Shown here: positions 1 through 64,000 of the stretch, one piece after another
How positions within the stretch are numbered: the stretch's first letter is position 1
Layout of the letters: every line of letters begins with the position of its first letter
Sequence record: NC_070966.1
DNA length: 64,000 nucleotides
Direction: 5' to 3' (one strand)
The notes under the pieces: generated by a model
The model's database searches: none
What the model was told of the DNA's origin: nothing
What the model saw: only the letters and a program-made list of their open reading frames with translations
Made by a program: the position numbers and the translations under genes

Positions 1-213
1 GCTGTCATATCAACGATTATCTCTAATGAATCTAACAATTCTAGTTCGACTCATTCAGATCATTCAAGTAACTCCTCATCTTCTCATTCGAGCAGCTGGT
101 CCTCATCTCACTCGGATAGTTCATCTTCTCACTCATCGTCTTATGACTCAGGATCGTCCAGCTCATACGACTCTGGTAGTAGCACGTCAGACTCTGGTGG
201 AGGAGGATGGTAG
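1..213 (+). CDS. 3' end of Ser-rich low-complexity protein (partial, runs off window start)
   Basis: Frame +1 is open from base 1 to TAG 211-213: AVISTIISNESNNSSSTHSDHSS...SSYDSGSSTSDSGGGGW*. Not in the ORF track. Confidence 0.85.
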   Translation, partial: AVISTIISNESNNSSSTHSDHSSNSSSSHSSSWSSSHSDSSSSHSSSYDSGSSSSYDSGSSTSDSGGGGW

Positions 214-231
214 GCGAATTTATTTTAACGA

Positions 232-265
232 ATAGGTTCACTTGAGGTCGTTAAGGGATTCTTCT
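232..265 (+). promoter_or_regulatory. Motif class B copy 1: ATAGGTTCACTT-N9-AAGGGATTCTTCT
   Basis: The same two blocks with the same 9-nt spacer occur at 45295-45328. Both copies are intergenic. Confidence 0.6.
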
Positions 266-305
266 CTGAAGGGTCGGGTGGTCCGGTCCTCCTAGGAGAA
301 TTAAA

Positions 306-437
306 ATGAAACTCGCTGCTCTTGTTCTGTTTTCAGTTGGTCTCGGTTGGTATGCACTTGGTACGTCTCAGTTGGACGCCATTCATAAGTGCCAGCTCAA
401 ATTCTCTGAGTCGACGTGCATTAATCAATACCGTTAA
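306..437 (+). CDS. Small exported/membrane peptide (43 aa)
   Basis: AGGAG RBS at 294-298. MKLAALVLFSVGLGWYALG is a hydrophobic N-terminus, followed by two Cys. Below the track length cutoff. Confidence 0.7.
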   Translation: MKLAALVLFSVGLGWYALGTSQLDAIHKCQLKFSESTCINQYR

Positions 438-467
438 GTTCACTCCATCTAAAAGAGGGGAATCAAG

Positions 468-671
468 ATGGTAGCGTTCGGTGTATCGAAAGATCCTGCT
501 GTACGTAAAGGATTTGAAGTACTAGCTCAACAAGCTGGTATCGATGCTGCGAAAGACAATGAGCAGAGAGTAGTACCTGATCCATGGGTTAATTTCTCGG
601 ATCAGTGGAGATCTGGTTATGACTCCTTTGTGAAGGGAGATGTGAACTACGACTTCCTTCGACGTAACTAA
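468..671 (+). CDS. Hypothetical protein
   Basis: ORF with GAGGGG RBS, co-oriented. Confidence 0.75.
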   Translation: MVAFGVSKDPAVRKGFEVLAQQAGIDAAKDNEQRVVPDPWVNFSDQWRSGYDSFVKGDVNYDFLRRN

Positions 672-685
672 TAAATCGTGAATTG

Positions 686-728
686 TCTGGGATACTTGCT
701 TAGGTAGGTATCCCAGATTACTTGTTTC
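686..728 (+). terminator. Putative intrinsic terminator
   Basis: TCTGGGATAC/GTATCCCAGA stem followed by a T-rich tract. Confidence 0.55.
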
Positions 729-806
729 TAGACTAACTCTGACGATCGTATGATCCGATGAGGGATGCATTATTATTACACGAACCCCTCCCTTGGAGAT
801 TTATTG

Positions 807-1091
807 ATGACTAAGACATATGAGACTCGAGAGATTAGTCCAGGTGAACCATTTCAGGTAGACAAGGCTAAATTCACATTCTACAAGGAATCAGGTAAGT
901 ACTACACGGAGGGTGAGGGTATTGCTCCATTATACGCTCACTACGACAATTCTCGTGAAGCATTGATCAAGATAAATGGAGGTAAGATGCCAGGTCTCAG
1001 TGGTCCAGGAAATGACTTCCATCTTGTAATCTATCCTCTCAATGACGAGAGTGATATCGTCCCACGTTTACTATTAAAACCAGGAGAGTAG
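807..1091 (+). CDS. Hypothetical protein
   Basis: GGAG RBS at 795-798 favours ATG 807 over 765. Confidence 0.75.
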   Translation: MTKTYETREISPGEPFQVDKAKFTFYKESGKYYTEGEGIAPLYAHYDNSREALIKINGGKMPGLSGPGNDFHLVIYPLNDESDIVPRLLLKPGE

Positions 1092-1092
1092 T

Positions 1093-1389
1093 ATGAGTGA
1101 CGTGCGTCTTCAGGAATTGGATGAGATAGTTGAAGTTTCTCGTCAATCGAGCACTCTGGATATTACATATCCAGTTTCACACATTCTGAGATACTACCAT
1201 GAGGACTCAGATAAGTACGATGTGGATCAGATGCTTGAGATCTTCAACAAGTGGCTTGATAATTATCTGCGTACTCATATAAACTCTGAAATGCACATAC
1301 TCTCGATTGATGCTATCCTCGTGAAATTCTTTGAAGATCACAAGGTTGAATTTCCATCGTACCTCATTTCTAATAAGGATTTAGATTAA
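1093..1389 (+). CDS. Hypothetical protein
   Basis: Tightly packed ORF. Confidence 0.75.
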   Translation: MSDVRLQELDEIVEVSRQSSTLDITYPVSHILRYYHEDSDKYDVDQMLEIFNKWLDNYLRTHINSEMHILSIDAILVKFFEDHKVEFPSYLISNKDLD

Positions 1390-1390
1390 A

Positions 1391-1831
1391 ATGAACTGGT
1401 CAGATCTTACAATCGCATTTCAGTACGTCGTCAGCAACGTACCAGAGCCCTCAGGTAAATCTAGCGATGGGATCCTGAAAGTTGAGTTCAGTAATGATAA
1501 TCTATGGGATCGAGAATTTTACAAGAAACCTGCAGTATCTGTCGAACTCGGATCCTATCAGATAGGTACCTGGAATAGACATACAGTGATTGGACCATTC
1601 GAGTCTGAAGAAGATGCTATGGAAGGTACTCGTAAGAAGATTCTCGAAGCATTTGATATTGTTAATCAAGAGATCTTTGAACATCTTCGACCTGAGTATT
1701 ATTGTCTTGACGATGATCAGATTCCTCGATGGAATAATGAGATTAGTAGATTCTCAGATTTAGAGAAATCTAAGATGATGAATCTTGAGAACGAATTTCT
1801 CTCTGTATTAAGCGATCGGAAGGCTCTGTAG
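1391..1831 (+). CDS. Hypothetical protein
   Basis: Tightly packed ORF. Confidence 0.8.
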   Translation: MNWSDLTIAFQYVVSNVPEPSGKSSDGILKVEFSNDNLWDREFYKKPAVSVELGSYQIGTWNRHTVIGPFESEEDAMEGTRKKILEAFDIVNQEIFEHLRPEYYCLDDDQIPRWNNEISRFSDLEKSKMMNLENEFLSVLSDRKAL

Positions 1832-1838
1832 CCTTCCT
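1812..1838 (+). promoter_or_regulatory. Motif class A (near-match GCGAT-N13-AGCCTTCCT)
   Basis: One mismatch to consensus. Overlaps the hairpin GGAAGGCT-CTGT-AGCCTTCC. Confidence 0.55.
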
Positions 1839-1840
1839 CT

Positions 1841-2143
1841 TTGAATAAGAATAATATAGAGATTATTATGAGTACTATTATATCTAATCAGATGATCTGG
1901 GAATGGGCAGACGAGGACCAGTGGCTACTTTACTATAATCCTACTGATGGAACTCCTAAGATTATGATCGGAGAGATATACTGGTCTATCTCAGGATCAA
2001 TTAGATGGATTAATAAATTGACAGATTGGAGAGATACATCTTCAACTACGATCGAACAAGGTCGTGATAATCTTATGACTAGTTGTCTCGAAGAACTTAA
2101 CAGACTCAATAAATCACATCAGAGGATAACGTATGCCAACTGA
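1841..2143 (+). CDS. Hypothetical protein (start may be ATG 1868)
   Basis: ORF overlapping the next gene. Confidence 0.7.
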   Translation: MNKNNIEIIMSTIISNQMIWEWADEDQWLLYYNPTDGTPKIMIGEIYWSISGSIRWINKLTDWRDTSSTTIEQGRDNLMTSCLEELNRLNKSHQRITYAN

Positions 2144-2561
2144 GATCGTAGATGGTAAAATTGATGGGATTGACATAAATGATCCTCACTTTACTCTAAA
2201 GCATATGTATCGAATTATTCCAGAGAGTGAAGCTAGTCAAGGATACATCGATCGTATGCTTAGTTTCTTCACAGAGCATCCATACATTCCTGAACAAGAT
2301 TCATATACTAAATATGAATTTGCTAATGTTCTGACAAAACATGATCATCGATTTGAGATGACAGGATATCATTTCAATCCTGATGAAGAGTTTAGCAACC
2401 TGACTGTCGAGGATGACGAGAAGGCTATCCTAAAACCTTATGCACTGATGCTAGCATGCCTACAAGGTAATGCATTCCCTGACCTCATCGAACAATACAT
2501 GAAGGATGCTAAATACATGCTCATGTCTAACGGTTGGTGGGATAAAGTACGTCAGGCATAA
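2133..2561 (+). CDS. Hypothetical protein
   Basis: ORF with GAGGA RBS. Confidence 0.8.
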   Translation: MPTEIVDGKIDGIDINDPHFTLKHMYRIIPESEASQGYIDRMLSFFTEHPYIPEQDSYTKYEFANVLTKHDHRFEMTGYHFNPDEEFSNLTVEDDEKAILKPYALMLACLQGNAFPDLIEQYMKDAKYMLMSNGWWDKVRQA

Positions 2562-2576
2562 TCTGAAAGGATATGC

Positions 2577-2822
2577 ATGAGTATAGAATACTTTATCAAA
2601 CTAGGGATCAATCTTACATTATCATTATCCTGTATTGGTATGTTGATAATTATGAGGCAGATTCTCCACAAGGAGAGTTTTACTCAGAAAAGATTGATCA
2701 TGCTGTTCACAAGTATACTGATTGTAGTCATTCTGGCCATGATCTGGACTGACTACTCATTTGTCGTCTATCGTTATTTGCATCCAGCTGTTAAATCAGA
2801 CTTGATCCTTAACGGTAATTAA
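2577..2822 (+). CDS. Small membrane protein (2 predicted TM segments)
   Basis: Two hydrophobic stretches. Confidence 0.7.
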   Translation: MSIEYFIKLGINLTLSLSCIGMLIIMRQILHKESFTQKRLIMLFTSILIVVILAMIWTDYSFVVYRYLHPAVKSDLILNGN

Positions 2823-2836
2823 TCACTCTAGAATCG

Positions 2837-2863
2837 GCGAACCTAACGTCGGATAGCCTTCCT
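2837..2863 (+). promoter_or_regulatory. Motif class A GCGAA-N13-AGCCTTCCT (putative phage promoter)
   Basis: Exact consensus, intergenic. Confidence 0.7.
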
Positions 2864-2899
2864 TAATGTCAGACGTTCGATCGTCTTTCAGGTTGCCTT

Positions 2900-2943
2900 A
2901 GCCAGTATCTTAGTCTTCGGATTAGGATACTGGCTCTTTTTCT
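2900..2943 (+). terminator. Intrinsic terminator with cTTCGg loop
   Basis: AGCCAGTATC...TTCG...GATACTGGCT followed by CTTTTT. Confidence 0.8.
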
Positions 2944-2969
2944 GTTTCTACTGAAATTAGTGGTGTGAC

Positions 2970-3155
2970 ATGAGTATTAAAGATCGTGAGATGAAGTCTC
3001 TATGCAATCAACTCAAAACTCTGTTTTGTGGAGGTAAGATAGATGATCTCACTAGATTAATAATTTCGAATGAGCTAGCAATTTTCAATCGGAAGTACAA
3101 GAGTAATCTCACAATGGACATTTCCAATAATGGAATATTGTTCGAGGAACGTTAA
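2970..3155 (+). CDS. Hypothetical protein
   Basis: ORF coupled (TAATG) to the helicase-like gene. Confidence 0.65.
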   Translation: MSIKDREMKSLCNQLKTLFCGGKIDDLTRLIISNELAIFNRKYKSNLTMDISNNGILFEER

Positions 3156-5404
3156 TGTCAATTGTAGTCGTCAATGGTCAGAACTTTGATATCGATACTC
3201 TGGATTTCTCAGAGAAGTCGAAGAGAGATGACTGGCATTCTAATGAAGGTAAGTTCATTAGGCTGCTGAAGCAAGACGTATACCTTACCTCCAAGATCTT
3301 GGAGTATGTCGTAGATAATGTGGACGATCTCATTGTAGGATATAAATCCTCTGACGGTCTTAGTCCATCGTACTTTCGTAAGTCTCTCCTCGTAGAGATT
3401 AATGAGATTCAAAGAAATGGTAAGATCCTAACAGACAATTTTATGAATAGTCTGTTCATCCGTTATAACTCTATCTTTGTTAAGGTTATCAAAGATCTTT
3501 CATCTGCAGTCAGCATTGACGAGAAGGATGAAGACTGGGTATGGACGTATGATAGCGATGGAAAGATCGTCTTTGATTATTCCCACGAAGCCCTCTCCCG
3601 TAGACGTACTCATCTGCAGAATTTCGACCGATCCATCCTTCCATTGGACTATACCAAGCTGGAAGATGTGTTTACCAAGCCTGAATTCACTGCTTTATCC
3701 AATAAACGTGTGGTATGTTGGTCTTGTGGGTCGTATAAGACCACTTTGATCCGTCAATTCATTGTCAAACACTGGCTTGATGGCATCCTTTATGCGTGTT
3801 CTACGATCGAAGAAGTAAACCTTCTGACATATGATATTGCCTGCTTCATTGGAGAAGAGAATGTCTTCAAGTTGCATCACCAGATTGATACTGATATCTA
3901 CGCAGAGTACCATAAGAATCCTGAGTTTCTGAAAGAGAAGAGTGTTGTAGTCACTACGCACTCTCGTCTCATGAAGGATCCACCTTCGATTCTTATTACT
4001 CAGATCGATGATCCACTAGGTGGAGATTCTCGACGTCAGTATGTTCTCATCGATGAGAAACCTCAGTTCTATGATCACATCAGCTTGAACAATGATCAGG
4101 TACAGAATGTGATGAATCTGAGTACAGATCTATCTCCTCGTGAAGCTCAGAAGAAATTTCGAGAAGGTGTGAAGAATGCTTCAGGTATCTTCAAGTCTCT
4201 GAAGCATAACTCTGTTGAGTTGTTGAGTAAATCATCCGTCGATCGATCTGTCAACTTTCTTGACACGAGAGTGAATCCAACTACAGGTGCTGAGTATTTC
4301 GTACCCAACATCAACATGTTGAGAGCTGAGTTCGCAGTTAGTATGATTGTGAAACAGATCAACAAGAAGATCAAGATCGATCCGAACTACGAGATCAAGA
4401 AAGATAAGAATCGTTACTTCTACAATCTAGGTGATCTGGAATTTAAGAACCTAATCATCTTTGATGGTACAGGTGATCTGATTCTCAATGAAAGTCCTGA
4501 CTGGAAGATCATCAAAACTCCTGAGACTAGTTTTAATTTCAAAGGTAGTTTTAATGAGATTGAAAGTGATATTCGTAGAAGACTCGTAGGTAATGATCTC
4601 GAGCACTCCTCACAAGAATTCGATAAGATTATTCAATATCTTATTGGATTGACTGAGAAGCATGAGAAGATCTTCGTAGTCTCTTGGAAGGACATGAAAG
4701 GTAATGAAGATGATATGCCTAAGACAGGTGCTATCATTGACAATAATGTTCTTGCTAAGTTGACTGATCAGAGGATTGTCCAAGCGACTGACGATCTGAA
4801 TGCATACATTAAATTCAGGATTCCTCTAGAGCTTAGACATAAATTCGAGTTTACATACTACTTGTCAGGTAAAACTCGAGGTACGAATCGTTATGTTGAT
4901 TGTGATGCAGTTGTATTGTTAGGTAGTTTCTATATTCCTAATCATGCTATTGCTATGATGAATGAACAGAATAATGCGAAGATGACTAACGATATGCATT
5001 CAATGGCTGAAATCGTTCAAGCTATCTATCGTACGAGAGCTCGTAAGCTCAAACCTGTTGATGTTTATTATACATCTGATTGGAGTAAGCAACTCATTGT
5101 TGATACAATGAAGTATATTAATGCTCCGATCAGTGATGAATTCACATCAGACATACAGACTAAGATGAGATTGTTCTCAATGCAGTATGGAGTTAATATA
5201 ACTCCGACTACGACTAAGCTAATTAAACTATTAGCATCTAAGTATTCTGATCTAATAGCAGGTGATACATCTGAATATCAAGTTCCACCTGATGAAGATA
5301 GTCGAGAATTTAAGAGAGGTATTCAAAATCTCTTGAATAAAGTTGATGAATTGAGATACGAGGATAAAAAGTATTCGAGATTCTTCAAGGTAATACCCGT
5401 TTAG
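3155..5404 (+). CDS. Divergent SF2 helicase-like protein (origin-binding/UL9-like candidate)
   Basis: Walker A-like CGSYKTT, motif II-like VLIDEKP, FDGTG, motif VI-like QAIYRTRAR. Confidence 0.55.
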   Translation: MSIVVVNGQNFDIDTLDFSEKSKRDDWHSNEGKFIRLLKQDVYLTSKILEYVVDNVDDLIVGYKSSDGLSPSYFRKSLLVEINEIQRNGKILTDNFMNSLFIRYNSIFVKVIKDLSSAVSIDEKDEDWVWTYDSDGKIVFDYSHEALSRRRTHLQNFDRSILPLDYTKLEDVFTKPEFTALSNKRVVCWSCGSYKTTLIRQFIVKHWLDGILYACSTIEEVNLLTYDIACFIGEENVFKLHHQIDTDIYAEYHKNPEFLKEKSVVVTTHSRLMKDPPSILITQIDDPLGGDSRRQYVLIDEKPQFYDHISLNNDQVQNVMNLSTDLSPREAQKKFREGVKNASGIFKSLKHNSVELLSKSSVDRSVNFLDTRVNPTTGAEYFVPNINMLRAEFAVSMIVKQINKKIKIDPNYEIKKDKNRYFYNLGDLEFKNLIIFDGTGDLILNESPDWKIIKTPETSFNFKGSFNEIESDIRRRLVGNDLEHSSQEFDKIIQYLIGLTEKHEKIFVVSWKDMKGNEDDMPKTGAIIDNNVLAKLTDQRIVQATDDLNAYIKFRIPLELRHKFEFTYYLSGKTRGTNRYVDCDAVVLLGSFYIPNHAIAMMNEQNNAKMTNDMHSMAEIVQAIYRTRARKLKPVDVYYTSDWSKQLIVDTMKYINAPISDEFTSDIQTKMRLFSMQYGVNITPTTTKLIKLLASKYSDLIAGDTSEYQVPPDEDSREFKRGIQNLLNKVDELRYEDKKYSRFFKVIPV

Positions 5405-5470
5405 AGTCGAGGCGGCCTAAGGAAGCTCTAATTCCCGTTCTAATCAACCGGGAATTTAGCGTTTCTTAAG

Positions 5471-5520
5471 TAATAATAAGAAGAGCAATATAACCTTCTT
5501 ATTATAATTATAATTATCAT
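5471..5520. repeat. AT-rich island with 11-bp inverted repeat ATAATAAGAAG/CTTCTTATTAT
   Basis: Arms at 5473-5483 and 5495-5505, followed by TAATTA repeats. Confidence 0.75.
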
Positions 5521-5533
5521 AGAAAGAAAGTCA

Positions 5534-5821
5534 ATGAAACTCACGAGGACTGAAGTTTATCAAATCAACGGTAAAGAGACAGCTCATATAGTAGCTAGCA
5601 AGTTTGCTATAGATGGATCACTCTTCAACAAGTTCTATCTTGAAGTTAATGACAAGGTGAGTGCTCCTAGATTGATTAGAGATTATATTGATACTCTACA
5701 ATTGACAATCCCTGATAAGGTTGTCTATATTCTTAGCTTAGAGAAAACTGAAATTAGGACTACAGATTTTCGAAAGAAGAATAATGAGCAAGGTAGGAGA
5801 CCTACTCCAAAATCTGAGTGA
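5534..5821 (+). CDS. Hypothetical protein
   Basis: ORF. Confidence 0.7.
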   Translation: MKLTRTEVYQINGKETAHIVASKFAIDGSLFNKFYLEVNDKVSAPRLIRDYIDTLQLTIPDKVVYILSLEKTEIRTTDFRKKNNEQGRRPTPKSE

Positions 5822-5996
5822 TAAGTATGTAGCAAGTGATGAGCTTAGACAATCTCGTCTAGACATTTGTGCTACTTGTCCATTCAGTATAATGAAGAAA
5901 TTTACAATAGAACTTAATATATGTGACTCCTGTGGATGTGTTATAAGCCAGAAGACTAAGATCAAATCTGCGGAGTGTCCTGAAGGTAAATGGTGA
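5784..5996 (+). CDS. Small Cys-rich zinc-binding phage protein (DUF6171-like)
   Basis: RLDICATCP...CDSCGC...CPEGKW pattern. Confidence 0.7.
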   Translation: MSKVGDLLQNLSDKYVASDELRQSRLDICATCPFSIMKKFTIELNICDSCGCVISQKTKIKSAECPEGKW

Positions 5997-6104
5997 TGAT
6001 CATCAATCGTTCTAAGGACGGAGGATCCACTATCTACTATGGGAGTCTTAGTAGAAGATCAAGTAGAGATCCTACTGATCAAAAGATATTTTACGTGAGT
6101 AATT

Positions 6105-6518
6105 ATGACAAAAGTTGCAGTAGCAGGAGTCATCGTTAAGGATGGCAGACATGTACTCCTAGGCAAGAGAATTGGTGGCATCATTGATGGATACTATGTT
6201 CTACCTGGAGGTAAGCTCGAAGATGAAGAGTCTCTGAAGGAATGTTTAATTAGAGAGACTCTTGAAGAGACTCATCTTGAGTTAAAGAATATATCTACAA
6301 ACATTGCATATCGTGAACCTGACATCAAGGGATTTAGATTCTTGATGATCTACTTTAGAGCAGACGTAGTTGATGCTGATGCTCTAGTTAACAGTGAACC
6401 TGACAAATGTGAAGGGTGGGGATGGTATGATATCCACGATCTACCTTCACCTTGTTGGGATCTTGATCCAATCAAACAATTCTATCCTTCAGCTCTTATC
6501 AAGAAGAAAGCTATCTAA
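6105..6518 (+). CDS. Nudix hydrolase (MutT/NUDT15-like)
   Basis: Nudix box GGKLEDEESLKECLIRETLEETHL and EPDKCEGWGW. Confidence 0.9.
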   Translation: MTKVAVAGVIVKDGRHVLLGKRIGGIIDGYYVLPGGKLEDEESLKECLIRETLEETHLELKNISTNIAYREPDIKGFRFLMIYFRADVVDADALVNSEPDKCEGWGWYDIHDLPSPCWDLDPIKQFYPSALIKKKAI

Positions 6519-6731
6519 ATGAGTGATCTCTACTTTGAATACGCTAAGTCCCAGAACAATAAGACTGTAATGACGATGAAAGAATTCAAAGGTAAGAGAT
6601 ATTTAGATATCCGAGAGAAATTCTTTGATGGCACCAACTGGCATTATACCAAGAAAGGTGTAAGTATTCCACTCGAGGAGATGGAACAGTTGTCGAAGGA
6701 TCTAGAGGAACTTAAGAGAAACTCAGCATGA
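6519..6731 (+). CDS. PC4/YdbC-like ssDNA-binding protein
   Basis: EFKGKRYLDIRE...KKGVSIP. Confidence 0.85.
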   Translation: MSDLYFEYAKSQNNKTVMTMKEFKGKRYLDIREKFFDGTNWHYTKKGVSIPLEEMEQLSKDLEELKRNSA

Positions 6732-6970
6732 ATTATTTTACAGATATAAGCAGTGTCAGAGAAATGTTAGGTAAGCTAGCAGAAGCTCCTGATTCTCAAG
6801 TTGATGTTAAGTTCCGTAAGGAACTATCTCATCTAGCTACACTAGATACTCTAGGATCACAAGATGTTAAGTCAGCGTTAGATATGTGTGTACATTCATC
6901 TCTTGCATCTGACTTCGTAGTCAAAGTTCTAGATATTATCTACAAACAATTGAAGACGTGGAATGAGTGA
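6728..6970 (+). CDS. Hypothetical protein
   Basis: ATGA-coupled ORF. Confidence 0.7.
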   Translation: MNYFTDISSVREMLGKLAEAPDSQVDVKFRKELSHLATLDTLGSQDVKSALDMCVHSSLASDFVVKVLDIIYKQLKTWNE

Positions 6971-7187
6971 AATCACTTTAGGTCAAGCTGATAAAATCCA
7001 ACAGATCTGCAAGGATGTTCAAGTCGAAGGAGCTCACTTTATCTTTAGACTCGCTACTGCTCTTGCAGCAGATGTAGGTTATAGTTTATACCCTGAGTCA
7101 GATTATAACTACGGTGCAGAGTCTGATACGATTCGGAATCTTAGAAGTCTTGCTCAGTCTATGGGTTACAAATTGGAACCTCTTTAA
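6963..7187 (+). CDS. Hypothetical protein
   Basis: Overlapping ORF chain. Confidence 0.7.
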   Translation: MSEITLGQADKIQQICKDVQVEGAHFIFRLATALAADVGYSLYPESDYNYGAESDTIRNLRSLAQSMGYKLEPL

Positions 7188-7567
7188 TGGGTAAGATTAA
7201 TAAATTAGATCGATTCAAAATTGTTGAGTCGATCGCAGGCAAGAAGCCTGAGAGACAATACAAGAACTTCGGTCACTACATTTTGACTACCAGAGGAGAG
7301 TGCCAGAACTGTCATGGCGCAGGTAGAGTAGTGGCTCCAGGGGAGAGACCTGACGTTTATGAGGGACATAAAATGTCAAGGAGAATTAACTGTCCTAAGT
7401 GTGAAGGTACAGGTCGTGCTACTAGTAAAATGCTGACCTCGTACTATGCTAAGACTGTTAGTAATTTTAATACGAGAATGCATAAGTGGAGGGAAGACAG
7501 AGCGAAGATCGAGAAAGCGATTCTATCTCTATCTCGAGAAGATGCGAAAGTCTTAAAGCTGCTATGA
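7187..7567 (+). CDS. DnaJ-type zinc finger protein
   Basis: CQNCHGAG and CPKCEGTG (CxxCxGxG) repeats. Confidence 0.7.
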   Translation: MGKINKLDRFKIVESIAGKKPERQYKNFGHYILTTRGECQNCHGAGRVVAPGERPDVYEGHKMSRRINCPKCEGTGRATSKMLTSYYAKTVSNFNTRMHKWREDRAKIEKAILSLSREDAKVLKLL

Positions 7568-7584
7568 TTTAGCGGAATGTTTCA

Positions 7585-7827
7585 ATGAGTTTTATCAAGA
7601 AAATTGTTAGTTTTCTATTAAAGCTATTCTATCGAGACTACATTTTCCTTAGATATAAGCCTCTGAAGAATATCACTAGTTCAGAAGTATCGAGATGTAT
7701 AGATTTGGTACCTATGACAACAATCGACAATCCTCTTGATGAGGATGTCCGTATCAAGATTAGTCGAGCTCAGTACGATGAGCTTCCCTATGAGATTTCT
7801 AGACACTTTGAGGACTACTATGGTTAA
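7585..7827 (+). CDS. Hypothetical protein
   Basis: ORF. Confidence 0.65.
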   Translation: MSFIKKIVSFLLKLFYRDYIFLRYKPLKNITSSEVSRCIDLVPMTTIDNPLDEDVRIKISRAQYDELPYEISRHFEDYYG

Positions 7828-8182
7828 ATTCGGATCAGAACCATTTCTTGAATGTTCGTCGAAAGGAGATAAGAGATTCAGTGCATTCTACGCTCGAATC
7901 AAGTCTCGTGACAACAAGTCGATTGAAGATATTTATCAGTCTTCTAAGATCTTCGAAGATGGTTCTACTGGATTGTCATGGAAAGAGGCTAAAGGTCGTA
8001 AGTGTGTTAATCAGACTGAGGTCAGGAACCTCTACCGTAGACTCTGGATTGAATATCTAGATGAAAATCCTGACCTCGTCGAATTCCTTAAGAGATTTAA
8101 CGGTTATTCAGATATCTTCGGTCAAGACGGTCATGCATGTCAAGCTGAAGAGATCTATGATTATATGGCTATGAGATCATGA
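7820..8182 (+). CDS. Conserved phage protein, NADAR/YbiA-like candidate
   Basis: LECSSKGDKRFSAFYA and SIEDIYQSSK (resembles the NADAR E..YQA.K motif). GAGGA RBS before ATG 7820. Confidence 0.5.
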   Translation: MVKFGSEPFLECSSKGDKRFSAFYARIKSRDNKSIEDIYQSSKIFEDGSTGLSWKEAKGRKCVNQTEVRNLYRRLWIEYLDENPDLVEFLKRFNGYSDIFGQDGHACQAEEIYDYMAMRS

Positions 8183-8424
8183 CAATAAATAGTAATGTAT
8201 TGCATGCAATTAATGATTTCAAGAACTATATCATTGAACTTGATAATGGTGTACCGTATCGTCGAGCAGTTCAGATAAGAGATCAAGCTAGTATCTGCAA
8301 TGATCTGATGAACTATACGAGTGCCAGTATGTGGGATTCTAATCCTCCTGAGTGGCAGGAATTAGATTCACTAGTGACAATGGTATTTCAAAAGACAAAT
8401 AAATTGATCTACAAGAGCGAATGA
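8179..8424 (+). CDS. Hypothetical protein
   Basis: ATGA-coupled ORF. Confidence 0.7.
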   Translation: MTINSNVLHAINDFKNYIIELDNGVPYRRAVQIRDQASICNDLMNYTSASMWDSNPPEWQELDSLVTMVFQKTNKLIYKSE

Positions 8425-8443
8425 GAGGTCGATTAACCTTCCT
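8417..8443 (+). promoter_or_regulatory. Motif class A GCGAA-N13-AACCTTCCT
   Basis: Exact consensus, upstream of the flavoprotein gene. Confidence 0.7.
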
Positions 8444-8476
8444 CTTTACAACAACGAATCCAGGTATTTTTAGATA

Positions 8477-9436
8477 ATGATTATTTTAGGAGCAGGTCTG
8501 GCTGGTACATTAGCTGGACTAATTAATCCTCAGGCTTTGATCTTAGAAGGATCAAAGTCCGTTGACGATATGAGAATGCATAAAGCTGTTCTTAGATTCA
8601 GAGACGATAAGATCGGTAAATTGACTGGCGTACCTTTTACTAAGATCAAGGTCCGTAAGTCAATTCATATCGACAATAAAGACTATTTGGAATGCACTCC
8701 TCGACTAGCGAATATGTATTCGAAGAAAGTCACTGAAGGATATTCAGATCGTTCGATCTGGAATCTAGAGACTAGCGATCGATTCATTGCTCCTACGAAT
8801 TTCCATGAGATTCTTATGAGCTACTGTGGTGATCGTATCAAGTTCAATCATAGTGTCACTGCAATCAAGTCAGATATGATTTATGCAAAAGACGATGTAA
8901 CGATTGAACGAGATGATGCTCCTATCGTTAGCACACTACCAATGCCTCTTCTAGGTCGTGTCATTGGTAAGCCATTCGACATCAAGTTCGAATCTAAGCA
9001 GATCAAGGTCTCTCGCTACAAGGTGAAAGGTGCCAAGATCAATCAAACGATCTATTTCCCAGGAACTGAGACACTTGCATATCGTGCATCGATGGTTCAA
9101 GATATTCTGATTATCGAGAAGATTGAAGACGATAGTGGAGCAATTAACGATCGAGTTGATGATGCGTATATTATCAATGCGTTCGGTCTAGATACTCTTG
9201 ATGTTGAATTCATTGAAGATGCATCTCAGCTTGGTAAGATCACAGCAATTGATGAGAAGGTTCGTAAGAATTTCATCTTCAATGTGACACGTGATCTGAA
9301 TGTATACTCATTAGGTAAATTTGCATTGTGGAAAAATCACACGTTATTGGATGACGTTTATGATGACATATTCAAGATTAAAACTTATATGTCAGGTACT
9401 GATTACGATAGAATGAAATCAAGTTTTGGTAATTGA
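8477..9436 (+). CDS. FAD/NAD(P)-binding oxidoreductase-like protein
   Basis: N-terminal Rossmann motif IILGAGLAG and C-terminal VYSLGKFALW. Confidence 0.75.
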   Translation: MIILGAGLAGTLAGLINPQALILEGSKSVDDMRMHKAVLRFRDDKIGKLTGVPFTKIKVRKSIHIDNKDYLECTPRLANMYSKKVTEGYSDRSIWNLETSDRFIAPTNFHEILMSYCGDRIKFNHSVTAIKSDMIYAKDDVTIERDDAPIVSTLPMPLLGRVIGKPFDIKFESKQIKVSRYKVKGAKINQTIYFPGTETLAYRASMVQDILIIEKIEDDSGAINDRVDDAYIINAFGLDTLDVEFIEDASQLGKITAIDEKVRKNFIFNVTRDLNVYSLGKFALWKNHTLLDDVYDDIFKIKTYMSGTDYDRMKSSFGN

Positions 9437-10086
9437 TGTTTTATGTTATCTATAAAATAACTAATAATATTAATGGTAAAATTTATATCGGAGCTCATAG
9501 AACTCATAGTTTAACTGATACGTATATGGGATCCGGAAAATATATAAAAAGAGCTATTGATAAGTATGGTCGGAAAAACTTCTCGAAAGAAGTACTATTC
9601 AGTTTTGATAATTCAGAAGATATGTATAATAAGGAACGAGAAATCGTTAATGAAGAGTATCTTCAATCACATGGTCACTATAATTTAAGAGTAGGTGGTC
9701 TAGGTGGATTTGATCATATCAATGACAAAATTAGTAAAGATCCTGAATTTAAACAGTCTATTATAAAGAAGATTGCGAATTCTAATCGAGGGAAGCCTCG
9801 TACTGAAGAATTTAAATTAAAAGTATCTCTTCAGCATAAAGGTAAAACTGTTTCAGAAGAGTCTCGTAAGAAAATGAGTGATGCTCATAAAGCGAGAAGA
9901 TCTAATCCTAATTATGTCGACAAAAGAGTATGGTCTGAAGAGTCTAAACGTAGTTCAGGTAAACATCGTCGAGGATCTTTATGGATTACTAATCCAGATC
10001 TTAAGATAAATAAATTCATTAAGACAGATCTTGAAACTTATCTATCAAATGGATGGGTCAGAGGTCGAGGTAGTTACAATGCATAG
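9436..10086 (+). CDS. GIY-YIG homing endonuclease (Seg-like, NUMOD3-type tail)
   Basis: VIYKITNNINGKIYIGAH, YMGSG, basic repeats (SEESRKKMS). Locally more AT-rich. Confidence 0.9.
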   Translation: MFYVIYKITNNINGKIYIGAHRTHSLTDTYMGSGKYIKRAIDKYGRKNFSKEVLFSFDNSEDMYNKEREIVNEEYLQSHGHYNLRVGGLGGFDHINDKISKDPEFKQSIIKKIANSNRGKPRTEEFKLKVSLQHKGKTVSEESRKKMSDAHKARRSNPNYVDKRVWSEESKRSSGKHRRGSLWITNPDLKINKFIKTDLETYLSNGWVRGRGSYNA

Positions 10087-10360
10087 AAACGTTGAAGAGA
10101 TCGTTAGATCATCCTTCGACGGATCGAAATGTCCAGTATTTCTGGAGAGACATATGAGAGTCTCTCCAGATGGTCAAAGACTTGCTCGAATTATTATGAA
10201 CAAGTTTGATATTTTCGATACGAACGAAGTCTCTTATAATCTCGTAGAATATTACAATCCAGAAGGTGGTGAGGAATCATTTCTCATTCACATTAAAGAT
10301 GACAAGGATGTCTATTTCGATATCCAGGTACCTTCTAAGGCTATTTCTAGTTATATCTGA
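10079..10360 (+). CDS. Hypothetical protein
   Basis: ATG 10079 after GAGGT. Confidence 0.7.
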   Translation: MHRNVEEIVRSSFDGSKCPVFLERHMRVSPDGQRLARIIMNKFDIFDTNEVSYNLVEYYNPEGGEESFLIHIKDDKDVYFDIQVPSKAISSYI

Positions 10361-10368
10361 AAGTCATT

Positions 10369-10941
10369 ATGAACCATATTATGTTAGACTTTGAGACACT
10401 CGACACTAAACCTAGTGCAGTCGTGATGTCCGTAGGTATCGTTGCATTTGATCCCCTAGCTAACGATACCATTGAAACCCTCCGTAATGATCCTCACAGA
10501 AAATTGTATCTAAATCTGCAATTCGATGATCAGATCAAAAATGGTCGTACTATATCAGAAGATACGATCAGATGGTGGTTCGAGGATAAACTTGCAGAAG
10601 CTCGATCCAAACTCAAAAGTACTGATCTTGTAAGTACTCCATTAGCTCTGACTCTAATCGATAACTTTATTCTGAAACATGATATCAGATACAGTTGGGG
10701 TAATGGATCTGACTTTGATAATGCGATCTATGACGATCTTCATCGTACGTTTAATCGTCTTAATCGCATTAAGTATAAGAACAAGAGATGTGCTCGTACG
10801 ATTTTCGGTATGACTAAGAAAAAGTATAATCCTAAGGATTATAATATTCTCGAACATGATGCAATTGAAGACTGTTACTTTCAAATCCTTCGTCTTCAAG
10901 ACATGTTCAGAAATCATCTCACAGGAATCGATTTCTCATGA
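10369..10941 (+). CDS. 3'-5' exonuclease (DEDDh, DexA/Rv2179c-like)
   Basis: MLDFETL, WGNGSDFD, HDAIED. Confidence 0.85.
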   Translation: MNHIMLDFETLDTKPSAVVMSVGIVAFDPLANDTIETLRNDPHRKLYLNLQFDDQIKNGRTISEDTIRWWFEDKLAEARSKLKSTDLVSTPLALTLIDNFILKHDIRYSWGNGSDFDNAIYDDLHRTFNRLNRIKYKNKRCARTIFGMTKKKYNPKDYNILEHDAIEDCYFQILRLQDMFRNHLTGIDFS

Positions 10942-11306
10942 TACTATTCATGCATGAAGATGGATCCTACTACAGTAGTGAAGAGATCTTCCAAGACATT
11001 CATACTAATATTGATACTTCAGATGAGGGATCTTTTCTGCTCAAGTATCTTGAGAGAGGATTTGAACCTCCTGCAGATGCTACCTCTGAGACAAAGTATG
11101 AGTATCATCTTGCCAAAATTGGATTTGGTCGATGGATCCGTAACTCATACGGTCTATGGCAAGAAGATAATCCTCATGTCATACTGAATCCTTCTCCAAA
11201 TGACGAAGGTATCATTGATCATCCACTATTTCCAGACAATCTTAGTGGAACTATAATCAATAGATTGATCCAGCACTATCAGTCTAAGCTTCCTCAGGCT
11301 TCATGA
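10938..11306 (+). CDS. Conserved hypothetical protein (DUF6794-like)
   Basis: GRWIRNSYGLW...HP..PDNLS pattern. Confidence 0.55.
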   Translation: MILFMHEDGSYYSSEEIFQDIHTNIDTSDEGSFLLKYLERGFEPPADATSETKYEYHLAKIGFGRWIRNSYGLWQEDNPHVILNPSPNDEGIIDHPLFPDNLSGTIINRLIQHYQSKLPQAS

Positions 11307-11314
11307 GCCTTCCT
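11306..11314 (+). promoter_or_regulatory. Motif class A, 3' element only (AGCCTTCCT)
   Basis: Intergenic. The upstream pentamer is not conserved. Confidence 0.4.
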
Positions 11315-11330
11315 TGTTATCGAGCATCAA

Positions 11331-11843
11331 ATGATTTGTGAATTCTGTAATATCCGAAATAGGGTATTCTACAATAAGTCTAAAGGATATGCTAAGACTT
11401 GTGGTGATAAGTCTTGTATGTTTAAGATGAGATCTCGGATGCAGTCAACTAGAGATAGATCTCATGAAAATTATTCTGATAGAATAACTAAGCTTCATAG
11501 CACTGAAGCTATTCTTAAATCAGTAAAATCTAGAGGTCACGAGACTTGGACACTACTCGAAGATAATCTTAAAATTTATTTACCGTACTTCGTAGGTATG
11601 CATAATAGAGTTAGAGACGGTAAGTCTCCTTCTATAGAGTGGACTCGAACAATTGAAGGTCTTAAACTCTTTGTTGAACATATAGGCGAGATTCCAGCTC
11701 ATCTGAGTAAACCTTCTGTAGGTCGAATACGTCATGAAGAAGGATATATTGTAGGTAATGTTCAATGGGATGAGTATTCTTGGAATAGTGTAAAGAGACG
11801 AGGTACTCGTTATGTTAATGAAACCAGCACTCATAGGTTATAA
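11331..11843 (+). CDS. Putative HNH-type homing endonuclease
   Basis: SVGRIRHEEGYIVGNVQW resembles the S.DRID...GY..GNV.W motif. N-terminal CxxC pair. Confidence 0.55.
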   Translation: MICEFCNIRNRVFYNKSKGYAKTCGDKSCMFKMRSRMQSTRDRSHENYSDRITKLHSTEAILKSVKSRGHETWTLLEDNLKIYLPYFVGMHNRVRDGKSPSIEWTRTIEGLKLFVEHIGEIPAHLSKPSVGRIRHEEGYIVGNVQWDEYSWNSVKRRGTRYVNETSTHRL

Positions 11844-11845
11844 TT

Positions 11846-12646
11846 ATGGTAAGTAGAGCTGTTCCTAATGTCCGACTTCTGCAGTCGACTCAGAAAGCTA
11901 AAGAACTACTAGTATTTAGTAAGAATACTAGACTGACAATGACAGCCAATATGTATGACGATATCGTCAATCGTAAGGATCAGTGGACAGAGGAGAAGAT
12001 CGACTCTGAACTTGATTATATGGCTAATACAATTCCTAGTAGTTGGGAGTTCTGTGATCTGTATTTTATTATCACAGGTGTCTCTCGAGCATTCACGCAT
12101 CAGTTTGTTAGAAATCGTACTAACTCTTATGCACAACAGACAATGAGAGTTCTGGATATGTGCGAGTTTGATTATGTCTTTACTCGACCATATACTGATC
12201 TTCCGACGGATCGAGATCCGACTAAGGAAGAACTCATTAATATGTCTTATGACTTCCATACTAATAAAGCATTGGAAGAAGTCCAGAAGAGATATAATGC
12301 TATGATTGAGGATGGCGTACCTGCAGAAGATGCACGAGGCATTCTCCCTACGAACATCGCTACCAACATTCTTGCGAAGATCAATCTTCGTACGTTTGCT
12401 GATATGGCTAAGTCTCGTACAGGTGGACGTACTCAAGGTGAGTACCAGATGATCATGAATCAGATGGTTGATGAAGTTCTGAAGGTACATCCATGGGCTG
12501 AGAAATTCTTCTTTAAGCAGGGTCGAGATTACTTCAAGGATCTTGAAGATCTATGTGCTGAAATCTTTGGGTCTGGTACAACCAAAGAGAATCTGCATAC
12601 TAAGGGTCGATTCTTGAAAATTATCGACAAGATGCGTAAAGGTTAA
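11846..12646 (+). CDS. thyX: Flavin-dependent thymidylate synthase family protein, variant motif
   Basis: SRAFTHQFVRNRTNSYAQQTMRV, ARGILP, NLRTF. Confidence 0.85.
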   Translation: MVSRAVPNVRLLQSTQKAKELLVFSKNTRLTMTANMYDDIVNRKDQWTEEKIDSELDYMANTIPSSWEFCDLYFIITGVSRAFTHQFVRNRTNSYAQQTMRVLDMCEFDYVFTRPYTDLPTDRDPTKEELINMSYDFHTNKALEEVQKRYNAMIEDGVPAEDARGILPTNIATNILAKINLRTFADMAKSRTGGRTQGEYQMIMNQMVDEVLKVHPWAEKFFFKQGRDYFKDLEDLCAEIFGSGTTKENLHTKGRFLKIIDKMRKG

Positions 12647-12648
12647 TA

Positions 12649-12834
12649 ATGACAGAGAGATTTTATCGTACTAAACCTTCATCTGCTTTGACACGTCATG
12701 GTCGTGTAGTCTACAAACTTGTGAAAGTTTCTGTGACTGATGACTTTGATTATGCTAAATTTGAAGCAGATACTCCTGATTTTGCATCATGGGTCGATGA
12801 GTCTAAGTCGACTCCTATATTTGGAACTAACTGA
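12649..12834 (+). CDS. Hypothetical protein
   Basis: ORF chain. Confidence 0.65.
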   Translation: MTERFYRTKPSSALTRHGRVVYKLVKVSVTDDFDYAKFEADTPDFASWVDESKSTPIFGTN

Positions 12835-13067
12835 TGAAAGCGACTGAATTCTGTTATTGGCTTCAAGGTTACTTTGAGATTAATGATCAGTCATCTACTT
12901 CAACTCCTCCAACTCTAAATTCATCTCAAGTCGAGGTGATTAAACGTCATCTTCAACTCGTATTCGTTCATGATATTGATCCTAGTTATCCTGCAGAACA
13001 GCAGAGTAAGTTAAATTCAATTCATAATGATACGCATAAGACGACAGGTCCTCTTATGAGGTGCTAA
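12834..13067 (+). CDS. Conserved small phage protein
   Basis: MKATEFCYWLQGYFE N-terminus of a type common in phages. Confidence 0.7.
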   Translation: MKATEFCYWLQGYFEINDQSSTSTPPTLNSSQVEVIKRHLQLVFVHDIDPSYPAEQQSKLNSIHNDTHKTTGPLMRC

Positions 13068-13379
13068 ATGCATTATAGTTATAATCTCGGTGAGAGATTT
13101 GATCGTGCTCGTAAGATACGTAAATTTGAAGACGAGGTTAATGCTATTGCAGGACCTCGACAGTATCAAACGAAGAAGCTGACTCCTTGTGAGCAGTATA
13201 TCTGTAGAGTATGTAATGGTACCAATCAAGTCGAAGAGACAGGTGACTTACATCGATCTGCAGGAATTATTCCTTGTCCTCATATGCATTGTGTAGGAGG
13301 CATTGTCGTAGCTGAAACTATTGAAATCAAACGTAGAGTTAGAGTAAAAGCTATCTCTCGGAGATCTGAAGATGAATAA
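13068..13379 (+). CDS. Zinc-finger hypothetical protein
   Basis: CRVCNG and CPHMHCVGG. Confidence 0.65.
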   Translation: MHYSYNLGERFDRARKIRKFEDEVNAIAGPRQYQTKKLTPCEQYICRVCNGTNQVEETGDLHRSAGIIPCPHMHCVGGIVVAETIEIKRRVRVKAISRRSEDE

Positions 13380-13596
13380 AGCTAATCAAGTCCTCAAAAG
13401 ATTGAGTGAAGACTATGATGTTCTGGAACCTTGTACTAAGGACCAGTTCTATACTGCAGTTAATACTGCTCATGGAGAAGGGTCGTATACGTCCGTCGAA
13501 GATGAGTACGGTAACATTGACTGTAAAAGAGATGACCTCGTGATTGCATCTTATGCAAAGGGTCAAGAGAAGTACCTTGGGTACATCTATAAGTGA
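13372..13596 (+). CDS. Hypothetical protein
   Basis: ORF chain. Confidence 0.7.
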   Translation: MNKANQVLKRLSEDYDVLEPCTKDQFYTAVNTAHGEGSYTSVEDEYGNIDCKRDDLVIASYAKGQEKYLGYIYK

Positions 13597-13600
13597 CATC

Positions 13601-13828
13601 ATGACAAATGTTGATCAGAGTAAGATTGTAGTTATTGACTACACTAATTGGGAAGGTAAGAGATCAGTTCGAGAGATTATCCCGACTGGTGAACTCAAGT
13701 TCAAGAGTACTCTTTATCATCCAGAAATGCAATGGATTCTAGAAGCAATCGATGTGCGTAAAGGTGAAATTCGTCACTTTGCACTGACAGACATCCATTC
13801 TATTAACGCTTATAAGGAATCGAAATAA
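13601..13828 (+). CDS. Stand-alone WYL-domain protein
   Basis: IDYTNWEGKRSVREIIP...QWILEAIDVRKGEIRHFALTDI. Confidence 0.75.
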   Translation: MTNVDQSKIVVIDYTNWEGKRSVREIIPTGELKFKSTLYHPEMQWILEAIDVRKGEIRHFALTDIHSINAYKESK

Positions 13829-14097
13829 TGAGCAGAGCTCAACAAGTCATTAAGACTCTTACTGAGAATGAAAATCCACTGTACAAGAATATCGTTATGC
13901 ATGTTCGTGACGGTGACTTCGATAAGTTTCAGTCAGCACTAGGTCTTCCTCTTGACCCTTCAAGTGAAGGTTATGCTAAGGGTAAGGAACTCTATGACCT
14001 ACTCTCTAATGGCGCAGCTGATGATACGACTTATTCTACGACAGCAGAAGTCGTTGACAAGTTCATGACTGACAATACTGGACTGTTCAATAAGTGA
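13828..14097 (+). CDS. Hypothetical protein
   Basis: TAATG-coupled ORF. Confidence 0.75.
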   Translation: MSRAQQVIKTLTENENPLYKNIVMHVRDGDFDKFQSALGLPLDPSSEGYAKGKELYDLLSNGAADDTTYSTTAEVVDKFMTDNTGLFNK

Positions 14098-14372
14098 TCT
14101 ACGTCTTTGTCAAGACTCCAATGCATGCATGGCTTCAGGTACCTACTGAGTCTGTCGTAGGTGCAGTAGGTTCACTCTCTAAGATTGGACCTACATGGAG
14201 CTATCTTGAGAAGGAGAATGATGCTGATATGTTTATTAAAGCATATCAGCTCACCATCGATAATCTTCATTACTATATTTTTGATCATGAACTCATGTTC
14301 TGGAATGAAGATGATTTTGAACTATTCCAACAGATGCATACTACATTAAATACTAAAGAGAACATTGCGTGA
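14094..14372 (+). CDS. Hypothetical protein
   Basis: GTGA-coupled ORF. Confidence 0.65.
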   Translation: MIYVFVKTPMHAWLQVPTESVVGAVGSLSKIGPTWSYLEKENDADMFIKAYQLTIDNLHYYIFDHELMFWNEDDFELFQQMHTTLNTKENIA

Positions 14373-14551
14373 AGTTATCAGATAATGAGATCGCAGAGTT
14401 GAACGCTCTGATTCGTAAATTTGTCCTCCCTATTAATAAGAAGGAGGTCACTAGGCATAACTCAAATTACGAGTGGCTTAGAAAGAATATCAGGATTAAG
14501 AATTCTGATAGATTGACTCCACGTATTATCGAACTATTGAAATTGAATTAA
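14369..14551 (+). CDS. Hypothetical protein
   Basis: GTGA-coupled ORF. Confidence 0.65.
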   Translation: MKLSDNEIAELNALIRKFVLPINKKEVTRHNSNYEWLRKNIRIKNSDRLTPRIIELLKLN

Positions 14552-14560
14552 TTTGATTCA

Positions 14561-14605
14561 GCCGTACAGGAGTAAGGATAGCCTTCTCTCTTGTACGGCA
14601 ATTCT
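14561..14605 (+). terminator. Hairpin enclosing a class A 3' element (AGCCTTCTC at 14580)
   Basis: GCCGTACA...TGTACGGC stem with a weak T tract. Confidence 0.45.
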
Positions 14606-14616
14606 TAGGCATGTAA

Positions 14617-15339
14617 ATGACAACGAATACTAGTGAGAAATCTCTGAAGAATGACATTGCTGTTAGTTCTCCAGATAAGAAGAGACTGACATTCGCTATC
14701 GACTTCGATGGCGTTATTTATCCATACAAGAATGGATATAACAATGGGCTCATGTCTGAAGATCCCATTCCAGGTGCTCGAGATGCACTGATTCACCTTC
14801 GCAATGAAGGTCATAAGATCATAATCAACACCTGTCGAGGTGCTGTAGAAGATCTTAAATCTTACTTCAATCTCCATGACATTCCATTCGATGAAATCAA
14901 TGAGAACTCAGATAACTATGAGGACTCAAATAAGGGTAAACCTTTTGCTGATTATTACATCGATGATCGAGCTATTCGATTCGAAGGCGATTGGTCCCTC
15001 ACATTAGATGAGGTACGTCGCAAGAGATTCCCATGGTTCATTAAGTCTGAGAATAAGATTGCAGCAGATCTTATGAATGACTCAGCAGAACTGTATCGAC
15101 AGCGTAATCTTGTTTATGGCGACTCATACCGTCGTCACGGTGAGATTATGGCTAAACTATTTCCTAATGGCGTAACCTTGAAGACAGCCGAAGATTTTAA
15201 TCGATTCGGTATCGTTAACATGAAGATTTCTAAGGTTACAAGATATTGTCAGAATTTTGAGAAGGGTGGTCATCTTGACTCAGTGATCGATGATGGTGTT
15301 TATACCTTCATGCTTGCTGAGCTTGATATGTCCAAGTAG
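14617..15339 (+). CDS. HAD-family phosphatase fused to a putative all-alpha dNTP pyrophosphohydrolase (DUF6378/DUF1599-like)
   Basis: N-terminal IDFDGVI...KPFADYYIDDRA. C-terminal RNLVYGDSY...K..R...DS..D..VY. Confidence 0.65.
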   Translation: MTTNTSEKSLKNDIAVSSPDKKRLTFAIDFDGVIYPYKNGYNNGLMSEDPIPGARDALIHLRNEGHKIIINTCRGAVEDLKSYFNLHDIPFDEINENSDNYEDSNKGKPFADYYIDDRAIRFEGDWSLTLDEVRRKRFPWFIKSENKIAADLMNDSAELYRQRNLVYGDSYRRHGEIMAKLFPNGVTLKTAEDFNRFGIVNMKISKVTRYCQNFEKGGHLDSVIDDGVYTFMLAELDMSK

Positions 15340-15349
15340 TGGAAGTTAT

Positions 15350-15712
15350 ATGCATACTGAAACTGAATTCACTCCTGAGGTACCTGAAGGATCTATTCAA
15401 GCTCTCACGATCTACATTCACGATAATGGTGTCTACGTCAAGCTTTCTGATGAGATGAAAGAGAAGTCGAAGGACGATCTAAGGAATGCAATTCATACAT
15501 CTACGGATGTACTCATGCAATTATGTGGAGATAATCCTTTAATCTCAATCTTCTCTATCGACAATAATGTCGCAGTGAGTCCTCTCCATAACTTTCGTCA
15601 ATTGAACTCTAAGAGTAAGCTCTCTTATATTCAAGATCTTATTAACATCCTGCAAAGGATGAGATTTAACATTGAGAATCAGGTTTCAGCATTACCTGAG
15701 ACAGTCAACTAG
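15350..15712 (+). CDS. Hypothetical protein
   Basis: ATG 15350 after GGAAG. Confidence 0.7.
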
Positions 15713-15720
15713 GCACAATA

Positions 15721-16218
15721 ATGACTAAATCAATTAAAGTTAAAGTAATTAATGAATCTACTACCAATGCTCTTCCAGCTTATGAGACTGAAGGTTCCGC
15801 AGGTATGGACCTCAGAGCTCATATCAATGGCGACAGTCCATTCTCGAAGATTGTTAAGATCGAGAACAAAGAAGAGCATGTAATTGATATCGCTCCAGGT
15901 GAGCTACGTCTCATCTCTACAGGACTCAAAGTTGAAATCCCTGTAGGTTATGAACTTCAAATTCGTCCACGTAGTGGACTAGCTTATAAGAATATGGTAA
16001 CAGTACTGAATAGTCCTGGTACCATTGACTCTGATTATCGAGGAGTAGTCGGAGTACTTTTATTCAATCATCATCCTAGTACAGTTTTCAGAGTCAGGAA
16101 TGGTGAGCGTATCGCTCAGGCAGTTTTTGCTGAGTATGTACGTGCTGAATATGATAATGTAACTGATCTGAGTGCCACTGATCGAGGAGAAGGTGGATTC
16201 GGAAGTACTGGTAAATAA
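15721..16218 (+). CDS. dut: dUTPase (trimeric)
   Basis: [34 protein letters not shown]. Confidence 0.97.
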
Positions 16219-16231
16219 TTTAGGAAATATT

Positions 16232-17215
16232 ATGCGTAATATCTTTGAACCAAGAACTGCTCCTAAGCCATACGAGTATCCTGACGTTATGGGCTTCAAG
16301 GATGCAATCCGTCATAGTTACTGGTTGCATACTGAGTGGAACTTTGAAGCTGATAAACAAGACTTCCATGTCAAGTTAAATGACGTAGAACGTTCACTCG
16401 CTAAGAATGGTCTACTCACTATCTCTCAGATCGAAATAGCTGTTAAGAAGTTCTGGGGACGACTTGGTGATAGATTTCCTAAGCCTGAGATTGAAGCAGT
16501 AGGTGCTACATTCGCTGAATCTGAAGTCAGACACTTTGACGCCTATTCGCATCTTCTAGAAATTCTAGGTCTGAATAGTGATTTCGATCAACTACTTCAG
16601 AATCCTGTAATCCAAGGTCGAGTTGATTATCTCGAGAAATACATCAAAGGTGGATCCAAGAATTCGGATCAGAACTTTACGATGACCTTGGCACTATTCT
16701 CGATCTTTATCGAGAATGTAAGTCTCTTCTCGCAGTTCCTGATTATCAAGTCGATTCACAAGCACCGTCAGGTACTTAAGGATATTGACAATGTTATCCA
16801 GGCTACTCAGCAAGAGGAGGTGATCCATGCTCTGTTTGGCATGCAGATCATCCAGTATGTTAAAGACGAGAATCCTGATTGGTTTAATGAGGATTTCTAT
16901 GTCAAACTTTATGAAGCATCCAGAAAAGCTTATGACTCTGAGTGCAAGATTATTGATTGGATCTTCGAGAACGGTGAGACTACCTATCTGAAGAAGGATA
17001 CTGTCAAGGAATTCATCAAGGATAGATTCAATGAGAGTCTGACCATGATTGGAGGAAAGGAAATATTCCCAGTCGATAAGTCTGTACTATCGAGTATCCA
17101 GTGGTTCAAGGATGAGATCGTAGCTGAAATTCAGGTTGACCAATTTAATAAGAAGTCAATTAATTACGCTAAGAAAATGCAATCTATTACAGCAGAAGAT
17201 CTTTTCAATGACTAA
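16232..17215 (+). CDS. nrdB: Ribonucleotide reductase class Ia beta subunit
   Basis: W...EWNF..D, ESEVRHFDAY, FIENVSLFSQF, EEVIH. Confidence 0.95.
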   Translation: MRNIFEPRTAPKPYEYPDVMGFKDAIRHSYWLHTEWNFEADKQDFHVKLNDVERSLAKNGLLTISQIEIAVKKFWGRLGDRFPKPEIEAVGATFAESEVRHFDAYSHLLEILGLNSDFDQLLQNPVIQGRVDYLEKYIKGGSKNSDQNFTMTLALFSIFIENVSLFSQFLIIKSIHKHRQVLKDIDNVIQATQQEEVIHALFGMQIIQYVKDENPDWFNEDFYVKLYEASRKAYDSECKIIDWIFENGETTYLKKDTVKEFIKDRFNESLTMIGGKEIFPVDKSVLSSIQWFKDEIVAEIQVDQFNKKSINYAKKMQSITAEDLFND

Positions 17216-18872
17216 TGAGTACGCTGAATACAGATGGCTCAACGAGATAGGATACGAATTCCTATCTCGTGACTATCTGCTTGAGAATGAAACGTGGGAC
17301 GACAAGGTAAATGTTATCGTAGGTCGTGCTGCTGAAATCCTAGGTGATAAGGTACCTGACTTCTTCGAGAAGTTTAAGGGGTATTATCAGAAGGGATACT
17401 ATTCTTGGTCCAGTCCGATTATCTCGAACTTTGGGACCTCCAGAGGTCTTCCGATTAGCTGCTTCGGTAGTTATATTGAAGACTCAATGGAATCGATTCT
17501 GTACACGTTTGCAGAAGTAGGAATGATGTCTAAGATTGGTGGAGGTACGTCTGGTACCTTTGACCAACTTAGACATAAAGGTGCTGAGATCCGTGGAAAC
17601 GGTAAGAGCTCAGGTCCAGTTCACTTTATGAGACTGTTCGATACGAATATCAATGTCGTCAGTCAAGGTAAGACTCGTAGAGGTAGCTTTGCTGCTTATA
17701 TGAGTGTTGCTCATCCAGACATTATGGAACACCTCACTCTACGTAGTGAAGGTAGTCCAATTCAAGATCTTTCATTCGGTGTCACTATTCCTGAAGGATG
17801 GATGCAATCCATGCTTGATGGTGACAAGGATAAGAGAAAGATCTGGGCTCGTATCCTAGAGGTACGTGCAAATACTGGTTATCCTTACATCATGTTCTTG
17901 GATAACGTTCAGAACGGTCGACCAGACGTTTACAAAGATTACGATATGAGAATCACTCATTCGAATCTATGTTCTGAGATCATGCTTCCAGATAGTCCAG
18001 ATGAGTCATTCGTCTGTGATCTATCTTCGATGAATATTCTTTACTACGATGAGTGGAAAGATACTGATGCAGTTGAGTATCTGACTTACTTCCTCGATGC
18101 AGTTATGACTGACTTCATCGAGAAAGCCAGAAATATTAAGTTCATGGAACGTGCAGTAAGATTTGCTGAACGTCATCGTGCTCTAGGTATTGGTCAGTTC
18201 GGATGGCATAGCTATCTTCAGAGCAAGATGATTCCATATGAATCTATTGAAGCTAAGATGCATGTCATTCAGATCGCTCGTAGAATCAAGGAGAAGGCTT
18301 ATGCAGGATCAGCTAATCTAGCCACATGGTTCGGTGAGCCTGAACTCCTTAAGGGATATGGTCGACGTAACACTACGCTGATCGCTATTGCTCCTACGAA
18401 GTCCTCAGCATTCATCCATGGTCAAGCATCAGAAGGTATTGAACCTTATCAATCCAATGCTTATATTAAGGATCTTCAGAAGGGTAAGTATACCTTTAAG
18501 AATCCTTATCTGAAGAAGTTACTAGCTGAGAAGGGATACGATAACGATCAGGTTTGGTCAGGTATCCTCAAGAATCGTGGATCTGTCCAGAATCTAGAGT
18601 TCTTGACTCCAGAAGAGAAGAGTGTCTTCAAGACATTCTCTGAAATCTCTGCTCGTGATGTTATCATCATGGTAGCTCAACGTCAGAAGTATGTTGATCA
18701 AGGTCAGTCTACGAACATCATGATCCATCCTAAGACTCCAATCAAGGATGTTCATGAACTGTATGTTGAAGGATGGAAGCTTGGTATCAAGTCATTCTAT
18801 TATCAGTACAGTATCAATGCTGCTCAGGAATTCTCGAGAGATCTGGTTATCTGCTCGAGTTGTGAGGGTTAA
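17208..18872 (+). CDS. nrdA: Ribonucleotide reductase class Ia alpha subunit (short, no ATP cone)
   Basis: PISCF, SNLCSEI, IAPT, KSFYY, C-terminal CSSCEG. Confidence 0.95.
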   Translation: MTNEYAEYRWLNEIGYEFLSRDYLLENETWDDKVNVIVGRAAEILGDKVPDFFEKFKGYYQKGYYSWSSPIISNFGTSRGLPISCFGSYIEDSMESILYTFAEVGMMSKIGGGTSGTFDQLRHKGAEIRGNGKSSGPVHFMRLFDTNINVVSQGKTRRGSFAAYMSVAHPDIMEHLTLRSEGSPIQDLSFGVTIPEGWMQSMLDGDKDKRKIWARILEVRANTGYPYIMFLDNVQNGRPDVYKDYDMRITHSNLCSEIMLPDSPDESFVCDLSSMNILYYDEWKDTDAVEYLTYFLDAVMTDFIEKARNIKFMERAVRFAERHRALGIGQFGWHSYLQSKMIPYESIEAKMHVIQIARRIKEKAYAGSANLATWFGEPELLKGYGRRNTTLIAIAPTKSSAFIHGQASEGIEPYQSNAYIKDLQKGKYTFKNPYLKKLLAEKGYDNDQVWSGILKNRGSVQNLEFLTPEEKSVFKTFSEISARDVIIMVAQRQKYVDQGQSTNIMIHPKTPIKDVHELYVEGWKLGIKSFYYQYSINAAQEFSRDLVICSSCEG

Positions 18873-19135
18873 TGAATAAGCTCGACTATTGTCACGATTG
18901 TGCGAGAGCTCATCTACAATCAGTAGTCGAGCGTATTGCTATTAAGAAGAATCTGAAATTAGAAGTAATAAATGCAGGCATACCTTGGCAGACTTTCATT
19001 GTTATGAATCGAGATAGTCAGTACTGGGTTCAGATTGACATGAAAATCGATCAGATCTCTTATCATGACATCAAAGAAGACTTAATGTTTTCGTATGTGG
19101 ACCTAGATGCAACCTTAAGTGAGATTCTTAAATGA
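18872..19135 (+). CDS. Hypothetical protein
   Basis: TAATG-coupled ORF. Confidence 0.65.
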   Translation: MNKLDYCHDCARAHLQSVVERIAIKKNLKLEVINAGIPWQTFIVMNRDSQYWVQIDMKIDQISYHDIKEDLMFSYVDLDATLSEILK

Positions 19136-19590
19136 AAATCCGGACATCTCTTTCAATCCTGTTACTATCTTCATCCGTTGCATATGCTGATCCTAAGGTC
19201 AGTGAAGTTGATAAGATGACTCATGTCCCTTCATGGAAGATTCTGAGAGTTGTAGATGGAGATACTGTCAAGGTTATTCTTCCAGAGTCTCCAGATATTC
19301 CTGCACAGCTTCGAGAGATGAGCATTCGTATCTACGGTGTAGATACTCCTGAGAAGGGTGGTCGTGCTAAATGTGCTCAAGAAGCTGCACTAGGTCGTAA
19401 GTCTACACAATTCGCTAAAGATATCGTCGACCCTAGTTCTGCACAGATCTATGTTCTTCAACATGATAAATTTGGTGGAAGAGTAGATGGAGATATCGTA
19501 GTTAATGGAGTACCACTGTCCAAGATTCTTATTGACAATGGATTAGCTCATGAATACTACGGTGATACCAAGAAGTCCTGGTGTGATTGA
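19132..19590 (+). CDS. Thermonuclease (SNase-like) with signal peptide
   Basis: RVVDGDT, IRIYGVDTPE, DKFGGR. Confidence 0.88.
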   Translation: MKIRTSLSILLLSSSVAYADPKVSEVDKMTHVPSWKILRVVDGDTVKVILPESPDIPAQLREMSIRIYGVDTPEKGGRAKCAQEAALGRKSTQFAKDIVDPSSAQIYVLQHDKFGGRVDGDIVVNGVPLSKILIDNGLAHEYYGDTKKSWCD

Positions 19591-19617
19591 ACGAATTTGA
19601 GGTCCTAAAGCCTTCCT
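19591..19617 (+). promoter_or_regulatory. Motif class A ACGAA-N13-AGCCTTCCT
   Basis: Consensus match. Overlaps the terminator hairpin. Confidence 0.65.
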
Positions 19618-19647
19618 TGTCAGGTCGGTTTTAGGACCTTTTATTTT
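19600..19647 (+). terminator. Putative intrinsic terminator
   Basis: AGGTCCTAAA/TTTAGGACCT stem followed by TTTATTTT. Confidence 0.6.
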
Positions 19648-19658
19648 AGAGGTTAGCT

Positions 19659-20021
19659 ATGGAATTCGGATTACTTCTATTTAAGCTACTCGTAGGTCAT
19701 GCTATATGGGACTATCCTGGACAAGGATTTCTAGCCGATCTTAAGAATTGTAATAAAGACTGTAAGTCTCTTTTGAAGAGCAACTTCGCAGTTGATAAGC
19801 ATGCATGGATGTTCGGACTATTCTTTCATGTCCTACTTCATTGTGGAGCAGTTGCTTTTATTACTCAATCTGTCACTGCTACTATACTAGAATTCGTAGT
19901 GCATATTATTACGGATCACGTTAAATGTAAGGATAAGATCTCATTTGTAACGGATCAGATTATTCATATCCTCACTAAAGTAGTTATCTGCATTATTGTA
20001 CTCCACGGAGGATTTCCATGA
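19659..20021 (+). CDS. DUF3307-like membrane protein
   Basis: GHAIWDYPGQ, HIITDHVK, DQIIHI. Confidence 0.75.
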   Translation: MEFGLLLFKLLVGHAIWDYPGQGFLADLKNCNKDCKSLLKSNFAVDKHAWMFGLFFHVLLHCGAVAFITQSVTATILEFVVHIITDHVKCKDKISFVTDQIIHILTKVVICIIVLHGGFP

Positions 20022-20188
20022 GTAGAGCAGACGATATTATTAACATTGTAAATTATATTACTCATGAAGATTCGATTCACAAGAAGGCTGCTCAAGCAGC
20101 TGATAAGATTAAATCTGATCGTAAATCTGCATGGGATAAAGATCTTGAACGTCTGAAAGACTCAGGATCTACAGGTACCAAATATTAA
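20018..20188 (+). CDS. Hypothetical protein (56 aa)
   Basis: GGAGG RBS, ATGA overlap, MSRADDIINIV...; below the track cutoff. Confidence 0.7.
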   Translation: MSRADDIINIVNYITHEDSIHKKAAQAADKIKSDRKSAWDKDLERLKDSGSTGTKY

Positions 20189-20197
20189 GAGAAATCA

Positions 20198-20380
20198 ATG
20201 ACCACAGCTTCAAGTCTAGAAGATATTGTCTATAGTATCAACAAAGTCTTGAGTTCTCCTATCGAATCGAGTGTTGCTCCTAGAATAACGAGCACTCTGT
20301 CTTCTTTACTGAAGCTACAAGAGTCTCATATGAAAACTCTCAAGGATATTAAATCCAAGATGGAAAGCTCAGAGAGTTAA
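20198..20380 (+). CDS. Hypothetical protein
   Basis: ORF chain. Confidence 0.65.
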   Translation: MTTASSLEDIVYSINKVLSSPIESSVAPRITSTLSSLLKLQESHMKTLKDIKSKMESSES

Positions 20381-20382
20381 CC

Positions 20383-20625
20383 ATGAGAAAAACATTGACT
20401 GATATTCCTATTCCTGCAGAGCGTAGATGTGCGACTCTGAAGGTAGTTACTAAAGTCCCTACTAAATACATCTTGATCGACTCTGAGACAGGTCATGTTT
20501 ACAGAGGAAATTCTTCTCACGATCAAGAGATTCATGGATATGATTGGAGATCACATAAAGTTGATCGAGATTTAGTACAGAAGGTGATCTCAGAAGTCAT
20601 CAAAGAAGAAGAGAATGTACTGTAA
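20383..20625 (+). CDS. Hypothetical protein
   Basis: ORF chain. Confidence 0.7.
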   Translation: MRKTLTDIPIPAERRCATLKVVTKVPTKYILIDSETGHVYRGNSSHDQEIHGYDWRSHKVDRDLVQKVISEVIKEEENVL

Positions 20626-21052
20626 TCATTTCAAGAATCCTATCACCTGCTTGCAATGTACTCCTGAAGAACGTGATCAAGCAGTGGAAGTTGCTAAACA
20701 ATTAATTAGATCAAGACCTGTAGTCTCTGAAATTCAAGAGTCTGAGGTACTTGATAAAATCGAACCTGTAGTTATTGTTGAAGAACCTGAGTCTCTGACT
20801 CCGCAGAATGAAACGATACCATTAAATATCGTAATTTCACCTGCACCACTTCCCGTAGATAAGAATCCTGTCATGTCTGAGAATACAATTACTGTTAATC
20901 TTGAGACTGTAACTGGAGAATCCATCAGATTCGAGTGTTCTGTATGTGAAGATACTCAAGATCTGTTGTCAGCAATATCTCGTAACATTAGTGCTAAGAA
21001 TCCATCTCTCAAGAAGATGGTTATTCATAATCCTCGGAAAAATTCTGTATGA
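20615..21052 (+). CDS. Hypothetical protein
   Basis: ORF chain; N-terminal Cys/His cluster. Confidence 0.7.
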   Translation: MYCNHFKNPITCLQCTPEERDQAVEVAKQLIRSRPVVSEIQESEVLDKIEPVVIVEEPESLTPQNETIPLNIVISPAPLPVDKNPVMSENTITVNLETVTGESIRFECSVCEDTQDLLSAISRNISAKNPSLKKMVIHNPRKNSV

Positions 21053-21384
21053 ACATTTCTAATCTAGAAGGTACTCTCTTAGTAAATGCTAAAGAGATAA
21101 CTATGATTAAAGGATCTAAAGGATCTGGAAAATCTCACTGTGCCCATCTCCTCTTCAAAGATGCTACGGATAAGTGGGAATCTGTGCTACTTATCGATGG
21201 TCCTAATAGTAAGCAACACATTCAAGTCAATCAGACTACTCGTGTTATTGACGTGGCTGCAGCTACTGTTGGTAGATCTTATGACAAAGTCATCTATGTC
21301 GATAATGATGAGAAGGACTTTAAAGTCGTCTCACTTAATAGTGATCTCAGAATCCGTCAAATCAGTGTCGGAGACGTCGACTAA
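21049..21384 (+). CDS. Hypothetical protein with P-loop-like GSKGSGKS
   Basis: ATGA-coupled ORF. Confidence 0.65.
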   Translation: MNISNLEGTLLVNAKEITMIKGSKGSGKSHCAHLLFKDATDKWESVLLIDGPNSKQHIQVNQTTRVIDVAAATVGRSYDKVIYVDNDEKDFKVVSLNSDLRIRQISVGDVD

Positions 21385-21385
21385 C

Positions 21386-21781
21386 ATGATTAATTTGAAT
21401 AAAGTAAGTACTCCGATTTGCAAGAGTGGATTTGAGATTATAATTCACTCGGATTCTCTGAGTAAACGAGAACGTGAAGCAGTAGCACTGAGTCTACTCA
21501 AACAGGTCAAAAGACTTGATAAACGTACTCGTGTTGAGACGATCGAGCTTCAATTCGCTGAGATGCTTCATCCGAACATCTACGAGTGTTTGAAGACTCT
21601 AGTCCTAGATTCTACAGGTAGTATTGAATATTTTGATTCTGACCGTGTAGGAGATATCGATCGTTTGACTTGTGACTTGTACAAGTTTAATGATTTCGAT
21701 GATGTCACTATGATTTCTCGTCGTGATGTTGAATGTGATGATGTAGCAACTATTGTTTTAACTATGAAAGTGAATGTATAA
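21386..21781 (+). CDS. Hypothetical protein
   Basis: ATG 21386 right after the previous stop. Confidence 0.7.
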   Translation: MINLNKVSTPICKSGFEIIIHSDSLSKREREAVALSLLKQVKRLDKRTRVETIELQFAEMLHPNIYECLKTLVLDSTGSIEYFDSDRVGDIDRLTCDLYKFNDFDDVTMISRRDVECDDVATIVLTMKVNV

Positions 21782-21897
21782 TGGGTAGTCCCGCACGTAT
21801 TCTTAATGAAGTAGTCGCTGATTCTTCCAAGGATCGTAAGCTTAATGAGTCTCCTGAGAAGAAGGCTGAGAAGAAATCACATGAAGTTGGTATTTGA
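21781..21897 (+). CDS. Small hypothetical protein (38 aa)
   Basis: TAATG overlap; MGSPARILNEVV... Confidence 0.5.
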   Translation: MGSPARILNEVVADSSKDRKLNESPEKKAEKKSHEVGI

Positions 21898-22210
21898 TCG
21901 AGATAATCCAAACAATATGAGTGTTGGAGGTACGATTACTGTCGAGCCTTCATTCTCTTCTATGTATCCTCCATACAACATTCCATCTACTAGTCCATAT
22001 ATTAAACCATATGATCTGACTCCTATGAGTCCGAATGTAGCTCCAATTCCATCATTCACACCTGCTACTACCATTCCAGGTATTGGAGTGTATTATACCA
22101 AGCGTGAAGATATCTTCTTTAAGATTCTGAACTTGCCTCGATTTGATGATAAGTCAATCGAAGAAGTATGGGAAGCATCTGGGAAAATGGAGCAGATGTT
22201 TAAATCTTAA
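21881..22210 (+). CDS. Pro-rich hypothetical protein
   Basis: ORF chain. Confidence 0.65.
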   Translation: MKLVFDRDNPNNMSVGGTITVEPSFSSMYPPYNIPSTSPYIKPYDLTPMSPNVAPIPSFTPATTIPGIGVYYTKREDIFFKILNLPRFDDKSIEEVWEASGKMEQMFKS

Positions 22211-22220
22211 GGAGAATTCC

Positions 22221-23714
22221 ATGAGTCAGGTGAGCACCATCAAGTTGGAGTTTGCTGATTTCTACAAGATCGCTCTATCATCTGACAGTCAATTTATTCT
22301 TGATTATTTCAGGAAATCTCTTTCAACTGAGTATGAAACATCTTATACTATTAACCTTAGAGGTGGTGGTAAAAAGAAGATAACTCAGAAGAAGGATATG
22401 AAAATCTATCAAGATCTGAAGTCATGCTTGCTAATCGATGCTGGTCTTGTGGACTACATCATAGCAAGCATTTCTACTCTATTGCGAGAGAACGGACCTG
22501 AGAATTTCAAGATTGAATCCTTGTTACCTAAGATCCAACCTCTCGTACTGAGTGAGAAGTGGTTTAAGATTTTTAATAGTCATCCTCGTGGTGAAGAATT
22601 TGCTAAGAATCAGTTAACTGATTTTCCTAAGATCACTTCTTCATTCGGCGGTACTGCAGAACTATTTACAGGATACGGTAAGACAGAATTGCAATTATCT
22701 ATTGCTGAATGTTTTACTGAACAATATCCAGGTAATGTCCTTATTCTTGCTCCAGATAATGCGATTAAAGATGAAATCTATCTTCGATCTAAAAGATGGG
22801 AAGTTGATGTCGGAGATCGTGATTGGAGTAAAAGGATCAATGTAATCAATCCTGTAGGATTCATGAGATCCAAGGCATTGAGTAGTGAATCGAGAGAGTG
22901 GCACTCTGACGTCAAGATGGTTTTAACTGATGAGTCTCATCACTTAACTGCAGAATCTTGGCATAAGATCTTTGGATTAATTTGTCATCTTGATAGATCA
23001 TACGGCTTCTCCGCATCTGTTGACGTTGGTGAAGGTCAGATTATGCTACCAGGTAGTACTACTCTGAAGAGTCTAGGACCTCGAAATATGAAGATCGTAG
23101 GTTTGTCAGGTAGTCTTAAGGTACGTCGTAGACTTCCAGTTCCGGTATCTGTTCTTAGAGTTTATCATCGTGTAGCTGATCCTACAAAATGTAGAGATCA
23201 AGACGGTTGGATGATCGCTTATGATCAAACAATTACGCAGATGAAATTTGCTGCAGATATGTTGAATACAATGGTAGAAACGGATCGAATATTCTTCGTT
23301 CCGATTTATAAGAAGGAATCAGGATTCCAATTGTACAAGAATTTGATCTCGTTAGGGTCAAGTTCGATCTTTTGGACTTCAGATGAACTTCATGTTAATG
23401 GTGAGAAAGTCACCACGGACAACCCTCTTGCATACGTTAAAGAATTTATGCGTAAAACTCCTGCAAGAACTCTAATATCGACACGATTTGAAGGTATCGA
23501 TATTCCTAATCTTGACGGGATTGTACCACTTACAGGTACGAGTCATCGAATGACGATTCAGCCTGTAGGACGATCAGCACGTAATCAAGACGTGTTGGTT
23601 ATTTTAATGTATGACAAGAATAATCCTATTGTTATGTATCAATCTAAAATACGCAGAAATAGAATCGAGAATGAATATAACATCGTGAGTTCGCGATCTA
23701 GAACAATTGATTAA
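22221..23714 (+). CDS. SF2 DNA helicase (UvsW-like)
   Basis: TGYGKT, LTDESHH, GFSAS, EGIDIPNLD, QPVGRSAR. AAGGAG RBS. Confidence 0.85.
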   Translation: MSQVSTIKLEFADFYKIALSSDSQFILDYFRKSLSTEYETSYTINLRGGGKKKITQKKDMKIYQDLKSCLLIDAGLVDYIIASISTLLRENGPENFKIESLLPKIQPLVLSEKWFKIFNSHPRGEEFAKNQLTDFPKITSSFGGTAELFTGYGKTELQLSIAECFTEQYPGNVLILAPDNAIKDEIYLRSKRWEVDVGDRDWSKRINVINPVGFMRSKALSSESREWHSDVKMVLTDESHHLTAESWHKIFGLICHLDRSYGFSASVDVGEGQIMLPGSTTLKSLGPRNMKIVGLSGSLKVRRRLPVPVSVLRVYHRVADPTKCRDQDGWMIAYDQTITQMKFAADMLNTMVETDRIFFVPIYKKESGFQLYKNLISLGSSSIFWTSDELHVNGEKVTTDNPLAYVKEFMRKTPARTLISTRFEGIDIPNLDGIVPLTGTSHRMTIQPVGRSARNQDVLVILMYDKNNPIVMYQSKIRRNRIENEYNIVSSRSRTID

Positions 23715-23741
23715 CCTCTAGAGAGGTTAATAAGCCTTCCT
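23711..23741 (+). promoter_or_regulatory. Palindrome TTAACCTCT-AG-AGAGGTTAA plus class A 3' element
   Basis: Inverted repeat at 23711-23730, AGCCTTCCT at 23733. Confidence 0.5.
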
Positions 23742-23802
23742 TATTGAGGAGGATTTCTTAGATATCCCTATCAATTAGAAATTTTAAGTTGACGAGAATT
23801 AA

Positions 23803-25047
23803 ATGTCTGAAATAACTTTTGCATGCGCACTATCCAATCCTACCGTACGTTCAGCAATTAGAGGTCACGTATCGGAACTGAATTGGAAATCTAAGCTTGC
23901 ACAACAGATTGTAAATTTCTTTCTGAGTAAGACTGAAGCTAATGTTAATCCAGGATCTTTGAGAGCATTTCTAGGAAATGTATGTTTGGAGAATGAGATT
24001 GATAATCTTCTTGTCAAGATGAAGGATTATATGGATGCAGGAGAGAATGTCAATGACATCTTGCAATCCTTCGGAGACTTCTATGCTAATAAGAGACTCA
24101 CAGAGATTCTTGAAAGTAACAGAGGTACTGGTGCATCTGAAATCATTAAACGTGTTAATGAGATTAAGAAGATCGAATCATTCTCGACTCCAATTGATTG
24201 TCTAGGTGAACTAGATATCGATAAAGTTATGGAGGCAGAACTAGGTGGAACAGCAATCCTACCTAGTAAGTTCGATCTGATTAAAAGAGCTACGCCATGG
24301 GCTGGATATCTTCGTGGTCAGGTAGTTCAGGTAGTTGCACCTCCAGGCGTTGGTAAGTCACTATTCCTAGCAAATGAGTCAGTCGAAATGGCTCGAGCTG
24401 GTGCAGAAGGTTACTTCGTAGCACTAGGTGATATGATGAAAATCGACTTCATTGTCCGATTTACTTCAATCGTTACAGGAGTAGATTATTATGACGTATC
24501 ACTTGCTCCAAAGAAATATTATAGTGATGAAGTTAAGAATCTTCTGAAGAAGCTTCGAATCACAGTTCTACCTTCAGGTCAAATTGATCCTGTAGCACTA
24601 GGTGAATTTATTGAGAATAAAGTCCAGCCAGCTAAATCACTGGACTATGTATGTGTTGACTACGATTCTAACTTTGCGAAGACAAGCGATAGTATGTATG
24701 AAGAAGGTGGTATTGTTTACGATTCACTTTCTCGTATCTCTCGTCCTATGCATGCTCCGTATCGTCTAGTATTCGTAGCATCTCAGCCTAAGACTGCATT
24801 CTGGAATAATGAAGAACTTCCAATGGAGTGTGCAGCTGAATCATCTCGTAAGCAAGCCATTATCGACTTGCAAATCACGATTGGTAGATCTCCTCAGATT
24901 AAGCAGTGTAAAGCTGGTGTTATGAAGGTAGGTAAGGCTCGTCGTGGTAAGGTGAATGAGAAGTCCTGGTATAAAGTTGAAGACTGTGGACGTCTCAAAG
25001 AAATTGAACAATCAGATTACGCTCTCTTGAAGTCTCATGAGGGTTGA
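23803..25047 (+). CDS. dnaB: Replicative DNA helicase, DnaB-like
   Basis: APPGVGKS, VCVDY, VASQP, ESSRK...ID. Confidence 0.8.
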   Translation: MSEITFACALSNPTVRSAIRGHVSELNWKSKLAQQIVNFFLSKTEANVNPGSLRAFLGNVCLENEIDNLLVKMKDYMDAGENVNDILQSFGDFYANKRLTEILESNRGTGASEIIKRVNEIKKIESFSTPIDCLGELDIDKVMEAELGGTAILPSKFDLIKRATPWAGYLRGQVVQVVAPPGVGKSLFLANESVEMARAGAEGYFVALGDMMKIDFIVRFTSIVTGVDYYDVSLAPKKYYSDEVKNLLKKLRITVLPSGQIDPVALGEFIENKVQPAKSLDYVCVDYDSNFAKTSDSMYEEGGIVYDSLSRISRPMHAPYRLVFVASQPKTAFWNNEELPMECAAESSRKQAIIDLQITIGRSPQIKQCKAGVMKVGKARRGKVNEKSWYKVEDCGRLKEIEQSDYALLKSHEG

Positions 25048-25080
25048 TATTAATAACCGCCATAATTTATTCCATCTTAG

Positions 25081-25530
25081 ATGAATGTGGAAATTTTATG
25101 GAATAAGCATTTGAGTGAATGGATTGAATTTGAAGGGATGATCCGATTTAAAACTAGGAGCATCCCCTCTGAAAATGATTTGTATAAACCTAATTATCGT
25201 AGCAAGCATATGTACAAGAATCCTGAGATCGGTGGATATCAGGATGACTTTATCGAGCTTGGTAAGAAGACAGATTTAATTAAAGTAAGAGATTACGTTG
25301 ACAAGTGGAGTGAGATTCGAGTTGAATTTCACTTCTACTTGCGATCTAATAGAAAGATTTGGGGTCTCGATGTAACTAATATGGTTAAGGCAACGGAAGA
25401 TGCTCTTAAAGATATTACTAAAATTGATGACTCGAAGCATAAATCTGTAACATCTGAAAAGTATGAATCTGAAGACGAATACGAGTCTGTGAAAGTCGTA
25501 TATCGAATGAAGTTAAAAGATGAAGCATAA
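25081..25530 (+). CDS. rusA: RusA-like Holliday junction resolvase
   Basis: DVTNMVKATEDAL...IDD. Confidence 0.75.
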   Translation: MNVEILWNKHLSEWIEFEGMIRFKTRSIPSENDLYKPNYRSKHMYKNPEIGGYQDDFIELGKKTDLIKVRDYVDKWSEIRVEFHFYLRSNRKIWGLDVTNMVKATEDALKDITKIDDSKHKSVTSEKYESEDEYESVKVVYRMKLKDEA

Positions 25531-25753
25531 TCTTTCTACATTAAAAACACTTTATAGTATCGACAAGAAGTCAGCAGCATCATTAATGGCGATGTTGTGC
25601 AGTTTAAATGAAGGTGAGGAGTTCCACTCTAATCTTGGTCGTATCAAGAAAGATGGAGAGAATTCCTTCAAGATTATATTTAACAACAATACGATTAACA
25701 ATATCGTAGATGAGTTAACAGATGACGGAAACATCAGTAAAATCTTTGATTGA
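25520..25753 (+). CDS. Hypothetical protein
   Basis: ORF chain. Confidence 0.65.
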   Translation: MKHNLSTLKTLYSIDKKSAASLMAMLCSLNEGEEFHSNLGRIKKDGENSFKIIFNNNTINNIVDELTDDGNISKIFD

Positions 25754-26870
25754 CGTTATGTCAGATAAGGTTTTAGAGCTCGTAGTAATTTATCGTCAGA
25801 CGAAGAGTTCTACTGATCTAAAGAATTTGTTAGATACAACAATTCTACTAGTGAAGTCTGTAAGAATTATCATATTGAATCTTCGTAATGTGAGCAATGA
25901 AGATTTTGATCAGGATGTATGTCTTGATTTTATCTCCATGATTCTTACAGGACGAGACATTCAAAATCCTACCTATAAAATCAAGTCGATCATCGAGTTC
26001 AGGATTAGAAATAATTCTCGGACGTATCGACTTGATGACGGTGACATGGACGTACTTGAAGATATGGAATCTTCAGACTATGTCGACAATCGTCTATTAA
26101 TCGATGAGATTATTAGACGAGAGACTGAAGGACTACCAGACCGTGTTGTAGTGCAGATTCTTTATTATGTATCGAATCCTGCCTACATTAAGAACTATAT
26201 AAAAATGGCTCCTGAGTGTCCTGAGAAATATGTTATTGTTCTCAAGACGTATTACATTCGAAGAAAGATCATGGACGATAAGTCTAAAGAACTAAACATT
26301 ACAGTATCAAAGGATAGAGTTGCTAATCTACTTTTGATGTCAGGCTTGTACAATACTAGCCCACCAGCCTTCGTGCTACTTTCACTGATGAAAGATTTTA
26401 AGAATCTTCTTCAATTCCTAGTCTTGTTCGAAGGTCAATCTATCAAAATACCTACTATTGAGCAGATTAATCATATCTTCTCAGATAGTAGTCATGTCTC
26501 GACAGCATTCGAGAATGATACATTGACGATCAATAACAAAGAGATGCTCGCATCACTTGTTACAGATACAGATCTTTCTCAGATCGACGCGGATACTAAA
26601 TTGAATAGGTTCATTGATGAATATCTATCTGAGCTTATCAACGTAGCTACTAAGAACTACGATGTGATTCAGACTAGACTTCTCAAGAATATCGACTACA
26701 CTGATACCAAGCGTGTCAGTGAAGCTTACAAGATTATCAATCAAGAGATGACTGCTCAAATTAAGTTGATGGGAGAAATCGTATCAACTCTTAGTACGAT
26801 CAAAGATATCAGATCTGCGATTGAGATGATCAAATCAAACAAAGAAGATAATTCTTCTAATAGTGTTTAG
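25722..26870 (+). CDS. Hypothetical protein; N-terminal part weakly sigma-factor-like
   Basis: 382-aa ORF; EDFDQDVCL and EGLPDRVVVQILYY segments. Confidence 0.75.
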   Translation: MTETSVKSLIDVMSDKVLELVVIYRQTKSSTDLKNLLDTTILLVKSVRIIILNLRNVSNEDFDQDVCLDFISMILTGRDIQNPTYKIKSIIEFRIRNNSRTYRLDDGDMDVLEDMESSDYVDNRLLIDEIIRRETEGLPDRVVVQILYYVSNPAYIKNYIKMAPECPEKYVIVLKTYYIRRKIMDDKSKELNITVSKDRVANLLLMSGLYNTSPPAFVLLSLMKDFKNLLQFLVLFEGQSIKIPTIEQINHIFSDSSHVSTAFENDTLTINNKEMLASLVTDTDLSQIDADTKLNRFIDEYLSELINVATKNYDVIQTRLLKNIDYTDTKRVSEAYKIINQEMTAQIKLMGEIVSTLSTIKDIRSAIEMIKSNKEDNSSNSV

Positions 26871-26875
26871 TTCGA

Positions 26876-26902
26876 GCGAAGTTAGGTGCGATAAACCTTC
26901 CT
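26876..26902 (+). promoter_or_regulatory. Motif class A GCGAA-N13-AACCTTCCT
   Basis: Exact consensus, intergenic. Confidence 0.7.
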
Positions 26903-26956
26903 TCTTCGTTGAGCGGATTCGAGTTATTGAATTCGTTCATTTAATGTGAGAGAAAT

Positions 26957-28090
26957 ATGCAGAAGATTAGTTTTAATATTGATAAACTCCAGAGTATCAT
27001 TGGTGCTGCGAAAGCTTCGGCAAACAGTGGTCAAAGACGTGAGTTCACAAATACTGCGTTCCTTCCAGATGGTACGCATAAAATGCGATTCTTCCTAGGT
27101 CCAGATAATGAACTGTTCCGTGATGTGAAGATGTATCAATTCAAGGGTAAGAAGACTCTGTCTCCTCAAGTCTTGAATCGCGAGAATGAGAAGAATCCTG
27201 AATGGCCTAAGATTGTACAGGCTATGAAGCCTGAATGGAAAGAACAAGAAGTTACGAAGATTCCTCTTGAAGATACCATTGACAAGGCTGCTAAGGAAAT
27301 TAATAACTGGAAGTCTGGTCTATCTCTGAAGGGTCGTACCATGGTTTATGCCAAGGTATACGCGACTAACAAGGAAGATCAATACTGGAAGCCAGATAAT
27401 GTGTATGCCGTCATTGGTAAGAAGAAGCTGAAGGACGCTATTCTTGCTATGCTTGAATCTCTTGCAGCAGATTCGCCTGACTACATTATCTCGATGCTTA
27501 ATCCTTCACTTTCTGGTGGTATGGTAACGGTTAACGTTACTGGTGGTACTCAGGGTGCAGTTACGATTACTCCGATCCCTGGATCAACCAAGGATCCGAT
27601 CCTTACTCTCGACGAGGCTGGTAAGGGTCCAGAATGGTGGAGACCTCTTGATGAAGTCTTCATTGGTAAAGATTTTAATCTCAAGGCATGGGAAGAAGCT
27701 GAAGCAGAAGCTCAGAAGATTCTTGCTGAATGGCGTGAGAAGAAGGCTAATGGCACTGCTCCATCAGGTGATGGAGACGGTGACGGAGAAGGCAGCTCTG
27801 ATGATAAGGAGGGCGAGAGGTCTAGTACCTCTCAGTCCTCTCAATCTGAATCTCAGCAGTCATCTGAAGTAAAGGATTCTCCTAAAGAGGATCCTAAGCC
27901 TGAAGTGAAGACAGAGGTCAAGTCTGAACCTGACCTAGCTTCTAATCAGCGCAAGTGTCATACAGGTAGAGTAGTGACTCTACCTGATATCGCTATCCAG
28001 GATAATTGCTGGAAGGGATATGACGCTGGTAATATCAAGTGCATCTCATGTCCTGTTAACATTGAGTGCATGTCTGAGCAGGCTTTTTAA
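26957..28090 (+). CDS. Putative ssDNA-binding protein (gp32-like layout) with acidic/Ser linker and C-terminal Cys cluster
   Basis: GTHKMRFFLG N-terminus, GDGDGDGEGSSDDKE linker, CWKGY...CISCP...C tail. Confidence 0.5.
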   Translation: MQKISFNIDKLQSIIGAAKASANSGQRREFTNTAFLPDGTHKMRFFLGPDNELFRDVKMYQFKGKKTLSPQVLNRENEKNPEWPKIVQAMKPEWKEQEVTKIPLEDTIDKAAKEINNWKSGLSLKGRTMVYAKVYATNKEDQYWKPDNVYAVIGKKKLKDAILAMLESLAADSPDYIISMLNPSLSGGMVTVNVTGGTQGAVTITPIPGSTKDPILTLDEAGKGPEWWRPLDEVFIGKDFNLKAWEEAEAEAQKILAEWREKKANGTAPSGDGDGDGEGSSDDKEGERSSTSQSSQSESQQSSEVKDSPKEDPKPEVKTEVKSEPDLASNQRKCHTGRVVTLPDIAIQDNCWKGYDAGNIKCISCPVNIECMSEQAF

Positions 28091-28097
28091 GTCATAT

Positions 28098-28135
28098 GGG
28101 TGGGATTCAGAAATGGATTCCACCCAATTCTTTTG
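28098..28135 (+). terminator. Putative intrinsic terminator
   Basis: GGGTGG...CCACCC stem followed by TTCTTTT. Confidence 0.6.
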
Positions 28136-28150
28136 TCTTCAGGATTATAA

Positions 28151-28441
28151 ATGTACGAACATTATACTACCAGATTTAAACTGTTCGATGAGGTAGAAAT
28201 CTCTGATAATTATCAATATGCAGGTGATTATAAAGGAGAGAAATTCCTCGTTACAGGTATCAAATATGATCGTCCTCTTGGTATGACATTTAATTCTCAT
28301 AGAAATGGTTATAGGATTAGTGACTTGAATCTTAACATTCAACTTACTCAGATAAGTAGAGATACAGGTCGAATGTACGATGCTCCGACTGATGAGTGGA
28401 AAGAGGAAGATTTGACTCTAATTAAGAGGAACGTACCGTGA
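28151..28441 (+). CDS. Hypothetical protein
   Basis: AGGA RBS. Confidence 0.7.
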   Translation: MYEHYTTRFKLFDEVEISDNYQYAGDYKGEKFLVTGIKYDRPLGMTFNSHRNGYRISDLNLNIQLTQISRDTGRMYDAPTDEWKEEDLTLIKRNVP

Positions 28442-28758
28442 AGTCTAGTAATCTATCTGCTGTCATAGAGCTCATGGATCTGAAAGAGAAGCTTAGACAT
28501 CTAAGTGACTCAGAACATGGATTCATTAGAGTCGAGGTAGGTCAAGATAGTAGATGTAACTTCTTCAAAGATGGAAGTGCAAGTGTAGAAAGTGATTACG
28601 ATGACGACGATGATGATCGTGTGATCCTGTCTAAGTCTAATTCTAAGCACAAGAAGATATCTTTCGACATCTACACTCGCATTATACAGGTATTGCAGGA
28701 CTCTATCTCGGACTGCAACGTGGCTCTCAAACAACTAGGAGTTGAGATTGATGACTAA
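28438..28758 (+). CDS. Hypothetical protein
   Basis: GTGA-coupled ORF. Confidence 0.65.
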   Translation: MKSSNLSAVIELMDLKEKLRHLSDSEHGFIRVEVGQDSRCNFFKDGSASVESDYDDDDDDRVILSKSNSKHKKISFDIYTRIIQVLQDSISDCNVALKQLGVEIDD

Positions 28759-29866
28759 TAATTCATTTGCAGATCGTCTTTCTAAGGTAACTACAGTACC
28801 TCCTCCAGCACCTGTAGGTAATCTACCTGTAGCTAAGCCAGCAGGGTTCTCAGGGATCAAGTCTAATACCAATTCTGATCTCGTTTACAAGAGTGTTGTT
28901 ACCAAGGATGACATCGAGAATCTTGGTAAGGATATTGGTCGATCTGTAGGTGAAACTACTGAGAAGATCGTTCAGAAGGTTGCTCTCAGTAACTTCGGTG
29001 ATCTAGGAGCTATCCTCGCTCAAGTTCAAGCTGAAGCTGATAAGCTGGATCCTAATGCACAATTCTCAGGTGTAGGTGGATGGATTAAGTCCAAATTCAA
29101 GGACATTAAATCCGTACTCATTCAACAGTTGAATAGCGCTAGTAAAGTATTTGATGATCTTGAAGTGAAGATCGCTGACAATATCGCTGTTCATCAAGAG
29201 TGGGTAAAGGATTTGGATCTCCTATACAAGGAGAATTACAATCACTTTAAAGCTATTAATGCACTCATCGTCAAGGCTACTGAGTGGAAGGCTATGATCG
29301 AAACTCAGATCAAGAATCTGCCTCCGATCGATCCTAATGATCCTGAAGCTATGATGAAGGGTGAGCTCATTCGAGAACTCGAATCTCTGAAGAACCGTGC
29401 GGCTATCAAGCTCGACAACTTCACGAGACTTCGTATTATCTCGGAGAGTAATGCTCCTAAGATCAAGAGTCAGTCTGAGACATCTGAAACGACTATCATG
29501 ACTCTTCGTGATCTCATGGAACAAGCCATTCCGATGATCAAGATGGAATTTGCACTCTATCTCCAATCAATGGCATCTAAGTCTTCGCAAGATCTGATCA
29601 AGAATGGTCGTAATCTTGCTAATCAGACGCTGAAGAGATCTGCTGATGCAGCACATGATGCAGCTATCACTTCAGCTACTTCTCTGAACGACTCTATCGT
29701 TCAGACAGATACTCTGGATCACATCCGTAAGAAGATGCTTGATACTGTGCAGAATGTTCGTAAGATCCAGAGTGATGCACAGGCTAAACGAGATGCAGAT
29801 GCTAAGACTCTCAAGGAGAGTTCTGCAGCTTATCTCACTGAATTGCAGAAGAACAACGCTATCTAA
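28751..29866 (+). CDS. telA: Toxic anion resistance protein (TelA/KlaB family)
   Basis: Helical coiled protein: GGWIKSKF...QQLNSASKVFD...LDLLYKENY..IPMIKMEF; lies upstream of ter genes. Confidence 0.7.
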   Translation: MTNNSFADRLSKVTTVPPPAPVGNLPVAKPAGFSGIKSNTNSDLVYKSVVTKDDIENLGKDIGRSVGETTEKIVQKVALSNFGDLGAILAQVQAEADKLDPNAQFSGVGGWIKSKFKDIKSVLIQQLNSASKVFDDLEVKIADNIAVHQEWVKDLDLLYKENYNHFKAINALIVKATEWKAMIETQIKNLPPIDPNDPEAMMKGELIRELESLKNRAAIKLDNFTRLRIISESNAPKIKSQSETSETTIMTLRDLMEQAIPMIKMEFALYLQSMASKSSQDLIKNGRNLANQTLKRSADAAHDAAITSATSLNDSIVQTDTLDHIRKKMLDTVQNVRKIQSDAQAKRDADAKTLKESSAAYLTELQKNNAI

Positions 29867-29884
29867 CGAGGATAAATCATAGAT

Positions 29885-30598
29885 ATGACTAACGCTATCA
29901 CACTCGACCTCACCAAGAAGTTTGAACTCAATCTCGAGAAGGCTGGTATCACTCAGATTCCAGTTCTGGAGACTCGTCTCGCAGTAGATCGTTCGGGTTC
30001 TATGCAGGAAGAATTCGATGCAGGATGGGTTGATAAGACGATCAATCTCTTCATCGTAGCAGCTATGAAGTTCGATGACAATCAGTCTCTGGAAGTCGGA
30101 TTCTTCAATACTGAATTCACTCAGACTCCTGAAGCTCAGGCTAGTGATGTAGGTACGTATCTTAAGAGCAAGGCTCGTAATATTCGTCCGACATCTGGTA
30201 CGTATTATGCTCCGATCATCGAGAATCTCGAGTCTAAGATGTCAGCCTCTGCTCCGATTCAGGAGAAGAAGTCTGGATTCTTCGGATTCTTCAAAGGAGA
30301 CTCTTCTGCTCCAGCATCTAAGGAACGAGTAGCTAAGAACAAGGCATACGTTGGTGTTATCACTGACGGTGATCCAGGTGACAAGCGCAGCTTCGAGTCT
30401 GCACTTGCTAATACTTCTGGCGATACATTCTACCAGTTCATCGCTATCGGTAATCAGATCGATGCCAACTATCTGAAGGGACTGTCGAATCAGTACAAGC
30501 ATGTCTCCTTCATTCATCTGAAGGATCCTTACAAGGTGACTGACGACTCCTTCTACGAGAACCTCTGCAATGAGAAATTTGTAGCCTGGACGAAGTAA
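29885..30598 (+). CDS. vWA-domain protein (TerF-associated type)
   Basis: MIDAS AVDRSGSM, T(RPTSGT), ITDG. Confidence 0.85.
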   Translation: MTNAITLDLTKKFELNLEKAGITQIPVLETRLAVDRSGSMQEEFDAGWVDKTINLFIVAAMKFDDNQSLEVGFFNTEFTQTPEAQASDVGTYLKSKARNIRPTSGTYYAPIIENLESKMSASAPIQEKKSGFFGFFKGDSSAPASKERVAKNKAYVGVITDGDPGDKRSFESALANTSGDTFYQFIAIGNQIDANYLKGLSNQYKHVSFIHLKDPYKVTDDSFYENLCNEKFVAWTK

Positions 30599-30604
30599 TA
30601 CTCT

Positions 30605-30641
30605 AAGTAGTAGCTTCGTACCAGCGGAGCTACTACTTTTC
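30605..30641 (+). terminator. Putative intrinsic terminator
   Basis: AAGTAGTAGCT/AGCTACTACTT stem followed by TT. Confidence 0.6.
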
Positions 30642-30668
30642 ATTAATCTGGTAATCCTAGAGGGTTAA

Positions 30669-31706
30669 ATGTTTAAATATTTCGGTGGATCGTTCATTTT
30701 CGCAGCTGCAGCATTGATTGGACTGTATCTCTTTACAGGCAATCCTGCTGCTCTAGTGACAGCAGTTGTCCTCTCGATCGTAGAGGTAGCTGTTAGCTTC
30801 GATAATGCTATCGTAAATGCATCAATCATGAAGACGATGTCTCCTTTCTGGAAGAAGATGTTCGTTACAGTCGGTATGTTGTTTGCAGTAGGATTCATGA
30901 GACTATACTTCCCGATTCAGATCGTATCAGCAATTGGAGGTATCTCACTTCATGAAGCTGGTCATCTAGCTCTTGCTGAGCCTGATCGATTCTCTCACAT
31001 TCTTATCGAGTCTCATCACATCGTAGCTGGGTTTGGTGGTGCATTCCTTATGCTCGTAGCTTTGAAGTACTTTATCAATGCTGAGAAGGATGTCCACTGG
31101 GTACACGCTATTGAAGCACCTCTAGCATCTCTCGGTAAGCTTGATGAAGTCCAAGTTCTGATCGTAGCAGTTGTATCGTATATCCTTTCTCGCTATCTCG
31201 GAGATCATGGTACAGAGTTCTTCTATGCTGCTTTGATCGGTATCGGTACACATATTGTAGTTGATCTGATCAAAGAAACTCTGAGTCATATCGATACGTT
31301 TCTTGCTAAGGGAGCAGATGTAGCAGTCAAGGGTGGTCTTGGTGCATTCATCTATCTTGAAGTACTTGATGCATCCTTCTCGTTCGATGGAGTCATCGCT
31401 GCATTCGCTATCACCAATCAGATTGCAGTTGTAGCTGCCGGTCTTGGTATCGGTGCTATGTTCGTACGTAGTCTGACTCTCATGCTTGATGACAAGGATA
31501 CTCTCACAACTTTCCGATATCTTGAGAGTGGTGCATTCTGGGCTATCGGTGGACTTGCTGCATTCATGTACATCAGCACACTTGTACATGTCTCAGAGTG
31601 GATTATCGCAGGATTCTCTGCTGTAGTCATTCTCGTATCGTTCCTACATTCGATTAAGGCTAACAAGGATGAAGAACTCCTACAGCCTGTCCTCGAAATT
31701 CATTAA
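30669..31706 (+). CDS. DUF475/TerC-family integral membrane protein
   Basis: EVAVSFDNAIVNA, EVLDASFSFDGVI, YLESGAFWAI. Confidence 0.9.
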   Translation: MFKYFGGSFIFAAAALIGLYLFTGNPAALVTAVVLSIVEVAVSFDNAIVNASIMKTMSPFWKKMFVTVGMLFAVGFMRLYFPIQIVSAIGGISLHEAGHLALAEPDRFSHILIESHHIVAGFGGAFLMLVALKYFINAEKDVHWVHAIEAPLASLGKLDEVQVLIVAVVSYILSRYLGDHGTEFFYAALIGIGTHIVVDLIKETLSHIDTFLAKGADVAVKGGLGAFIYLEVLDASFSFDGVIAAFAITNQIAVVAAGLGIGAMFVRSLTLMLDDKDTLTTFRYLESGAFWAIGGLAAFMYISTLVHVSEWIIAGFSAVVILVSFLHSIKANKDEELLQPVLEIH

Positions 31707-31735
31707 CATTAACTCCTAGATAAGGATTTGGAGAA

Positions 31736-32320
31736 ATGATCGTGCTCGACCTCAATAAAGACGCAGGTATCGTACTGGATCTCAGCAAGGAAGATCCGTC
31801 TCTTGAAACTCTCAAGATCAAGCTGGACTGGAATCCTCATCCAGTTCATGGTGCTAGCCTGACGGATGGCTTCGATCTGGATATCTTCGCATATGTTCTC
31901 AATGAACAAGGTAAGATCACTAGCGGTTCTGATGTTGTATTCTTCAACAACAAGAATTTCGCTAATGGTGCTATTGTTCTTCCTAAGGACAACCGTACTG
32001 GTGAAGGTGATGACGATGAAGAATTGCTCATCACCACGTCTAAGATTCCTGCAGACAAGAAGTCTGTAGCTATCTATGTGACCATTCACAAGGCTACAGA
32101 ACGTGGTCATCACTTCGGTATGGTATCTGGAGCATCTCTTCAGTTCATCAATGCTGACTCTGGTAAGATTATTGCCAAGTATGACCTGACTGCCAACTAC
32201 TCTGGTAATACTGCATTCTTTGGTGGTATCCTTTCTGTTGAGAATGGTAAGGGTAAGTTCCAATCGAATGGTGAGGCAGCAGACGCTGATCCTAATCAGA
32301 TCGCTCAGTTGTACGTCTAA
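31736..32320 (+). CDS. terD: TerD-family protein
   Basis: FDLD, VVFFNN, DNRTGEGDDDE, HHFGMV. Confidence 0.9.
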   Translation: MIVLDLNKDAGIVLDLSKEDPSLETLKIKLDWNPHPVHGASLTDGFDLDIFAYVLNEQGKITSGSDVVFFNNKNFANGAIVLPKDNRTGEGDDDEELLITTSKIPADKKSVAIYVTIHKATERGHHFGMVSGASLQFINADSGKIIAKYDLTANYSGNTAFFGGILSVENGKGKFQSNGEAADADPNQIAQLYV

Positions 32321-32327
32321 CATTATC

Positions 32328-32365
32328 GGGCTGGTATCTCAGTAGAGGTACTGGCCCTTCTTTTT
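32328..32365 (+). terminator. Intrinsic terminator
   Basis: GGGCTGGTATCTC/GAGGTACTGGCCC stem (G-U pairs) followed by TTCTTTTT. Confidence 0.75.
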
Positions 32366-32376
32366 GGAGAAATTTC

Positions 32377-33009
32377 ATGGATATTGCATTATTTGGTCTA
32401 CTTGACTATACTCTCTTAAGTTGGGTACTCTTTGTAGCACTCATCGGAATTGTAGGTCTCATCGAAGAGAATGAACTACCTGTTCCGGCATTCATTACCT
32501 TTATTGTTGGTCTCACAGGACTTCAATACTTTACGGATCTGAAACCTTGGACATACGTCTACGAGAATCCATGGTACTTCCTACTGTATGTAGTTATCTA
32601 CATTGTAGCAGGTATCATATGGTCTCATGTTAAGTGGGTACTTTATCTTCGAGAGATTAAGAATTATCATCCTACGAGCATCAAAGAAGCAGAGGCTCAT
32701 GCACTCGTAGTCGAGAAACGTAATGAAGATTATCGTAAGACTCATCCTAACTACGTAGAATCAACTGTTGATGTTAACGAGAAAGCGATCGAGTATACTA
32801 CGAAGAAATTTCGATTGAGATCTCTTCCTCCGAAGGCTTCTGAGAAGAAGACTAGAATCACATCTTGGTTGATGTACTGGCCGATCTCGATGTTCTGGAC
32901 AGTTGTTGACAAGTTTGTAGTCAATCTGTTTAACAATCTGTTCGAACTGATTCGTGCTAGCTATCAGCGTGTATCTGATAAGATGTTCGCTGACTTCACG
33001 ACCAAGTGA
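32377..33009 (+). CDS. Membrane protein
   Basis: Three hydrophobic N-terminal segments; WLMYWPISMFW. Confidence 0.75.
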   Translation: MDIALFGLLDYTLLSWVLFVALIGIVGLIEENELPVPAFITFIVGLTGLQYFTDLKPWTYVYENPWYFLLYVVIYIVAGIIWSHVKWVLYLREIKNYHPTSIKEAEAHALVVEKRNEDYRKTHPNYVESTVDVNEKAIEYTTKKFRLRSLPPKASEKKTRITSWLMYWPISMFWTVVDKFVVNLFNNLFELIRASYQRVSDKMFADFTTK

Positions 33010-33027
33010 GGCTCGATTAGCCTTCCT
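33001..33027 (+). promoter_or_regulatory. Motif class A (near-match ACCAA-N13-AGCCTTCCT)
   Basis: One mismatch in the pentamer. Confidence 0.55.
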
Positions 33028-33056
33028 CTTTATCGAGAGAACGAAGTGAGATATTT

Positions 33057-33962
33057 ATGACTGTTCTAATATTTGATGGATCACATCTGCTACAACGGAT
33101 GAAGTTCGTAGCTGTTAAAGAGAATCGTATATCCTCAAAATATATGTCATGGCTCTTATTCCGTTCTCTCATTAAGAAGTGTGTTGAGAATCAACCTTCT
33201 CGTATTTATGTACTATGGGATGAAGGAGCTTGTACATATAGGCATAAGATTGTTGAAGGCTACAAAGAAAGTCGAATCAACAATAATCCTTCAGAGAAGG
33301 ACGTTCTCGCATTTAGAGAATTTCTAGATTCACGTAGATATCTCCATGAGATCCTACCTACAATTGGTGTAGTATCTATCAAAGTACCTGGAGTAGAAGC
33401 AGACGATTGGGGACATTATCTCTCCAATAAGTTTGATACTGGTGTTCTCGTAAGTGAGGATAAGGACTGGCTTCTTAATCTCCGTCCAGGATGGAAGTTG
33501 ATTCGTCCCATTATCAAAGAAGAGTATACATGGGAATCGTTCGACAAGATGATGAACGAACGCTACTATAAGAATCCCACTGAGTACACTCACTATGATC
33601 CTCTCAAGAAGTATCTGATCATGAAGGCAGTTTATGGAGACAAGGACGAGGTTCCTCGTATCACAACTCCTGCTCCTGCTAAGAAGATTATTGATTACTT
33701 GACAGGTCAAATCAAGTCGTTGGATCCTAAGGAGAAGAGCACTCTAGACAATAGTCGTAAAGAGCTAGCTCGTAATCTTAGACTAGCGGCTACTGACTGG
33801 CTGACAGTTCATCCTGAACTTATTGATAGTGAAGGAATCCATCAGTCAGAATTAAATAGGGTAACGTACAAGAGTAAAGAGAATTTCTTAAAAGTCGCAT
33901 CTGAGTTAAATCTCTTTCAATACATTAATAAATGGCATAAAATATCGGAGAGACTAAGTTGA
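33057..33962 (+). CDS. 5'-3' exonuclease / RNase H (T4 Rnh, PolI N-terminal-like)
   Basis: FDGSH, WDEG, YR....YK..R, EADD, SEDKD, GDKDEVP. Confidence 0.85.
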   Translation: MTVLIFDGSHLLQRMKFVAVKENRISSKYMSWLLFRSLIKKCVENQPSRIYVLWDEGACTYRHKIVEGYKESRINNNPSEKDVLAFREFLDSRRYLHEILPTIGVVSIKVPGVEADDWGHYLSNKFDTGVLVSEDKDWLLNLRPGWKLIRPIIKEEYTWESFDKMMNERYYKNPTEYTHYDPLKKYLIMKAVYGDKDEVPRITTPAPAKKIIDYLTGQIKSLDPKEKSTLDNSRKELARNLRLAATDWLTVHPELIDSEGIHQSELNRVTYKSKENFLKVASELNLFQYINKWHKISERLS

Positions 33963-34147
33963 CAGTTAAGTCTATCAATGAAGTCATAAACAACCTGACG
34001 AATCTTGTAGAACAAGGTGGTATTCAGGCTATTAAGAATGCATCTGATGAAGATCTATACGCACTGTTCAGATCTTATATCATGATGAATGATCTTCTCA
34101 AAATTAGACAGTCACGCATTGCTAACTTAGAGCGTGGCATCAAATAA
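33959..34147 (+). CDS. Hypothetical protein
   Basis: TTGA-coupled ORF. Confidence 0.6.
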   Translation: MTVKSINEVINNLTNLVEQGGIQAIKNASDEDLYALFRSYIMMNDLLKIRQSRIANLERGIK

Positions 34148-34161
34148 TCTTAGGGTATATT

Positions 34162-35031
34162 ATGAACTTAGAATCTATGAAGGCTGCTCTCGAAGAATCA
34201 GGTAAATACATGATTCTCGATGTCTATAAGTATCAAGACAAATATAATGAGAATATAGATAATAGACCCTTGCGACTGGTCTCTGTTATCGATACTGAAA
34301 CGACTGGTCTAGATTCTAAGAAAGACTCTATTATAAATCTCGGAATAGTGAACATCGAAGTTGATGACGATGGTAATATCTATCGAGTAGTGGAAGGCTA
34401 TAATGGATTTGAGCAACCTCGCTATCCTATCCCTCCACACATTACAGATATCACAGGAATCACCGATGATCTAGTCAAAGGTCATAAATTTGATTATGAC
34501 AAAGTGAATAAAATGTTGGACGCATCGGATCTTGTCATTGCTCACAATGCTGGATTCGATCGTCCATTCGTAGACGATAAGTTTACATCATCTACAGAGA
34601 AGATATGGGCATGTTCCTTAGAAGATGTTCCATGGAAAGCTTATAATTTTGGTAGTAAGCGATTAATTGATATTGCAATCCACTTTGGATTCTACTATAA
34701 TGCCCATCGTGCAATCAGTGACGTAATGGCTCTTGTTCATATCTTGAGTAAGAAGCTGGACGGTACCACGATGATGAGCCATATGCTCGATTCTATAAGT
34801 AAATCGTACGTGATGATCTATGCACTAGAAGCTCCGTTCGAAACAAAGGATCTGTTGAAGGCTAAGAGATATAAATGGGATTTTGTCAGAAAGTCCTGGT
34901 ACAAGATTGTACCTACATCGGTATCTATGTTTGAGAAAGAATTTCTTGAAAGAGAGATCTACGATGGATCTCCGAGATATCAAATCACACCATTACCTCG
35001 AAATACGGTATATAGTACTCTGGTCAAATAA
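34162..35031 (+). CDS. DNA polymerase III epsilon-like 3'-5' exonuclease
   Basis: DTETTG, AHNAGFDRPF, HRAISD, APFETKDLLKAKRYKW. Confidence 0.88.
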   Translation: MNLESMKAALEESGKYMILDVYKYQDKYNENIDNRPLRLVSVIDTETTGLDSKKDSIINLGIVNIEVDDDGNIYRVVEGYNGFEQPRYPIPPHITDITGITDDLVKGHKFDYDKVNKMLDASDLVIAHNAGFDRPFVDDKFTSSTEKIWACSLEDVPWKAYNFGSKRLIDIAIHFGFYYNAHRAISDVMALVHILSKKLDGTTMMSHMLDSISKSYVMIYALEAPFETKDLLKAKRYKWDFVRKSWYKIVPTSVSMFEKEFLEREIYDGSPRYQITPLPRNTVYSTLVK

Positions 35032-35486
35032 TGAAGAAGAATGTATTAGTAGGATTAGATCATAGGATCCTTACAGGTCTAGATAATCTTGTCCTACTCT
35101 TATGCACCAGACTACAAATCAAGAAAATCCATCTTCAGAGACTTCTGGTTTGTATTTATTGTGTCTTATTGCATAAAATTGGATTTTCTGTCATAGGCAT
35201 CCTTGTTCTACAAGGTCTACAAGAATTGTCCCTGTTAAATATGGGGACGAAATCATACAACAATTACATCGAAGGAACTCGATTTGAGCCATTCAATATT
35301 TATGTCAGGCTCATCTCCTTCCTATTCTGTATATATTATACTGCATATTCATTCGCTCTTCATGAGATCACTACAATTAATGTACTTCAGAAGATTATTC
35401 TGGAAGTGTACGTGTATAGTGTATTCTGTCGAGACTACAACGGTACGACGCAAGTAGAGTACTGGGACGAGACGAAGTTCGCCTGA
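35031..35486 (+). CDS. Hydrophobic hypothetical protein
   Basis: TAATG-coupled ORF. Confidence 0.55.
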   Translation: MKKNVLVGLDHRILTGLDNLVLLLCTRLQIKKIHLQRLLVCIYCVLLHKIGFSVIGILVLQGLQELSLLNMGTKSYNNYIEGTRFEPFNIYVRLISFLFCIYYTAYSFALHEITTINVLQKIILEVYVYSVFCRDYNGTTQVEYWDETKFA

Positions 35487-35498
35487 ATAAGCCTTCTC
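35472..35498 (+). promoter_or_regulatory. Motif class A ACGAA-N13-AGCCTTCTC
   Basis: Consensus match at a gene boundary. Confidence 0.6.
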
Positions 35499-35563
35499 TT
35501 CTTAGAGAATCAAGAATTTTCTACTTAGATATAAATTTAATTTAACATAACATTAGGTATAAA

Positions 35564-36019
35564 ATGCCTCTACTATTCAGAGAAAATATCTGGAGAGTCG
35601 ATCTTCAACTTAATCGCAATATTCTATTCCTTTTTGGTGACAATGAGGCTAGATATGGCTTAGGTGGTCAAGCTAGAGAGTGCAGAGGAGAGCCTAACGC
35701 TGTAGGCGTCAGAACTAAGAAGAAACCTTCTCGAGATAATGACGCTTACTGGTCTGATAATAAGTACGATAAATATGTTGAAATGATCGATGAAGATTTT
35801 AAACGTGCATTCGATCATATCTTAGCAGGAGGTACAGTAGTCTGTCCTATGGCTAAGCTAGGATCTGGTATGTCTGAGCTCCCTACAAGAGCACCTAAAC
35901 TTTATCGATATATTGAATATAAAATTAGCGAACTCGGTCGTCTGGGCAACATGATCCGAGAAGTCGATACTGAGATTAGTGATAGATACCTTGCTCAGAA
36001 GGGTATCTTGAAAACATAA
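35564..36019 (+). CDS. Conserved phage protein (FGDN...GGQA family)
   Basis: LFLFGDNEARYGLGGQARECRGEPNAVGVRTKK; LGSGMSEL. Confidence 0.7.
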   Translation: MPLLFRENIWRVDLQLNRNILFLFGDNEARYGLGGQARECRGEPNAVGVRTKKKPSRDNDAYWSDNKYDKYVEMIDEDFKRAFDHILAGGTVVCPMAKLGSGMSELPTRAPKLYRYIEYKISELGRLGNMIREVDTEISDRYLAQKGILKT

Positions 36020-36028
36020 GAGTTCAAA

Positions 36029-36292
36029 ATGAACAAACTAGGTATTTCATGTTACGAAGTGCTATGGATTGTTATCCAACTATCTCTCATTACCATTAGT
36101 ATACTTGGTAATGTAAATTGGGATTGGTTTACAGTTCTAACTCCAGTTTGGACACATCTGTTCTTAACAATGATGACATTCCTATACGTTAGTCGTTATC
36201 GTAATTCGTCATTCAGTTACAGAAAAGATAGATCCTACTTGATGAACAAGTTCTTCAGCATATCTATCAAACTGTTATCCACAGAGAGATAA
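36029..36292 (+). CDS. Small membrane protein
   Basis: Hydrophobic segments; WDWFTVLTPVW. Confidence 0.65.
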   Translation: MNKLGISCYEVLWIVIQLSLITISILGNVNWDWFTVLTPVWTHLFLTMMTFLYVSRYRNSSFSYRKDRSYLMNKFFSISIKLLSTER

Positions 36293-36452
36293 ATGAATCT
36301 GCAAGTTAAAGAGTGCCAGTCTTCTTTGACGATTCGGAGAGCTATACAGACGTTAGTCCGGAGATATGAAAATGCTCAGACTTACGTAATGAAGAAATCT
36401 GACGACAAAGTAGGCAAAGAATTAGTAGTCCAATAACGGGGTATCGTATAAG

Positions 36453-36698
36453 ATGGCGCATGGGGATGCAGTTGTTCAACTCAAGCCTTTGTCTACTACA
36501 GAATCTTTGTCTAGTATCTTGAATCTTTTGGACGCATCTAGTCGTGTAGAAGATATCAGTAATATGACCGTAGAAGTTTTAGATAAGTGGGCTAATAATT
36601 TAGCTGGCTTCGTAGGTCTGAAAGTGACAAGTGTCACTGAAGACGCAATTGAATTTATTCCAAGTCCTGGACATAGAATTATTTTAGACGTCGCATAA
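36453..36698 (+). CDS. Hypothetical protein
   Basis: ORF. Confidence 0.6.
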   Translation: MAHGDAVVQLKPLSTTESLSSILNLLDASSRVEDISNMTVEVLDKWANNLAGFVGLKVTSVTEDAIEFIPSPGHRIILDVA

Positions 36699-36710
36699 TC
36701 AGGAAATATT

Positions 36711-39590
36711 ATGAAAGTACTTATTACTGGAGACATCCATCTCCATGATTTTAGAGTACACAATCTATTTGGAAATCCCTATTTTAGACTAGGTCAATAC
36801 AGTAAATTAGCTGATCGACTGGTCCAAATTATTAAAGAGCATAACGTCGGAGCGATGGCTATTGCTGGAGATTTTCTCCACGTAGCCTCGCCACGTCCAT
36901 ACATTACGAATGCTGCTGGTAAGTTCCTAGATAAGATTGCTGCTCATGTACCTCTATACGTCACTCATGGTCAACATGACTATGACTCTCGTACAGAGAT
37001 GAGTTCTGATAATACTCTGTTGAGTATGTACAATGGTCGTCCTAATATTAGGTATCTCCATAAAGAGTCTGTCACACTAGATGGTAGAAAGTTCTACTTC
37101 CAAGGATGGACTAGTCAACAAGATTTCTCTCATATCAAGCATGGTGAATATGACGTTTTGATTGGTCATGCTACCATTCAAGACTCTATCATTAATCAAT
37201 ATGGGACAACGATGGAACATGGGCAGTCGATCGAGAACGATAAGTTCAAGATCTGCTTCTTTGGTGATATTCATCGACATCAAGTTAAAGGTAATCAAGT
37301 TATTCCTGGAGTACCAATTCAGGCTAATTTCGGTGACCATCCTGATGTAGGAGTGATTATCCTTGATACAGAGACTCTTGAATGGACTCGTGTCAAGACT
37401 ATTACAGAAGAATTCCCATTCCTACGATTTCTTGTTACAGATAAGGTTTTTGACGATCCATATATCGTCACTAAACTACCTGCCAGTAACTCTAATGCTA
37501 CTAAGCGTGAGAAGTTACATAAATCAATTGACATCATGGAAGTCATCGACAAGTCTGTACTAGGTGCGGATGTGCTTGACATTCATGATTTAGCACTAGC
37601 TGCAATCTCTAAGCTTGAGTCTGATGAAGTTAATCTGAACTTCTCGATCATCTCTCTGAAGATTAGAAATTTCAGATCCATTGATAAGGTCGAGTGGACT
37701 CCTAAAGACGGAGTCATGCTGATCAATGGTATCAATGGTGCAGGTAAGTCTACACTTATTCGAGCTATATCGTTTGCTCTCCATGGATCACGTAGTGGTA
37801 AGTCACTCGTCCGTAAAGAGCAGACTGAGATGAGTGTTGATCTTGAATTAACGTACAATGGTATCAACTATCGTATCTACAGAGGTCTCTCTGACGGTAA
37901 GGGATGGTTAAACTATTTTATTGATTCCAAACAGATCGAAACTGAGAATCAAACTGCGACTAATGATAGAATCTCCAAAGATTTGAAGTTTCTATCGATG
38001 TGGCAATTACTGTACCATGTTCAAGGTAAGCCTAGATTCCTATCAGCATTCAATTATGGATCTCGAGTTGAACTCGTATCCAATGTTGTTGGACTATCAA
38101 TTGTTGAACGATTGAAGCAAGCTGCTGAGTCCATTAAGTCTAAGTCAGATAAAGAGTATTCATCTTTGTCAACAGAGACTGATGGTATAAATATGTATCT
38201 CGAAACTATGAAGTCTGTCGACTTCTCGGAGATGCAAAATGACTATAGTGACTTGATAGGATGGGCTGACAGGATCATCAAGGATTTGAATGATCTTATC
38301 AATCTTGAAAGAGATCTCGCTAGCGCTCAAAGTGAAATGAGATCTTCAGAAAATGCTTTATCTCAGTACAAAGATATCGACTTCAGTCGAGCATCTATGG
38401 ATACTGAACAGATGACTGCTCGTATTACTAGTTTGAGTGATACGATCAATTCTAAGAATAAGAGCATCTCTGAGTACGAACGTGAGATCTCTGAAATCCG
38501 TAATAAAATGGGTCTCAAACAACAAGAGATTCAGTCTAAGAAAGTTGACATCTCTTCGATCGAGACTAAAATGCACTCTCTGCAAGCTAGCACATGTTAT
38601 GCTTGTGATCAGATTGTTGGAGAAGACAAAGTCTTTCAAATGAAAGGTCAGTTTGAATCTAGCAAGATGAATATCGAGGAGGTCATCAAGTCTCTTCAGA
38701 CAGAGATACCGGACCTCCTACAAGCTGCTACTAAGTACATGGCAGACATCGAGACAGTACGTAAAGATGTCAATGTCTATGTTGAAGAGAAGTCCAGCTT
38801 GAGTACAGATCTGTCGAACATTACAAATCTTCGTAATCAATATGCAAGATTTAATAATGTGAAGGCAGTGCTAAATAAGAATATCGACGATGTAGCTGCA
38901 CTTAATTCTAAAGTCGATCTTCAGAAAATTCGAATCAAAGAACGATTCGGCACCATAATCAGTCACGAGAATACATCGAACGATGTCCTAATGAAGACGA
39001 GAGAACAACTCGCCATTCTGAAGGAGAAGCAGTCGAATGTTCAGAGACTGACTGATTTGCATAAAGACATGACTGCTAAGATCGAGAGACTCTCAGCTGT
39101 TAAGGTCTTGATGGAAGAAATTGTAGCTTCCAGATCTAAGTATGACAAGTACATCAGTTTGATGGATCCAAAGGGTATTGTAACGAGATCAGTTCTTACT
39201 GCTATCTCTGAACAATTGTCAAATGACAAGATTAAGGTCGTTGCTCATAAGACTCTAGCAAATGGTGAGACAAGACCTGACTTTAATCTACTGCTCAATG
39301 TCCACGGTAAGTGGATTGAGTACGATGAATTGTCAGGTGGTCAGATGATTGTCTGTGATTTATATATTCTTTCTCACTTAATTTCTATCTGTGGAGGAGC
39401 AGGATTACTTATCTTCGACGAGACATTCGGAGAGCTAGATCCTACAAATCTTGAGTATACTGTTGATATGATCAAGTCGATCAACGTTCAGAACATTCTT
39501 ATCGTGAGCCATCACGAGGCGTTCCCGTACTACGATCATCATACAGTAGCGAGACTCCAGGATGGGGTGACCAACTATACATTCTCTTAG
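36711..39590 (+). CDS. Fused SbcD-SbcC (Mre11-Rad50) nuclease-ATPase
   Basis: GDIHLHD, GDFLH, GQHD, GHA, GDIH; GINGAGKST; coiled coil with CYAC hook; LSGGQ, IFDETFGELD, VSHH. Confidence 0.9.
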   Translation: MKVLITGDIHLHDFRVHNLFGNPYFRLGQYSKLADRLVQIIKEHNVGAMAIAGDFLHVASPRPYITNAAGKFLDKIAAHVPLYVTHGQHDYDSRTEMSSDNTLLSMYNGRPNIRYLHKESVTLDGRKFYFQGWTSQQDFSHIKHGEYDVLIGHATIQDSIINQYGTTMEHGQSIENDKFKICFFGDIHRHQVKGNQVIPGVPIQANFGDHPDVGVIILDTETLEWTRVKTITEEFPFLRFLVTDKVFDDPYIVTKLPASNSNATKREKLHKSIDIMEVIDKSVLGADVLDIHDLALAAISKLESDEVNLNFSIISLKIRNFRSIDKVEWTPKDGVMLINGINGAGKSTLIRAISFALHGSRSGKSLVRKEQTEMSVDLELTYNGINYRIYRGLSDGKGWLNYFIDSKQIETENQTATNDRISKDLKFLSMWQLLYHVQGKPRFLSAFNYGSRVELVSNVVGLSIVERLKQAAESIKSKSDKEYSSLSTETDGINMYLETMKSVDFSEMQNDYSDLIGWADRIIKDLNDLINLERDLASAQSEMRSSENALSQYKDIDFSRASMDTEQMTARITSLSDTINSKNKSISEYEREISEIRNKMGLKQQEIQSKKVDISSIETKMHSLQASTCYACDQIVGEDKVFQMKGQFESSKMNIEEVIKSLQTEIPDLLQAATKYMADIETVRKDVNVYVEEKSSLSTDLSNITNLRNQYARFNNVKAVLNKNIDDVAALNSKVDLQKIRIKERFGTIISHENTSNDVLMKTREQLAILKEKQSNVQRLTDLHKDMTAKIERLSAVKVLMEEIVASRSKYDKYISLMDPKGIVTRSVLTAISEQLSNDKIKVVAHKTLANGETRPDFNLLLNVHGKWIEYDELSGGQMIVCDLYILSHLISICGGAGLLIFDETFGELDPTNLEYTVDMIKSINVQNILIVSHHEAFPYYDHHTVARLQDGVTNYTFS

Positions 39591-39622
39591 ATGTAGAAAA
39601 ACAAGAGAATGAACAAAGAGTA

Positions 39623-39844
39623 ATGTCTGATATGTTCAACGAACTAAACATTGAAGTAGCTCAACGAGTTACGGATAACCATATTAATACTGCTATTAAA
39701 CGTGCATCTGCAGCATGTGCTCCTCAGTCGAGTTCGAGATTCGATGGTATTCATTGCATCACATGTAATGAAGCTATCCCTGCGAGAAGACTGGAACTTG
39801 GACGTATCAGATGTATTGATTGTCAATACGATCTGGAAAACTAA
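39623..39844 (+). CDS. TraR/DksA C4-type zinc finger protein
   Basis: CITCNEAIPARR...RCIDCQ. Confidence 0.85.
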   Translation: MSDMFNELNIEVAQRVTDNHINTAIKRASAACAPQSSSRFDGIHCITCNEAIPARRLELGRIRCIDCQYDLEN

Positions 39845-39853
39845 GAGAAGTAA

Positions 39854-40303
39854 ATGTCACTTGTAGCATATAAGAGTAAGCTAAACATTTTCGAGAGATT
39901 TCTTAGATATGTAGATAATATCTTCTATGCTGACGAATACGGAGACAAGAGACCTTCTTCACAGGAGGTCCTTGATCTGAGTAATACGTCTTTAAAAGAG
40001 ATCATTCTACCTGCCAACATTGTTATTAAGTCTCCTGGGAATATCTTTATCAAATCAGAACGACATATTGTTCTTGACTCAGGACATAGAAATGACAACG
40101 ATGGGAAGGTATGGCTTAATAGCGATCAGCTTGTATTTGATATTGATACATTCGATAGCTACGCTTATAGAAAGATTCATGGAGTCATCGATTCTATGGA
40201 TCATTCGGATTATCATAACGTGAAGCAAGATGATCATCTTCAGCTTGAGTTTGATTTCTGCAATCATAAGGAGACTTGTGGATGCCAGGAGCAGCACGCT
40301 TAG
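39854..40303 (+). CDS. Hypothetical protein, possibly spike/beta-helix related
   Basis: IVIKSPGNIFIKSERHIVLDSG; directly precedes PAAR. Confidence 0.6.
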   Translation: MSLVAYKSKLNIFERFLRYVDNIFYADEYGDKRPSSQEVLDLSNTSLKEIILPANIVIKSPGNIFIKSERHIVLDSGHRNDNDGKVWLNSDQLVFDIDTFDSYAYRKIHGVIDSMDHSDYHNVKQDDHLQLEFDFCNHKETCGCQEQHA

Positions 40304-40575
40304 CTGATATATGTACAGGACATGGATGTTGGCCACCTAGAGCTAATTCGAGTGCATCTTCAGATGTATTCATAAATGGTCGAGGAGCTCATCGTCAAGG
40401 TGATACATGGTTACCTCATACATGTCCTGATATACCTGAGACTCATGCATCTGTATTAGCATCAGGGTCAAGTACCGTTTATACTAACGGTAAACAACAA
40501 GGTCGAATAGGAGATCCAGTAGCTTGTGGAAGTACTGTAGCTACTGGATCTGGCAATGTCATAGTTGGTGGATAA
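40282..40575 (+). CDS. PAAR-domain protein (T4 gp5.4-like)
   Basis: AARLAD.CTGH, AHRQGD, GRIGDPVACG, GSGNV. Confidence 0.92.
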   Translation: MPGAARLADICTGHGCWPPRANSSASSDVFINGRGAHRQGDTWLPHTCPDIPETHASVLASGSSTVYTNGKQQGRIGDPVACGSTVATGSGNVIVGG

Positions 40576-40581
40576 TTTATA

Positions 40582-40950
40582 ATGTTAGATGAAGATACGA
40601 TTTCGATGGCAGGTCTTCAGTCTTCTACGACGATGGAAATCGTCAAGAAGGTACTGAGAGCTGAAGATGTCGAAACTCGAGATTTGAGAGCAGCTATCAT
40701 CTCAGTTTATGGTGCTGTTAACCAGTTGTACGATATGGGTAAGAAGATTACCAATAGTAAGATGACAACTGCTAAGATCCGTAAGGATTTTGAGAGAGCA
40801 CTGAAAGGCGTCGAGGTAGGATTTAATATTCCTATCGAAGTACGTCTACCTAATCACCTTCGAGGTGATACTGACGTCACTGAAGCAGTTAAGTCTGTAG
40901 GTGGTGTAATTGATCTGGGACCTGTAGTAAGTGAGACTAATCTACAGTGA
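40582..40950 (+). CDS. Hypothetical protein
   Basis: ORF. Confidence 0.75.
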   Translation: MLDEDTISMAGLQSSTTMEIVKKVLRAEDVETRDLRAAIISVYGAVNQLYDMGKKITNSKMTTAKIRKDFERALKGVEVGFNIPIEVRLPNHLRGDTDVTEAVKSVGGVIDLGPVVSETNLQ

Positions 40951-40959
40951 TCTAATATC

Positions 40960-41002
40960 GCGTAATTCTTCTAAATAAACGGAAGAATTACGCTTTATTT
41001 TT
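40960..41002 (+). terminator. Intrinsic terminator
   Basis: GCGTAATTCTTC/GAAGAATTACGC stem followed by TTTATTTTT. Confidence 0.8.
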
Positions 41003-41013
41003 GTCCATATGAA

Positions 41014-41040
41014 GCGAAGGAGCGTCCCTTAAGCCTTCCT
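41014..41040 (+). promoter_or_regulatory. Motif class A GCGAA-N13-AGCCTTCCT
   Basis: Exact consensus just after the terminator, upstream of the vWA gene. Confidence 0.75.
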
Positions 41041-41140
41041 CTCTCGTAAGACGTTAATTCTAGAAATTCCAATACGGAGTATGTAATGTCTTCTATTAAA
41101 AACTCCGATCCTAAAACCATCTCCTGAAAGGAAAATTCTC

Positions 41141-43396
41141 ATGGATCTCAATAAGTTCAAAGTAACTATCGGTGGTAAGTCTGTCAATGTGACCGCATTC
41201 ACTCCTGACACTACAGCTACCAAGGCTGCAGGTAAGACTCACCATGTCCTTCTCATCGACCGTTCCGGTTCGATGTACTCCTCGATCAGTTATCTGATTG
41301 ATCAGGTTCAGAATACAGTTAAGCTCATCGGTCAAGACGATCTGATTAGCATTCTCTGGTTCTCTGGTCAGGGTAGTAAGGGAGTTATCTGCCAAGGTGT
41401 TAAGGGATCTGAGGACATTACTACTGTTCTCAATAAGTTCCGTAGCGTTCTTGGTACGACATGCTTCTCTGAACCTCTCGCAGAGTCGACTAATGTTGTT
41501 GCTATGTACAAGGACGTTGTTGATCAGTCCGTTATCACTCTCTTCACGGACGGTTGCCCAGTAGTCAGCTGGTCTACTAAGGAAGAGACTGAACGTTGCC
41601 ACGAGATCATTAAAGATCTCGTTGATGATCTCAATGTCTCGGCAGTCAATACCGTAGGTTATGGTAACTACTACAATCGTGATTTCTTGCAGACTCTTTC
41701 CGAGGCATCGGATCAGGGGATGTTCGTTCACAGTAGTAAGATTGAACAATTTACTGACGTCTTCACCTCAGCAGTGGAGGTCGCCAGTGGTCTGGTACTT
41801 CAGTCTCTGGACATCGAAGTATCGGATGACGACGCTGATATTCTTTACGTAGGTAATGGTACCAGTGGTCTTCACAAGTCTGACCTCAGCATGCGTCGTC
41901 TTGACAAGTCTCGTAACCTTGTCTTCATCGTATCTGAGAATTCCAAGTACGATCTGACGATCAACGGTGTTACGGATCACAAGATTGAGTCCATGACTCA
42001 GTCCTCGAATCCTGAATTCGTTGAGAACTTCCTCTACTCGTATGCAGATTCTCTCTACTATCGTGGAGAACGTCAGAAGGCTCTTGACATTATTGTCAAC
42101 AATCTTCGCGACAAGCATCTCGCAGATCTGATGATGAATGCATTCACCATCGACGAAGTAGCTGATGTTCAGAAAGCTCTGAACATTGCATGTGAGTTCA
42201 AGTCTGAACGTTACATCAGTGGTAAGTGCGGAGTAGGATACCTTCCCAAGAAGGATGCATTCTGCTTGATGGATCTCTTTAATCTGTTCTTCAAGAAGGA
42301 TGTAACCGCATATTATGTCCCATTCTCGAAGAATGTTGAGGAGTACCAGCGTATCGGTCGTAAGGTAACCGATGAATTCAATCTGTTCACCAAGTCTCCT
42401 GAAGAAGTTATCGTACCACTGAACGACTTCGTCTGGAACAAGGACAAGCTGAATCTCTCGATCCGTATTCTGATCCCTGGTACAGTAACTCTCAATCCGA
42501 AGGCTGCTAAGACAGTAGGACTTGCTTCTACCTATCCGTCCAAGATCTATCGTAACCATACGTTTATCAAAGACGGTCAGCTGAATATTAAGACTGCAGA
42601 ATTCCTTCTGTCGTCTGATGTACTTGAAGTACTTAATGCGAATAAGATCGGTAACCGTATCCTGTCTACGGATGAGGATGTTGGTGGGATCCTTCTGAAT
42701 CGAGTAGTAGTCGATCTCACGAAGCTTCCTGTTATCAATCGTCTTTACATTGATAACTCCGACTCTCTGGATGATCTGAAGGATATTGTCGTCAATATCT
42801 CTAAGGCTGAGGCTTCCATCAAGGTAGCTAAGGATGCACTGGCAACCGTTCTGGCATCGAATGTGAATCTGACGAAGGTCGGAGCATATAAGGGTCTTAC
42901 GGCTGATCAGATCACCGTACTCGAAAATCACGGTATCTCCAAGGATGGAGTCTACGGAGGTATCGATAATGTCAAGCCTAAGGCTGCGGATTCAGATAGC
43001 TACGAAGTACGTACTCTCGAATTCTATCTGAAGGGATTCTCGTCGCTTCCTTCCATCGCTGACTTCAACAAGATGCTCAATGGTGAGAAGAGAGTGAATG
43101 CTCCTGGACAAATGATGATCGACTATCTGAAGGATCTTGAATTCCGACTGAAGGCCGAGAATCTTAGTCTGAATCAGCCGAATGCAGCTGTTAGAGACTT
43201 CCTTAATGAGGAACTCGAAGAGCTTAAGGCTGGCCTAGCTACTGCTCGTAATCATCTCAATGCTGTCAAGATGGCTAAGGTGCTTACACATGACTTCTTC
43301 CATGGTCTAGTTGCTGACGACAAGGGTAACTACTCTTATGGAGATGAGAATCATACTATGATTCTTCGTAATGACCGTACTGTAGAGTACGTTTAA
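41141..43396 (+). CDS. Large vWA-domain protein
   Basis: MIDAS LIDRSGSM, GTT, FTDG in the N-terminal 200 aa. Confidence 0.85.
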   Translation: MDLNKFKVTIGGKSVNVTAFTPDTTATKAAGKTHHVLLIDRSGSMYSSISYLIDQVQNTVKLIGQDDLISILWFSGQGSKGVICQGVKGSEDITTVLNKFRSVLGTTCFSEPLAESTNVVAMYKDVVDQSVITLFTDGCPVVSWSTKEETERCHEIIKDLVDDLNVSAVNTVGYGNYYNRDFLQTLSEASDQGMFVHSSKIEQFTDVFTSAVEVASGLVLQSLDIEVSDDDADILYVGNGTSGLHKSDLSMRRLDKSRNLVFIVSENSKYDLTINGVTDHKIESMTQSSNPEFVENFLYSYADSLYYRGERQKALDIIVNNLRDKHLADLMMNAFTIDEVADVQKALNIACEFKSERYISGKCGVGYLPKKDAFCLMDLFNLFFKKDVTAYYVPFSKNVEEYQRIGRKVTDEFNLFTKSPEEVIVPLNDFVWNKDKLNLSIRILIPGTVTLNPKAAKTVGLASTYPSKIYRNHTFIKDGQLNIKTAEFLLSSDVLEVLNANKIGNRILSTDEDVGGILLNRVVVDLTKLPVINRLYIDNSDSLDDLKDIVVNISKAEASIKVAKDALATVLASNVNLTKVGAYKGLTADQITVLENHGISKDGVYGGIDNVKPKAADSDSYEVRTLEFYLKGFSSLPSIADFNKMLNGEKRVNAPGQMMIDYLKDLEFRLKAENLSLNQPNAAVRDFLNEELEELKAGLATARNHLNAVKMAKVLTHDFFHGLVADDKGNYSYGDENHTMILRNDRTVEYV

Positions 43397-43401
43397 AATC
43401 T

Positions 43402-43451
43402 AGGCTCCATTATTCTTCTCGCAAGGGATGAGTAATGGAGCCTTTTCTTTT
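43402..43451 (+). terminator. Intrinsic terminator
   Basis: AGGCTCCATTA/TAATGGAGCCT stem followed by TTTCTTTT. Confidence 0.8.
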
Positions 43452-43469
43452 GTCTTATTGAGAGGTAAT

Positions 43470-44048
43470 ATGCATACCGCTGATCTAGAGAATATGCCAT
43501 CTCTGGTTCTCAATGCTGATATGTTACCCTTATCTTCTTCACCATTAAGCTTGTATCATTGGCACGATACGATCAAGGCAGTGACTGAAAATAAGGCTAG
43601 TGTAATAGCTGAGTACGACAGAGTTATTCGATCTCCTACATTTGAGATGAAGCTACCATCCGTGATAGCCTTGAACAACTATGTCGGAATCTATACCGAG
43701 ATTAAATTCACACGTTACAATCTATTTCTAAGAGATAAATTCACTTGTCAGTATTGTATGGAGAAGTTTGCTTACAAGAATCTTACGTTTGATCATGTCG
43801 TACCTGCATCTAGAGGTGGTAAGACAGTTTGGACTAATATTGTAGCAGCATGTCATCCTTGCAATATTAAGAAACGTGATAGAACTCCTGAAGAAGCAGG
43901 TTTGCATCTCCATTACAAGCCATATGCTCCTAACTATGAGCAGTTTAAACGTTTAGGTCGTCAAGATCCTGGTAAGAATCATTACGGTAATCTCCATAAG
44001 ACCATTATAGACTGGTTGTACTGGGACACAGAATTGGAATCAAAATAA
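43470..44048 (+). CDS. HNH endonuclease (McrA-like, alphaproteobacterial type)
   Basis: LVLNAD.LPLS..PLS, CQYC, TFDHVVPASRGG..W.NIVAACHPCN.KK, YWDTELE. Confidence 0.9.
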   Translation: MHTADLENMPSLVLNADMLPLSSSPLSLYHWHDTIKAVTENKASVIAEYDRVIRSPTFEMKLPSVIALNNYVGIYTEIKFTRYNLFLRDKFTCQYCMEKFAYKNLTFDHVVPASRGGKTVWTNIVAACHPCNIKKRDRTPEEAGLHLHYKPYAPNYEQFKRLGRQDPGKNHYGNLHKTIIDWLYWDTELESK

Positions 44049-44050
44049 CA

Positions 44051-44374
44051 ATGGCACACGCCTGTATTCTACTGATCGGCAAGTACAAGAAGTCACTTGT
44101 CAATTATCTTGACCAAGATCCTATTTATTACAGTCAAGTCGAAGAAGGTACTGAGGTCATAGCTCATTACTTCAACGTACATAATGTCATTGATGTTCAG
44201 AGACTAGGTGAACTAGTCGGCATCGATGATTACAAAGACATGAGTCAGTCCGTAATCAATAAGGCACGGATTGACCATGAGGAGCTCGAAGAATTTGGTA
44301 GTCCTGCAAAGGTAAATGGATTTATCAAACTCCTTGATAATGGATTTAAACCATATTTTGAGGTGAGCTTCTGA
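44051..44374 (+). CDS. Hypothetical protein
   Basis: ORF chain. Confidence 0.7.
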   Translation: MAHACILLIGKYKKSLVNYLDQDPIYYSQVEEGTEVIAHYFNVHNVIDVQRLGELVGIDDYKDMSQSVINKARIDHEELEEFGSPAKVNGFIKLLDNGFKPYFEVSF

Positions 44375-44601
44375 TGACAAATCCTGACACTCCTGTAACA
44401 TTTTCCTTTTCTGGTCGACGTCTATATGATATAACGGACGATCAGTTGAAGATTGTCAAAGCATTCAGACAAGTTTTATCTAAAGAACTAAAATTTTGTT
44501 CAATGATAGACTGTGCATATGCTTTGAAAGAATCTAACTGGGATGTTGACAAGGCTAGGGTACTTATGATTGAATTGAGTAGATACAGAGTTGTTCTTTA
44601 G
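44374..44601 (+). CDS. EF-Ts N-terminal (UBA-like) domain protein
   Basis: VKAFR...SMIDCAYALKESNWDVDKA resembles EF-Ts VKELR...[12 protein letters not shown].E.A. Confidence 0.55.
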   Translation: MTNPDTPVTFSFSGRRLYDITDDQLKIVKAFRQVLSKELKFCSMIDCAYALKESNWDVDKARVLMIELSRYRVVL

Positions 44602-44636
44602 TGTGAGTACAACGGTTCTACTTAAAGGATGAAAAA

Positions 44637-45047
44637 TTGAAGATCTACACTGTAATTGTCAGCATTATGTTGGCTCTCATCTCTACTTCAGTTTACGGAG
44701 GAGAAGTGATAACACGTAAAGTTGGTTATTCCAGCAGATCGCTCATTGTGAGTGAGGCAGCTAAATACGGAATAAGCAAAGCAGTCATCGAACATGTCGC
44801 ACGTAAGGAGAGTACATTTAGATGTACGACTGGAGGTCGATATAAAGGTCCACTTCAAATCAGCCCAAGGAGCGCTCGTGCTCTAGGGTATCAAGGTAAA
44901 GGTGGTCTAGATAATTGCGGAGACGGTCTGAAATACGGACTGAGACACTTAGCAATCTGTGTTAAGAAAGTAGGTCAGAATCCAAAGAAGGCAGCTTCAT
45001 GTCATGCGTCCCCAGGTGCGTATGGTGTGAGAGTAGTATGGAGATAG
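44637..45047 (+). CDS. Lytic transglycosylase (SLT domain) with signal peptide
   Basis: Catalytic ES (RKESTF), GPLQI, ARALGY, GLRHL. Confidence 0.8.
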   Translation: MKIYTVIVSIMLALISTSVYGGEVITRKVGYSSRSLIVSEAAKYGISKAVIEHVARKESTFRCTTGGRYKGPLQISPRSARALGYQGKGGLDNCGDGLKYGLRHLAICVKKVGQNPKKAASCHASPGAYGVRVVWR

Positions 45048-45298
45048 TTCCATCAAAATGGACGGTTTATATCGTAGAGTGTAGAGATAAATCCTTGTAT
45101 ACAGGAATCACTACTGATATAAACCGTCGTCTACTCCAGCACAATAATGGTACTGGAGCCAAGTATACAAGAAGCAGAAGACCTGTTAGTATCGTTTATA
45201 CCGAGAAATTACCAGATAGGTCTTCTGCTCTCAAACGTGAATACGCTATTAAGCAACTATCTCGTAAGGAGAAGTTGCAATTAGTAAATTTTAGATAG
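45038..45298 (+). CDS. GIY-YIG nuclease (UPF0213/YhbQ-like)
   Basis: VYIVEC.D.SLYTGIT.D..RRL.QHN.G.GAKYTR.RRP. Confidence 0.92.
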   Translation: MEIVPSKWTVYIVECRDKSLYTGITTDINRRLLQHNNGTGAKYTRSRRPVSIVYTEKLPDRSSALKREYAIKQLSRKEKLQLVNFR

Positions 45299-45328
45299 GT
45301 TCACTTAACGTCTCCAAGGGATTCTTCT
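45295..45328 (+). promoter_or_regulatory. Motif class B copy 2
   Basis: Matches 232-265; overlaps the hairpin TCTCCAAGG/CCTTGGAGA. Confidence 0.6.
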
Positions 45329-45366
45329 TTAGGAAGGGACCTTGGAGATTCTTAGAGGTAATTTAA

Positions 45367-45603
45367 ATGGGCACTAGTGCTCCTGATATTACAATTAGTA
45401 ATCCCAATATTGATCATACTTACGATACGAGTAATCTTCCATTTCTCAGGAAGACTCCTCCTCACGTCCTTGGAGAATCTAAGGACGATTTTCTAAGTAG
45501 AATGTCCCTTGCTACTCATGACCGAGTGAACAACTTAGAGTTCACGATTGTGAGTCGTAGAGATTGGGACCATCTGCTCTACTTAGCAAGTAGATCCATC
45601 TAA
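45367..45603 (+). CDS. Hypothetical protein
   Basis: GAGGT RBS. Confidence 0.65.
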   Translation: MGTSAPDITISNPNIDHTYDTSNLPFLRKTPPHVLGESKDDFLSRMSLATHDRVNNLEFTIVSRRDWDHLLYLASRSI

Positions 45604-45659
45604 TCCCTTAACAATTTGTCTTAAGAATCGTCTGCTTTAATGGCAGGTAGGAGAAAGTA

Positions 45660-45905
45660 GTGGCCGAGTATAGTAGCACTGTAACTGCATATGATAGTGC
45701 AGGTAGTGAGAAATTATTTAATATCTTTAAAGATCTTAAAATGGATTTGGATATGCTTAGTGCAATTGTTCAGAATCCTATGAAGATCAAACATACTGAA
45801 CTTCTTAGATTTAAGAAAGATATGGATATCTTTTGTCTAAAGTTTGTAATCCTAAAGGATGAAACTATGGATTTCGTTATGAGTCAACCACCTAGTGATC
45901 CTTGA
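45660..45905 (+). CDS. Hypothetical protein
   Basis: AGGAG RBS, GTG start. Confidence 0.6.
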   Translation: MAEYSSTVTAYDSAGSEKLFNIFKDLKMDLDMLSAIVQNPMKIKHTELLRFKKDMDIFCLKFVILKDETMDFVMSQPPSDP

Positions 45906-45990
45906 TCTTATTGATCTTGATTATCATTATAATAATGATAATTATAATAAGAATAGTATAGATAATATTATTCTTATTATTCTTGTGATC
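45905..45990. repeat. AT-rich island with palindrome and 12-bp inverted repeat (candidate origin)
   Basis: ATTATCATTAT-A-ATAATGATAAT; ATAATAAGAATA (45944-45955)/TATTCTTATTAT (45969-45980); GATCTT repeats. Confidence 0.7.
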
Positions 45991-46042
45991 TAGGACTGAT
46001 TTTACAGATATTCGACTCCTGATTAAGGACTTATTCCAGTCA

Positions 46043-46069
46043 GCGAAGTAGAGGCCGGAGAGCCTTCCT
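46043..46069 (+). promoter_or_regulatory. Motif class A GCGAA-N13-AGCCTTCCT
   Basis: Exact consensus, heads the topoisomerase gene run. Confidence 0.75.
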
Positions 46070-46082
46070 TGTTAGACGTCAA

Positions 46083-46406
46083 TTGGTGATGAATATGAAA
46101 ATAAAACGTATATTTAAATCATTATTCTTTAGACGTAAGCATGTGATTGATAAATTAGTTCTCATAGGTAGAGCGTCTGATTATGTAAGTGATCCTTTTA
46201 TGGTTGGATCATATGCATGGAAGTCACTCTATGGTACTTACAAGTTACAAGTTGATTCTGTTGATGTAGCACAAGATAAAGTTGTCTTTTATTCGTACTA
46301 CATTGATCCTCACGGTAGCGAGTTCATTCAAGGTAACTATCGAGTAACAACAATCACTGAAATCGTTCGAAGAGTTAGAAGTTTAAGATTGTTGGTAGAT
46401 ATCTAA
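46083..46406 (+). CDS. Hypothetical protein (start uncertain)
   Basis: ORF; ATG alternatives at 46089 and 46095. Confidence 0.65.
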   Translation: MVMNMKIKRIFKSLFFRRKHVIDKLVLIGRASDYVSDPFMVGSYAWKSLYGTYKLQVDSVDVAQDKVVFYSYYIDPHGSEFIQGNYRVTTITEIVRRVRSLRLLVDI

Positions 46407-46594
46407 TGAATCCCTTTATAAAAGTAGAAACTGTCGATTGTAATTGTGACAAGATTATGTACCTTGTTCAGATATCAGACGGTCAAGAAGTGCATGAAGT
46501 ACAGATTGAATCTCCTGATTTAATCCCTGTACTAGGTCGTGGTATTGAGTTATTGAATGCGGCTAGACGTGCAGAGAGTAATGCTAAGACATGA
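46406..46594 (+). CDS. Hypothetical protein
   Basis: TAATG-coupled ORF. Confidence 0.65.
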   Translation: MNPFIKVETVDCNCDKIMYLVQISDGQEVHEVQIESPDLIPVLGRGIELLNAARRAESNAKT

Positions 46595-46609
46595 CAAAGG
46601 AGATACGAA

Positions 46610-46810
46610 ATGTCGAGCACCAGGGCTAAGAAAGAAGACTTGACTCCAGAGCAAATCATGGAGCTAAAGGAGACTCACGTTATCCTTCACGAGGATGATG
46701 TTTATATCGAGTTCGTTCCCAATATTGTGGAAACGATTATGCTCGATAAGTTTTTCAGTGCAATCAACCCAGAAGAAGAGAATAATGGCGACAACAACCT
46801 CACAACCTAG
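46610..46810 (+). CDS. Hypothetical protein
   Basis: AAGGAG RBS. Confidence 0.7.
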   Translation: MSSTRAKKEDLTPEQIMELKETHVILHEDDVYIEFVPNIVETIMLDKFFSAINPEEENNGDNNLTT

Positions 46811-48110
46811 TGCAGCTCCGATCGCACAGATTGAAGCTCGTAATCTTATCGAGGCTGATTATCTCGAGTACGGTGCATATGTGAACACGACTCGATCTGT
46901 TCCAGGCTATGATGGTCTGAAGTCAGGTCAACGTCGTGTTCTCTTTGCATTAAGAGATGTAGATGATGGATCTGATGAAATTCCTTCTCTGGAAGTAGTT
47001 ACTCAGACTCTGAAGAAGTACCATCCTCACGGTGATGCCTCTATCTACGATACGATGTGTCGACATATCCACAAGGGATTTATCGAAGGTCGTAGTAACT
47101 TTGGTACCAATCACTTGATGGAAGAAATCGGTGCAGCCGCATACCGATATACCTATGTGAAGCCTCATAAGCAATTCACTGATGGTGCGTTTCGATTCAT
47201 CGATCAGGTACCGACTGTTGAGAATGAATATGGTCTCAATGAACCTACGTATCTACCAGTACCGATTCCTCTAGGACTAACAACTGGTGCAAAAGGTATC
47301 GGTATTGGTCTTCTCTGCAACATTCCTGCATTTTCTCCTAAGTCTCTTTTTGATGCACTTATGGCAGATGATCCTTCTCGTCTGAAAGCACCTGCTGGTA
47401 CTTTCATTGTAAGTGGCGATATGGATAAGCTCTGGAAGACAGGTGAAGGCTGGATCCAATATGGTCTCAAGTGCTATCAGACTTGGCATGATCTGGACGG
47501 TAAGACCGTATCAGTTATTGAAGGATCTGGTCGTATCTTCAAGCCTCGTATTTGGGATACTTTCTCTACATTGATTGAAGATGAGAGTGTTTATACTCGA
47601 GACGAATCTGGTGAAAAGATCAAGATGATCATCACTCGAGTCAAGGGTCTTAAGCGTATTACTGATGAACAAGTTCACCAGATGGCTCAGCAAGCAGCTG
47701 TCGAGAAGATGTTCTTCCGTATCTACGTTACTGAGAACAAGGTCGTTTATCGTAAGTCGATGAAGGACTGGATGCAAGAATTGTGGGCTCGTTACGAGAA
47801 AGTAGTTGATACTTACAAGACCACTCAGGTTAACGATTTGAATCATCGAATCAGAATTCTGAATCTAATTCCTGTAGCAGCACCTGGCATTCTTCAGGAT
47901 CTTCCGATCTCTGAAATTGCTAAGACAACTGGAGCTAGTGAGGCTGATCTTCGAGAAGTCGAAGGTAAGTCGATCAAAATGCTCCGTAAGTCAGACTTTG
48001 GTGCTCAGATTACTGATCTCAATAAGAAGATTACCAATGTCCAGAAGATCAGTGCTAAGGCTCTAGCAGTTGACTTCGTTGATATGCTTGAGAAGGCTCA
48101 GGCTATCTAA
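46785..48110 (+). CDS. Type IIA topoisomerase subunit A (GyrA/ParC/gp52-like, no C-terminal pinwheel)
   Basis: DGLKSGQRR, KYHPHGDASIY, AAYRYT (catalytic Tyr), GIGIG. Confidence 0.92.
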   Translation: MATTTSQPSAAPIAQIEARNLIEADYLEYGAYVNTTRSVPGYDGLKSGQRRVLFALRDVDDGSDEIPSLEVVTQTLKKYHPHGDASIYDTMCRHIHKGFIEGRSNFGTNHLMEEIGAAAYRYTYVKPHKQFTDGAFRFIDQVPTVENEYGLNEPTYLPVPIPLGLTTGAKGIGIGLLCNIPAFSPKSLFDALMADDPSRLKAPAGTFIVSGDMDKLWKTGEGWIQYGLKCYQTWHDLDGKTVSVIEGSGRIFKPRIWDTFSTLIEDESVYTRDESGEKIKMIITRVKGLKRITDEQVHQMAQQAAVEKMFFRIYVTENKVVYRKSMKDWMQELWARYEKVVDTYKTTQVNDLNHRIRILNLIPVAAPGILQDLPISEIAKTTGASEADLREVEGKSIKMLRKSDFGAQITDLNKKITNVQKISAKALAVDFVDMLEKAQAI

Positions 48111-48136
48111 ACTCATTTATAAATCGAGGAGTCAAT

Positions 48137-50083
48137 ATGACTGAATCAATTTCGATTATGACGCCACTCCAGCAGATGTTCCATCGTCGTGGTATGTACA
48201 TCGGTGGCGCTGAGAATCCTGAAATCCTAGCTAAGGAACTTATCGATAACGCACTCGATGAACTCCTCTGCGGTTATGCCGATCGAATTGAATTCGATTG
48301 GGATCTCAAAGAAGGATGGTTCAGGATTCGAGATAATGGTAGAGGCATGCCTCTATCTCAGTTCCATACTGAAGATCAGGACATGTCTGGATTGAATGGA
48401 GCTATTCAGGCTCGTCTTCTCTTCACTCGACCATTCTCGTCTGGTAAGTACGACAAGAATAACTACAAGTATTCGTCCGGTACGAATGGTGTAGGTATCA
48501 AGGCAGTCAACGTTTTCAGTACGAAGACTGAAGTACGTGTCAAGGATAAGAAGCTCGTTCATAATGGCGATCTGTATCATCTCACTCTTGGATGGACTGA
48601 GCCAGAACGTGTCCAGACAATTGATGAGCAGTGGATTGATGCTAGCACGATTGAAGACTTCTGGTGGTCTACTGAAGTCAAATGCTATCCGAATATGGAA
48701 GTCTTTAAGACGATCAAGTGCAAGATTCGTGAGACTCAGCTTCAGCTAGCTAAGACTTCGAAGCCTACCTGTAAGATCGTTGTCAATGGTGAAGAGATCA
48801 AGCCATTCTCATTCCGTGAGAGTGTTACTAATGATCTCCTTCTGAATAAGACTTTCAAAGTCAATGTCACGGTTGGATATACCAACTTCGAGATTGAACT
48901 TGGATGGTCCTCTAAAGATTTCAATTCCTACTATCGTGGAGCAGTCAATCTTGGTTCATGTAATGAAGGTTGGCATATCAAGGAGACCAAGTATGCAGTA
49001 GGTCGAGTACTTGCTGGATATGATGATCTGTTGACTAACTCGGATGCCGAGTACGGTCTCCGTATGTTTATCAACTGCCTGATCTCTGAACCGATCTACA
49101 CTTCTCAGACCAAGGAGAAGTTAGCTGGTGTGACTGACTTCGATGTATTCAATGAAGCATTGATGCGTAAGAAGTATGCCGATCTTATCGAGAAGGATGA
49201 GAACGGTAGAGAGAATGTCGTCAAGGCTAAGGAAGCAGTCAAGAATGATCCTGAATTCCTGAAACCTGAGTTGCTCTATGCTGCTATTCAGAAAGCTGTC
49301 AAGAAAGAACTTGACCAGGATGAATCGTTCAAGACAGTTCTTGTTAAGAGAATTGTTGAGTACAAGAAATCTGTCCAGAAACTATCTGAGCAGAGCTTCA
49401 TCAATTCTATCGTTAAGACTGGCAATCATAAGATCGCTAGAAATTCGGTAGTAGGTATCAAGGAAGCAGGGTCTGCTGATCGTGCTAAGTGCGAACTCTT
49501 CATCTGCGAAGGTAAGTCTGCAGAAGGTAATCTTCTTCAGAAGAGAGATCGTATGTTCCAGGCAGTCTTCCCTCTTCGTGGTAAGCCATTGAATGCTGCC
49601 AATGTGAGTGACATCAAACAGATTCTTGAGAATCGTGAGATGAAGACTCTGGTCAACGGTATCGGTGCAGGTATTCTTCCTCAGGTCGATCTTACTCATG
49701 CTCGTTATGGTAAGTTGATCATCCTTACAGACGCTGACCCAGACGGTAAGAATATTGAAGCTCTCATTATCGGAGCTCTCTTGTTCTTGAATCCTAAGGT
49801 CATTGAAGCAGGTATGCTATATACAGTAGCTGCTCCTCTGTACAAGCAGGATGGTAAGCTTCTATATTCAGAGAAGGATCTGAATATGAAGAAGAAATTC
49901 AAGAGATTCAAAGGTCTCGGATCGATGATGGCTGATGAACTTGAAGCTAGTGCTCTGAAGTCAACTACACGTAAGCTACGTCAAATCACATTAACTGAAG
50001 CTCGTGAGAAAGCTCTCGAAATCATTACTTCTTCTCACGAGAAGAAGCGTATTATGACAACCAATAAAATCCTAGTCGAGTAA
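48137..50083 (+). CDS. Type IIA topoisomerase subunit B (GyrB/ParE-like)
   Basis: MYIGG, ELIDNALDE, DNGRGMP, GTNGVG, EGKSA, PLRGK, TDADPDG, RFKGLG. Confidence 0.95.
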   Translation: MTESISIMTPLQQMFHRRGMYIGGAENPEILAKELIDNALDELLCGYADRIEFDWDLKEGWFRIRDNGRGMPLSQFHTEDQDMSGLNGAIQARLLFTRPFSSGKYDKNNYKYSSGTNGVGIKAVNVFSTKTEVRVKDKKLVHNGDLYHLTLGWTEPERVQTIDEQWIDASTIEDFWWSTEVKCYPNMEVFKTIKCKIRETQLQLAKTSKPTCKIVVNGEEIKPFSFRESVTNDLLLNKTFKVNVTVGYTNFEIELGWSSKDFNSYYRGAVNLGSCNEGWHIKETKYAVGRVLAGYDDLLTNSDAEYGLRMFINCLISEPIYTSQTKEKLAGVTDFDVFNEALMRKKYADLIEKDENGRENVVKAKEAVKNDPEFLKPELLYAAIQKAVKKELDQDESFKTVLVKRIVEYKKSVQKLSEQSFINSIVKTGNHKIARNSVVGIKEAGSADRAKCELFICEGKSAEGNLLQKRDRMFQAVFPLRGKPLNAANVSDIKQILENREMKTLVNGIGAGILPQVDLTHARYGKLIILTDADPDGKNIEALIIGALLFLNPKVIEAGMLYTVAAPLYKQDGKLLYSEKDLNMKKKFKRFKGLGSMMADELEASALKSTTRKLRQITLTEAREKALEIITSSHEKKRIMTTNKILVE

Positions 50084-50085
50084 CA

Positions 50086-50985
50086 ATGAACGATTTTAAT
50101 GTAATCCTTACAGGTTCTGCTGGTTACATTGGAAGCATCGTTGGCGATCGTCTACTGAAATCCAATTCGATTGATTTGGAGACAGTAGACGTCGTCTCTG
50201 ACGTTCTTCCAGTAGATACTATCTTAACTGAAGTTGGTAATCTATCCAACAAGTCATCTGATGTCCTTGTTCATCTTGCTGCAAAGATCTCAGTAGTCGA
50301 ATCTCATAAGCAAGCTCGTCAGTACTACGAGAACAATTGTAGTCAATTCCATGAGATGTTGAATGATCGTGGTAACTATTTCAAGCATGTTATCTATGCA
50401 TCCTCTTTCTCGATTTATGATTCTGATTTGAGTATCTATCCTCAGTCTGTCTATGCATCCACCAAATACGAAGGTGAATGGATTCTCAAGAGATGGGCTC
50501 AGATGACGAATCGAGATTATTCAATCCTACGATTTGCCAATCCAATTGGCGTTAGTCAATCACTTCACTCTCATATTGCAGACCGTATTCAATCGAGCTA
50601 TGCTAATGTTATGTGGAGACTTGCTCGATGCAAATTACTAGGTGAGATGTTCTACATTCATGATCTACCTGGTATGACACGTGATTTTTATCCCGTTGAA
50701 TGGATTGGATACGCTATCGATTGGATCGCGAAGAATGGTCCCGTAGGTACTGTAAATCTAGGTAGTGGTAAGCCTGTATCGGTTATGGATCTTCTTCAGC
50801 ATATCTGTGAGAAGTATAATATCAGTTACAAATATGTTCTACCACCTGAAGGTACTGCTCTAGGTATTACCAAGAAGGTTGATGTATTCAAAGAAGGTAT
50901 TCCTGATTTTGATACATACGATCCAGTTGTATATTGTGAGAAGTCGTTTTTAGATTATCTATCGTTGATTCAGAACGCGAACTAA
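50086..50985 (+). CDS. NAD-dependent epimerase/dehydratase (GalE-like SDR)
   Basis: TGSAGYIG, HLAAKISVVES, YASTK (YxxxK), LRFANPIG. Confidence 0.88.
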   Translation: MNDFNVILTGSAGYIGSIVGDRLLKSNSIDLETVDVVSDVLPVDTILTEVGNLSNKSSDVLVHLAAKISVVESHKQARQYYENNCSQFHEMLNDRGNYFKHVIYASSFSIYDSDLSIYPQSVYASTKYEGEWILKRWAQMTNRDYSILRFANPIGVSQSLHSHIADRIQSSYANVMWRLARCKLLGEMFYIHDLPGMTRDFYPVEWIGYAIDWIAKNGPVGTVNLGSGKPVSVMDLLQHICEKYNISYKYVLPPEGTALGITKKVDVFKEGIPDFDTYDPVVYCEKSFLDYLSLIQNAN

Positions 50986-51003
50986 CGCTAGATTAGCCTT
51001 CCT
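50977..51003 (+). promoter_or_regulatory. Motif class A GCGAA-N13-AGCCTTCCT
   Basis: Exact consensus upstream of the glycosyltransferase genes. Confidence 0.75.
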
Positions 51004-51030
51004 TCTCGTAGAATGAATAAGAGGATCACC

Positions 51031-51213
51031 ATGAAAGATCTACGTGAATTCAAATCTAAGCTTGATGCTAAGTTCGATACTCAGACATCTTGGGGTAAGA
51101 ATCAGATCAAGCAAGTCATCAATGATACTTATATTGAAATCATTGAAAGTAAAGTAGAAGGTACTATCGAGCAGTCGACTCCTTCTAATCGTATCGACGA
51201 AGACTCTAAGTAA
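51031..51213 (+). CDS. Hypothetical protein
   Basis: GAGGA RBS favours ATG 51031. Confidence 0.7.
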   Translation: MKDLREFKSKLDAKFDTQTSWGKNQIKQVINDTYIEIIESKVEGTIEQSTPSNRIDEDSK

Positions 51214-51235
51214 TTTTCTAGTCAAGGTTAACAAT

Positions 51236-52423
51236 ATGAATTTTCTTTATATCACAAGAAGCATTGATCCGCTAGCTGCTGATCATCGTCCTGAAGCATA
51301 TGATCGTTATCGATTCTATGCTCCGATGATGTCACGACTAGCTGAGATCGGTGGAGGTGACGTCTACCTTCAGACTCGTTATAATCCTAAGGATTATCGT
51401 CCTGGTGGTACGATTGAAAGAATGGAAAGAAATTTCCGTCTTCCTAAGAAGTACAAGACTGGTGATAAGATTGATATGATCGTATGTGCCATCTTCTGCC
51501 CAGACGATGACATTACATTCAATGAGGATCTGAACAAGTTTCGTCAGACTCTTGAAGATACAGGTGCTCCGTATATCTATCATGACTCTGACAAAGAATT
51601 CTCTACTCAGGACGATCAGCAAGATCTTTTCCATCCAGGAAATAAGAACTATTTCCTTCAGACAATATCTAAGCTTCCAGAGGATGATATTCTCCGATCC
51701 CGACTACGCTGCGTGGCTACGTCGGTTCCGGATGCAGATTATCATCAGATTCTGAAGGATAATCTCAAGGTCGATGTAACGTATCTACCTGCTACGTTCT
51801 GGGGAGACTGGAAAGATAAGTTTGGATACACTCCTCTTTCAGATCGTAAGTACGATCTGACATTCCTTCGTGACTTCTATCTGAATCCGAAGCGTTCAGT
51901 CATTTTGAAGAATCTTGGTACTGGTGTATCGGATATCAGTGTTCTTCTTGGATCTCGTAGTGGCGACCCTTCTAGTCGTGGAGGATACATCAGCCATAAG
52001 GTTCCGACGATTGATTTTGATCAGATGCGTCAAGGAGCTACGTACAATGATCTATCGAAGTACATGTCTAAGTCTCGTCTGACTCCGTCTACGAGTATTT
52101 ATATGCGTGTCACTTCTAAGCTATTCGAAGCAGCTGAGAGTCGTACTCTAGCACTACTCTTCTCTCCGTGCTTCTATTCAGACGTAGTTGATCATCCTTC
52201 TGAGGCAGATGCTTATCTGAGTCAACTTGCTCTTGTAATTCCAGGATCCACTACTGTAAGTCAGTTGATTACACGTATTCGTAGTCTGACTGATGAAGAA
52301 TACTTGAAGCTTGTTGAGGTTCAGGATAAGCTCGTTGAGACTGTATTCAGTATCAAATCTGATTACATCACAGGCAAGCTGACCAAGATCATCACGGATT
52401 ATGTAGGTAATGTGAATGGCTAA
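51236..52423 (+). CDS. Putative GT-B glycosyltransferase (DNA beta-glucosyltransferase-like)
   Basis: C-terminal half YDLTF..., TSKLFEA, LITRIRSL..EEY....QD loosely resembles T4 BGT; next to the epimerase and GT-A genes. Confidence 0.45.
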   Translation: MNFLYITRSIDPLAADHRPEAYDRYRFYAPMMSRLAEIGGGDVYLQTRYNPKDYRPGGTIERMERNFRLPKKYKTGDKIDMIVCAIFCPDDDITFNEDLNKFRQTLEDTGAPYIYHDSDKEFSTQDDQQDLFHPGNKNYFLQTISKLPEDDILRSRLRCVATSVPDADYHQILKDNLKVDVTYLPATFWGDWKDKFGYTPLSDRKYDLTFLRDFYLNPKRSVILKNLGTGVSDISVLLGSRSGDPSSRGGYISHKVPTIDFDQMRQGATYNDLSKYMSKSRLTPSTSIYMRVTSKLFEAAESRTLALLFSPCFYSDVVDHPSEADAYLSQLALVIPGSTTVSQLITRIRSLTDEEYLKLVEVQDKLVETVFSIKSDYITGKLTKIITDYVGNVNG

Positions 52424-53294
52424 TGTTCTAGTTACTCTCATTACCAATCGACCAGATATTTCTTCGGAACGATGGATCGGTACCATCGGAAAGCTATCTA
52501 AGCTTTCCGAGTACCATGATATGACCTACTCGATTCTTCTACAACCTCCTTTTACAGTAGAAGACTGTGATAAAGTTCGTTCTCGAGTAGTTGAAGCACT
52601 CGGTCCTAAGAATCAGGTAGTCGTAGAGCATTTTATTAATCCTCCAGGTCCATTCAATTTTAGAACTGCTCGAAATCAGGCTATGTTGAATGTACCGTAT
52701 CTGAATACTTTTGACTACGTTCTTATCACTGACGATGACTTCAAGTTCAGTGGTCCTACTCCTAAGGGATATGACTCATGGGAACGTTATCATCAGGCTA
52801 TTAAGTATCTCGATGAAAACCGTCGATGCGGTGGTGTATTAATCAAAGGTATGTTTGGATCTCCTCCAGTCGATAAGGGTGGAAATGAGGTATCAAAGGT
52901 ACATGACGAGTACTACTCGACCAATCGAGGCATTCTTCATCGTAATGTGATGAAGTACGATAACGTAGATTGGATCTACTCAAATGAATGCTTCGATTAT
53001 CCTTCTGCTCTCGAGGATGCAGCAGCTTGTTTCTCTCGAATTGAGCTCGGCTACTATTATGCTCGTATCTGGAAGTCACCCACCACACCTCTTCCTGTGA
53101 AGCAGACATGTGCTGATGACATCCCTGATGACAATATCTACTCGCGACATATGGTCAATGAAGTAGGTATTGGTAAAGCTATCCGTGAACGTTACGACGA
53201 TCCTACATGGGAAGTCGATCAGAAGCGTATGCCTAAGAAACTCAACAATCTTAAACTCGAAGCCATGAACAATCGTGGATGGGTTGTAACCTAA
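52416..53294 (+). CDS. Putative GT-A (GT2-like) glycosyltransferase
   Basis: FRTARNQAM, YVLITDDDFKF (DxD), LEDA. Confidence 0.6.
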   Translation: MANVLVTLITNRPDISSERWIGTIGKLSKLSEYHDMTYSILLQPPFTVEDCDKVRSRVVEALGPKNQVVVEHFINPPGPFNFRTARNQAMLNVPYLNTFDYVLITDDDFKFSGPTPKGYDSWERYHQAIKYLDENRRCGGVLIKGMFGSPPVDKGGNEVSKVHDEYYSTNRGILHRNVMKYDNVDWIYSNECFDYPSALEDAAACFSRIELGYYYARIWKSPTTPLPVKQTCADDIPDDNIYSRHMVNEVGIGKAIRERYDDPTWEVDQKRMPKKLNNLKLEAMNNRGWVVT

Positions 53295-53305
53295 GGAGTC
53301 TCGAC

Positions 53306-53545
53306 ATGAAACATCTTCTTGAGAAAGCAACGACTCTCGTCAAGCAGTCTAATAAACTGACTCTGGAATACCGTAAGTCTCCAGATGAATTGAAATCTAA
53401 GACTCAAGAGATCGTCAAGCACTTTCTCGAATTCAACGAGATCGAATCGAAAGAAGATTTCATAGATCAATTGTCGTCCAAATCTGAGGAGACAGGTAAT
53501 ATGGATTACCTGTCTGCAGCTGAGATTATCCGAGAGTACTCTTAA
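53306..53545 (+). CDS. Hypothetical protein
   Basis: AAGGAG RBS before ATG 53306. Confidence 0.75.
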   Translation: MKHLLEKATTLVKQSNKLTLEYRKSPDELKSKTQEIVKHFLEFNEIESKEDFIDQLSSKSEETGNMDYLSAAEIIREYS

Positions 53546-53850
53546 TGTTTAAAATTACTGTAGAGTCGTCTCAACCTGTTAAGAGTATCAACATTGAGTT
53601 CGGTGAAACTCAGGAGACGAAGGCTGAATTCTATCCTGTACCGACCTTTGAGACTAAAGGTGTAGAGAGTCTTAAATACGAGACTCCTCCTTCATCTGAG
53701 TCATATGAAGACGTTCTAGCAAGACGAGCATCGACTGTATCGACTACTCCTGTAAAGCCTAAAGAGACTGAGACTGCTCCAGAAGTAGTCGAGGATCTCA
53801 CTAATCGACCTGCACTTGTTGATCAATCCTTTGCAGGATCTACTTTCTAA
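53545..53850 (+). CDS. Hypothetical protein
   Basis: TAATG-coupled; MFKITVES. Confidence 0.75.
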   Translation: MFKITVESSQPVKSINIEFGETQETKAEFYPVPTFETKGVESLKYETPPSSESYEDVLARRASTVSTTPVKPKETETAPEVVEDLTNRPALVDQSFAGSTF

Positions 53851-53858
53851 GAGGTAAT

Positions 53859-54824
53859 ATGAAAACTGTATTAGGTCTTGATCCTGGGTACGGAGACTTC
53901 AAGGTATGCTTCGGTAATTCTAAAGGGATTATCTCTAAGCTATACAAGTTCAACTCCGTACTAGGTCGTGTTGATGTCAGTCAACATATCAACGATACTC
54001 GAGTTTATGGATATAAAGGTACGACCTACTATGTAGGTGAGATGGCCTTGAAACTTGAGTCATCTCGAATCATCGACTTGATGTCTTACAACAATCTGGA
54101 GACATTCTCTCCTCTCCTGATTGAACATGTCATCAATGAACTAGGAGAAGTTCCAGATATCGTCGTATGTGGTCTTTCGATCGCTCACGTTGACTATTCA
54201 GGATACTATCGAGATGCGATTCTTAACTATCTTGTTAAGGAGAAGAATCTTCCAATCAAGGATGTCCGCATCATCCCACAAGGTGTAGGTGGTAAGTTAA
54301 CGTATGACAAGTATGGTCGTACATTCCCTGCCCTCACATCAGAATTCAGTGATGACAACAACTATGTAGGTTGTGATATTGGATTCAATACACTCGATGT
54401 ATTCCATGTCATTCAGAACAAGGTATCTCCTAACTTGATTAGAGGTATTGAGAGTCAAGGTGTAGTCAAGATCGTAACTCGACTTCTTGAGTATATCAAG
54501 AATGACTACAGTCTGGAGTTCTCTGTTAAGGAAGGTAAGAACATCCTTGATAATGGTCAATTTAAGATCCGTGGACGTGAATTTGATGTCACCAAACAGA
54601 TTGAAGTGATCAAACGTTCTTATCTTGAAGAAGTCAAGGAACTCATCGAGAATGAATTCGGAGCAGTACTTGACAAGGTCGAGAAGATCAAGATGTTTGG
54701 AGGAGGTTCATATCTCTTCAATACGATGAATGACTCCTTCATCGAAACTCCAGAATCTCGTGCTGAATACTATAATTCCATCGGGAATTATCTACATGGC
54801 TTGACAATTGTCGAGAAAGATTAA
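53859..54824 (+). CDS. ParM/StbA-family actin-like ATPase
   Basis: Phosphate-1 GLDPGYGDFK, connect PQGVGG, phosphate-2 CDIGFNTLD, adenosine GGGS. Confidence 0.88.
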   Translation: MKTVLGLDPGYGDFKVCFGNSKGIISKLYKFNSVLGRVDVSQHINDTRVYGYKGTTYYVGEMALKLESSRIIDLMSYNNLETFSPLLIEHVINELGEVPDIVVCGLSIAHVDYSGYYRDAILNYLVKEKNLPIKDVRIIPQGVGGKLTYDKYGRTFPALTSEFSDDNNYVGCDIGFNTLDVFHVIQNKVSPNLIRGIESQGVVKIVTRLLEYIKNDYSLEFSVKEGKNILDNGQFKIRGREFDVTKQIEVIKRSYLEEVKELIENEFGAVLDKVEKIKMFGGGSYLFNTMNDSFIETPESRAEYYNSIGNYLHGLTIVEKD

Positions 54825-54828
54825 TCTT

Positions 54829-54868
54829 AAGGTCTACTAGAAGAGATTCTAGTAGACCTTTTCTTTTT
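54829..54868 (+). terminator. Intrinsic terminator
   Basis: AAGGTCTACTAGAA/TTCTAGTAGACCTT stem followed by TTCTTTTT. Confidence 0.85.
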
Positions 54869-54877
54869 GAGGATAAA

Positions 54878-55237
54878 ATGCTCAAATTAGATAGAAGTGT
54901 CAAAGAGTCTGAGTGTCTACACTACGAATTTGATATTAATGGTGGTTATAGCATTACACTAAAAATCGTCTTTGATGATACTGAAGAGAATGCGATTCAC
55001 TTTGATTCTCATGATCACGATGTTCAGATTAATGGATTTAAATATTATATTTTAGACTCAGATACATACAGTAATGGGACATCAATGAGGATTATGAAGA
55101 TATCGTCTACAAATGATGATAGTGCTAAATACCTGATGTCTTATATTGAAGGTTTTATCATCAAAAATAAATTAGGAAACTCTAGCGGACTTCGATATAG
55201 ATCTTATATACGATCAGATCAACATTCACTCAAGTGA
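54878..55237 (+). CDS. Hypothetical protein
   Basis: GAGGA RBS. Confidence 0.7.
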   Translation: MLKLDRSVKESECLHYEFDINGGYSITLKIVFDDTEENAIHFDSHDHDVQINGFKYYILDSDTYSNGTSMRIMKISSTNDDSAKYLMSYIEGFIIKNKLGNSSGLRYRSYIRSDQHSLK

Positions 55238-55246
55238 GGACAGAAG

Positions 55247-55975
55247 ATGGCTCGTTGCTATGTAGGATGTAGTGGATTCTCGTATAATCATTGGAATGAT
55301 AACTTCTACCCTGCAGGAGTAGAGCGGTTTTCATTTTATACGAGTCAATTTGATTCATTAGAGATCAATAGTTCATTCTACAGATTACCTAGTGCAAGCG
55401 TATTCTACTCATGGTATCGACGATCACCTGCTCATATGACATTCACTGTGAAAGCTCCTCAGACGATTACTCATCGTAAGAAGCTAAAGGATGCTGACGA
55501 TATAGTTCAGAGATTCTATGAGAATACTCTTGAGCTAGGTGACAAGATGAAATGTGTCTTATGGCAGTTACCTCCTAATTTCTCCATAAGAATGTATGAT
55601 CGTGTCAAGAAATTCTGTGACAGTATTCATAACAGATTTCCTAATTCAGCATTCGAGTTCAGACATCCTTCATGGATGCAGACTCACGTACCTCAACTTC
55701 TATCTGCATACGACTTTGAGTTTGTACGTACAGATTTTCATAAATACGTAAATGTATCCATGGATGGATCCTCGTCTAAATTCCAGTACTATCGATTACA
55801 TGGACCTACAGGTCAGTATCACGGTCGCTACACTGATGAGTTTCTTGAGAATATAGCTGATCGTCTAACGGATGGATCATTCGTATTCTTCGATAATGAT
55901 AGTGGAGGTCAAGCTCCTAGGGATGCTAAAAGATTAATCAAAATTCTAGAGACAAGAAATGAAATTAAATTATAG
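55247..55975 (+). CDS. DUF72 (YecE-like) protein
   Basis: VGCSGFSY..W...FYP, EINSSFY, FTVKAPQ.ITH, LWQLPP, EFRH.SW, YYRLHG, FFDND. Confidence 0.92.
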   Translation: MARCYVGCSGFSYNHWNDNFYPAGVERFSFYTSQFDSLEINSSFYRLPSASVFYSWYRRSPAHMTFTVKAPQTITHRKKLKDADDIVQRFYENTLELGDKMKCVLWQLPPNFSIRMYDRVKKFCDSIHNRFPNSAFEFRHPSWMQTHVPQLLSAYDFEFVRTDFHKYVNVSMDGSSSKFQYYRLHGPTGQYHGRYTDEFLENIADRLTDGSFVFFDNDSGGQAPRDAKRLIKILETRNEIKL

Positions 55976-56504
55976 AGCATATGCAGGAATTGGATCAAGA
56001 AGTACTCCTCCACATATTCTTGAATTTATGAGAATTCTAGCATTCAAGCTTGGATCTCAAGAAGATCCGTGGACTGGTCGATCAGGTCACGCTGATGGTG
56101 CAGATGATGCATTCGAAGTAGGTATGGAACAAGCTAATGGACCTATGGAGATCTTTCTACCGTGGAGAGGTATGGCTAACAGTCGATGTAAGAGTGATTC
56201 TCCGTATTACGAAATCAAAACAATTGCTTACGATCTAGCTTCTAGGATTCACCCTAAATGGTACGGATTAACTCATGGAGCTAAGAAACTTCATGCTAGG
56301 AATACTTATCAAGTCTTAGGTTACGATCATCAGACTTGGAGTAAAGCTGTTGTATGCTATACTTCTGACGGTCTACCGATTGGAGGTACTCGTACAGCGA
56401 TTAAGATAGCAGAGATGCACGGTATTCCGGTTATCAATCTAGGTGATCCTGAGTGTAAATACGAAACTCCTGATCAAGTTGTGGAATATTTAAACTCTCT
56501 ATAG
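55959..56504 (+). CDS. SLOG-superfamily (DprA/Smf-like) protein
   Basis: YAGIGSR.TP, RSGHADGADDAFE, LHARN..QVLG, GGTRTAI. Confidence 0.75.
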   Translation: MKLNYRAYAGIGSRSTPPHILEFMRILAFKLGSQEDPWTGRSGHADGADDAFEVGMEQANGPMEIFLPWRGMANSRCKSDSPYYEIKTIAYDLASRIHPKWYGLTHGAKKLHARNTYQVLGYDHQTWSKAVVCYTSDGLPIGGTRTAIKIAEMHGIPVINLGDPECKYETPDQVVEYLNSL

Positions 56505-56505
56505 A

Positions 56506-56532
56506 GCGAATCTAGCGTGGGAAAGCCTTCCT
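56506..56532 (+). promoter_or_regulatory. Motif class A GCGAA-N13-AGCCTTCCT
   Basis: Exact consensus, intergenic. Confidence 0.75.
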
Positions 56533-56560
56533 TCTTATTGTAGAATGGAGTGCAGATTCA

Positions 56561-57469
56561 TTGAGAGAATTCTATATTAAGGAATTCTTGAAGCTGAATG
56601 AGACTGTAGACTTGAGATATCTTAATAAGTATCTAGACGTTTGTTTAGGTACTTATGACAAAGACGTTAAATGTGAATATCATCACGTGCTACCTCGATC
56701 AATCTTCGTCGAACACAAGGAGAATCCTAAGTTCGTAGTAAGGATATCGTTAAAAGCTCATTATCTAGCTCATAGAATTTTAACTAAAGCCATACCTAAT
56801 AATGTTCAGATGAAACATGCACATTATTTTATGTCTCATACTGAAAGATATAAAGGATTTGTGACTAGCAGAGTTTATGAGGTACTTAGAGAATTTCATT
56901 ATCAGAAGAACTTAGGTAATAAGTATAATCTAGGTAAGAAGAACTCAGACGAGACTAAACGTAAACGTACTGTTAGCTGGAAGAAATCTGTAGAAGCTAA
57001 TCCTGAAGGCATGAATAAATTCTTAGAAAGAAATTTCGGAAATAAACATGCTCAAGGATGTAAGTGGATGCATAATCCTACTACAGATGAAACATCTTTA
57101 ATACCATCTGATAAAATCCAGTCGAGACTATCTGAAGGATGGATATATGGTCGTAAATCCATAGTTGGACGTAGATGGAAAATGTCAGATCAAGGTAGAA
57201 GAAATGTGTCGGAGTCCAAGAAAGGATCTACTCAGTCTGATTCTACTCGTCAAAAGAGATCTGAAGCTCTAAAAGGGAATAAAAATTCTCTTGGTTATAA
57301 ACATTCGTCTGAAACTTCTAGAAAATTATCTGATAAATTAAAAGGTAATAGTCGTACAAAAGGTTACAGATGGATGAGTTGTAATAATGTAAATAAACTT
57401 GTAGCTCCTGATGAATTTAATCAATTGAGTTTATCAGGATGGAAATTCGGAAAATCTAAGGTATCATAG
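56561..57469 (+). CDS. HNH homing endonuclease with NUMOD3-type repeats
   Basis: EYHHVLPRS, HYLAHRIL, repeated S.ET.RK.S...KGN. Confidence 0.85.
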   Translation: MREFYIKEFLKLNETVDLRYLNKYLDVCLGTYDKDVKCEYHHVLPRSIFVEHKENPKFVVRISLKAHYLAHRILTKAIPNNVQMKHAHYFMSHTERYKGFVTSRVYEVLREFHYQKNLGNKYNLGKKNSDETKRKRTVSWKKSVEANPEGMNKFLERNFGNKHAQGCKWMHNPTTDETSLIPSDKIQSRLSEGWIYGRKSIVGRRWKMSDQGRRNVSESKKGSTQSDSTRQKRSEALKGNKNSLGYKHSSETSRKLSDKLKGNSRTKGYRWMSCNNVNKLVAPDEFNQLSLSGWKFGKSKVS

Positions 57470-58372
57470 ATGTTTAACCTCAAAATTGATAATCCAAACT
57501 TGCACAGTATTCTTGAATCTCTGAGTGGGAAAAATATTGATTATTTTCACAATAATGGGAATTCAGGAGATTCAATAATATCGGTTGCAGCATATCAAAC
57601 ATTTGATAAGTTTGATATTAAAGTTTCGGCTTACAATAAACCTCGTGCTCATAAACAAACTAGTGACACACTCTTCATAGCCGGAGGGGGAAATCTTGTA
57701 TCATATTACCCTGACTGTGAACGAGCTATCAAAGAGGGTATGAAGAAGTACGATAAAATTATTGTCCTTCCTCACTCTATCCGAGGTAAAGAAGAACTTC
57801 TCAAGAAGATGGATAAAAGGTTCACAGTCTTTACTCGTGAAGTTCCATCTCATGAATACGTTAAGTCGATGGTCAGATCGGACGTAACTGTTCATCTTGA
57901 ACATGATATGGCTTTCTTCATGGATGTAAAAGCTATCTTTGAAGATCCTACGATCAATGAGAAAGCTAATAAATTCTACATTAATAAACTTCGATCAATC
58001 GGTCGAGGTCCTGAAGATGTTATTGGCAAGGATAATTACTGTTTCCGTGAAGACGTCGAAGCAGTTGTAGAGGTTAAGTCTTCTCAGAATGTCGATATCT
58101 CTCATCTGTTCGAAAGAGGATTGGATCGTACGAACTCTTTCATCGCTGCTAATGCATTTCTAAAGTACATTGATGCTTCAAAGTCAATTACTACAAGTCG
58201 TCTTCATACAGGCATTGGTGCAGCTATGTGCGGTACTCCTGCTACGGTATTTGATAATTCATATGGCAAGATTTCTAGTATCTACGAATTCTCAATGAAG
58301 GATCGTGGATACAACTTCCGTGTAGGTCTCATTGATGAAATGAGATCAATTATCGAACGAATTGAGGACTGA
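57470..58372 (+). CDS. Polysaccharide pyruvyl transferase family protein
   Basis: GNSGDSII, GGGNL, LPHSI, RE..S, HDMAF, TSRLH..I.A...G, NSYGK. Confidence 0.85.
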   Translation: MFNLKIDNPNLHSILESLSGKNIDYFHNNGNSGDSIISVAAYQTFDKFDIKVSAYNKPRAHKQTSDTLFIAGGGNLVSYYPDCERAIKEGMKKYDKIIVLPHSIRGKEELLKKMDKRFTVFTREVPSHEYVKSMVRSDVTVHLEHDMAFFMDVKAIFEDPTINEKANKFYINKLRSIGRGPEDVIGKDNYCFREDVEAVVEVKSSQNVDISHLFERGLDRTNSFIAANAFLKYIDASKSITTSRLHTGIGAAMCGTPATVFDNSYGKISSIYEFSMKDRGYNFRVGLIDEMRSIIERIED

Positions 58373-58963
58373 ATGAACATCTTCATCTTGGATCCAGATC
58401 CGATCAAGTCTGCTAGATCATACGTCGCGAGTCATCAGAAGATTATTCTGGAGGCTACTCAGATGTTATGCACTAACGTAAGACTAACAAATGGTAAGCT
58501 TAGAGTCCCTATTCATCCATTTACAGGTCGTAAGAGAAAATTCTGGGTCCTCGATGGAGAGGAGTTAATGTACAAGGAGAATCCTGAGAATCCTTCTAAG
58601 GGATTCTTCTGGATCAAGTCTTCTAACAAGATTTATGGTGCATGTCATGCTAATCATCCTTGGACTGTATGGGGTCGTAAGTCTAGGGAGAATTTCGTAT
58701 GGATGCAAAACTTTGTTGAGATACTTAACAATGAATTTATGAGTCGAGGATATAGATCCCATGGATCAGCCTCTATAGCTAAGTCTCTAATCGTACCTGA
58801 TTTACCTGAGACTGGACTGACTCCGATGCCTCACTGCGTTGATCCTGGATCTAAATCGGATGACGTAGTTGAAAGCTATAGAAATTATTATCGTAGAAGC
58901 AAGAAGCACTTACATGTATGGAAATCCGTTCCTATACCTGATTGGATAAATAATGAAGAATAG
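58373..58963 (+). CDS. Pyrimidine-dimer DNA glycosylase-like phage protein
   Basis: MNIFILD.DP..SA, KIILEATQML, H.NHPWTVW, SYRNYY. Confidence 0.7.
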   Translation: MNIFILDPDPIKSARSYVASHQKIILEATQMLCTNVRLTNGKLRVPIHPFTGRKRKFWVLDGEELMYKENPENPSKGFFWIKSSNKIYGACHANHPWTVWGRKSRENFVWMQNFVEILNNEFMSRGYRSHGSASIAKSLIVPDLPETGLTPMPHCVDPGSKSDDVVESYRNYYRRSKKHLHVWKSVPIPDWINNEE

Positions 58964-59111
58964 ATATCTAATGTTAGAATCTAGTAAGAAAAACAAGAAT
59001 AAGGTTAAGTCTAAGCTTCTCGAATCTGTTACAGAGAAGACTGTGAAGAAGGAAGATAATCCTAATTCTAATCGTGCTCTGAAATTGCTGAGTTTAACTA
59101 ACGGTAAATAA
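58953..59111 (+). CDS. Small basic hypothetical protein (52 aa)
   Basis: Fills the gap between flanking genes; MKNRYLMLESS...KLLES. Confidence 0.55.
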   Translation: MKNRYLMLESSKKNKNKVKSKLLESVTEKTVKKEDNPNSNRALKLLSLTNGK

Positions 59112-59112
59112 T

Positions 59113-59430
59113 ATGACCGAATCTGATATTTTCTCTAAGTTTAGACAAGGTCGTAACGATATTGATCGTGATGCCTGCTTGCATATGTTGCTGGCTAATT
59201 GCTGGAATCGTAATTCTTTGGTTTCAGTAGAATTTCCTGTAAGACCTAATATTAATTTATGTGTTGATTTTGTGATTTCTCCGTCTCTACGATCGATTGA
59301 TGTTAAGAGGAAAGAATACAAGTCATTCATAGGTGGTAATGAAACATTATCTACCAGTCTCGATCTAGCTAAAGATGCTCTCGAGAAATTGGAAGAAGTG
59401 TTCTACGCATCGATGTTTGGAGCCCACTAA
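59113..59430 (+). CDS. Hypothetical protein, possible PD-(D/E)xK nuclease
   Basis: VEFPV...VDFVI...IDVK. Confidence 0.6.
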   Translation: MTESDIFSKFRQGRNDIDRDACLHMLLANCWNRNSLVSVEFPVRPNINLCVDFVISPSLRSIDVKRKEYKSFIGGNETLSTSLDLAKDALEKLEEVFYASMFGAH

Positions 59431-59432
59431 AT

Positions 59433-62400
59433 ATGTCAATTAATTCCAGAGACTACGCTCCGTTATTATCTTATGCTAAGATGCTAACGTCAAGACTGTC
59501 TACTATTCCAGACGTCACGATGATTGGTAACTTTGCTAAGACTCCTCCTAATCTTAATGTCTTTCAAATTAAGCCTACTCTGATCCGATTCGGTACTGAT
59601 CTTCTCATTCAAGGTGACAAGTCAGATATCGTACTCGGATCTAATTATCTTGCTGCTCATCCTAAGGATGAATACGAAATCCTCGAATATGAGGATCCTA
59701 GCATCGCTGCACGTCGATTCGAGAGTACATGGGGTATGACTCTTGAAGAGTATGATGACCATGTTAAAGTTCTGAATACGCAAGTAGCTACTGTCAATAA
59801 CGAAAGTTATGTCCTAGATGAGGAGACGAAAGCTAAGATGTCAGATGCATCAGACTTTCTCACACGATGGATTAGAATGTTCAGTTCTAAGACCAACAAA
59901 GCACCACTGCTAGTTGGTCATTCAGGTATCTCGAAATCTGCATTCGTTAAGGAAGTTATATCTCGTCTAGATGCTCAGTCGACTGAATGGGGATATCGCC
60001 TCGTTGACATTCGTGCTGCTTATCTTGATAAGACTGACCTCATGGGTTACATCTCTGTCGAGAGTTTCAAGGGTAATGATGTATGGACTGACTCTCCTAA
60101 GATTGAATTCTTGACATCTACATCTGAGTTCATCAAGGAGTGCCGTAAGTTCGTTACGACTACTCCTCGTGATGATGACAACGGTGAGATGTGGGATATC
60201 GTCAAGGAATATTCCAAGACACCTGTCCTCTTCTTCGATGAAATCAATCGTGCACCTGCTTATATTCAAGCTCAGGTCATGATCATCATCAACCAGCATC
60301 GTCTGAACGACTACTCGCTGGATCTCGCTCCTAAGATCGCTGCTGCTAACGTACCGATTGATATGGAAGATCTTGATGATACGCAGAAAGAACTGATCAA
60401 GTACGTTCTGCAGGATGAGATCACCGATAAGGCAATCATTGACCGATTCATTCCTATAGAAATCAAAGGTAAGGATAAATCTGTTATTGATGCTACGTAT
60501 TCATATCTCACCAGAAGATATGCTACGAGTGGTGCCAGTATGGACCTTCTTGAGTCTGTCTACAAGAAGGGTAAACCTCTTCATGACATCACGACAATCG
60601 ATAAGTATGGTAAGTTCAGATCACACCGTGGTCTAGAATTTGTATGTACGTACCTGTCAGGTTGTGAAGGCGCTAAAGAGAAACCTATGCTATCAGTGAT
60701 CAAGTCACTGATTGGTGAGAATGCTACGGATGATTATGTAAGTTATCTTGCTGAGAAATTCAAGACGACTAAAGAAAATCTCTCTAAGAAGATCTTTGAT
60801 CTGAATGAGTCAACTTCCAAGTTTACAGCTCATTGCATCAAGTTCAATATTCCTACGATGCTACTAGGTCGTATGGGTATTGGTAAGACTGCTAAGATCA
60901 ATGCTGCTACGAAAGAATTGGATGCTGATGTTATCAACATCGATCTTTCCTCGAGAGATCGTACTGATATCAGTGGATTCCCGAGTCAGTATTCCTTTGC
61001 TCAGTATATCTTCAGCAAGGGTGGTCAGAATGATGATCTAACAACATCCTCCGCATTCAGACAATTTGAAGCTCAACTAGTTAACAATCCTAATGTTCCT
61101 AAGAAGACAACTGGATTCGTAGGTAGTGGTACTCTTACTCGTCGTCTGGATGAAGCTAGAGCATCTGGTAAGAAACTAGTTATTGTATTCGATGAGATCA
61201 ATCGTGCATCTCCTATCGTCCAGTCAGCCGTCTTTGAAGCAATCTCTGATAAGCGATTCATGGGTGTATCTCTAGAAGGTATCGACTACTCTGTCGTATC
61301 TGCTGGTAATTGGGAAGATCCTAACGAGTCTTCAGGTAACTATCAGGTTACACCTCTTGATACTGCTACTCTTCACCGATTTGCATCTCGAGTCATCGAT
61401 AAGATGACAGAAGACGATATCGGAGAAATGAGAGACTTCATCAAGACAACGTATCCGAATACTTACTCTGCTCTCAATATGGGTCAGATGAGTAACAACG
61501 ATATCGTTCAACTCCTGAATACTTCTTCAGATGAAGATGATAACGCTGAGCCAGGTACTGAATGGGCTAGACCCTCATTCTCGATGCGTACATTCCAGTC
61601 TCTGAACGAGATCCTGGATATGTATAAGTTCGTCTGGACTCAAGAGATGACGGTAGATGAATCGGACGATATCGTCAAGGTACTCGAATCACCTAACTAC
61701 ATTCTCCGTGATCGTGCAGGTGAAGAAGTTACTCTGAGAACATCAGGTATAAAGAAGTACTTCCCGAGTCTAGTAGTTGAAGACTTTATCGCTAAAGCTG
61801 CTCAGATGCTGGGTGACGATAATGTTTCAGTCCTCGATAAAAGTATGATTCTTGCAGAGCTTCAATACAATGAAGTCACTGCATATCAGTCACTTGAGAA
61901 GGCTGTCCGAGGAGTCATTCCTGGATCAATGCTTAAGCATATGGGATCAGGTCTTCGTGTATACTATACGGATCTGAGTAAGGCTTCAGTAGGTGCTGTT
62001 GATCTTGATCAATTAGTTATGGAACTCTCGGATAATGAAATCCGTAAGGTTCTAAACAAGATGATCTCAAGATCTGAGGCTTCGAAGACTAATGACGTTA
62101 TCAAGAGTGCTATCATTGCTCTTGGTCAGGCTAATGAGATCTCTGTCGATTATATTAACAAGATTCTCAGTCTGTACAAGTCAGTAGTTCCAACATCTAC
62201 GATCAGTCTTGTTGATATCTTGAATCAGATTCCAGACGAGAATATCGTAAGTGGAGGGTCTGAGATTGTATTCAACTTCATAGATCTTGCTGCATTCCCT
62301 GAACGTGATGTCATCTTACAGTCAGGTTCTGTCTCAGTAGGTACACCAGTTTCGACTAATCCTACTGATTATAAGTTCCTAGGCTACTTGAAGGTTCCAC

Positions 62401-62957
62401 TTGAATTTGGGTCTGTTAATCTTGGATCTAAATATGAAAAGGATCAGAGACTTTACATTCGAAATATCATTCCTAACTGCTTCAGAATCATCTGTAATGC
62501 TGATGCATTACAAGCGTACTATCGTTATGAGTTTACGATTTCTGATGCATTCTGGAAGATCGACACTATCAAACCTTCGACTAAACGATTTGAATACAAT
62601 GTCGAATACGTAGCGAAGATTAAAGGTGTCAGCTTCAGAATGAAGATTGATAATATTCGTCATCCTGTAGCTCATAAGGATGGTGATCTGACTAAGCCTC
62701 TGACTAAGGATACAATTATCCAACGTGATACGACAGTCTTGTCAGGTATGCTGGCTACACAAGCAGTAGTATCTGACTCTTCTGTTAGTAACTTGACTAA
62801 GAATCTATCAGACGTTCTGACGGATGATGATATCACAATCATCAAAAGTACAGTGATGAAGAAGAAGGCAGATACTGCCAAGATGTCACTCACTAATGAC
62901 TATATGCAACTCATCCTTGTCGGATGGCGTAAAGTCGAGCCTAAGTTCTCATTCTAA
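59433..62957 (+). CDS. Tandem AAA+ ATPase (two MoxR-like modules)
   Basis: GHSGISKS / FFDEINRA and GRMGIGKT / VFDEINRA. Confidence 0.85.
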   Translation: MSINSRDYAPLLSYAKMLTSRLSTIPDVTMIGNFAKTPPNLNVFQIKPTLIRFGTDLLIQGDKSDIVLGSNYLAAHPKDEYEILEYEDPSIAARRFESTWGMTLEEYDDHVKVLNTQVATVNNESYVLDEETKAKMSDASDFLTRWIRMFSSKTNKAPLLVGHSGISKSAFVKEVISRLDAQSTEWGYRLVDIRAAYLDKTDLMGYISVESFKGNDVWTDSPKIEFLTSTSEFIKECRKFVTTTPRDDDNGEMWDIVKEYSKTPVLFFDEINRAPAYIQAQVMIIINQHRLNDYSLDLAPKIAAANVPIDMEDLDDTQKELIKYVLQDEITDKAIIDRFIPIEIKGKDKSVIDATYSYLTRRYATSGASMDLLESVYKKGKPLHDITTIDKYGKFRSHRGLEFVCTYLSGCEGAKEKPMLSVIKSLIGENATDDYVSYLAEKFKTTKENLSKKIFDLNESTSKFTAHCIKFNIPTMLLGRMGIGKTAKINAATKELDADVINIDLSSRDRTDISGFPSQYSFAQYIFSKGGQNDDLTTSSAFRQFEAQLVNNPNVPKKTTGFVGSGTLTRRLDEARASGKKLVIVFDEINRASPIVQSAVFEAISDKRFMGVSLEGIDYSVVSAGNWEDPNESSGNYQVTPLDTATLHRFASRVIDKMTEDDIGEMRDFIKTTYPNTYSALNMGQMSNNDIVQLLNTSSDEDDNAEPGTEWARPSFSMRTFQSLNEILDMYKFVWTQEMTVDESDDIVKVLESPNYILRDRAGEEVTLRTSGIKKYFPSLVVEDFIAKAAQMLGDDNVSVLDKSMILAELQYNEVTAYQSLEKAVRGVIPGSMLKHMGSGLRVYYTDLSKASVGAVDLDQLVMELSDNEIRKVLNKMISRSEASKTNDVIKSAIIALGQANEISVDYINKILSLYKSVVPTSTISLVDILNQIPDENIVSGGSEIVFNFIDLAAFPERDVILQSGSVSVGTPVSTNPTDYKFLGYLKVPLEFGSVNLGSKYEKDQRLYIRNIIPNCFRIICNADALQAYYRYEFTISDAFWKIDTIKPSTKRFEYNVEYVAKIKGVSFRMKIDNIRHPVAHKDGDLTKPLTKDTIIQRDTTVLSGMLATQAVVSDSSVSNLTKNLSDVLTDDDITIIKSTVMKKKADTAKMSLTNDYMQLILVGWRKVEPKFSF

Positions 62958-62966
62958 GGTGCAACC

Positions 62967-63668
62967 ATGCTTGTTTATTCTTACATCTTATACGGATGGG
63001 CACAATCCACTATCACAGGTGGAGATGGCAGTAGTGCTAAGCGTCTGACTCTGATCAGAAAGCTTAATCAGGAGTTCAATCTGCTACCCGACTCTCTCAG
63101 AGGGAAGGGTGGCAAGAATGACTTTGATACAGCTAGAGCATTGACGACATATCTATGTCAAATGTTGAAGGTACCTCCTATCAAGTTTCCTGATCCTGCT
63201 AGTTCTATCAAGTCTATGGATCAGGCTGTACTTGTTTCTGATAAACTCAGTATCGATGTCATCAACAAAGGTAGTCCTGTCTACTTTACGATGAGTAAAG
63301 TAATGCAGACGATTCAGAGTTCAGGTACAGATGCTCACAGAGCATATTTCTTGTCAGCTATCATCAATATGATGTTGGCAGGTAGTAGAATGTTCTTCAC
63401 ACTTGCAGCATCTCAAGGTAGTTATAACTACGATGAGTCGACTGCAATAACATCGTATATCAATCGATTTACGAAGATGAAGATCAGTACTTTTGGTAAG
63501 TCAATGACGTTCATGGAATTGAATTTCACTTCTATGACTGAACAGTTCAATAACTGCTACAGAGCTCTTGTCAGAGACTATCCGAATCTTCAAATAAGCG
63601 ATCCTAATGCGTTGATTGCATCAATTCGTCAGAATATCATTCTGTACCGTATGCAGGAGATCAAATGA
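62967..63668 (+). CDS. Hypothetical protein
   Basis: 233-aa ORF. Confidence 0.8.
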   Translation: MLVYSYILYGWAQSTITGGDGSSAKRLTLIRKLNQEFNLLPDSLRGKGGKNDFDTARALTTYLCQMLKVPPIKFPDPASSIKSMDQAVLVSDKLSIDVINKGSPVYFTMSKVMQTIQSSGTDAHRAYFLSAIINMMLAGSRMFFTLAASQGSYNYDESTAITSYINRFTKMKISTFGKSMTFMELNFTSMTEQFNNCYRALVRDYPNLQISDPNALIASIRQNIILYRMQEIK

Positions 63669-64000
63669 CTGAAACTATTTCATTGAATGAAGTAGATCAC
63701 TGGGTCGAGACTAATCTTGAGGTCGAGAGCATCGTTGATGCTCTCGGTCTTAGATACAAAGAGCCTGTTGAGAAGGACTATGGATACAGCTCAAAAGTTG
63801 AATTCACAGTAAATATCTCTCTGAACTCTGAAGGTCAAGATCTCATGATCATTGACGGTGGGTATTCATACAATAAACTCAAAATCCATGATCTACCTGA
63901 CAATGCTCCTGTTCAACTACAAGGTGCTACGAGAGCAGTATCAACAGATACTGACTTCAGACTGAAGACTCAGATTCCTATCCAGAATTATATTGAAGGA
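63665..64000 (+). CDS. Hypothetical protein (partial, runs off window end)
   Basis: AGGAG RBS, ATGA overlap with the previous stop; frame open to the window end. Confidence 0.7.
   Translation, partial: MTETISLNEVDHWVETNLEVESIVDALGLRYKEPVEKDYGYSSKVEFTVNISLNSEGQDLMIIDGGYSYNKLKIHDLPDNAPVQLQGATRAVSTDTDFRLKTQIPIQNYIEG

Follow-up and report, generated by a model that had tools for sequence, protein, structure and literature searches.

The window analysed here is a 64,000-nt stretch (positions 62001-126000) of the 207.6-kb genome of Rhizobium phage RHph_TM30, a little-studied phage. The two-box sequence RCGAA-N13-ARCCTTCY, termed class A, has nine matches in the window, every one on the + strand; 0.01 would be expected from shuffled sequences. 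Near-copies and copies that keep only the 3' box were recovered with a 33-nt weight matrix, whose scores are given in bits. A sister motif of identical 5-13-8 geometry, GKTCA-N13-RRGGATTC-TTCTT, is termed class B. The elements and the features next to them, in window coordinates, are:

233-273, + strand: class B element (TAGGTTCA...GGGATTCTTC...GAAGG) upstream of gp171
1812-1837, + strand: class A near-copy, GCGAT-N13-AGCCTTCC, overlapping the gp175 stop codon (1831) and 30 nt before the gp176 start (1868); 31.8 bits
2837-2862, + strand: class A exact copy, 15 nt past the gp178 stop codon, with a strong terminator after it at 2900-2935; 33.7 bits
2900-2944, + strand: intrinsic-terminator-like hairpin, a 16-bp stem and T run, between the 2837 motif and the 61-aa ORF
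2970-3155: unannotated 61-aa ORF overlapping the gp179 start
8417-8442, + strand: class A exact copy overlapping the gp189 stop codon (8424), 34 nt before gp190 (8477); 34.7 bits
11288-11313, + strand: class A 3' box and spacer only, with AGCCTTCC at 11306, 17 nt before gp195; 31.8 bits
14580-14587, + strand: 3' box only, intergenic AGCCTTCT in the gap between gp204 (ends 14551) and gp205 (starts 14617); below the matrix threshold and the weakest member
19591-19616, + strand: class A exact copy beginning 1 nt past the gp211 stop codon, 42 nt before gp212; 34.5 bits
23715-23740, + strand: 3' box only, with AGCCTTCC at 23733, in the gap between the gp220 helicase and gp221 DnaB-like helicase genes; 20.5 bits
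26876-26901, + strand: class A exact copy in the gp224/gp225 gap; 36.4 bits
33001-33026, + strand: class A near-copy (ACCAA) overlapping the gp232 stop codon, 31 nt before gp233; 36.0 bits
35472-35497, + strand: class A exact copy, AGCCTTCT variant, overlapping the gp236 end, 67 nt before gp237; 21.4 bits
41014-41039, + strand: class A exact copy, 102 nt before gp245, with a terminator-like hairpin at -54 to -21; 32.7 bits
45296-45336, + strand: class B element upstream of gp251
46043-46068, + strand: class A exact copy with the top matrix score of the window, 21 nt before gp253; 40.7 bits
50977-51002, + strand: class A exact copy overlapping the gp258 stop codon, 29 nt before gp259; 32.3 bits
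56506-56531, + strand: class A exact copy, 2 nt past the gp267 stop codon, 30 nt before gp268; 36.2 bits

The nine exact copies had all been reported in a preliminary description of this DNA and were found again on the + strand. The weight matrix also recovered both of its near-copies (1812 and 33001) and its 3'-box-only copies at 11306 and 23733; the third of these, at 14580, is the intergenic AGCCTTCT. A weak matrix match at window position 43177 is intragenic and probably reflects chance.

Across the whole genome, class A has 19 exact copies, 18 on the + strand and one on the minus strand, the latter in a minus-strand module where the coding strand is itself the minus strand. The extended consensus is cAGCGAA-N13-AGCCTTCC-TTCTT. 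In a genome-wide scan of spacings only N13 was used, with no match at N8-12, N14 or N16-19; a single RCGAA-N15 match on the minus strand was taken as chance. The 13-nt spacer, which had been described as constant, is exact in every copy of both classes, and its sequence between the class A boxes is unconserved. The 3' box hardly varies at any of its eight positions. Five of the eight bases are G or C, which is unusual for an element required to melt and counts against a promoter reading.

The placement of the motif is strongly directional. Genome-wide, the local coding strand has 28 copies of AGCCTTCC and the other strand three, and 23 of the 28 coding-strand copies have an ORF gap within 40 nt, compared with 14.7% of genome positions. 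This bears out the reported placement at gene boundaries on the coding strand; equal frequency within coding sequences and on the minus strand was not seen. A few good matrix matches do lie inside genes (genome positions 129486 and 130294). At most window sites the next start codon follows the 3' box by 17-67 nt, the upstream stop codon lies within 20 nt of the motif start at 11 of 13 sites, and the intergenic gaps that hold the motif are about 50-90 nt long. Class A copies also stand 10 nt and 18 nt 5' of the genes for tRNA-Ser and tRNA-Asn. Another copy is found in the non-coding stretch that separates the late (minus-strand) block from the early (plus-strand) block, before the first + strand gene and with no + strand gene upstream of it. 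The structural module holds only one copy. In the 61-160 kb region, AGCCTTCC and CCTTCC rank with the most enriched intergenic words (top 8-mers).

The 16 class B copies all lie on the + strand, most of them in the early-gene region, and GGATTCTT and TAGGTTCA are the top enriched intergenic words at 1-61 kb. The class is also present at the operon containing the phage gene for a β' homologue. The class A motif does not look like a sigma-70 or sigma-54 consensus promoter, as the preliminary description had noted. Promoters of the rhizobial sigma-70 family follow the consensus CTTGAC-N17-CTATAT. The class A consensus is unlike this sequence, unlike TTGACA-N17-TATAAT and unlike the sigma-54 consensus; only 8 of 19 class A copies have T where T-12 would fall, and the invariant GCC core does not look like the -10 element of sigma-70 promoters. 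With 67 sigma-70-like sites found and 65.5 expected, there is no enrichment of such sites.

Relatives were recovered through protein searches only. Metagenomic relatives with protein identity of only ~50-55% retain the 3' box at corresponding intergenic sites, with a 5' box that is variable or missing. One such relative, L043:9493, conserves the 3' box at the equivalent of the gp224/gp225 gap, and L043 and L044 together carry six coding-strand copies at gene boundaries and none on the other strand. Before the 5'-deoxynucleotidase/DNA polymerase operon of a relative with 55% β' identity, both boxes and the 13-nt register are kept where the spacer and flanks have diverged. Because the named relatives are more than 95% identical, the evidence of conservation comes mostly from about eight sites in three metagenomic contigs. 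Phage Y65, a close relative, keeps the boxes of the 1812 copy within 326 nt that are only 85% identical. Its homology breaks within the spacer of the 11288 copy, where the downstream gene cassette differs, and resumes 17 nt before the 46043 motif after a cassette difference. A motif scan of IMG/VR found no related phage; its 24 single-copy matches were taken as chance, given a 15-base pattern and a very large collection. A helicase-based locus search of viral and metagenome contigs found nothing.

The statement that the motif is often next to a terminator stood only in part. A terminator-like hairpin was found within ~100 nt at about 6-7 of 23 strong sites, with variable placement, and most copies have neither hairpin nor T run. 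At window positions 2837 and 26876 and genome position 17542, a strong terminator-like hairpin lies downstream, between the motif and the next gene, so that a promoter at these three sites would need read-through, attenuation or the production of short RNAs. At 19591 the motif spacer forms the 5' arm of a 10-bp terminator stem; transcripts begun 3' of the motif would lack this arm and could escape, while read-through transcripts would terminate. Some copies have a partial dyad, the AGG.T of the spacer being complementary to AGCCT, and in some the spacer AGGCT pairs with AGCCT. A hairpin or cruciform promoter, or an RNA stem-loop, was rejected, as folding was no better than with shuffled or swapped spacers (spacer-swapped controls, mean z -0.59, p = 0.22). 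A search of the window against Rfam gave no match to a known RNA family.

We also looked for proteins that could read these sites. The phage encodes an unsplit, catalytically intact β' homologue, gp334, which is 34% identical to bacterial RpoC (E = 1e-152) and retains the clamp helices that dock sigma. No β subunit was detected by tblastn with Salmonella RpoB or the YerA41 β protein. The promoter features given for YerA41 are all sigma-70 predictions and gave no information. Among 73 proteins scanned with Pfam and 20 with PHROGs, a set mostly of proteins above ~120 aa, there was no match to Sigma70, MotA, AsiA, gp55 or gp33; the scan turned up only a PC4-like protein, a borderline DksA/TraR zinc finger and the β' homologue. 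No T7-like RNA polymerase gene was found in the annotation or among the large proteins scanned. Beside the β' gene lies a gene for a conserved 218-aa protein, for which a family profile search gave 68 homologues. The structure of this family was predicted on a homologue of gp336, which lies outside the window. A model from three sequences was poor (pLDDT 54, no fold match), while one from a 40-sequence alignment was good (pLDDT 82.7). The good model had no match with E below 1 among solved structures and, among viral models, matched only unnamed members of its own family. The family profile gave nothing significant against PDB sequences, and Pfam gave no consistent match across the family members.

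Collectively, the strand bias, fixed spacing, tRNA placement, conservation and sister motif support the promoter part of the original proposal, which had invoked a phage-encoded polymerase, sigma factor or activator; for the factor itself, only the β' homologue was found, with no sigma, MotA or AsiA among the proteins scanned. Judged from the DNA sequence, class A is probably a phage-specific class of promoters, likely serving an RNA polymerase redirected by the phage. We infer the promoter role, start-site position, temporal class and identity of the enzyme from motif statistics, geometry, position, conservation and gene content. The component of the polymerase that confers DNA-binding specificity would contact the 3' box AGCCTTCC(TT) as the core element, in a -10-like role, and would touch an auxiliary element, the 5' box (c)AGCGAA, at exactly 13 bp further upstream. 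With ~19.5 bp, about two helical turns, from one box centre to the other, both boxes should lie on one face of the duplex. The start of transcription would fall within the conserved TTCTT-GT(C/A)AG region, a few nucleotides further downstream. Class A transcripts would then span the operons for nucleotide metabolism, replication, recombination and tRNAs at 61-150 kb, with class B serving mainly the block of small early genes and, in addition, the β' operon. The shared architecture of the two classes, with class B at the early block and the β' operon, suggests a temporal cascade in which class B acts early and class A in the middle period.

The most likely enzyme is the core RNA polymerase of the host, re-programmed by phage proteins; the candidates are gp334 and an unrecognised specificity factor. 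A more specific model, which we put forward tentatively and regard as possible but doubtful, is that a hybrid polymerase reads classes A and B, with gp334 replacing β' in the host core and a specificity subunit unrelated to sigma-70; one candidate for this subunit is the 218-aa protein beside β', with its confident predicted fold. The host would be taken over by subunit replacement, possibly as an adaptation to a thymidine-hypermodified genome.

Several other functions could produce a conserved intergenic element. Two boxes at a fixed 13-bp spacing would suit any sequence-specific DNA-binding protein, and the motif might be an operator, bound by a phage repressor or activator beside other, real promoters. 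The partial dyad and the lack of a cognate sigma among the proteins scanned fit this view, but it seems to us unlikely: no alternative promoter is visible at the sites, where sigma-70-like sequences occur at the chance level, the boxes are unrelated in sequence rather than dyad-symmetric and strictly directional relative to genes, and the short gaps leave little space for a separate promoter. The motif might instead act in RNA, within polycistronic transcripts, as a site of cleavage or processing, as a determinant of stability or as a pyrimidine tract of anti-Shine-Dalgarno type (CCUUCCUUCUU). The copies are coding-strand specific and intergenic, often overlap the upstream stop codon and flank tRNA genes, which are sites of processing, and the hairpins after some copies could shield a new 5' end. 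However, a pair of short boxes with exactly 13 unconserved nucleotides in between is atypical of single-stranded RNA recognition, the folding and Rfam results lend no support, and the copy between the late and early blocks has no upstream + strand gene. We therefore hold an RNA-level role to be quite improbable.

The two Y65 cassette differences that break in or beside the motif (window positions 11288 and 46043), together with the many homing endonuclease genes in the genome, would suit a signal for recombination or mobility at cassette boundaries, as with promoter-stem-loop cassettes or homing-endonuclease targets. As the main role of the motif this is very unlikely, as most copies lie at junctions that do not vary between relatives and homologous exchange needs neither strict orientation nor strict spacing. 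The use of short repeated promoters as recombination substrates is an expected by-product, described for T4-type phages (PMC2839356). A factor-dependent termination or pause signal at gene ends would account for the closeness of upstream stop codons and for the three copies followed by terminator-like hairpins. It is nevertheless highly improbable: most copies lack a hairpin or T run, copies stand directly 5' of tRNA genes and where the array of + strand genes begins, and a terminator has no need for a sister class of the same geometry concentrated in the early region. A structured RNA or intrinsic terminator as the identity of the motif was likewise rejected on the Rfam result and the few sites with hairpins.

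Promoter classes specific to a phage are well known, so the motif in itself is no surprise. RHph_TM30 belongs to the Kleczkowskaviridae, for which literature searches found no work on transcription, and the motif gives a first, predicted transcription map of this family, with two promoter-like classes of one strict architecture and about 40 predicted transcription units. The elements are short (~45 bp) and would be host-orthogonal, making them candidate control elements for rhizobia. The motif also makes an odd feature of the clade testable, namely a bacterial-type β' gene with no β or sigma found, and with it the possibility that a phage could swap a single catalytic subunit into the host polymerase.

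Among known systems, the contiguous ~20-bp promoter of T7-like single-subunit polymerases was rejected on the lack of such a gene and on the unconserved 13-nt spacer, and an N4-type hairpin promoter on the lack of a conserved DNA hairpin and of folding beyond controls. The promoters of phiKZ and AR9 are short single elements rather than two-box ones. Their non-virion polymerases have full β and β' sets, split into several proteins (PMC7598289, PMC5312081). RHph_TM30 is similar in encoding a homologue of a cellular polymerase catalytic subunit and in having promoter-like sites unlike those of the host; it differs in its one unsplit β' and no β found by tblastn, and a phiKZ/AR9-like promoter was rejected on the absence of a complete set. 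The promoter-stem-loop cassettes of T4-type phages (PMC2839356) likewise place repeated promoter elements at variable cassette junctions, whereas the RHph_TM30 motif has no obligatory stem-loop and only two such junctions were observed.

The middle (gp28) and late (gp33/34) promoters of Bacillus phage SPO1 have two boxes at 17-18 nt spacing, unlike the host consensus. They share with RHph_TM30 the fixed spacing and the presence of several classes of one architecture in one phage, which in SPO1 give temporal control. RHph_TM30 differs in having no detected sigma-70-family protein, a shorter 13-nt spacer between a 5-mer and an 8-mer, and a GC-rich 3' box. T4-type late promoters consist of a single 8-bp TATAAATA read by the minimal sigma gp55 with gp33 and the clamp. 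They resemble class A in the one near-invariant 8-bp core, the 3' box being all that relatives of RHph_TM30 keep, but the sequence is unrelated, the genes served by the RHph_TM30 motif are non-structural, and the proteins scanned include no homologue of gp55 or gp33. T4-type late promoters have been discussed for rhizobiophages (PMC4621102). Further similarities are found with the middle class of T4 itself, in which genes for replication and nucleotide metabolism are again served and an upstream box lies ~12 bp from a -10-like element. T4 middle promoters combine a MotA box at -30 with a sigma-70 -10 element, and are used with AsiA. No MotA or AsiA homologue was found in the RHph_TM30 proteins scanned, and the near-invariance of the 3' box at eight positions goes far beyond TAnnnT. 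The A...T in nAGCCT of the 3' box could mimic A-11/T-7, and GCGAA-N12-nAGCCT could fit the T4 middle spacing of 11-13 bp to TAnnnT, but the first-position T is present in only 8 of 19 copies and the GCC core does not look like such a -10 element.

Matching the two-box motif RCGAA-N13-ARCCTTCY (class A; 5' box RCGAA, 3' box ARCCTTCY) to the window returned precisely the nine exact copies that the preliminary description had reported, all on the plus strand, where 0.01 would be expected. The complete genome of Rhizobium phage RHph_TM30 (TM30; NC_070966.1 / MN988521.1; Kleczkowskaviridae, genus Cuauhnahuacvirus) is circular, with 207,623 bp; the window is identical to its positions 62001-126000. 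It contains 19 exact copies, of which the sole minus-strand one is at 160755 and the other 18 are on the plus strand. Plus-strand genes span 1-159.5 kb, running from small early-type ORFs to nucleotide metabolism, replication, recombination and 20 tRNA genes, and the minus strand at 159.6-206.9 kb is the structural and lysis module, within which the copy at 160755 lies upstream of gp329. Using a weight matrix 33 nt wide with a threshold of at least 20 bits, we obtained 33 matches genome-wide, 32 of them on the plus strand, compared with a maximum of 18 bits in shuffled genomes. The matrix picked up both proposed near-copies, at 1812 and 33001, and two of the three sites described as having the 3' box only (11288/11306 and 23715/23733), while the third, at 14580, fell below 20 bits. 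The extended consensus reads cA-GCGAA-nT.AGG.TC...-AGCCTTCC-TTCTT, followed loosely by GT(C/A)AG. The spacer is always 13 nt, as a genome-wide spacing scan found zero copies at N8-12, N14 or N16-19.

Class A elements are found mostly at gene boundaries. On the local coding strand the genome has 28 occurrences of the 8-mer AGCCTTCC, against three on the opposite strand, and 23 of these are no more than 40 nt from an inter-ORF gap on the coding strand's count of 28, a zone that takes in 14.7% of positions. Matrix matches above ~29 bits fall at gene boundaries in nearly every case; weaker ones are mostly intragenic and probably arose by chance. Copies in the window typically overlap the upstream stop codon or come directly after it, with 17-67 nt between the 3' box and the next start codon. 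Beyond the window, one copy lies 10 nt 5' of tRNA-Ser, another 18 nt 5' of tRNA-Asn, and another in the non-coding region preceding the first plus-strand gene. The units headed by class A are those for nucleotide metabolism, replication, recombination and tRNA.

Intergenic word enrichment revealed a sister motif. From 61 to 160 kb, AGCCTTCC/CCTTCC was among the most enriched words (top 8-mers), whereas from 1 to 61 kb a different pair, GGATTCTT and TAGGTTCA, led. These are parts of a second two-box element (class B), aTAG-GKTCA-sTTAGG.TC...-RRGGATTC-TTCTTTGAAGG, of which the genome has 16 copies, all intergenic, all on the plus strand, all with a 13-nt spacer and mainly in the early-gene region.

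Class B copies in the window and examples elsewhere
Window 233-273, plus strand: class B copy, one of the genome's 16
Window 45296-45336, plus strand: class B copy, one of the genome's 16
NC_070966 positions 30, 14355, 27054, 58586, 142711 and 154284, plus strand: class B copies elsewhere

Both classes have a common architecture of a 5-mer, 13 nt with a TTAGG-like core, an 8-mer and TTCTT, and both boxes differ in sequence between them. Class B heads most early-region operons, the ligase/primase operon and the operon holding the phage beta-prime gene. The structural and lysis module (159.6-207.6 kb, minus strand) has no class B copy and a single class A copy, and a third, late promoter type likely serves it. 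The few intergenic gaps of this module contain nothing more than loose TATAAT/TTTATA-like words, and ahead of the first late gene there is a long tract rich in A and T.

We then compared class A sites across relatives. TM30 shares at least 95% identity with each of the nine further records in its genus. The close relative RHph_Y65 keeps every class A site of the window except 11288, where homology ends within the spacer and the downstream gene belongs to a different cassette; at 46043 a further cassette difference gives way to homology 17 nt 5' of the motif. Protein searches identified metagenomic relatives with beta-prime identities of 55%, 53% and 41% and helicase identities of 55%, 51% and 42%. 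Sequence data for relatives at 50-55% identity are in Logan runs ERR2738329, ERR3179704 and SRR27841369 and in ENA assembly ERZ22157246. The 55% relative has GCGAA, a 13-nt spacer of differing sequence and AGCCTTCCTT 5' of its 5'-deoxynucleotidase/DNA polymerase operon, where TM30 has its copy at 149124, as well as a minus-strand copy ahead of a 97-aa gene that corresponds to TM30 160755. Contig L043, probably from this same phage, carries AGCCTTCC three times, always on the coding strand at gene boundaries, once in the gap that corresponds to gp224/gp225 (window 26876); the 5' boxes at these copies are GCTGA or GCGGG. In the 51% relative, CAGAGCCTTCCTT is present at gene boundaries three times, with no recognisable 5' box. 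Neither class A nor class B was found in the 130-kb contig with the 42% identical helicase (Logan SRR6811659). At least one intergenic region of that contig contains a canonical-looking, sigma-70-like TTGACA-N17-TATACT site. Because of this pattern of box retention and loss, sequence comparison points to the 3' box as the conserved core and the 5' box as auxiliary, and this unusual kind of promoter system is apparently restricted to phages of the TM30-like lineage.

The motif had been said not to resemble sigma-70 promoters, consistent with our finding that sigma-70-like sites occur at chance frequency. No Rfam family was detected in the window. A structured element was considered and rejected: in some copies the spacer can base-pair with the 3' box, yet folding overall was no better than in controls. 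Terminator-like hairpins are over-represented in the first 20 kb of the window (16 vs 8.8). The suggestion that copies often lie next to a terminator stands for ~6-7 of the 23 strong class A sites, which have a hairpin nearby, but not as a consistent association. At two or three sites the hairpin overlaps the motif.

Terminator-like hairpins at class A sites
Window 41014: hairpin upstream of the motif
Window 19591: terminator overlapping the motif, 10-bp stem with its 5' arm inside the spacer
Window 2837: hairpin downstream of the motif
Window 26876: hairpin downstream of the motif
Genome 17542: hairpin downstream of the motif

At 19591 only read-through transcripts would be expected to terminate. 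It is the downstream terminators that most complicate a simple promoter reading. A strong terminator with a 16-bp stem (window 2900-2935) lies 38 nt past the copy at 2837 and separates it from an unannotated 61-aa ORF (window 2970-3155) that is coupled to gp179 through a one-base overlap with the gp179 start. Attenuation, a terminator-resistant polymerase or a short RNA of ~70-80 nt are possible explanations of this layout. The motif-then-terminator arrangement at genome 17542 resembles it.

Part of these data could be explained if class A were an operator beside other promoters, a signal acting at the RNA level, a recombination signal or a termination signal. None of the four, however, accounts for the combination of strict directionality, fixed spacing, copies close to tRNA genes, a copy at the head of the gene array, and a sister class of the same geometry. 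We consider it quite probable that class A elements are promoters, although the parts of this reading carry different weight. The statistics, geometry, placement and conservation of the motif are matters of observation. For initiation, timing and enzyme we infer a scheme in which the 3' box would be the core recognition element and the 5' box an auxiliary contact on the same helix face, class B would be the early counterpart of a middle class A, and the enzyme would be the host core polymerase redirected by phage proteins.

In function this resembles the phage promoter cascades of SPO1 sigma-specific promoters and T4 middle and late promoters, and T4-type phages likewise have repeated promoters at cassette junctions (PMC2839356). 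Membership of class A in specific promoter families was rejected, as each fails on a defining feature: the motif has neither a sigma-70-like sequence nor a conserved hairpin, neither MotA/AsiA nor a T7-like polymerase was found among the proteins scanned, and no beta subunit was detected that would complete a phage multisubunit polymerase. Literature searches found no transcription work on Kleczkowskaviridae. A phage-specific promoter consensus is already a familiar kind of element; gene content raises the more unusual, less probable possibility of a hybrid polymerase built around a lone phage beta-prime.

That protein, gp334 (1127 aa; L005, a genome segment beyond the window, 29259-32642 = genome 155259-158642), is a bacterial-type beta-prime that matches solved RpoC chains at E = 1e-152 and 34% identity. 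Its catalytic NADFDGD motif is intact, as are the two zinc clusters, the bridge helix and the sigma-docking clamp helices; the SI3 insertion that the trigger loop has in enterobacteria is missing, and so are the final ~50 residues of RpoC. With Salmonella RpoB or the beta protein from YerA41, a distant relative, as query, no beta subunit was detectable in TM30; in the relatives YerA41, GN1 and Carin-5 the beta gene adjoins beta-prime. Domain scans covering 73 proteins (Pfam) and 20 (PHROGs), a set that mostly leaves out small proteins, turned up no sigma, MotA, AsiA or comparable domain. Relatives keep the order of genes around beta-prime: a UDG-fused DNA polymerase A comes first, then two genes and a 217-aa gene, and beta-prime is followed by genes of 62 and 230 aa.

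The ~218-aa family, always just upstream of beta-prime
L005 28354-29010: gp336 of TM30
L039 (contig of a relative) 6163-6819: family member
L037 (contig of a relative) 9312-9959: family member
L041 (contig of a relative) 9335-9988: family member

For this 217/218-aa family 68 homologues could be detected, and AlphaFold predicts two helical domains with confidence (pLDDT 82.7); it matches no fold among solved structures and no Pfam family. We regard the protein simply as a candidate partner of beta-prime.

DksA/TraR-family proteins bind the RNA polymerase secondary channel. The 70-aa gp241 (window 39632-39844) has a DksA/TraR-type C4 zinc finger at 23.3 bits, just below the Pfam cut-off of 24.9. 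The replicative polymerase gp339 (L005 23854-27183) is a fusion of uracil-DNA-glycosylase and family A DNA polymerase, and elsewhere in the genome gp050 is a DNA polymerase X and gp347 an NAD ligase. Because such a fusion together with polymerase X and ligase is a signature of phages with thymidine-hypermodified DNA (PMC13697223), TM30 DNA may be modified. Other products include gp264 (window 53859-54824), annotated as a 'partition protein' and an actin-like ParM/Alp7A homologue; gp273 (window 59433-62957), an AAA+ ATPase of 1174 aa that contains MoxR/dynein-like modules; and a large von Willebrand A protein, listed with gp273 and gp245 (window 41141-43396).

Follow-up and report, generated by a model that had tools for sequence, protein, structure and literature searches.

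Rhizobium phage RHph_TM30 (TM30) encodes a FAD-fold flavoprotein, a variant ThyX, and a fusion of a HAD phosphatase with a DUF6378-type domain, which form a conserved module that is translationally coupled in many phage loci. We propose that this module provides a route, built on the ThyX fold, to dUMP activated at C5, which would then be decorated in a lineage-specific manner, and we give this reading a probability of roughly 0.45. Its core idea is partly supported: the independent support is substantial, and all of it is comparative.

Genome context and feature assignments

The window, that is, the whole 64,000-nucleotide stretch analyzed here, is identical in sequence to positions 62001-126000 of the TM30 record NC_070966.1. 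All of its genes lie on the + strand, and TM30 is AT-rich (GC ~40%). Genes are referred to by the window position at which they start (Table 1). A preliminary description of this DNA had drawn one base-modification and glycosylation pathway across positions 8477 to 53294. The genes it listed are present, but most of this 45 kb holds unrelated RNR, helicase, Ter/vWA, and gyrase genes; the flavoprotein-ThyX group and the sugar-gene group are 40 kb apart, and the Nudix gene lies outside the interval, before its start.

Table 1. Features of the TM30 window discussed in the text
Feature	Position	Strand	Evidence or remark
Nudix hydrolase	6105..6518	+	Pfam NUDIX 1.7e-17; phrog_1198
Class A promoter-like motif, GCGAA-N14-AACCTTCC	8417..8442	+	Upstream of flavoprotein gene 8477; sequence read
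FAD-fold flavoprotein (phrog_4828)	8477..9436	+	AF2 and Foldseek; conserved partner of variant ThyX
Homing endonuclease	9436..10086	+	RefSeq annotation; among several genes separating flavoprotein and ThyX in TM30
Variant ThyX	11846..12646	+	Pfam Thy1, TIGR02170; E-F, RNR, and TMRV for E-H, RHR, and SQRY
HAD phosphatase + DUF6378-type domain ("domain X") fusion	14617..15339	+	Third module component
Trimeric dUTPase	15721..16218	+	Pfam dUTPase 2.2e-24
Extended-SDR NDP-sugar epimerase/dehydratase family protein	50086..50985	+	Pfam Epimerase 2e-15
Class A promoter-like motif	50977..51002	+	Upstream of 51013, 51236, 52416
Orphan 395-aa protein	51236..52423	+	3′ end overlaps start of 52416
GT-A-like (DxD) family protein	52416..53294	+	Alignments; homologs embedded in flavoprotein-ThyX module elsewhere
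Class A promoter-like motif	56506..56531	+	Upstream of endonuclease (56561) and pyruvyl transferase pair
Polysaccharide pyruvyl transferase family protein	57470..58372	+	Pfam PS_pyruv_trans 2.9e-16; PDB WbbZ 6x1l 1e-26

The flavoprotein and its ThyX partner

The earlier assignment of 8477 as a flavoprotein is borne out by an N-terminal GxGxxG, an AF2 model with a pLDDT of 91, and Foldseek matches at ~1e-12 to FAD amine oxidases (L-amino-acid oxidase, MAO) and UDP-galactopyranose mutase (UGM). The protein matches nothing in Pfam or NCBIfam, and none of its 778 homologs carries a Pfam domain.

The altered catalytic motif reported for the ThyX protein 11846 is equally clear. The protein matches Pfam Thy1 at 4.8e-31 and passes the NCBI thymidylate synthase equivalog cutoff of TIGR02170 (102 bits vs 87.9), and RHR, E-H, and SQRY are all replaced relative to the references used, namely ThyX of M. 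tuberculosis and T. maritima and unpartnered phage ThyX. Among flavoprotein-partnered ThyX the His of RHR is missing in 61 of 63; within the aligned regions, SQRY has lost its Tyr and E-H its His in every partnered sequence read, those of the representative alignment among them. All three residues are kept in M. tuberculosis ThyX and in the unpartnered ThyX of Bacillus, Clostridium, and Halorubrum viruses. Canonical ThyX (T. maritima, M. tuberculosis, PBCV-1) shares fold and family with the TM30 protein and needs no separate FAD-fold protein, whereas the variant, in which the residues of the three motifs become F (E-H), N/T/S (RHR), and V/A (SQRY), is strictly associated with one. From the T. 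maritima H53/H79 literature, we take the altered residues to belong to the part of the active site that faces flavin and folate. The arginines that bind the uracil and phosphate of dUMP are retained, with equivalents of R78, R80, R90, R147, and R174 conserved, which suggests that the substrate is still dUMP; the product would then be a thymidine analog and not a T-even-like cytosine analog.

A conserved module across phages

In 80 IMG/VR viral contigs coding for a flavoprotein homolog, ThyX lies downstream on the same strand in 76, commonly with a 4-bp overlap, and in most loci other than TM30 the two genes overlap or abut. Of the 80 loci, 52 have a HAD phosphatase and 42 have domain X, and SDR genes (29/80), methyltransferase genes, and genes of the 52416 family are interspersed. 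The setting is always amid replication and nucleotide-metabolism genes. Cultured-phage records give a matching picture: full-length TM30-type ThyX is found in 363 and the flavoprotein in 362, with the same host split in both lists (Pseudomonas 292, Escherichia 27). We propose that the module is horizontally mobile and serves pyrimidine C5 chemistry, with the FAD-fold protein as obligate partner.

The third component, 14617, had been described as a HAD/pyrophosphohydrolase-like fusion. The N-terminal domain is indeed a HAD phosphatase (DFDG motif; PDB 2obb, 1e-4) with a second domain fused to it, but the sole match of the latter is DUF6378, and any pyrophosphohydrolase activity is putative. DUF6378 matches 10 of 13 domain X members. 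Homologs of domain X form the C-terminal domain of gp57 in PB1-like (KTN6) phage and of gp36 in FEC19, and they stand alone as ORFs in 42 of the 80 loci. The Nudix and dUTPase genes are also real (Table 1). The dUTPase likely supplies dUMP, as part of an encoded chain with dCMP deaminase and RNR. The TM30 annotation contains no thymidylate synthase besides ThyX and no ThyA homolog, nor any known downstream enzyme of thymidine hypermodification.

Sugar-type genes and the class A motif

The NDP-sugar epimerase 50086 belongs to the SDR epimerase family as described, and its score against the GalE model (65 bits) is far under the cutoff of 262. Gene 51236, in contrast, had been called a BGT-like GT-B, and nothing found agrees with this. 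Apart from the proteins of the TM30-group phages it has a single relative, a metagenome protein (45% identity), with none outside its own cluster among 1.84 billion representatives; its AF2 model has a pLDDT of 44, Foldseek gave no significant match, and there were no fold or profile matches.

For 52416, the GT-A label holds at the level of motif resemblance, as alignments of the family show hhhhPT[N/H] and an invariant DxD, but not at the level of profiles: no Pfam or PDB profile matches, and none of any glycosyltransferase. What ties this family to the module is its location. Homologs lie inside or beside the module in five other lineages (L056/L106, L105, L108, L107, and L090/L091). An unbiased scan of viral contigs for the family returned four loci, one being the contig of L056, and in all three that have upstream sequence the gene adjoins ThyX or domain X. 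The sole relative in a database-wide protein search (P0124; L090/L091) is ~2 kb downstream of a flavoprotein-ThyX pair. In GXN1 the gene is placed between PolA and, on its other side, an HD nucleotidase and two annotated ~390-aa glycosyltransferases; in GXN1 and phiXF1 neither a flavoprotein nor a ThyX gene lies closer than 6 kb to it.

The pyruvyl transferase assignment of 57470 is secure (PS_pyruv_trans 60.6 bits, cutoff 25.3; Table 1). Among phages it is found in the TM30 group only, at 77-93% identity vs 99-100% for the GT-like genes, so that it is evolving much faster; it has no close bacterial relative. Known members of the WbbZ/PF04230 family act on polysaccharides, and none is known to act on DNA. 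Any part of the epimerase, pyruvyl transferase, Nudix, and dUTPase proteins in DNA modification is purely conjectural.

A class A motif (GCGAA-N14-RCCTTCC) had been taken to link the flavoprotein, GT, and endonuclease-pyruvyl transferase genes. It occurs at 7 sites in the window vs 0.09 expected, all intergenic and on the + strand. The motif is real at those genes, but they account for only three of the seven sites. The other four precede unrelated genes (2837, 26876, 41014, and 46043), and for this reason we regard it as a general promoter class and not as pathway-specific.

Comparison with known modification systems

A close parallel is with the Pbunavirus phages F8 and 14-1. At TG sites in their virion DNA, thymidine derivatives with masses of 362 and 390 Da take the place of roughly a quarter of the T, and known modification genes were reported to be absent (2025; PMC12191111). 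By mass arithmetic the two masses correspond to 5hmdU + tetritol - H2O and 5hmdU + pentose - H2O, respectively, adducts of the sugar or sugar-alcohol type, in line with the sugar-type decoration that had been proposed for TM30. The literature found assigns no biosynthetic genes to this modification. TM30 and F8 have only five proteins in common at E < 1e-4, and the top three are the flavoprotein (1e-47), ThyX (4e-36), and HAD-X (4e-8), followed by an epsilon-like exonuclease and an endolysin. In Pbunavirus the trio stands in the same order as in TM30, and the variant ThyX is the only thymidylate-synthase homolog. F8 has no homolog of the 52416 family, 51236, SDR, epimerase, or pyruvyl transferase. 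The link between module and modification is correlative, and since about three quarters of Pbunavirus T is canonical, a source of dTMP is still required.

The proposed logic is that of phages M6, ViI, PaMx11, SP10, and PhiW-14 (Lee et al. 2018 and 2021; PMC8989533), in which a thymidylate synthase homolog makes a C5-hydroxymethyl pyrimidine nucleotide that enters DNA and is in part decorated after replication; their pathway genes, like the TM30 module, sit in a nucleotide-metabolism neighborhood. They rely on a ThyA-fold dUMP hydroxymethylase, together with a 5-hmdU DNA kinase and aGPT-Pplase-type transferases, whereas the only thymidylate synthase homolog in TM30 has the ThyX fold, with a flavoprotein as obligate partner. 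The T-even scheme invoked in the preliminary description (gp42 dCMP hydroxymethylase, gp56 dCTPase, and alpha- and beta-glucosyltransferases) shares with our proposal a modified dNMP, pool conditioning, and subsequent DNA glycosylation. TM30, however, has no ThyA-fold enzyme and no detectable BGT or AGT homolog, and its modified base would probably be U/T, not C. The glycosylated 5-hydroxycytosine phages RB69, DLP3, and RL38JI, one of them a Rhizobium phage, likewise combine a TS-family enzyme and flavin chemistry with an unusual C5-substituted pyrimidine, phage glycosyltransferases, and phage-encoded NDP-sugar tailoring enzymes (PMC13326640). Their enzyme is a ThyA homolog (D169N) acting on dCMP; TM30 is a member of another family, and its enzyme has the ThyX fold.

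Proposed route

In the route we favor, dUTPase and dCMP deaminase would provide dUMP, and the variant ThyX with its flavoprotein would pass the CH2-THF methylene group on to C5 of dUMP. The released product, instead of or besides dTMP, would carry a hydroxymethyl or some other activated 5-methylene group, 5-hydroxymethyl-dUMP being the simplest case. The HAD-DUF6378 protein may condition the nucleotide pool. If TM30 DNA is modified at all, the base would be decorated after incorporation by lineage-specific transferases, the TM30 candidate being the DxD protein 52416; further possible participants are the orphan 51236, the epimerase as a source of sugar donor, and the protein of the pyruvyl transferase family. 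The modified pyrimidine made on a ThyX fold and the sugar-type decoration, both put forward in the preliminary description, thus keep comparative support from the module, the 52416 linkage, and the hypermodified thymidine of Pbunavirus; the BGT-like 51236, a T-even-like cytosine analog, and a pathway-specific promoter do not. The passed TIGR02170 cutoff, the lack of a glycosyltransferase profile for 52416, the orphan status of 51236, and the 40-kb gap weigh against the route. So do the AT-rich genome with ThyX as its single annotated thymidylate synthase, the continuing need of Pbunavirus for dTMP, the correlative nature of the Pbunavirus link, the sugar-type genes missing from F8, and the 52416-family genes of GXN1 and phiXF1 with neither flavoprotein nor ThyX nearby.

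Alternative explanations

A serious rival, although we consider it somewhat unlikely, is an ordinary two-component dTMP synthase. The His to Phe and His to Thr/Asn changes would have cost ThyX efficient NADPH self-reduction, and the flavoprotein would be its dedicated reductase or flavin donor; HAD-DUF6378 would serve in nucleotide salvage; the epimerase, 51236, 52416, and pyruvyl transferase would act on non-DNA targets, for example, virion proteins or host surface polysaccharide; and Pbunavirus hypermodification would come from other genes. With an AT-rich genome and ThyX as the sole annotated thymidylate synthase, TM30 may simply depend on the variant for its dTMP. The equivalog score, the retained nucleotide-binding arginines, the presumed flavin/folate-side position of the changes, the replication and nucleotide-metabolism setting, and the usual dUTPase, dCMP deaminase, and RNR chain all agree with this, as do the SGNH and pectin-lyase-fold proteins encoded in the tail-fiber region, which suggest a polysaccharide receptor. 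Left unexplained are the GT-like (52416 family), SDR, and methyltransferase genes recurring inside the operon, the sole Pbunavirus TS homolog being the variant with adduct masses that fit 5-hydroxymethyl-dU ethers, the pyruvyl transferase without a close host relative, and the GXN1 gene between PolA and the HD nucleotidase.

We hold it improbable that the flavoprotein, ThyX, HAD-X, and 52416 modify TM30 thymidine while the epimerase, 51236, and pyruvyl transferase are unrelated auxiliaries sharing a general promoter class. Comparative linkage to the module for 52416 only, the class A motif at four unrelated genes, the heterogeneous neighbors of the sugar genes (an actin-like ParM/Alp7A protein, DUF72, and an AAA+ protein), and the faster divergence of the pyruvyl transferase favor such a split; the overlap of 51236 with 52416, the epimerase directly upstream, and the two glycosyltransferases that likewise follow the GXN1 gene speak against it. 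Modification of another base, cytosine as in RL38JI or adenine as in PurZ-using Z-genome phages, is very improbable. RL38JI converts dC to glycosylated 5-hydroxy-dC (PMC13326640), but, unlike TM30, it is a member of the Pootjesviridae, and it uses the ThyA homolog that the TM30 annotation lacks, and the TM30 ThyX keeps its uracil-recognizing arginines. TM30 gp019 carries the RefSeq label "2-aminooxy adenylosuccinate synthetase"; it was rejected as PurZ (30.5 bits vs a cutoff of 300) and matches ordinary PurA.

The ThyX-fold route to a decorated thymine is put forward for a gene set that TM30 has in common with Pseudomonas phages whose thymine is sugar-decorated, and as a candidate for a new way of making modified phage DNA it is both strong and testable.

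Flavoprotein, variant ThyX and HAD-DUF6378 genes

The window matches Rhizobium phage RHph_TM30 (TM30; NC_070966.1 / MN988521.1; 207,623 bp; Kleczkowskaviridae, Cuauhnahuacvirus) at 100% identity, a window position being the record position less 62,000; its GC content is ~40% and the + strand carries every gene. Genes are named here by their start in the window. The preliminary description had proposed a DNA base-modification and glycosylation pathway that includes a ThyX with an altered catalytic motif at 11846, and this assignment is borne out. The protein scores above the curated cutoffs of both Pfam Thy1 (108.5 bits vs 24.8) and TIGR02170 (102.2 bits vs 87.9), and the ThyX signature RHR-x7-S(Q)RY and the upstream E-H histidine are absent, with WEF, RNR and TMRV found instead. 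The arginines that bind the dUMP phosphate and uracil (T. maritima R78, R80, R90, R147 and R174) all align and are conserved, and uracil recognition is predicted from the alignment to be preserved. From what is established for H53 of T. maritima and for the RHR motif, the altered residues fall on the active-site face that serves flavin, folate and NADPH.

ThyX proteins partnered by the flavoprotein form a distinct subfamily, in which R-[T/S/N]-R replaces RHR in 61 of 63 members and the SQRY tyrosine becomes V, T or A. When a profile of 25 partnered proteins is compared with M. tuberculosis ThyX, E-H is changed to E-F and the H-A…E-I segment is altered, while the nucleotide-binding arginines are all retained. 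E-H, RHR and SQRY are intact in the unpartnered ThyX of Bacillus, Clostridium and Halorubrum viruses. We also noticed a 170-aa ORF directly upstream of the TM30 ThyX gene, with no Pfam match, whose homologue (54% identity, 1e-29) takes the same position in an IMG/VR contig (L043); it may be a further accessory component.

The proposed flavoprotein at 8477, a member of phrog_4828 with GxGxxG at its N-terminus, returned no match in Pfam and NCBIfam searches. Its AF2 model (pLDDT 91, alignment of 38 homologues) has a FAD-binding two-domain fold, for which the closest Foldseek matches are L-amino-acid oxidase, UDP-galactopyranose mutase (UGM), nicotine oxidoreductase and monoamine oxidases, with E about 1e-12 and TM scores of 0.6-0.69 normalised by the length of the query, which has 319 residues vs 466-517 in the matched UGM chains of the PDB. 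The fold and the structural matches therefore make flavoprotein the right name; the RefSeq name, polysaccharide deacetylase, is unsupported by this analysis. Not one of the 778 detectable members of the family carries a Pfam domain.

In TM30 a homing endonuclease gene and several small genes separate the flavoprotein gene from the ThyX gene; in most other phages the two abut or overlap. In one viral contig (L091) the pair is separated by a DUF7873 gene that is 44% identical to TM30 gp357 and is absent from the otherwise matching contig L090, which suggests a mobile gene. Two close relatives of TM30, RHph_TM39 (L089, MN988559.1) and TM21B (MN988560.1), have no equivalent of window ~7585-11843, the flavoprotein gene included, and TM21B also appears to lack the epimerase gene and the first 39 codons of 51236; with TM39 a partial record, these missing stretches are indistinguishable from assembly gaps. 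The two phages were considered as natural flavoprotein deletions and set aside, because TM39 was deposited as a "partial genome" and its gap is uninformative.

The N-terminal domain of 14617 is a HAD phosphatase with a DFDG motif, as the HAD part of the proposed HAD/pyrophosphohydrolase-like fusion had it. The C-terminal domain of about 100 aa (domain X) belongs to phrog_4889 and, via its relatives, to Pfam DUF6378 (10 of 13 members, best 3e-5), its sole match when MazG, PRA-PH and DUF1599 profiles were sought as well. Comparisons by hhalign with a MazG-like protein of Microbacterium phage Hiddenleaf (E 0.84) and with a DUF1599-like C-terminus (E 0.079) were not significant, and PDB profile matches to POU domains are spurious. 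The dUTPase and the Nudix protein were also identified at the family level, the latter outside the stretch to which the pathway had been assigned.

Positions of the features discussed, in the window, in the full TM30 record or in the fetched locus
Sequence	Position	Feature
Window	6105-6518	Nudix protein
Window	8477-9436	Flavoprotein
Window	9436-10086	Homing endonuclease
Window	11331-11843	170-aa ORF
Window	11846-12646	Variant ThyX
Window	14617-15339	HAD-DUF6378
Window	15721-16218	dUTPase
Window	28742-32323, 41141-43396, 59433-62957	TerD-like, von Willebrand A and AAA+ genes
Window	43428-44048	Homing or HNH endonuclease
Window	50086-50985	Extended-SDR epimerase
Window	51236-52423	Orphan
Window	52416-53294	DxD protein, candidate transferase
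Window	53859-54824, 55247-55975	Actin-like ParM/Alp7A protein, DUF72 protein
Window	56561-57469	NUMOD3 homing endonuclease
Window	57470-58372	Pyruvyl transferase
NC_070966.1	2170-2868	Homing or HNH endonuclease
NC_070966.1	10623-11873	gp019 (L003)
NC_070966.1	133927-134688	gp357 (tRNA region)
L091, viral contig	5681-6454	DUF7873 gene
L104, Hiddenleaf (MN497954.1 33500-41500)	2763-3566, 3563-4882, 5522-6031	Genes of the ThyX-like locus
L110, Streptococcus phage vB_SagM-GXN1 (PQ819873.1)	5971-6984	337-aa ORF of the 52416 family

Conservation of the module across phages

Eighty IMG/VR loci were fetched using the flavoprotein alone as query. A ThyX homologue follows downstream on the same strand in 76 of them, in many with a 4-bp overlap, and two of the remaining four end just past the flavoprotein gene; the initial locus studied, on a phage contig of 80 kb, already had the flavoprotein and Thy1 genes overlapping by 4 bp. 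A PNKP-type HAD phosphatase is present in 52/80 loci and domain X in 42/80, beside PolIII-alpha and an epsilon-like exonuclease, and SDR and methyltransferase genes occur in 29/80 and 9/80, respectively. Among cultured phages, 362 records contain the flavoprotein and 363 a full-length TM30-type ThyX, and the two lists have identical genus counts (Pseudomonas 292, Escherichia 27). PB1-like KTN6 and Wifcevirus FEC19 have the order flavoprotein, ThyX, HAD plus domain X, the last built in the way of TM30 14617.

When every TM30 ORF was compared piecewise with Pseudomonas phage F8 (Pbunavirus), only five common proteins emerged, the top three being the flavoprotein (1e-47), ThyX (4e-36) and HAD-DUF6378 (4e-8). 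It follows that these three behave as one functional unit passed on by horizontal transfer.

Among actinophages, Hiddenleaf, PLot (L100) and Sampudon (L102) represent a second non-canonical "ThyX-like" group (E-F/A, RQR, S[M/T]RF; 366-439 aa). In Hiddenleaf the gene shares 4 bp with that of an FAD "oxidoreductase" upstream of it, and genes for a MazG-like NTP pyrophosphohydrolase and a DnaE polymerase come after it. The oxidoreductase aligns with the TM30 flavoprotein profile in hhalign (E 3.6e-4), with the motifs G.PFKV and ISTxPxPLL in common, and this gene set may be a distant version of the TM30 module.

Sugar-type genes and the 52416 family

The preliminary description had continued the pathway with an NDP-sugar epimerase, a BGT-like GT-B, a GT-A and a pyruvyl transferase, which fared differently. 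The product of 50086 is an epimerase at the level of the extended-SDR superfamily only; as GalE (UDP-glucose 4-epimerase) it falls short, scoring 65 bits vs the TIGR01179 equivalog cutoff of 262. At 57470 the pyruvyl transferase assignment is upheld at the family level by PS_pyruv_trans (PF04230; 60.6 bits vs a gathering cutoff of 25.3) and by PDB matches to WbbZ (6x1l, 1e-26) and Pvg1 (5ax7, 0.016). Its capture from a host was considered and rejected, the nearest bacterial relative being just 24% identical. Between TM30-group phages the identity of this protein drops to 77-93%, against about 99% otherwise and 99-100% for the products of 51236 and 52416; a NUMOD3 homing endonuclease gene lies directly upstream, and the divergence could reflect diversifying selection or endonuclease-driven exchange.

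The BGT-like GT-B at 51236 is unsupported, with no detectable sequence homology to BGT or any GT-B family. An indexed search gave two related clusters, phmmer against 1.84 billion representatives found none outside its own cluster, tblastn found TM30-group phages only, and Pfam, PHROG, NCBIfam and PDB profile searches gave no relevant match. The AF2 model (pLDDT 44) has a beta-alpha-beta pattern in the N-terminal half only and no Foldseek match at E <= 0.001. As a candidate glycosyltransferase the protein was negative or uninterpretable by every route, including hhalign comparison with the GXN1 and phiXF1 neighbours, and it is an orphan.

For 52416 the GT-A assignment has support from motifs: a DxD motif (D106, D108, invariant) follows an N-terminal Rossmann-like strand, and a profile match to a known GT-A family is missing, Pfam, NCBIfam, PHROG and PDB profile searches being empty. 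The N-terminal hhhhPT[N/H] is shared by three lineages. The only relative in a 5.8-billion-protein index (P0124, 32% identity) is encoded about 2 kb downstream of the flavoprotein and variant ThyX pair in L090/L091, and in another viral contig (L056) the genes run HAD, flavoprotein, ThyX, 52416-like, domain X and overlap where they meet. An unbiased search for the family across viral contigs yielded four loci, one of them (L106) on the same contig as L056; the 52416-like gene is beside ThyX or domain X in all three with upstream sequence, and in the fourth the contig is cut at the gene and domain X follows. Two cultured phages carry more distant members with no flavoprotein/ThyX pair nearby. 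In one of them, Streptococcus phage GXN1, PolA is encoded on one side of the gene and an HD 5'-deoxynucleotidase on the other, both of them homologues of TM30 gp339 and gp340, and two annotated glycosyltransferase genes come directly after it. A DNA-replication or nucleotide-metabolism context is thus a consistent feature of the family, whose genes often lie within the module. In TM30 the gene has moved away from the module, lying 40 kb from it and adjoining 51236 and the epimerase gene. The GXN1 family member is unannotated in its record, and its cluster is another candidate for DNA glycosylation.

The remainder of the 50-63 kb region was considered for modification genes and yielded an actin-like ParM/Alp7A protein ("partition protein") and a DUF72 protein (1e-55), both between the GT-like genes and the pyruvyl transferase gene, and an AAA+ protein, none of them specific.

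Class A motif and other genes of the window

The class A motif (GCGAA-N14-RCCTTCC) occurs at seven sites vs 0.09 expected, all on the + strand and intergenic. As had been described, it stands ahead of the flavoprotein gene, of the 51013/51236/52416 group and of the pair of endonuclease and pyruvyl transferase genes; it is not specific to the pathway, preceding also the genes at 2970/3155, 26957, 41141 and 46083, and the core AGCCTTCC on its own is found upstream of additional genes. The motif is a genuine phage promoter class, not a pathway marker. TerD-like "tellurite resistance" genes, two von Willebrand A proteins and a 1174-aa AAA+ (MoxR/dynein-like) ATPase form a set unusual for a phage, two of these genes standing behind class A motifs. 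Homing or HNH endonuclease genes are numerous in the window and elsewhere in the record, including the tRNA region.

Relation to Pbunavirus DNA modification

Pbunaviruses rank with the phages most often chosen for therapy against P. aeruginosa. The DNA of F8 and 14-1 contains novel nucleosides of masses 362 and 390 in place of about a quarter of thymidines, read as a tetrose sugar-alcohol derivative and a cyclic aldopentose derivative, and Pbunaviruses are cited as an example of phages without genes previously implicated in genome modification (PMC12191111). Starting from 5-hydroxymethyl-dU (5hmdU), 258 + 122 - 18 = 362 and 258 + 150 - 18 = 390, and we infer that the two nucleosides derive from 5hmdU as ethers or glycosides. 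Every thymidine hypermodification pathway characterised so far obtains its 5hmdU from a thymidylate-synthase homologue (PMC8989533). The variant ThyX is the sole such homologue to appear in the F8 comparison; SDR and 52416-family genes are absent from F8. The literature searched contains no gene assignment for the Pbunavirus modification, no mention of this flavoprotein, no link between ThyX and that modification, and no report of TM30 DNA chemistry. The association between module and modification is correlative.

Proposed route and alternatives

That phage pyrimidine hypermodification can start from a thymidylate-synthase homologue is already known; a ThyX-fold enzyme with an obligate flavoprotein partner as its root, and the 52416 family as candidate transferase, appear undescribed. 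Our main reading, to which we give a probability of roughly 0.45, is a ThyX-fold route to an activated dUMP product followed by lineage-specific decoration. The dUMP would be provided by dUTPase and dCMP deaminase, and variant ThyX and flavoprotein would carry out a flavin-mediated methylene transfer to C5, whose product would be hydroxymethylated or activated in another way and would replace dTMP or be made in addition to it. HAD-DUF6378 would condition the nucleotide pool, and the base would be decorated in DNA by members of the 52416 family in TM30 and in several of the metagenomic phages, by SDRs and methyltransferases elsewhere, and by other enzymes in F8. The epimerase, 51236 and the pyruvyl transferase may or may not contribute.

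A more extended reading is advanced tentatively. The pair would be a two-component enzyme that makes 5-hydroxymethyl-dUMP or transfers a 5-methylene intermediate straight onto an alcohol or sugar. Hypermodified pyrimidines would then, for the first time, be reached without a ThyA-fold enzyme, and the sugar-thymidine adducts of Pbunavirus would gain the biosynthetic source that they lack; the route would be present in >360 cultured phages (therapeutic Pbunaviruses and Wifcevirus among them), in hundreds of metagenomic phages and possibly, in distant form, in actinophages, with TM30 making a glycan of its own via 52416, 51236, the epimerase and the pyruvyl transferase.

The main rival, in our judgement somewhat less probable than the main reading, is that the pair is simply a two-component dTMP synthase and that the sugar genes act on non-DNA targets. 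The AT-rich genome of TM30 has no second annotated thymidylate synthase, its ThyX lies above an equivalog cutoff, and canonical T makes up three quarters of Pbunavirus T, all of which would fit such an enzyme; the module would then still be an undescribed two-component flavin-dependent thymidylate synthase. Two other chemistries were considered and are not supported. A Z-genome would call for PurZ, and gp019, which bears the PurZ-like RefSeq name "2-aminooxy adenylosuccinate synthetase", reaches 30.5 bits vs 300 with the PurZ model NF038379 and matches ordinary PurA in the PDB; this protein, encoded outside the window, is divergent PurA-like and far below the curated cutoffs of both. The 5-hydroxycytosine of RL38JI is not applicable, as that phage is of another family and its enzyme is a ThyA with D169N.

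Should the ThyX-fold hypermodification route be correct, the ThyX fold, like the ThyA fold, would have been recruited for DNA hypermodification, and the signature E-F / R-T/S/N-R / R-V together with the flavoprotein would predict modified genomes among isolates and metagenomes. The route could account for the restriction resistance of Wifcevirus, so far unexplained, and the 52416 family would provide new enzymes building carbohydrate-DNA conjugates. Hypermodification in Pbunavirus was found only recently, and the module offers a concrete, directly testable candidate for its genes.

Follow-up and report, generated by a model that had tools for sequence, protein, structure and literature searches.

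The DNA analysed here, a window of 64,000 nucleotides from record NC_070966.1, belongs to the 207-kb genome of Rhizobium phage RHph_TM30 (Kleczkowskaviridae; TM30 hereafter). Its plus strand carries the three open reading frames (ORFs) that a first-pass annotation had read as an epimerase and two glycosyltransferases (GTs), encoding 299 (gp258, 50086..50985), 395 (gp260, 51236..52423) and 292 amino acids (gp261, 52416..53294), together with a small RefSeq CDS between the epimerase and gp260 (gp259, 51031..51213, +), which has a weak, sub-threshold DUF6137 match (E 1.5e-4). The reported position right after a topoisomerase gene also holds. A gyrA-like (46785-48110, +) and a gyrB-like type II topoisomerase gene (48137-50083, +), annotated in RefSeq and matched by tblastn to phage GyrB/topo II genes, open the transcription unit in which the cassette lies (46785..50083); they are separated by 26 nt, and the ATG of the epimerase lies 2 nt past the gyrB-like stop codon. 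The downstream end of the unit (53306..54860, +) comprises gp262, gp263 and a ParM/actin-like gene (53859-54824, +), followed by a hairpin resembling a terminator, with a 14-bp stem and a T-run (54829-54860), which closes the unit and is the sole strong terminator-like site from gyrA to that point. The product of gp263, encoded shortly 3' of the cassette, is acidic and S/T/P-rich. Intergenic gaps from gyrA to parM range from -8 to 45 nt, and the 8-nt overlap of gp260 with gp261 is read as translational coupling. The unit lies on the early/middle strand, with the structural genes some 45 kb away on the opposite strand.

The cassette ORFs are 98.6-100% conserved across the genus of TM30, apart from gp258 of phages TM61 and TM39, and have full-length distant relatives at 45% (gp260) and 32% identity; they are therefore real genes. 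The trio of epimerase, gp260 and gp261 is kept in all complete genus members. In TM61 and TM39 the gp258 allele is only 80-82% identical, whereas the flanking genes are at least 98.6% identical, and the epimerase allele has thus been swapped without gp260 and gp261 taking part. As had been noticed earlier, the products lack an obvious transmembrane segment (maximal Kyte-Doolittle 19-mer value, 1.15): they are soluble, and their genes are tightly packed within the gyrA-to-parM unit.

By its profile matches and motifs, gp258 is a GalE-like extended SDR of the NDP-hexose 4-epimerase type, as first proposed, with an intact catalytic set, namely GSAGYIG at residues 10-16 (G10xxG13xxG16), S106-109 and YASTK at 123-127 (Y123xxxK127). 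It matches Pfam Epimerase (E 2e-15), phrog_540 (2e-25), the TIGR galE model (5e-18, at 65 bits and thus below the curated cut-off of 262 bits), PDB entry 6dnt (4e-11) and GalE structures (about 1e-6). The enzyme presumably supplies the donor sugar.

The assignment of gp261 as an overlapping GT-A enzyme with a DxD motif is borne out by modelling. The AlphaFold2 (AF2) model (pLDDT 81.4, pTM 0.83) has 76 Foldseek matches in the PDB at E<=1e-3, and all 50 listed are GT-A enzymes, among them AvpGT, the top match (2e-7), which was crystallised with the nucleoside Ara-A, as well as TarS, TarP, GnT-I, RmlT and mannosylglycerate synthase. In addition, Foldseek finds GT2-like AFDB clusters at about 1e-8 and viral GT-A proteins in BFVD. 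In the family of 28 members formed by gp261 and 27 relatives, the residues kept are R86, the DDD at 106-108, of which D106 and D107 are invariant and D108 nearly so, and E200-(D/E)201 (E200-D201 in gp261). The model and these residues mark gp261 as a GT-A-fold glycosyltransferase, its DDD motif being of the metal-binding kind. None of the 28 members matches a Pfam family, not even that of the TET-associated GTs, and gp261 thus founds a family outside all Pfam models.

The first-pass annotation had also credited the 395-residue ORF, gp260, with BGT-like features in its C-terminal part; the ORF exists, but the likeness to BGT is unconfirmed. gp260 has no Pfam, PHROG or PDB matches, its AF2 model reaches a pLDDT of 44, and an exhaustive phmmer search finds nothing beyond its own cluster; among more than 5.8 billion proteins it has exactly one distant relative (P0002, 45% identity). 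Neither a BGT-family HMM (rank 156th of 6,003 against shuffled sequences, not significant) nor hhalign against BGT (E 0.11, not significant) detects sequence similarity to BGT, and none is detectable to AGT. The protein contains a conserved TSKLFEAAESRT at 293-304. Its putative GT-B nature is pointed to solely by neighbours in a protein language model: the 100 ESM-Atlas clusters nearest to the whole protein score 0.95-0.97, a value of 0.95 being reached by only about 1 in 100 shuffled sequences, and they either belong to GT-B families (PF09198, PF13524) or are viral clusters that share no Pfam family. For the N-terminal half alone, two of the three named neighbours are the GT-B N-domains Gtf3_N and YkvP_N (0.80-0.88).

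The gene neighbourhoods of gp261 relatives were surveyed in 18 distinct contigs of uncultured phages. A ThyX-like gene lies within about 5 kb of the relative in 15 of the 18, a gene for a UDP-galactopyranose-mutase (UGM)-like flavoprotein is nearby in 14, and a HAD phosphatase gene, usually adjoining the GT-A gene, in 10. The gene order is UGM-GT-ThyX in L032, L035 and L039, UGM-ThyX-GT-HAD-PolIIIalpha in L034 and ThyX-MTase-HAD-GT-PolIIIalpha in L002; the ThyX-like gene directly abuts the GT-A gene in the first four of these contigs. Contig L031 is T4-like; there, an amino-acid:DNA transferase and a 5-hmdU DNA kinase lie on one side of the relative and a weak, sub-threshold GNAT-like ORF and a PLP enzyme on the other, which is the context of a DNA-level hypermodification cluster. 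Across at least three further phage lineages, relatives of gp261 sit among ThyX, DNA polymerase, RecA or 5-hmdU-modifying genes, and none in the contigs examined is surrounded by envelope or lysis genes. No gp261-related locus examined carries the epimerase or gp260.

Each of the three partners has a homologue in TM30 (27-41% identity), encoded elsewhere in the window, 37-44 kb from the cassette. The first, gp190 (8477..9436, +), is a UGM-like FAD protein with GAGLAG at residues 5-10; it is about 60 residues shorter than bacterial UGM and only distantly similar, but the best PDB matches of its family profile are UGMs (E 2e-4 to 4e-4), aligned in three colinear blocks that include a C-terminal GRFxxW motif. 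Its RefSeq name, polysaccharide deacetylase, is unsupported. The second, gp196 (11846..12646, +), belongs to the ThyX family of flavin-dependent thymidylate-synthase-like proteins (Pfam Thy1, 5e-31) and has RNR...QQTMR in place of RHR...SxR. The third, gp205 (14617..15339, +), is a HAD-type phosphatase with an extra C-terminal domain, DFDGV at 29-33 and DD at 116-117; it matches the NCBIfam BT0820-family HAD model (4e-7), and its family profile matches PDB entries 2obb (2e-8) and 1xpj (3e-4), in place of its unsupported RefSeq name, phosphoheptose isomerase. A possible glycan-tailoring partner is gp269 (57470..58372, +), a polysaccharide pyruvyl-transferase-like protein (Pfam PS_pyruv_trans, 3e-16; PDB 6x1l, WbbZ, 1e-26), which among cultured phages is confined to the genus of TM30 and is 77-100% identical within it.

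We tentatively read the cassette as a cytoplasmic glycosylation module, co-expressed with replication genes, that acts on the phage's own DNA or nucleotide precursors, a reading to which we give somewhat less than an even chance and which is preferred because gp261 relatives elsewhere adjoin nucleotide- or DNA-modifying genes. The first-pass annotation had left the acceptor as DNA or virion proteins; the ThyX-like, UGM-like and HAD neighbours and the 5-hmdU cluster are new support, at the level of gene context, that favours DNA. Its two-step scheme with a phage-made sugar survives in its architecture, a soluble epimerase with two transferase-like genes in a row within a replication operon, and in the phage-tailored nucleotide sugar, but not in its analogy to T4 BGT and hydroxymethylcytosine; the transferase with evidence for a link to nucleic acid is the GT-A protein gp261 and not the putative GT-B protein gp260. 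In the proposed pathway, gp258 would convert a host UDP-hexose, e.g., UDP-Glc to UDP-Gal, which gp190 may take on to the furanose form, and gp261 would place the first sugar onto a hydroxyl-bearing base in DNA. This base would most plausibly be a 5-substituted pyrimidine whose synthesis involves gp196; gp205 would have a nucleotide or sugar phosphate as its substrate, a second sugar would be added by gp260, provided that it is a GT-B enzyme, gp269 may attach a pyruvate ketal, and the glycosylated DNA would be shielded from host nucleases. Sugar decoration of DNA is a known anti-restriction strategy, of which the TM30 set would be an undescribed version.

Counting against DNA as the acceptor are the putative enzymatic nature of gp260, the distance to the partner genes and the missing epimerase and gp260 at related loci. 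Searches of TM30 (phmmer, E<=1) find no homologue of a ThyA-type enzyme, gp42-like protein, dCTPase, AGT or BGT, so that an hmC pathway is lacking, nor is there one of HMUDK or ADDT; its sole 2OG oxygenase is P4H-like and not of the Tet_JBP type, and no known maker of a glycosylatable base was found. A literature search yields no described ThyX-family hydroxylase or hydroxymethylase. In addition, the UGM-like and ThyX pair occurs without a gp261-like GT in PB1-like Pseudomonas phages and a Ralstonia phage, and the pair therefore has a GT-independent role; its association with gp261 relatives may reflect only a shared nucleotide-metabolism neighbourhood.

The missing base-activating enzyme would be explained if the cassette's epimerase and both GTs, together with the pyruvyl transferase, worked instead at the inner membrane face on Rhizobium EPS, LPS or CPS intermediates linked to undecaprenyl, altering the surface polysaccharide during infection, e.g., to block superinfection or keep progeny from adsorbing to debris. 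Among the solved structures closest to gp261 are glycan GTs, including the wall-teichoic-acid enzymes TarS, TarP and RmlT; rhizobia typically have pyruvylated EPS, and WbbZ, the best PDB match of gp269, bears a name of the type given to O-antigen-cluster genes. Since a soluble or peripheral state is common among bacterial EPS/LPS GTs, the missing transmembrane segments do not argue against such a role; the Kleczkowskaviridae are reported to be unusually CAZyme-rich, and SGNH esterases and a pectin-lyase-fold protein in the tail module suggest a polysaccharide receptor. We nevertheless consider envelope remodelling unlikely: the cassette shares a transcription unit with topoisomerase genes, the relatives of gp261 keep company with DNA and nucleotide genes and not with envelope or lysis genes, initiating transferase, flippase and polymerase genes are absent, and the phages have a lytic life style, while most of the surface-converting GTs known come from prophages.

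A different cytoplasmic acceptor, be it a protein (virion or not, e.g., gp263), an RNA (for instance a phage tRNA), a nucleotide or a small molecule, is likewise improbable. One variant, in which a phosphorylated acceptor is turned into a glycoside by a GT and a HAD phosphatase, on the pattern of the two-step pathways to compatible solutes or nucleoside glycosides, draws on the adjoining GT-A and HAD genes of PolIIIalpha-type phages, a pairing that resembles synthase/phosphatase pairs, and on the AvpGT (with Ara-A) and mannosylglycerate synthase matches of gp261. The acidic gp263 just 3', the roughly 20 tRNA genes of TM30 and the glycosylation of mycobacteriophage virions by phage GTs fit a protein or RNA target, to neither of which there is a specific link; the early/middle operon far from the structural genes and the hypermodification context of L031 speak against it. 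It is quite unlikely that gp260 is no GT but a structural, regulatory or otherwise folded protein and that the trio is incidental jumbo-phage mosaicism, as its near-orphan status without HMM, PDB or fold support, the swapped epimerase allele and the gp261 relatives without epimerase or gp260 might suggest, since the 8-nt overlap, the conserved trio and the language-model neighbours of gp260, whole and N-terminal half, point the other way.

The proposed DNA glycosylation by gp261 can be set against known systems. Like TarS, TarP, RmlT and AvpGT, gp261 has a GT-A catalytic domain with a DxD motif (Foldseek E 2e-7 to 1e-5, TM 0.45-0.58), but it shares only 13-16% identity with them, lacks their trimerisation and C-terminal domains and, unlike TarS, TarP and RmlT, has a context of nucleotide and DNA metabolism and not cell-wall synthesis. 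T4 AGT and BGT, GT-B enzymes acting on hydroxymethylcytosine, are likewise early-expressed soluble phage GTs among replication genes, and PF09198 (T4-Gluco-transf) clusters are among the neighbours of gp260; however, similarity to gp260 is undetectable, and TM30 lacks the gp42-type hydroxymethylase and gp56-type dCTPase. JGT, the base J glucosyltransferase of kinetoplastids, is of the GT-A type and acts on a 5-hydroxymethyl pyrimidine of DNA. It shares with validated phage DNA GT-A enzymes, which have TarP as top PDB homologue, an R...DDD...EDY/F pattern that is partly common to gp261, and a relative of gp261 is found within a cluster for 5-hmdU processing (L031). In structure and sequence, no closeness beyond the general GT-A fold is seen: JGT is absent among the top AFDB-cluster matches of gp261, TET-associated GTs rank only 40th and 49th in BFVD, and TM30 has no JBP-type dioxygenase.

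In C5-MT/5mYOX (TET)-associated DNA glycosylation clusters, sequential GTs (subclass I) and GTs reliant on a partner epimerase (subclass II) act on DNA and provide experimentally validated precedents for both parts of the cassette (bioRxiv 10.1101/2023.12.21.572611). TM30 lacks their cytosine methyltransferase and TET/JBP dioxygenase, and the gp261 family falls outside their Pfam GT family; the shared features are an SDR epimerase adjoining a GT, two consecutive GTs among DNA-metabolism genes, and a GT-A protein with R...DDD...ED-type motifs and TarP as PDB neighbour. The architecture also parallels that of the Rhizobium phage RL38JI, one of the phages in which such DNA glycosylation has been established by experiment; with a UGM of its own and three soluble GTs it builds Gal-(Glc)1-2 onto the 5-hydroxycytosine of its DNA (PMC13326640); this glycosyl-5-hydroxycytosine pathway is that of RL38JI/Pootjesviridae, and an arabinosyl-5hoC pathway is that of RB69/DLP3 (Lee et al., NAR 2026, PMC13326640). 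TM30 differs in having no homologue of the ThyA-type 5hodCMP synthase, nucleotide kinase or dCTPase, its sole candidate base modifier being of the ThyX family with a fold unrelated to ThyA; in its best-supported GT being GT-A, whereas those of RL38JI match GT-B-type structures (PMC13326640); and in gp190 being only distantly UGM-like (E about 1e-4). In sum, TM30 resembles RL38JI in infecting Rhizobium, in having a contractile tail and several soluble GTs, and in encoding enzymes for nucleotide-sugar tailoring (UGM in RL38JI, epimerase and UGM-like protein in TM30), and resembles both pathways, with their stepwise sugars on DNA, in a thymidylate-synthase-superfamily-like partner and a HAD phosphatase whose family matches 1xpj, the top structural match of AfhF, the HAD protein of the arabinosyl pathway (PMC13326640).

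Nucleotides 50000-53400 of the window are 100% identical to Rhizobium phage RHph_TM30 (TM30; NC_070966.1, 207,623 bp; Kleczkowskaviridae, Cuauhnahuacvirus), for which the record coordinate equals the window coordinate plus 62,000, and nine other records from this genus also carry the cassette region. Outside the genus, the nearest GyrB is only ~30% identical, which leaves no close outgroup with which synteny could be compared. The three ORFs of the first-pass annotation lie on the + strand at 50086-50985 (gp258, 299 aa), 51236-52423 (gp260, 395 aa) and 52416-53294 (gp261, 292 aa), and a small + strand ORF, gp259, is found between the first two. The G+C content of the cassette (0.40-0.42) is like that of the remainder of the window. 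From gyrA (46785) to the end of a ParM/actin-like gene (54824), every gene is on the + strand and successive genes are -8 to 45 nt apart; the gyrB stop is 2 nt from the gp258 ATG, gp260 and gp261 overlap by 8 nt, and the sole strong terminator-like hairpin in a consensus scan from gyrA to the ParM-like gene is at 54829-54860. Given this spacing and these scans, the simplest reading places the cassette within one predicted topoisomerase-to-ParM transcription unit. The highest Kyte-Doolittle value over any 19-residue stretch of the cassette proteins is 1.15 or less, and they therefore have no obvious transmembrane segment, as had been noted from the sequence. Between the glycosyltransferase (GT) genes and the ParM-like gene lies gp263 (53545-53850), which encodes an acidic, Ser/Thr/Pro-rich protein of 101 aa with no family match. 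Right after the ParM-like gene, at 55247-56504, lie two overlapping genes, one for a DUF72 protein (Pfam, 1e-55) and one that is DprA/SLOG-like (phrog_768); both are absent from the partial record of RHph_TM21B.

The first protein of the cassette, gp258, matches the Pfam Epimerase family (2e-15; 57 bits, above the cut-off of 20.9) and the 'nucleotide-sugar epimerase' family phrog_540 (2e-25). Among solved structures the best match is 6dnt (4e-11), with GalE chains at ~1e-6. The dinucleotide-binding GxxGxxG motif is present as GSAGYIG (residues 10-16), and the catalytic Ser/Thr...YxxxK motif as SSFS (106-109) and YASTK (123-127), aligned with the equivalent stretch of 6dnt. The protein is thus predicted to be a member of the GalE-like extended SDR family, as first proposed; its score against TIGR galE (TIGR01179; 5e-18, 65 bits) is far under the equivalog cut-off of 262, so that its substrate is not assignable by sequence.

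The protein gp261 has no sequence match in Pfam, PHROGs or the PDB. A profile search gave 27 relatives, every one from metagenomic phage contigs, and none of the 28 family members matches a Pfam family at E≤0.01. An AlphaFold2 model built on the family alignment (pLDDT 81.4, pTM 0.83) gave 76 Foldseek matches in the PDB at E≤1e-3, the 50 listed being GT-A enzymes, with AvpGT first (2e-7), then TarS, TarP, GnT-I, RmlT and glycogenin. The AFDB clusters gave GT2-like matches at ~1e-8, and BFVD agrees. In the model, the DDD motif at residues 106-108 directly follows the strand 101-105; D106 and D107 are invariant and D108 is nearly so among the 28 sequences, and R86 and E200 are also invariant. 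The model, its structural matches and the conserved DDD confirm the overlapping DxD GT-A of the first-pass annotation as a single predicted Rossmann-like α/β/α GT-A fold, and the lack of a Pfam match for any of the 28 members indicates a family that is uncatalogued at the sequence level. Net charge and isoelectric point were dropped as hints of DNA binding, as the pI of the family ranges from 5.5 to 9.5 and T4 α-glucosyltransferase (AGT) is itself acidic.

The neighbourhoods of the gp261 relatives are the most informative result. We scanned the ORFs of 18 distinct gp261-family contigs with HMMs derived from proteins of TM30 and their homologues. In 15 of the 18 contigs, the gp261 relative has a ThyX-like gene next to it or within ~5 kb, and homologues of gp190 and gp205, two proteins encoded elsewhere in the window, are found in 14 and 10, respectively; next after these genes there is usually a gene for a PolIIIα-UDG polymerase. 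One more contig beyond the 18 carries Thy1, a methyltransferase and then the GT. The strings of UGM-like (gp190; UGM, UDP-galactopyranose mutase), GT-A and ThyX-like genes, with or without the HAD gene (gp205), are contiguous and often overlapping, and their order is permuted between uncultured phage lineages: gp190-GT-ThyX abut in contigs L032 (9073-11682), L035 (9060-11609) and L039 (8943-11618), the order is gp190-ThyX-GT-gp205-polymerase in L034 (7752-11366), and it is ThyX-methyltransferase-gp205-GT-polymerase in L002, L010 and L012. This difference in order between lineages argues for functional coupling over inherited synteny alone. The three contigs without a ThyX-like gene are L041, which is cut 0.7 kb upstream, L040, which has none of these genes, and L031, a T4-like contig (gp32, UvsX, clamp loader). 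In L031 (8307-12355), the GT-A gene is flanked on one side by genes for an amino-acid:DNA transferase (ADDT; PF18724, 6e-16) and a 5-hmdU DNA kinase (HMUDK; PF18748, 8e-14), and on the other by a PLP enzyme gene and a weak GNAT-like ORF (E ~1e-3, sub-threshold and under the Pfam cut-off), surroundings that we assign, by these family matches, to a predicted thymidine-hypermodification cluster. The word 'glycosyltransferase' was absent from those papers on thymidine-hypermodification pathways that our literature search listed. The epimerase and gp260 occur in none of the gp261-related loci examined.

A pair of UGM-like and ThyX genes, with a PNKP-type HAD gene and no gp261-like GT, is found in PB1-like Pseudomonas phages and a Ralstonia phage, and a search for a hidden GT-A beside the UGM-like gene of the PB1-like phages found none. 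Because this pair exists without the GT, the association may in part mirror only a common nucleotide-metabolism module. In Pseudomonas virus Pa193 (50609-63532 of its locus), the genes for the UGM-like protein, ThyX and a phosphatase of the HAD_PNKP type lie upstream of the DNA polymerase gene, and in a related Pam3-like Ralstonia phage two small ORFs occupy the place of the GT-A.

TM30 encodes homologues of all three partners in the same window (27-41% identity), namely gp190 (8477-9436), the ThyX-like gp196 (11846-12646) and gp205 (14617-15339). They are 37-44 kb away from the cassette, gp196 at 40 kb, and the neighbours of gp261 there are gyrB, the epimerase and gp260. TM30 has the quartet of gp196, gp190, gp205 and gp261, which in many uncultured phages is contiguous. 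The RefSeq name 'polysaccharide deacetylase' for gp190 is unsupported, and a UGM-like FAD protein is indicated instead: GAGLAG (residues 5-10) lies at the N-terminus, and the best PDB matches of an eight-sequence profile are UGMs (E 2e-4 to 4e-4), in three colinear blocks that include a C-terminal IYSxGRFxxWR segment. There is no Pfam GLF match, and because the hhalign alignment with E. coli Glf (E 0.003) covers the N-terminus alone, we call gp190 a probable UGM-like flavoprotein and go no further. The name 'phosphoheptose isomerase' for gp205 is equally unsupported; with DFDGV (29-33), DD (116-117) and family-profile matches to PDB 2obb (2e-8) and 1xpj (3e-4), the protein is predicted to be a HAD phosphatase that carries an additional domain at its C-terminus. 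Relatives of its HAD domain occur in SPO1-like Bacillus phages, ~157 kb Klebsiella phages, Ralstonia jumbo phages and crAss-like phages. The ThyX-like gp196 matches Pfam Thy1 (5e-31) and carries RNR...QQTMR, where the homologues of the PolIIIα lineage (L010-L012) have RHR...QQSxR. No ThyX signature tracks the presence of the GT-A, since the RHR and R(N/T)R variants are both found beside the GT. To our knowledge, ThyX is not a known hypermodification enzyme. A further candidate, the pyruvyl-transferase-like gp269 (57470-58372), matches Pfam PS_pyruv_trans (3e-16) and WbbZ in the PDB (1e-26).

We note several other TM30 genes. Outside the window, at NC_070966.1 9599-11873, a divergent PurA/PurZ-like gene (phrog_1211 'PurZ'-type, 3e-53, with NCBIfam PurA and PurZ scores both far under cut-off) lies beside a gene for a conserved 307-aa protein, and at 149183-153183 (23183-27183 of region L008) an HD 5'-deoxynucleotidase-like gene is directly upstream of the PolA gene; together these genes are similar to the gene set of 2-aminoadenine (Z-genome) phages. 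Homologues of the PurZ-like gene are also found in the gp261-family contigs L010 and L037, and the 307-aa neighbour in L010 only. At 28742-32320 of the window there are Ter-like genes ('tellurite resistance', vWA, membrane protein and TerD-like), and at NC_070966.1 4540-6055 genes for a ComF-like PRTase_3 and a HAD hydrolase; the combination is reminiscent of Ter-associated systems for nucleoside-like metabolites.

The remaining cassette protein, gp260, had been described as having C-terminal features like those of T4 β-glucosyltransferase (BGT), and this description could not be confirmed. Word-indexed and exhaustive HMMER searches recovered only its own 99%-identical cluster and one 45%-identical JGI protein, scans of IMG/VR and JGI metagenome contigs found no further relatives, and neither the single sequence nor a profile matched anything in Pfam, PHROGs or the PDB. 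The AlphaFold2 model from a 3-sequence alignment has a pLDDT of 44, with a β-α-β pattern in the N-terminal half only, and at this low confidence Foldseek gave 0 matches at E≤1e-3. Against an HMM built on seven relatives of BGT (26-100% identity), with 6,003 sequences scored of which 6,000 were shuffles, gp260 reached -0.1 bits and rank 156, and its distant relative rank 2,020. The hhalign alignment of gp260 with BGT is colinear and non-significant (E 0.11, probability 0.5%); it recovers a by-eye match of residues 293-309 to the R269/E272 segment of BGT, which is statistically unsupported. With this rank and this E-value, membership of the BGT family (GT63) was rejected. The sole positive evidence for a GT-B fold is provided by the ESM Atlas, where the 100 nearest clusters (0.95-0.97) are either viral without a common Pfam family or GT-B (PF09198 T4-Gluco-transf, PF13524 CgeB-like), at scores of which 0.95 is reached by ~1/100 shuffled proteins. 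For residues 1-195 the only named neighbours, at the level of a lead, are DUF2827, Gtf3_N and YkvP_N (0.80-0.88). We consider a GT-B fold likely for this putative GT. Ten other large hypothetical TM30 proteins were tested as extra GTs, and 0 of the 10 has a Pfam match.

Within the genus, the sugar-tailoring genes are variable whereas the GT genes are constant, as seen between TM30 and RHph_TM61 (TM61), whose proteins have a median identity of 99.7% over 89 window genes. On the 3' side of position 7,000, only four genes are below 95%: ThyX (11846-12646, 92.1%), gp232 (32377-33009, 82.9%), the epimerase gp258 (50086-50985, 82.1%) and the pyruvyl transferase gp269 (57470-58372, 92.7%); gp179 (765-6970) is 66.9% identical. 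Across the genus the pyruvyl transferase is 77 to 100% identical, and in TM39 the epimerase is 80% identical to that of TM30, versus at least 98.6% for gp260, gp261 and GyrB. Diversification of the sugar-tailoring steps is one possible explanation. Two homing-endonuclease genes and a 170-aa ORF (9433-10086, 11331-11843 and 56561-57469) are without a TM61 counterpart, and since ThyX and the pyruvyl transferase have homing-endonuclease or indel sites next to them, gene conversion suffices as an explanation; endonuclease-driven conversion may lie behind the divergent alleles of these two genes. In RHph_TM21B (MN988560.1, 86559-95626), the epimerase gene is missing and gp260 lacks its first 39 codons, the gyrB ORF continuing into gp260 sequence. 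This record is flagged 'partial genome' and has many gaps, with many other genes missing, so that we do not use it to argue for dispensability of the cassette; the gap may be an assembly artefact and not a natural deletion.

Taken as one pathway, gp258 would epimerise a UDP-hexose, gp190 would perhaps contract the ring of the product, gp261 would move the sugar onto a hydroxyl-bearing pyrimidine in DNA, gp260 would add a further sugar, and gp269 may tailor the glycan. We put at slightly under even the chance that DNA is the target of the cassette, which would then be a variant of the systems known to glycosylate DNA in phages. Host-envelope glycans are a real alternative as the acceptor, and so is another cytoplasmic molecule. 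The first-pass observation is largely borne out. Of the T4-analogous glycosylation of DNA, or of virion proteins, first proposed, what stands is a cytoplasmic, phage-tailored reaction, probably on DNA; the analogy with T4 and BGT falls, as gp260 shows no similarity to BGT or AGT and T4-type glucosylation of hmC is rejected by a phmmer search in which T4 gp42, gp56, AGT and BGT had no match at E≤1 among all TM30 ORFs. An ADP-heptose pathway, suggested by the RefSeq names 'phosphoheptose isomerase' and 'cytidyltransferase' and a heptose-epimerase-like SDR, is dismissed, because gp205 is a predicted HAD phosphatase, the 'cytidyltransferase' gp013 (NC_070966.1 6304-6867, outside the window) is a NUDIX hydrolase, and gp258 scores lower with the heptose epimerase model than with that of GalE.

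Returning to DNA as the target, a bolder proposal, which we regard as rather unlikely, is that the quartet of ThyX-like, UGM-like, 1xpj-type HAD and Pfam-less GT-A proteins forms an undescribed pathway of pyrimidine hypermodification. A ThyX-family flavoenzyme, rather than ThyA or TET, would make the hydroxylated or hydroxymethylated base, a furanosyl hexose would be attached to it in DNA, and TM30 would add the epimerase, a second orphan GT and possibly the pyruvyl transferase to give a di-hexosyl, perhaps pyruvylated base. Sugars on its DNA let a phage withstand restriction enzymes and CRISPR nucleases, and DNA so decorated is also a source of new DNA-modifying enzymes. What the analysis offers is an uncurated GT-A family that is repeatedly tied to ThyX-like, UGM-like and HAD genes beside phage DNA polymerases and that, in a cultured jumbo phage of Rhizobium, occurs together with an epimerase and a transferase-like orphan gene. 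If the TM30 DNA is glycosylated, this would be a second, independent DNA-glycosylation system of rhizobiophages, with possibly a new base-activating chemistry. It would also offer a model open to direct testing, since there are, besides the phage and its hosts, nine sequenced relatives that differ in their epimerase and pyruvyl-transferase alleles. Otherwise, the gene set points to a nucleotide-sugar activity, so far unexplained, within the replication modules of many phages.

The DNA-glycosylation routes known to us all begin with a ThyA-type enzyme or a TET-type dioxygenase, and our literature search found no paper tying ThyX, glycosyltransferases and hypermodification together. The DNA of RB69 and DLP3 contains arabinosyl-5-hydroxycytosine, the base of which comes from a flavin-binding ThyA homologue, and a HAD phosphatase with 1xpj as its top structural match helps to make the sugar donor (Lee et al., NAR 2026, PMC13326640); Rhizobium phage RL38JI, the DNA of which bears Gal-(Glc)1-2 on 5-hydroxycytosine, encodes a UGM, three soluble GTs and a ThyA homologue (PMC13326640). 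A 2026 preprint ranks Kleczkowskaviridae and Pootjesviridae highest among phage families for CAZymes per genome. Unlike the known systems, TM30 has no homologue of a ThyA-type enzyme, dCTPase, AGT/BGT, HMUDK or ADDT among the ORFs searched and, unlike the TET-associated clusters, no Tet_JBP-type oxygenase. Phage GT-A and GT-B enzymes have been shown by experiment to glycosylate 5hmC in DNA, from clusters of 'sequential GTs' or of 'epimerase + GT', the GT of the latter being usually epimerase-dependent; the GT-A enzymes have R...DDD...EDY/F in common with the trypanosome base J glucosyltransferase (JGT), and TarP is their top PDB match (bioRxiv 10.1101/2023.12.21.572611). For gp261, TarP ranks 10th and 16th among the PDB matches, no JGT-named entry is among the top 30 AFDB clusters, and TET-associated GTs come no higher than 40th and 49th in BFVD; its model thus suggests no special structural closeness to JGT or the TET-associated GTs. 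Its motifs are R86, DDD (106-108) and E200-D201-A202, with a family consensus of LEE[ST] and a third position that is not Y/F. In sum, the TM30 cassette follows the same logic as the experimentally characterized clusters (10.1101/2023.12.21.572611), with motifs that are partly alike.
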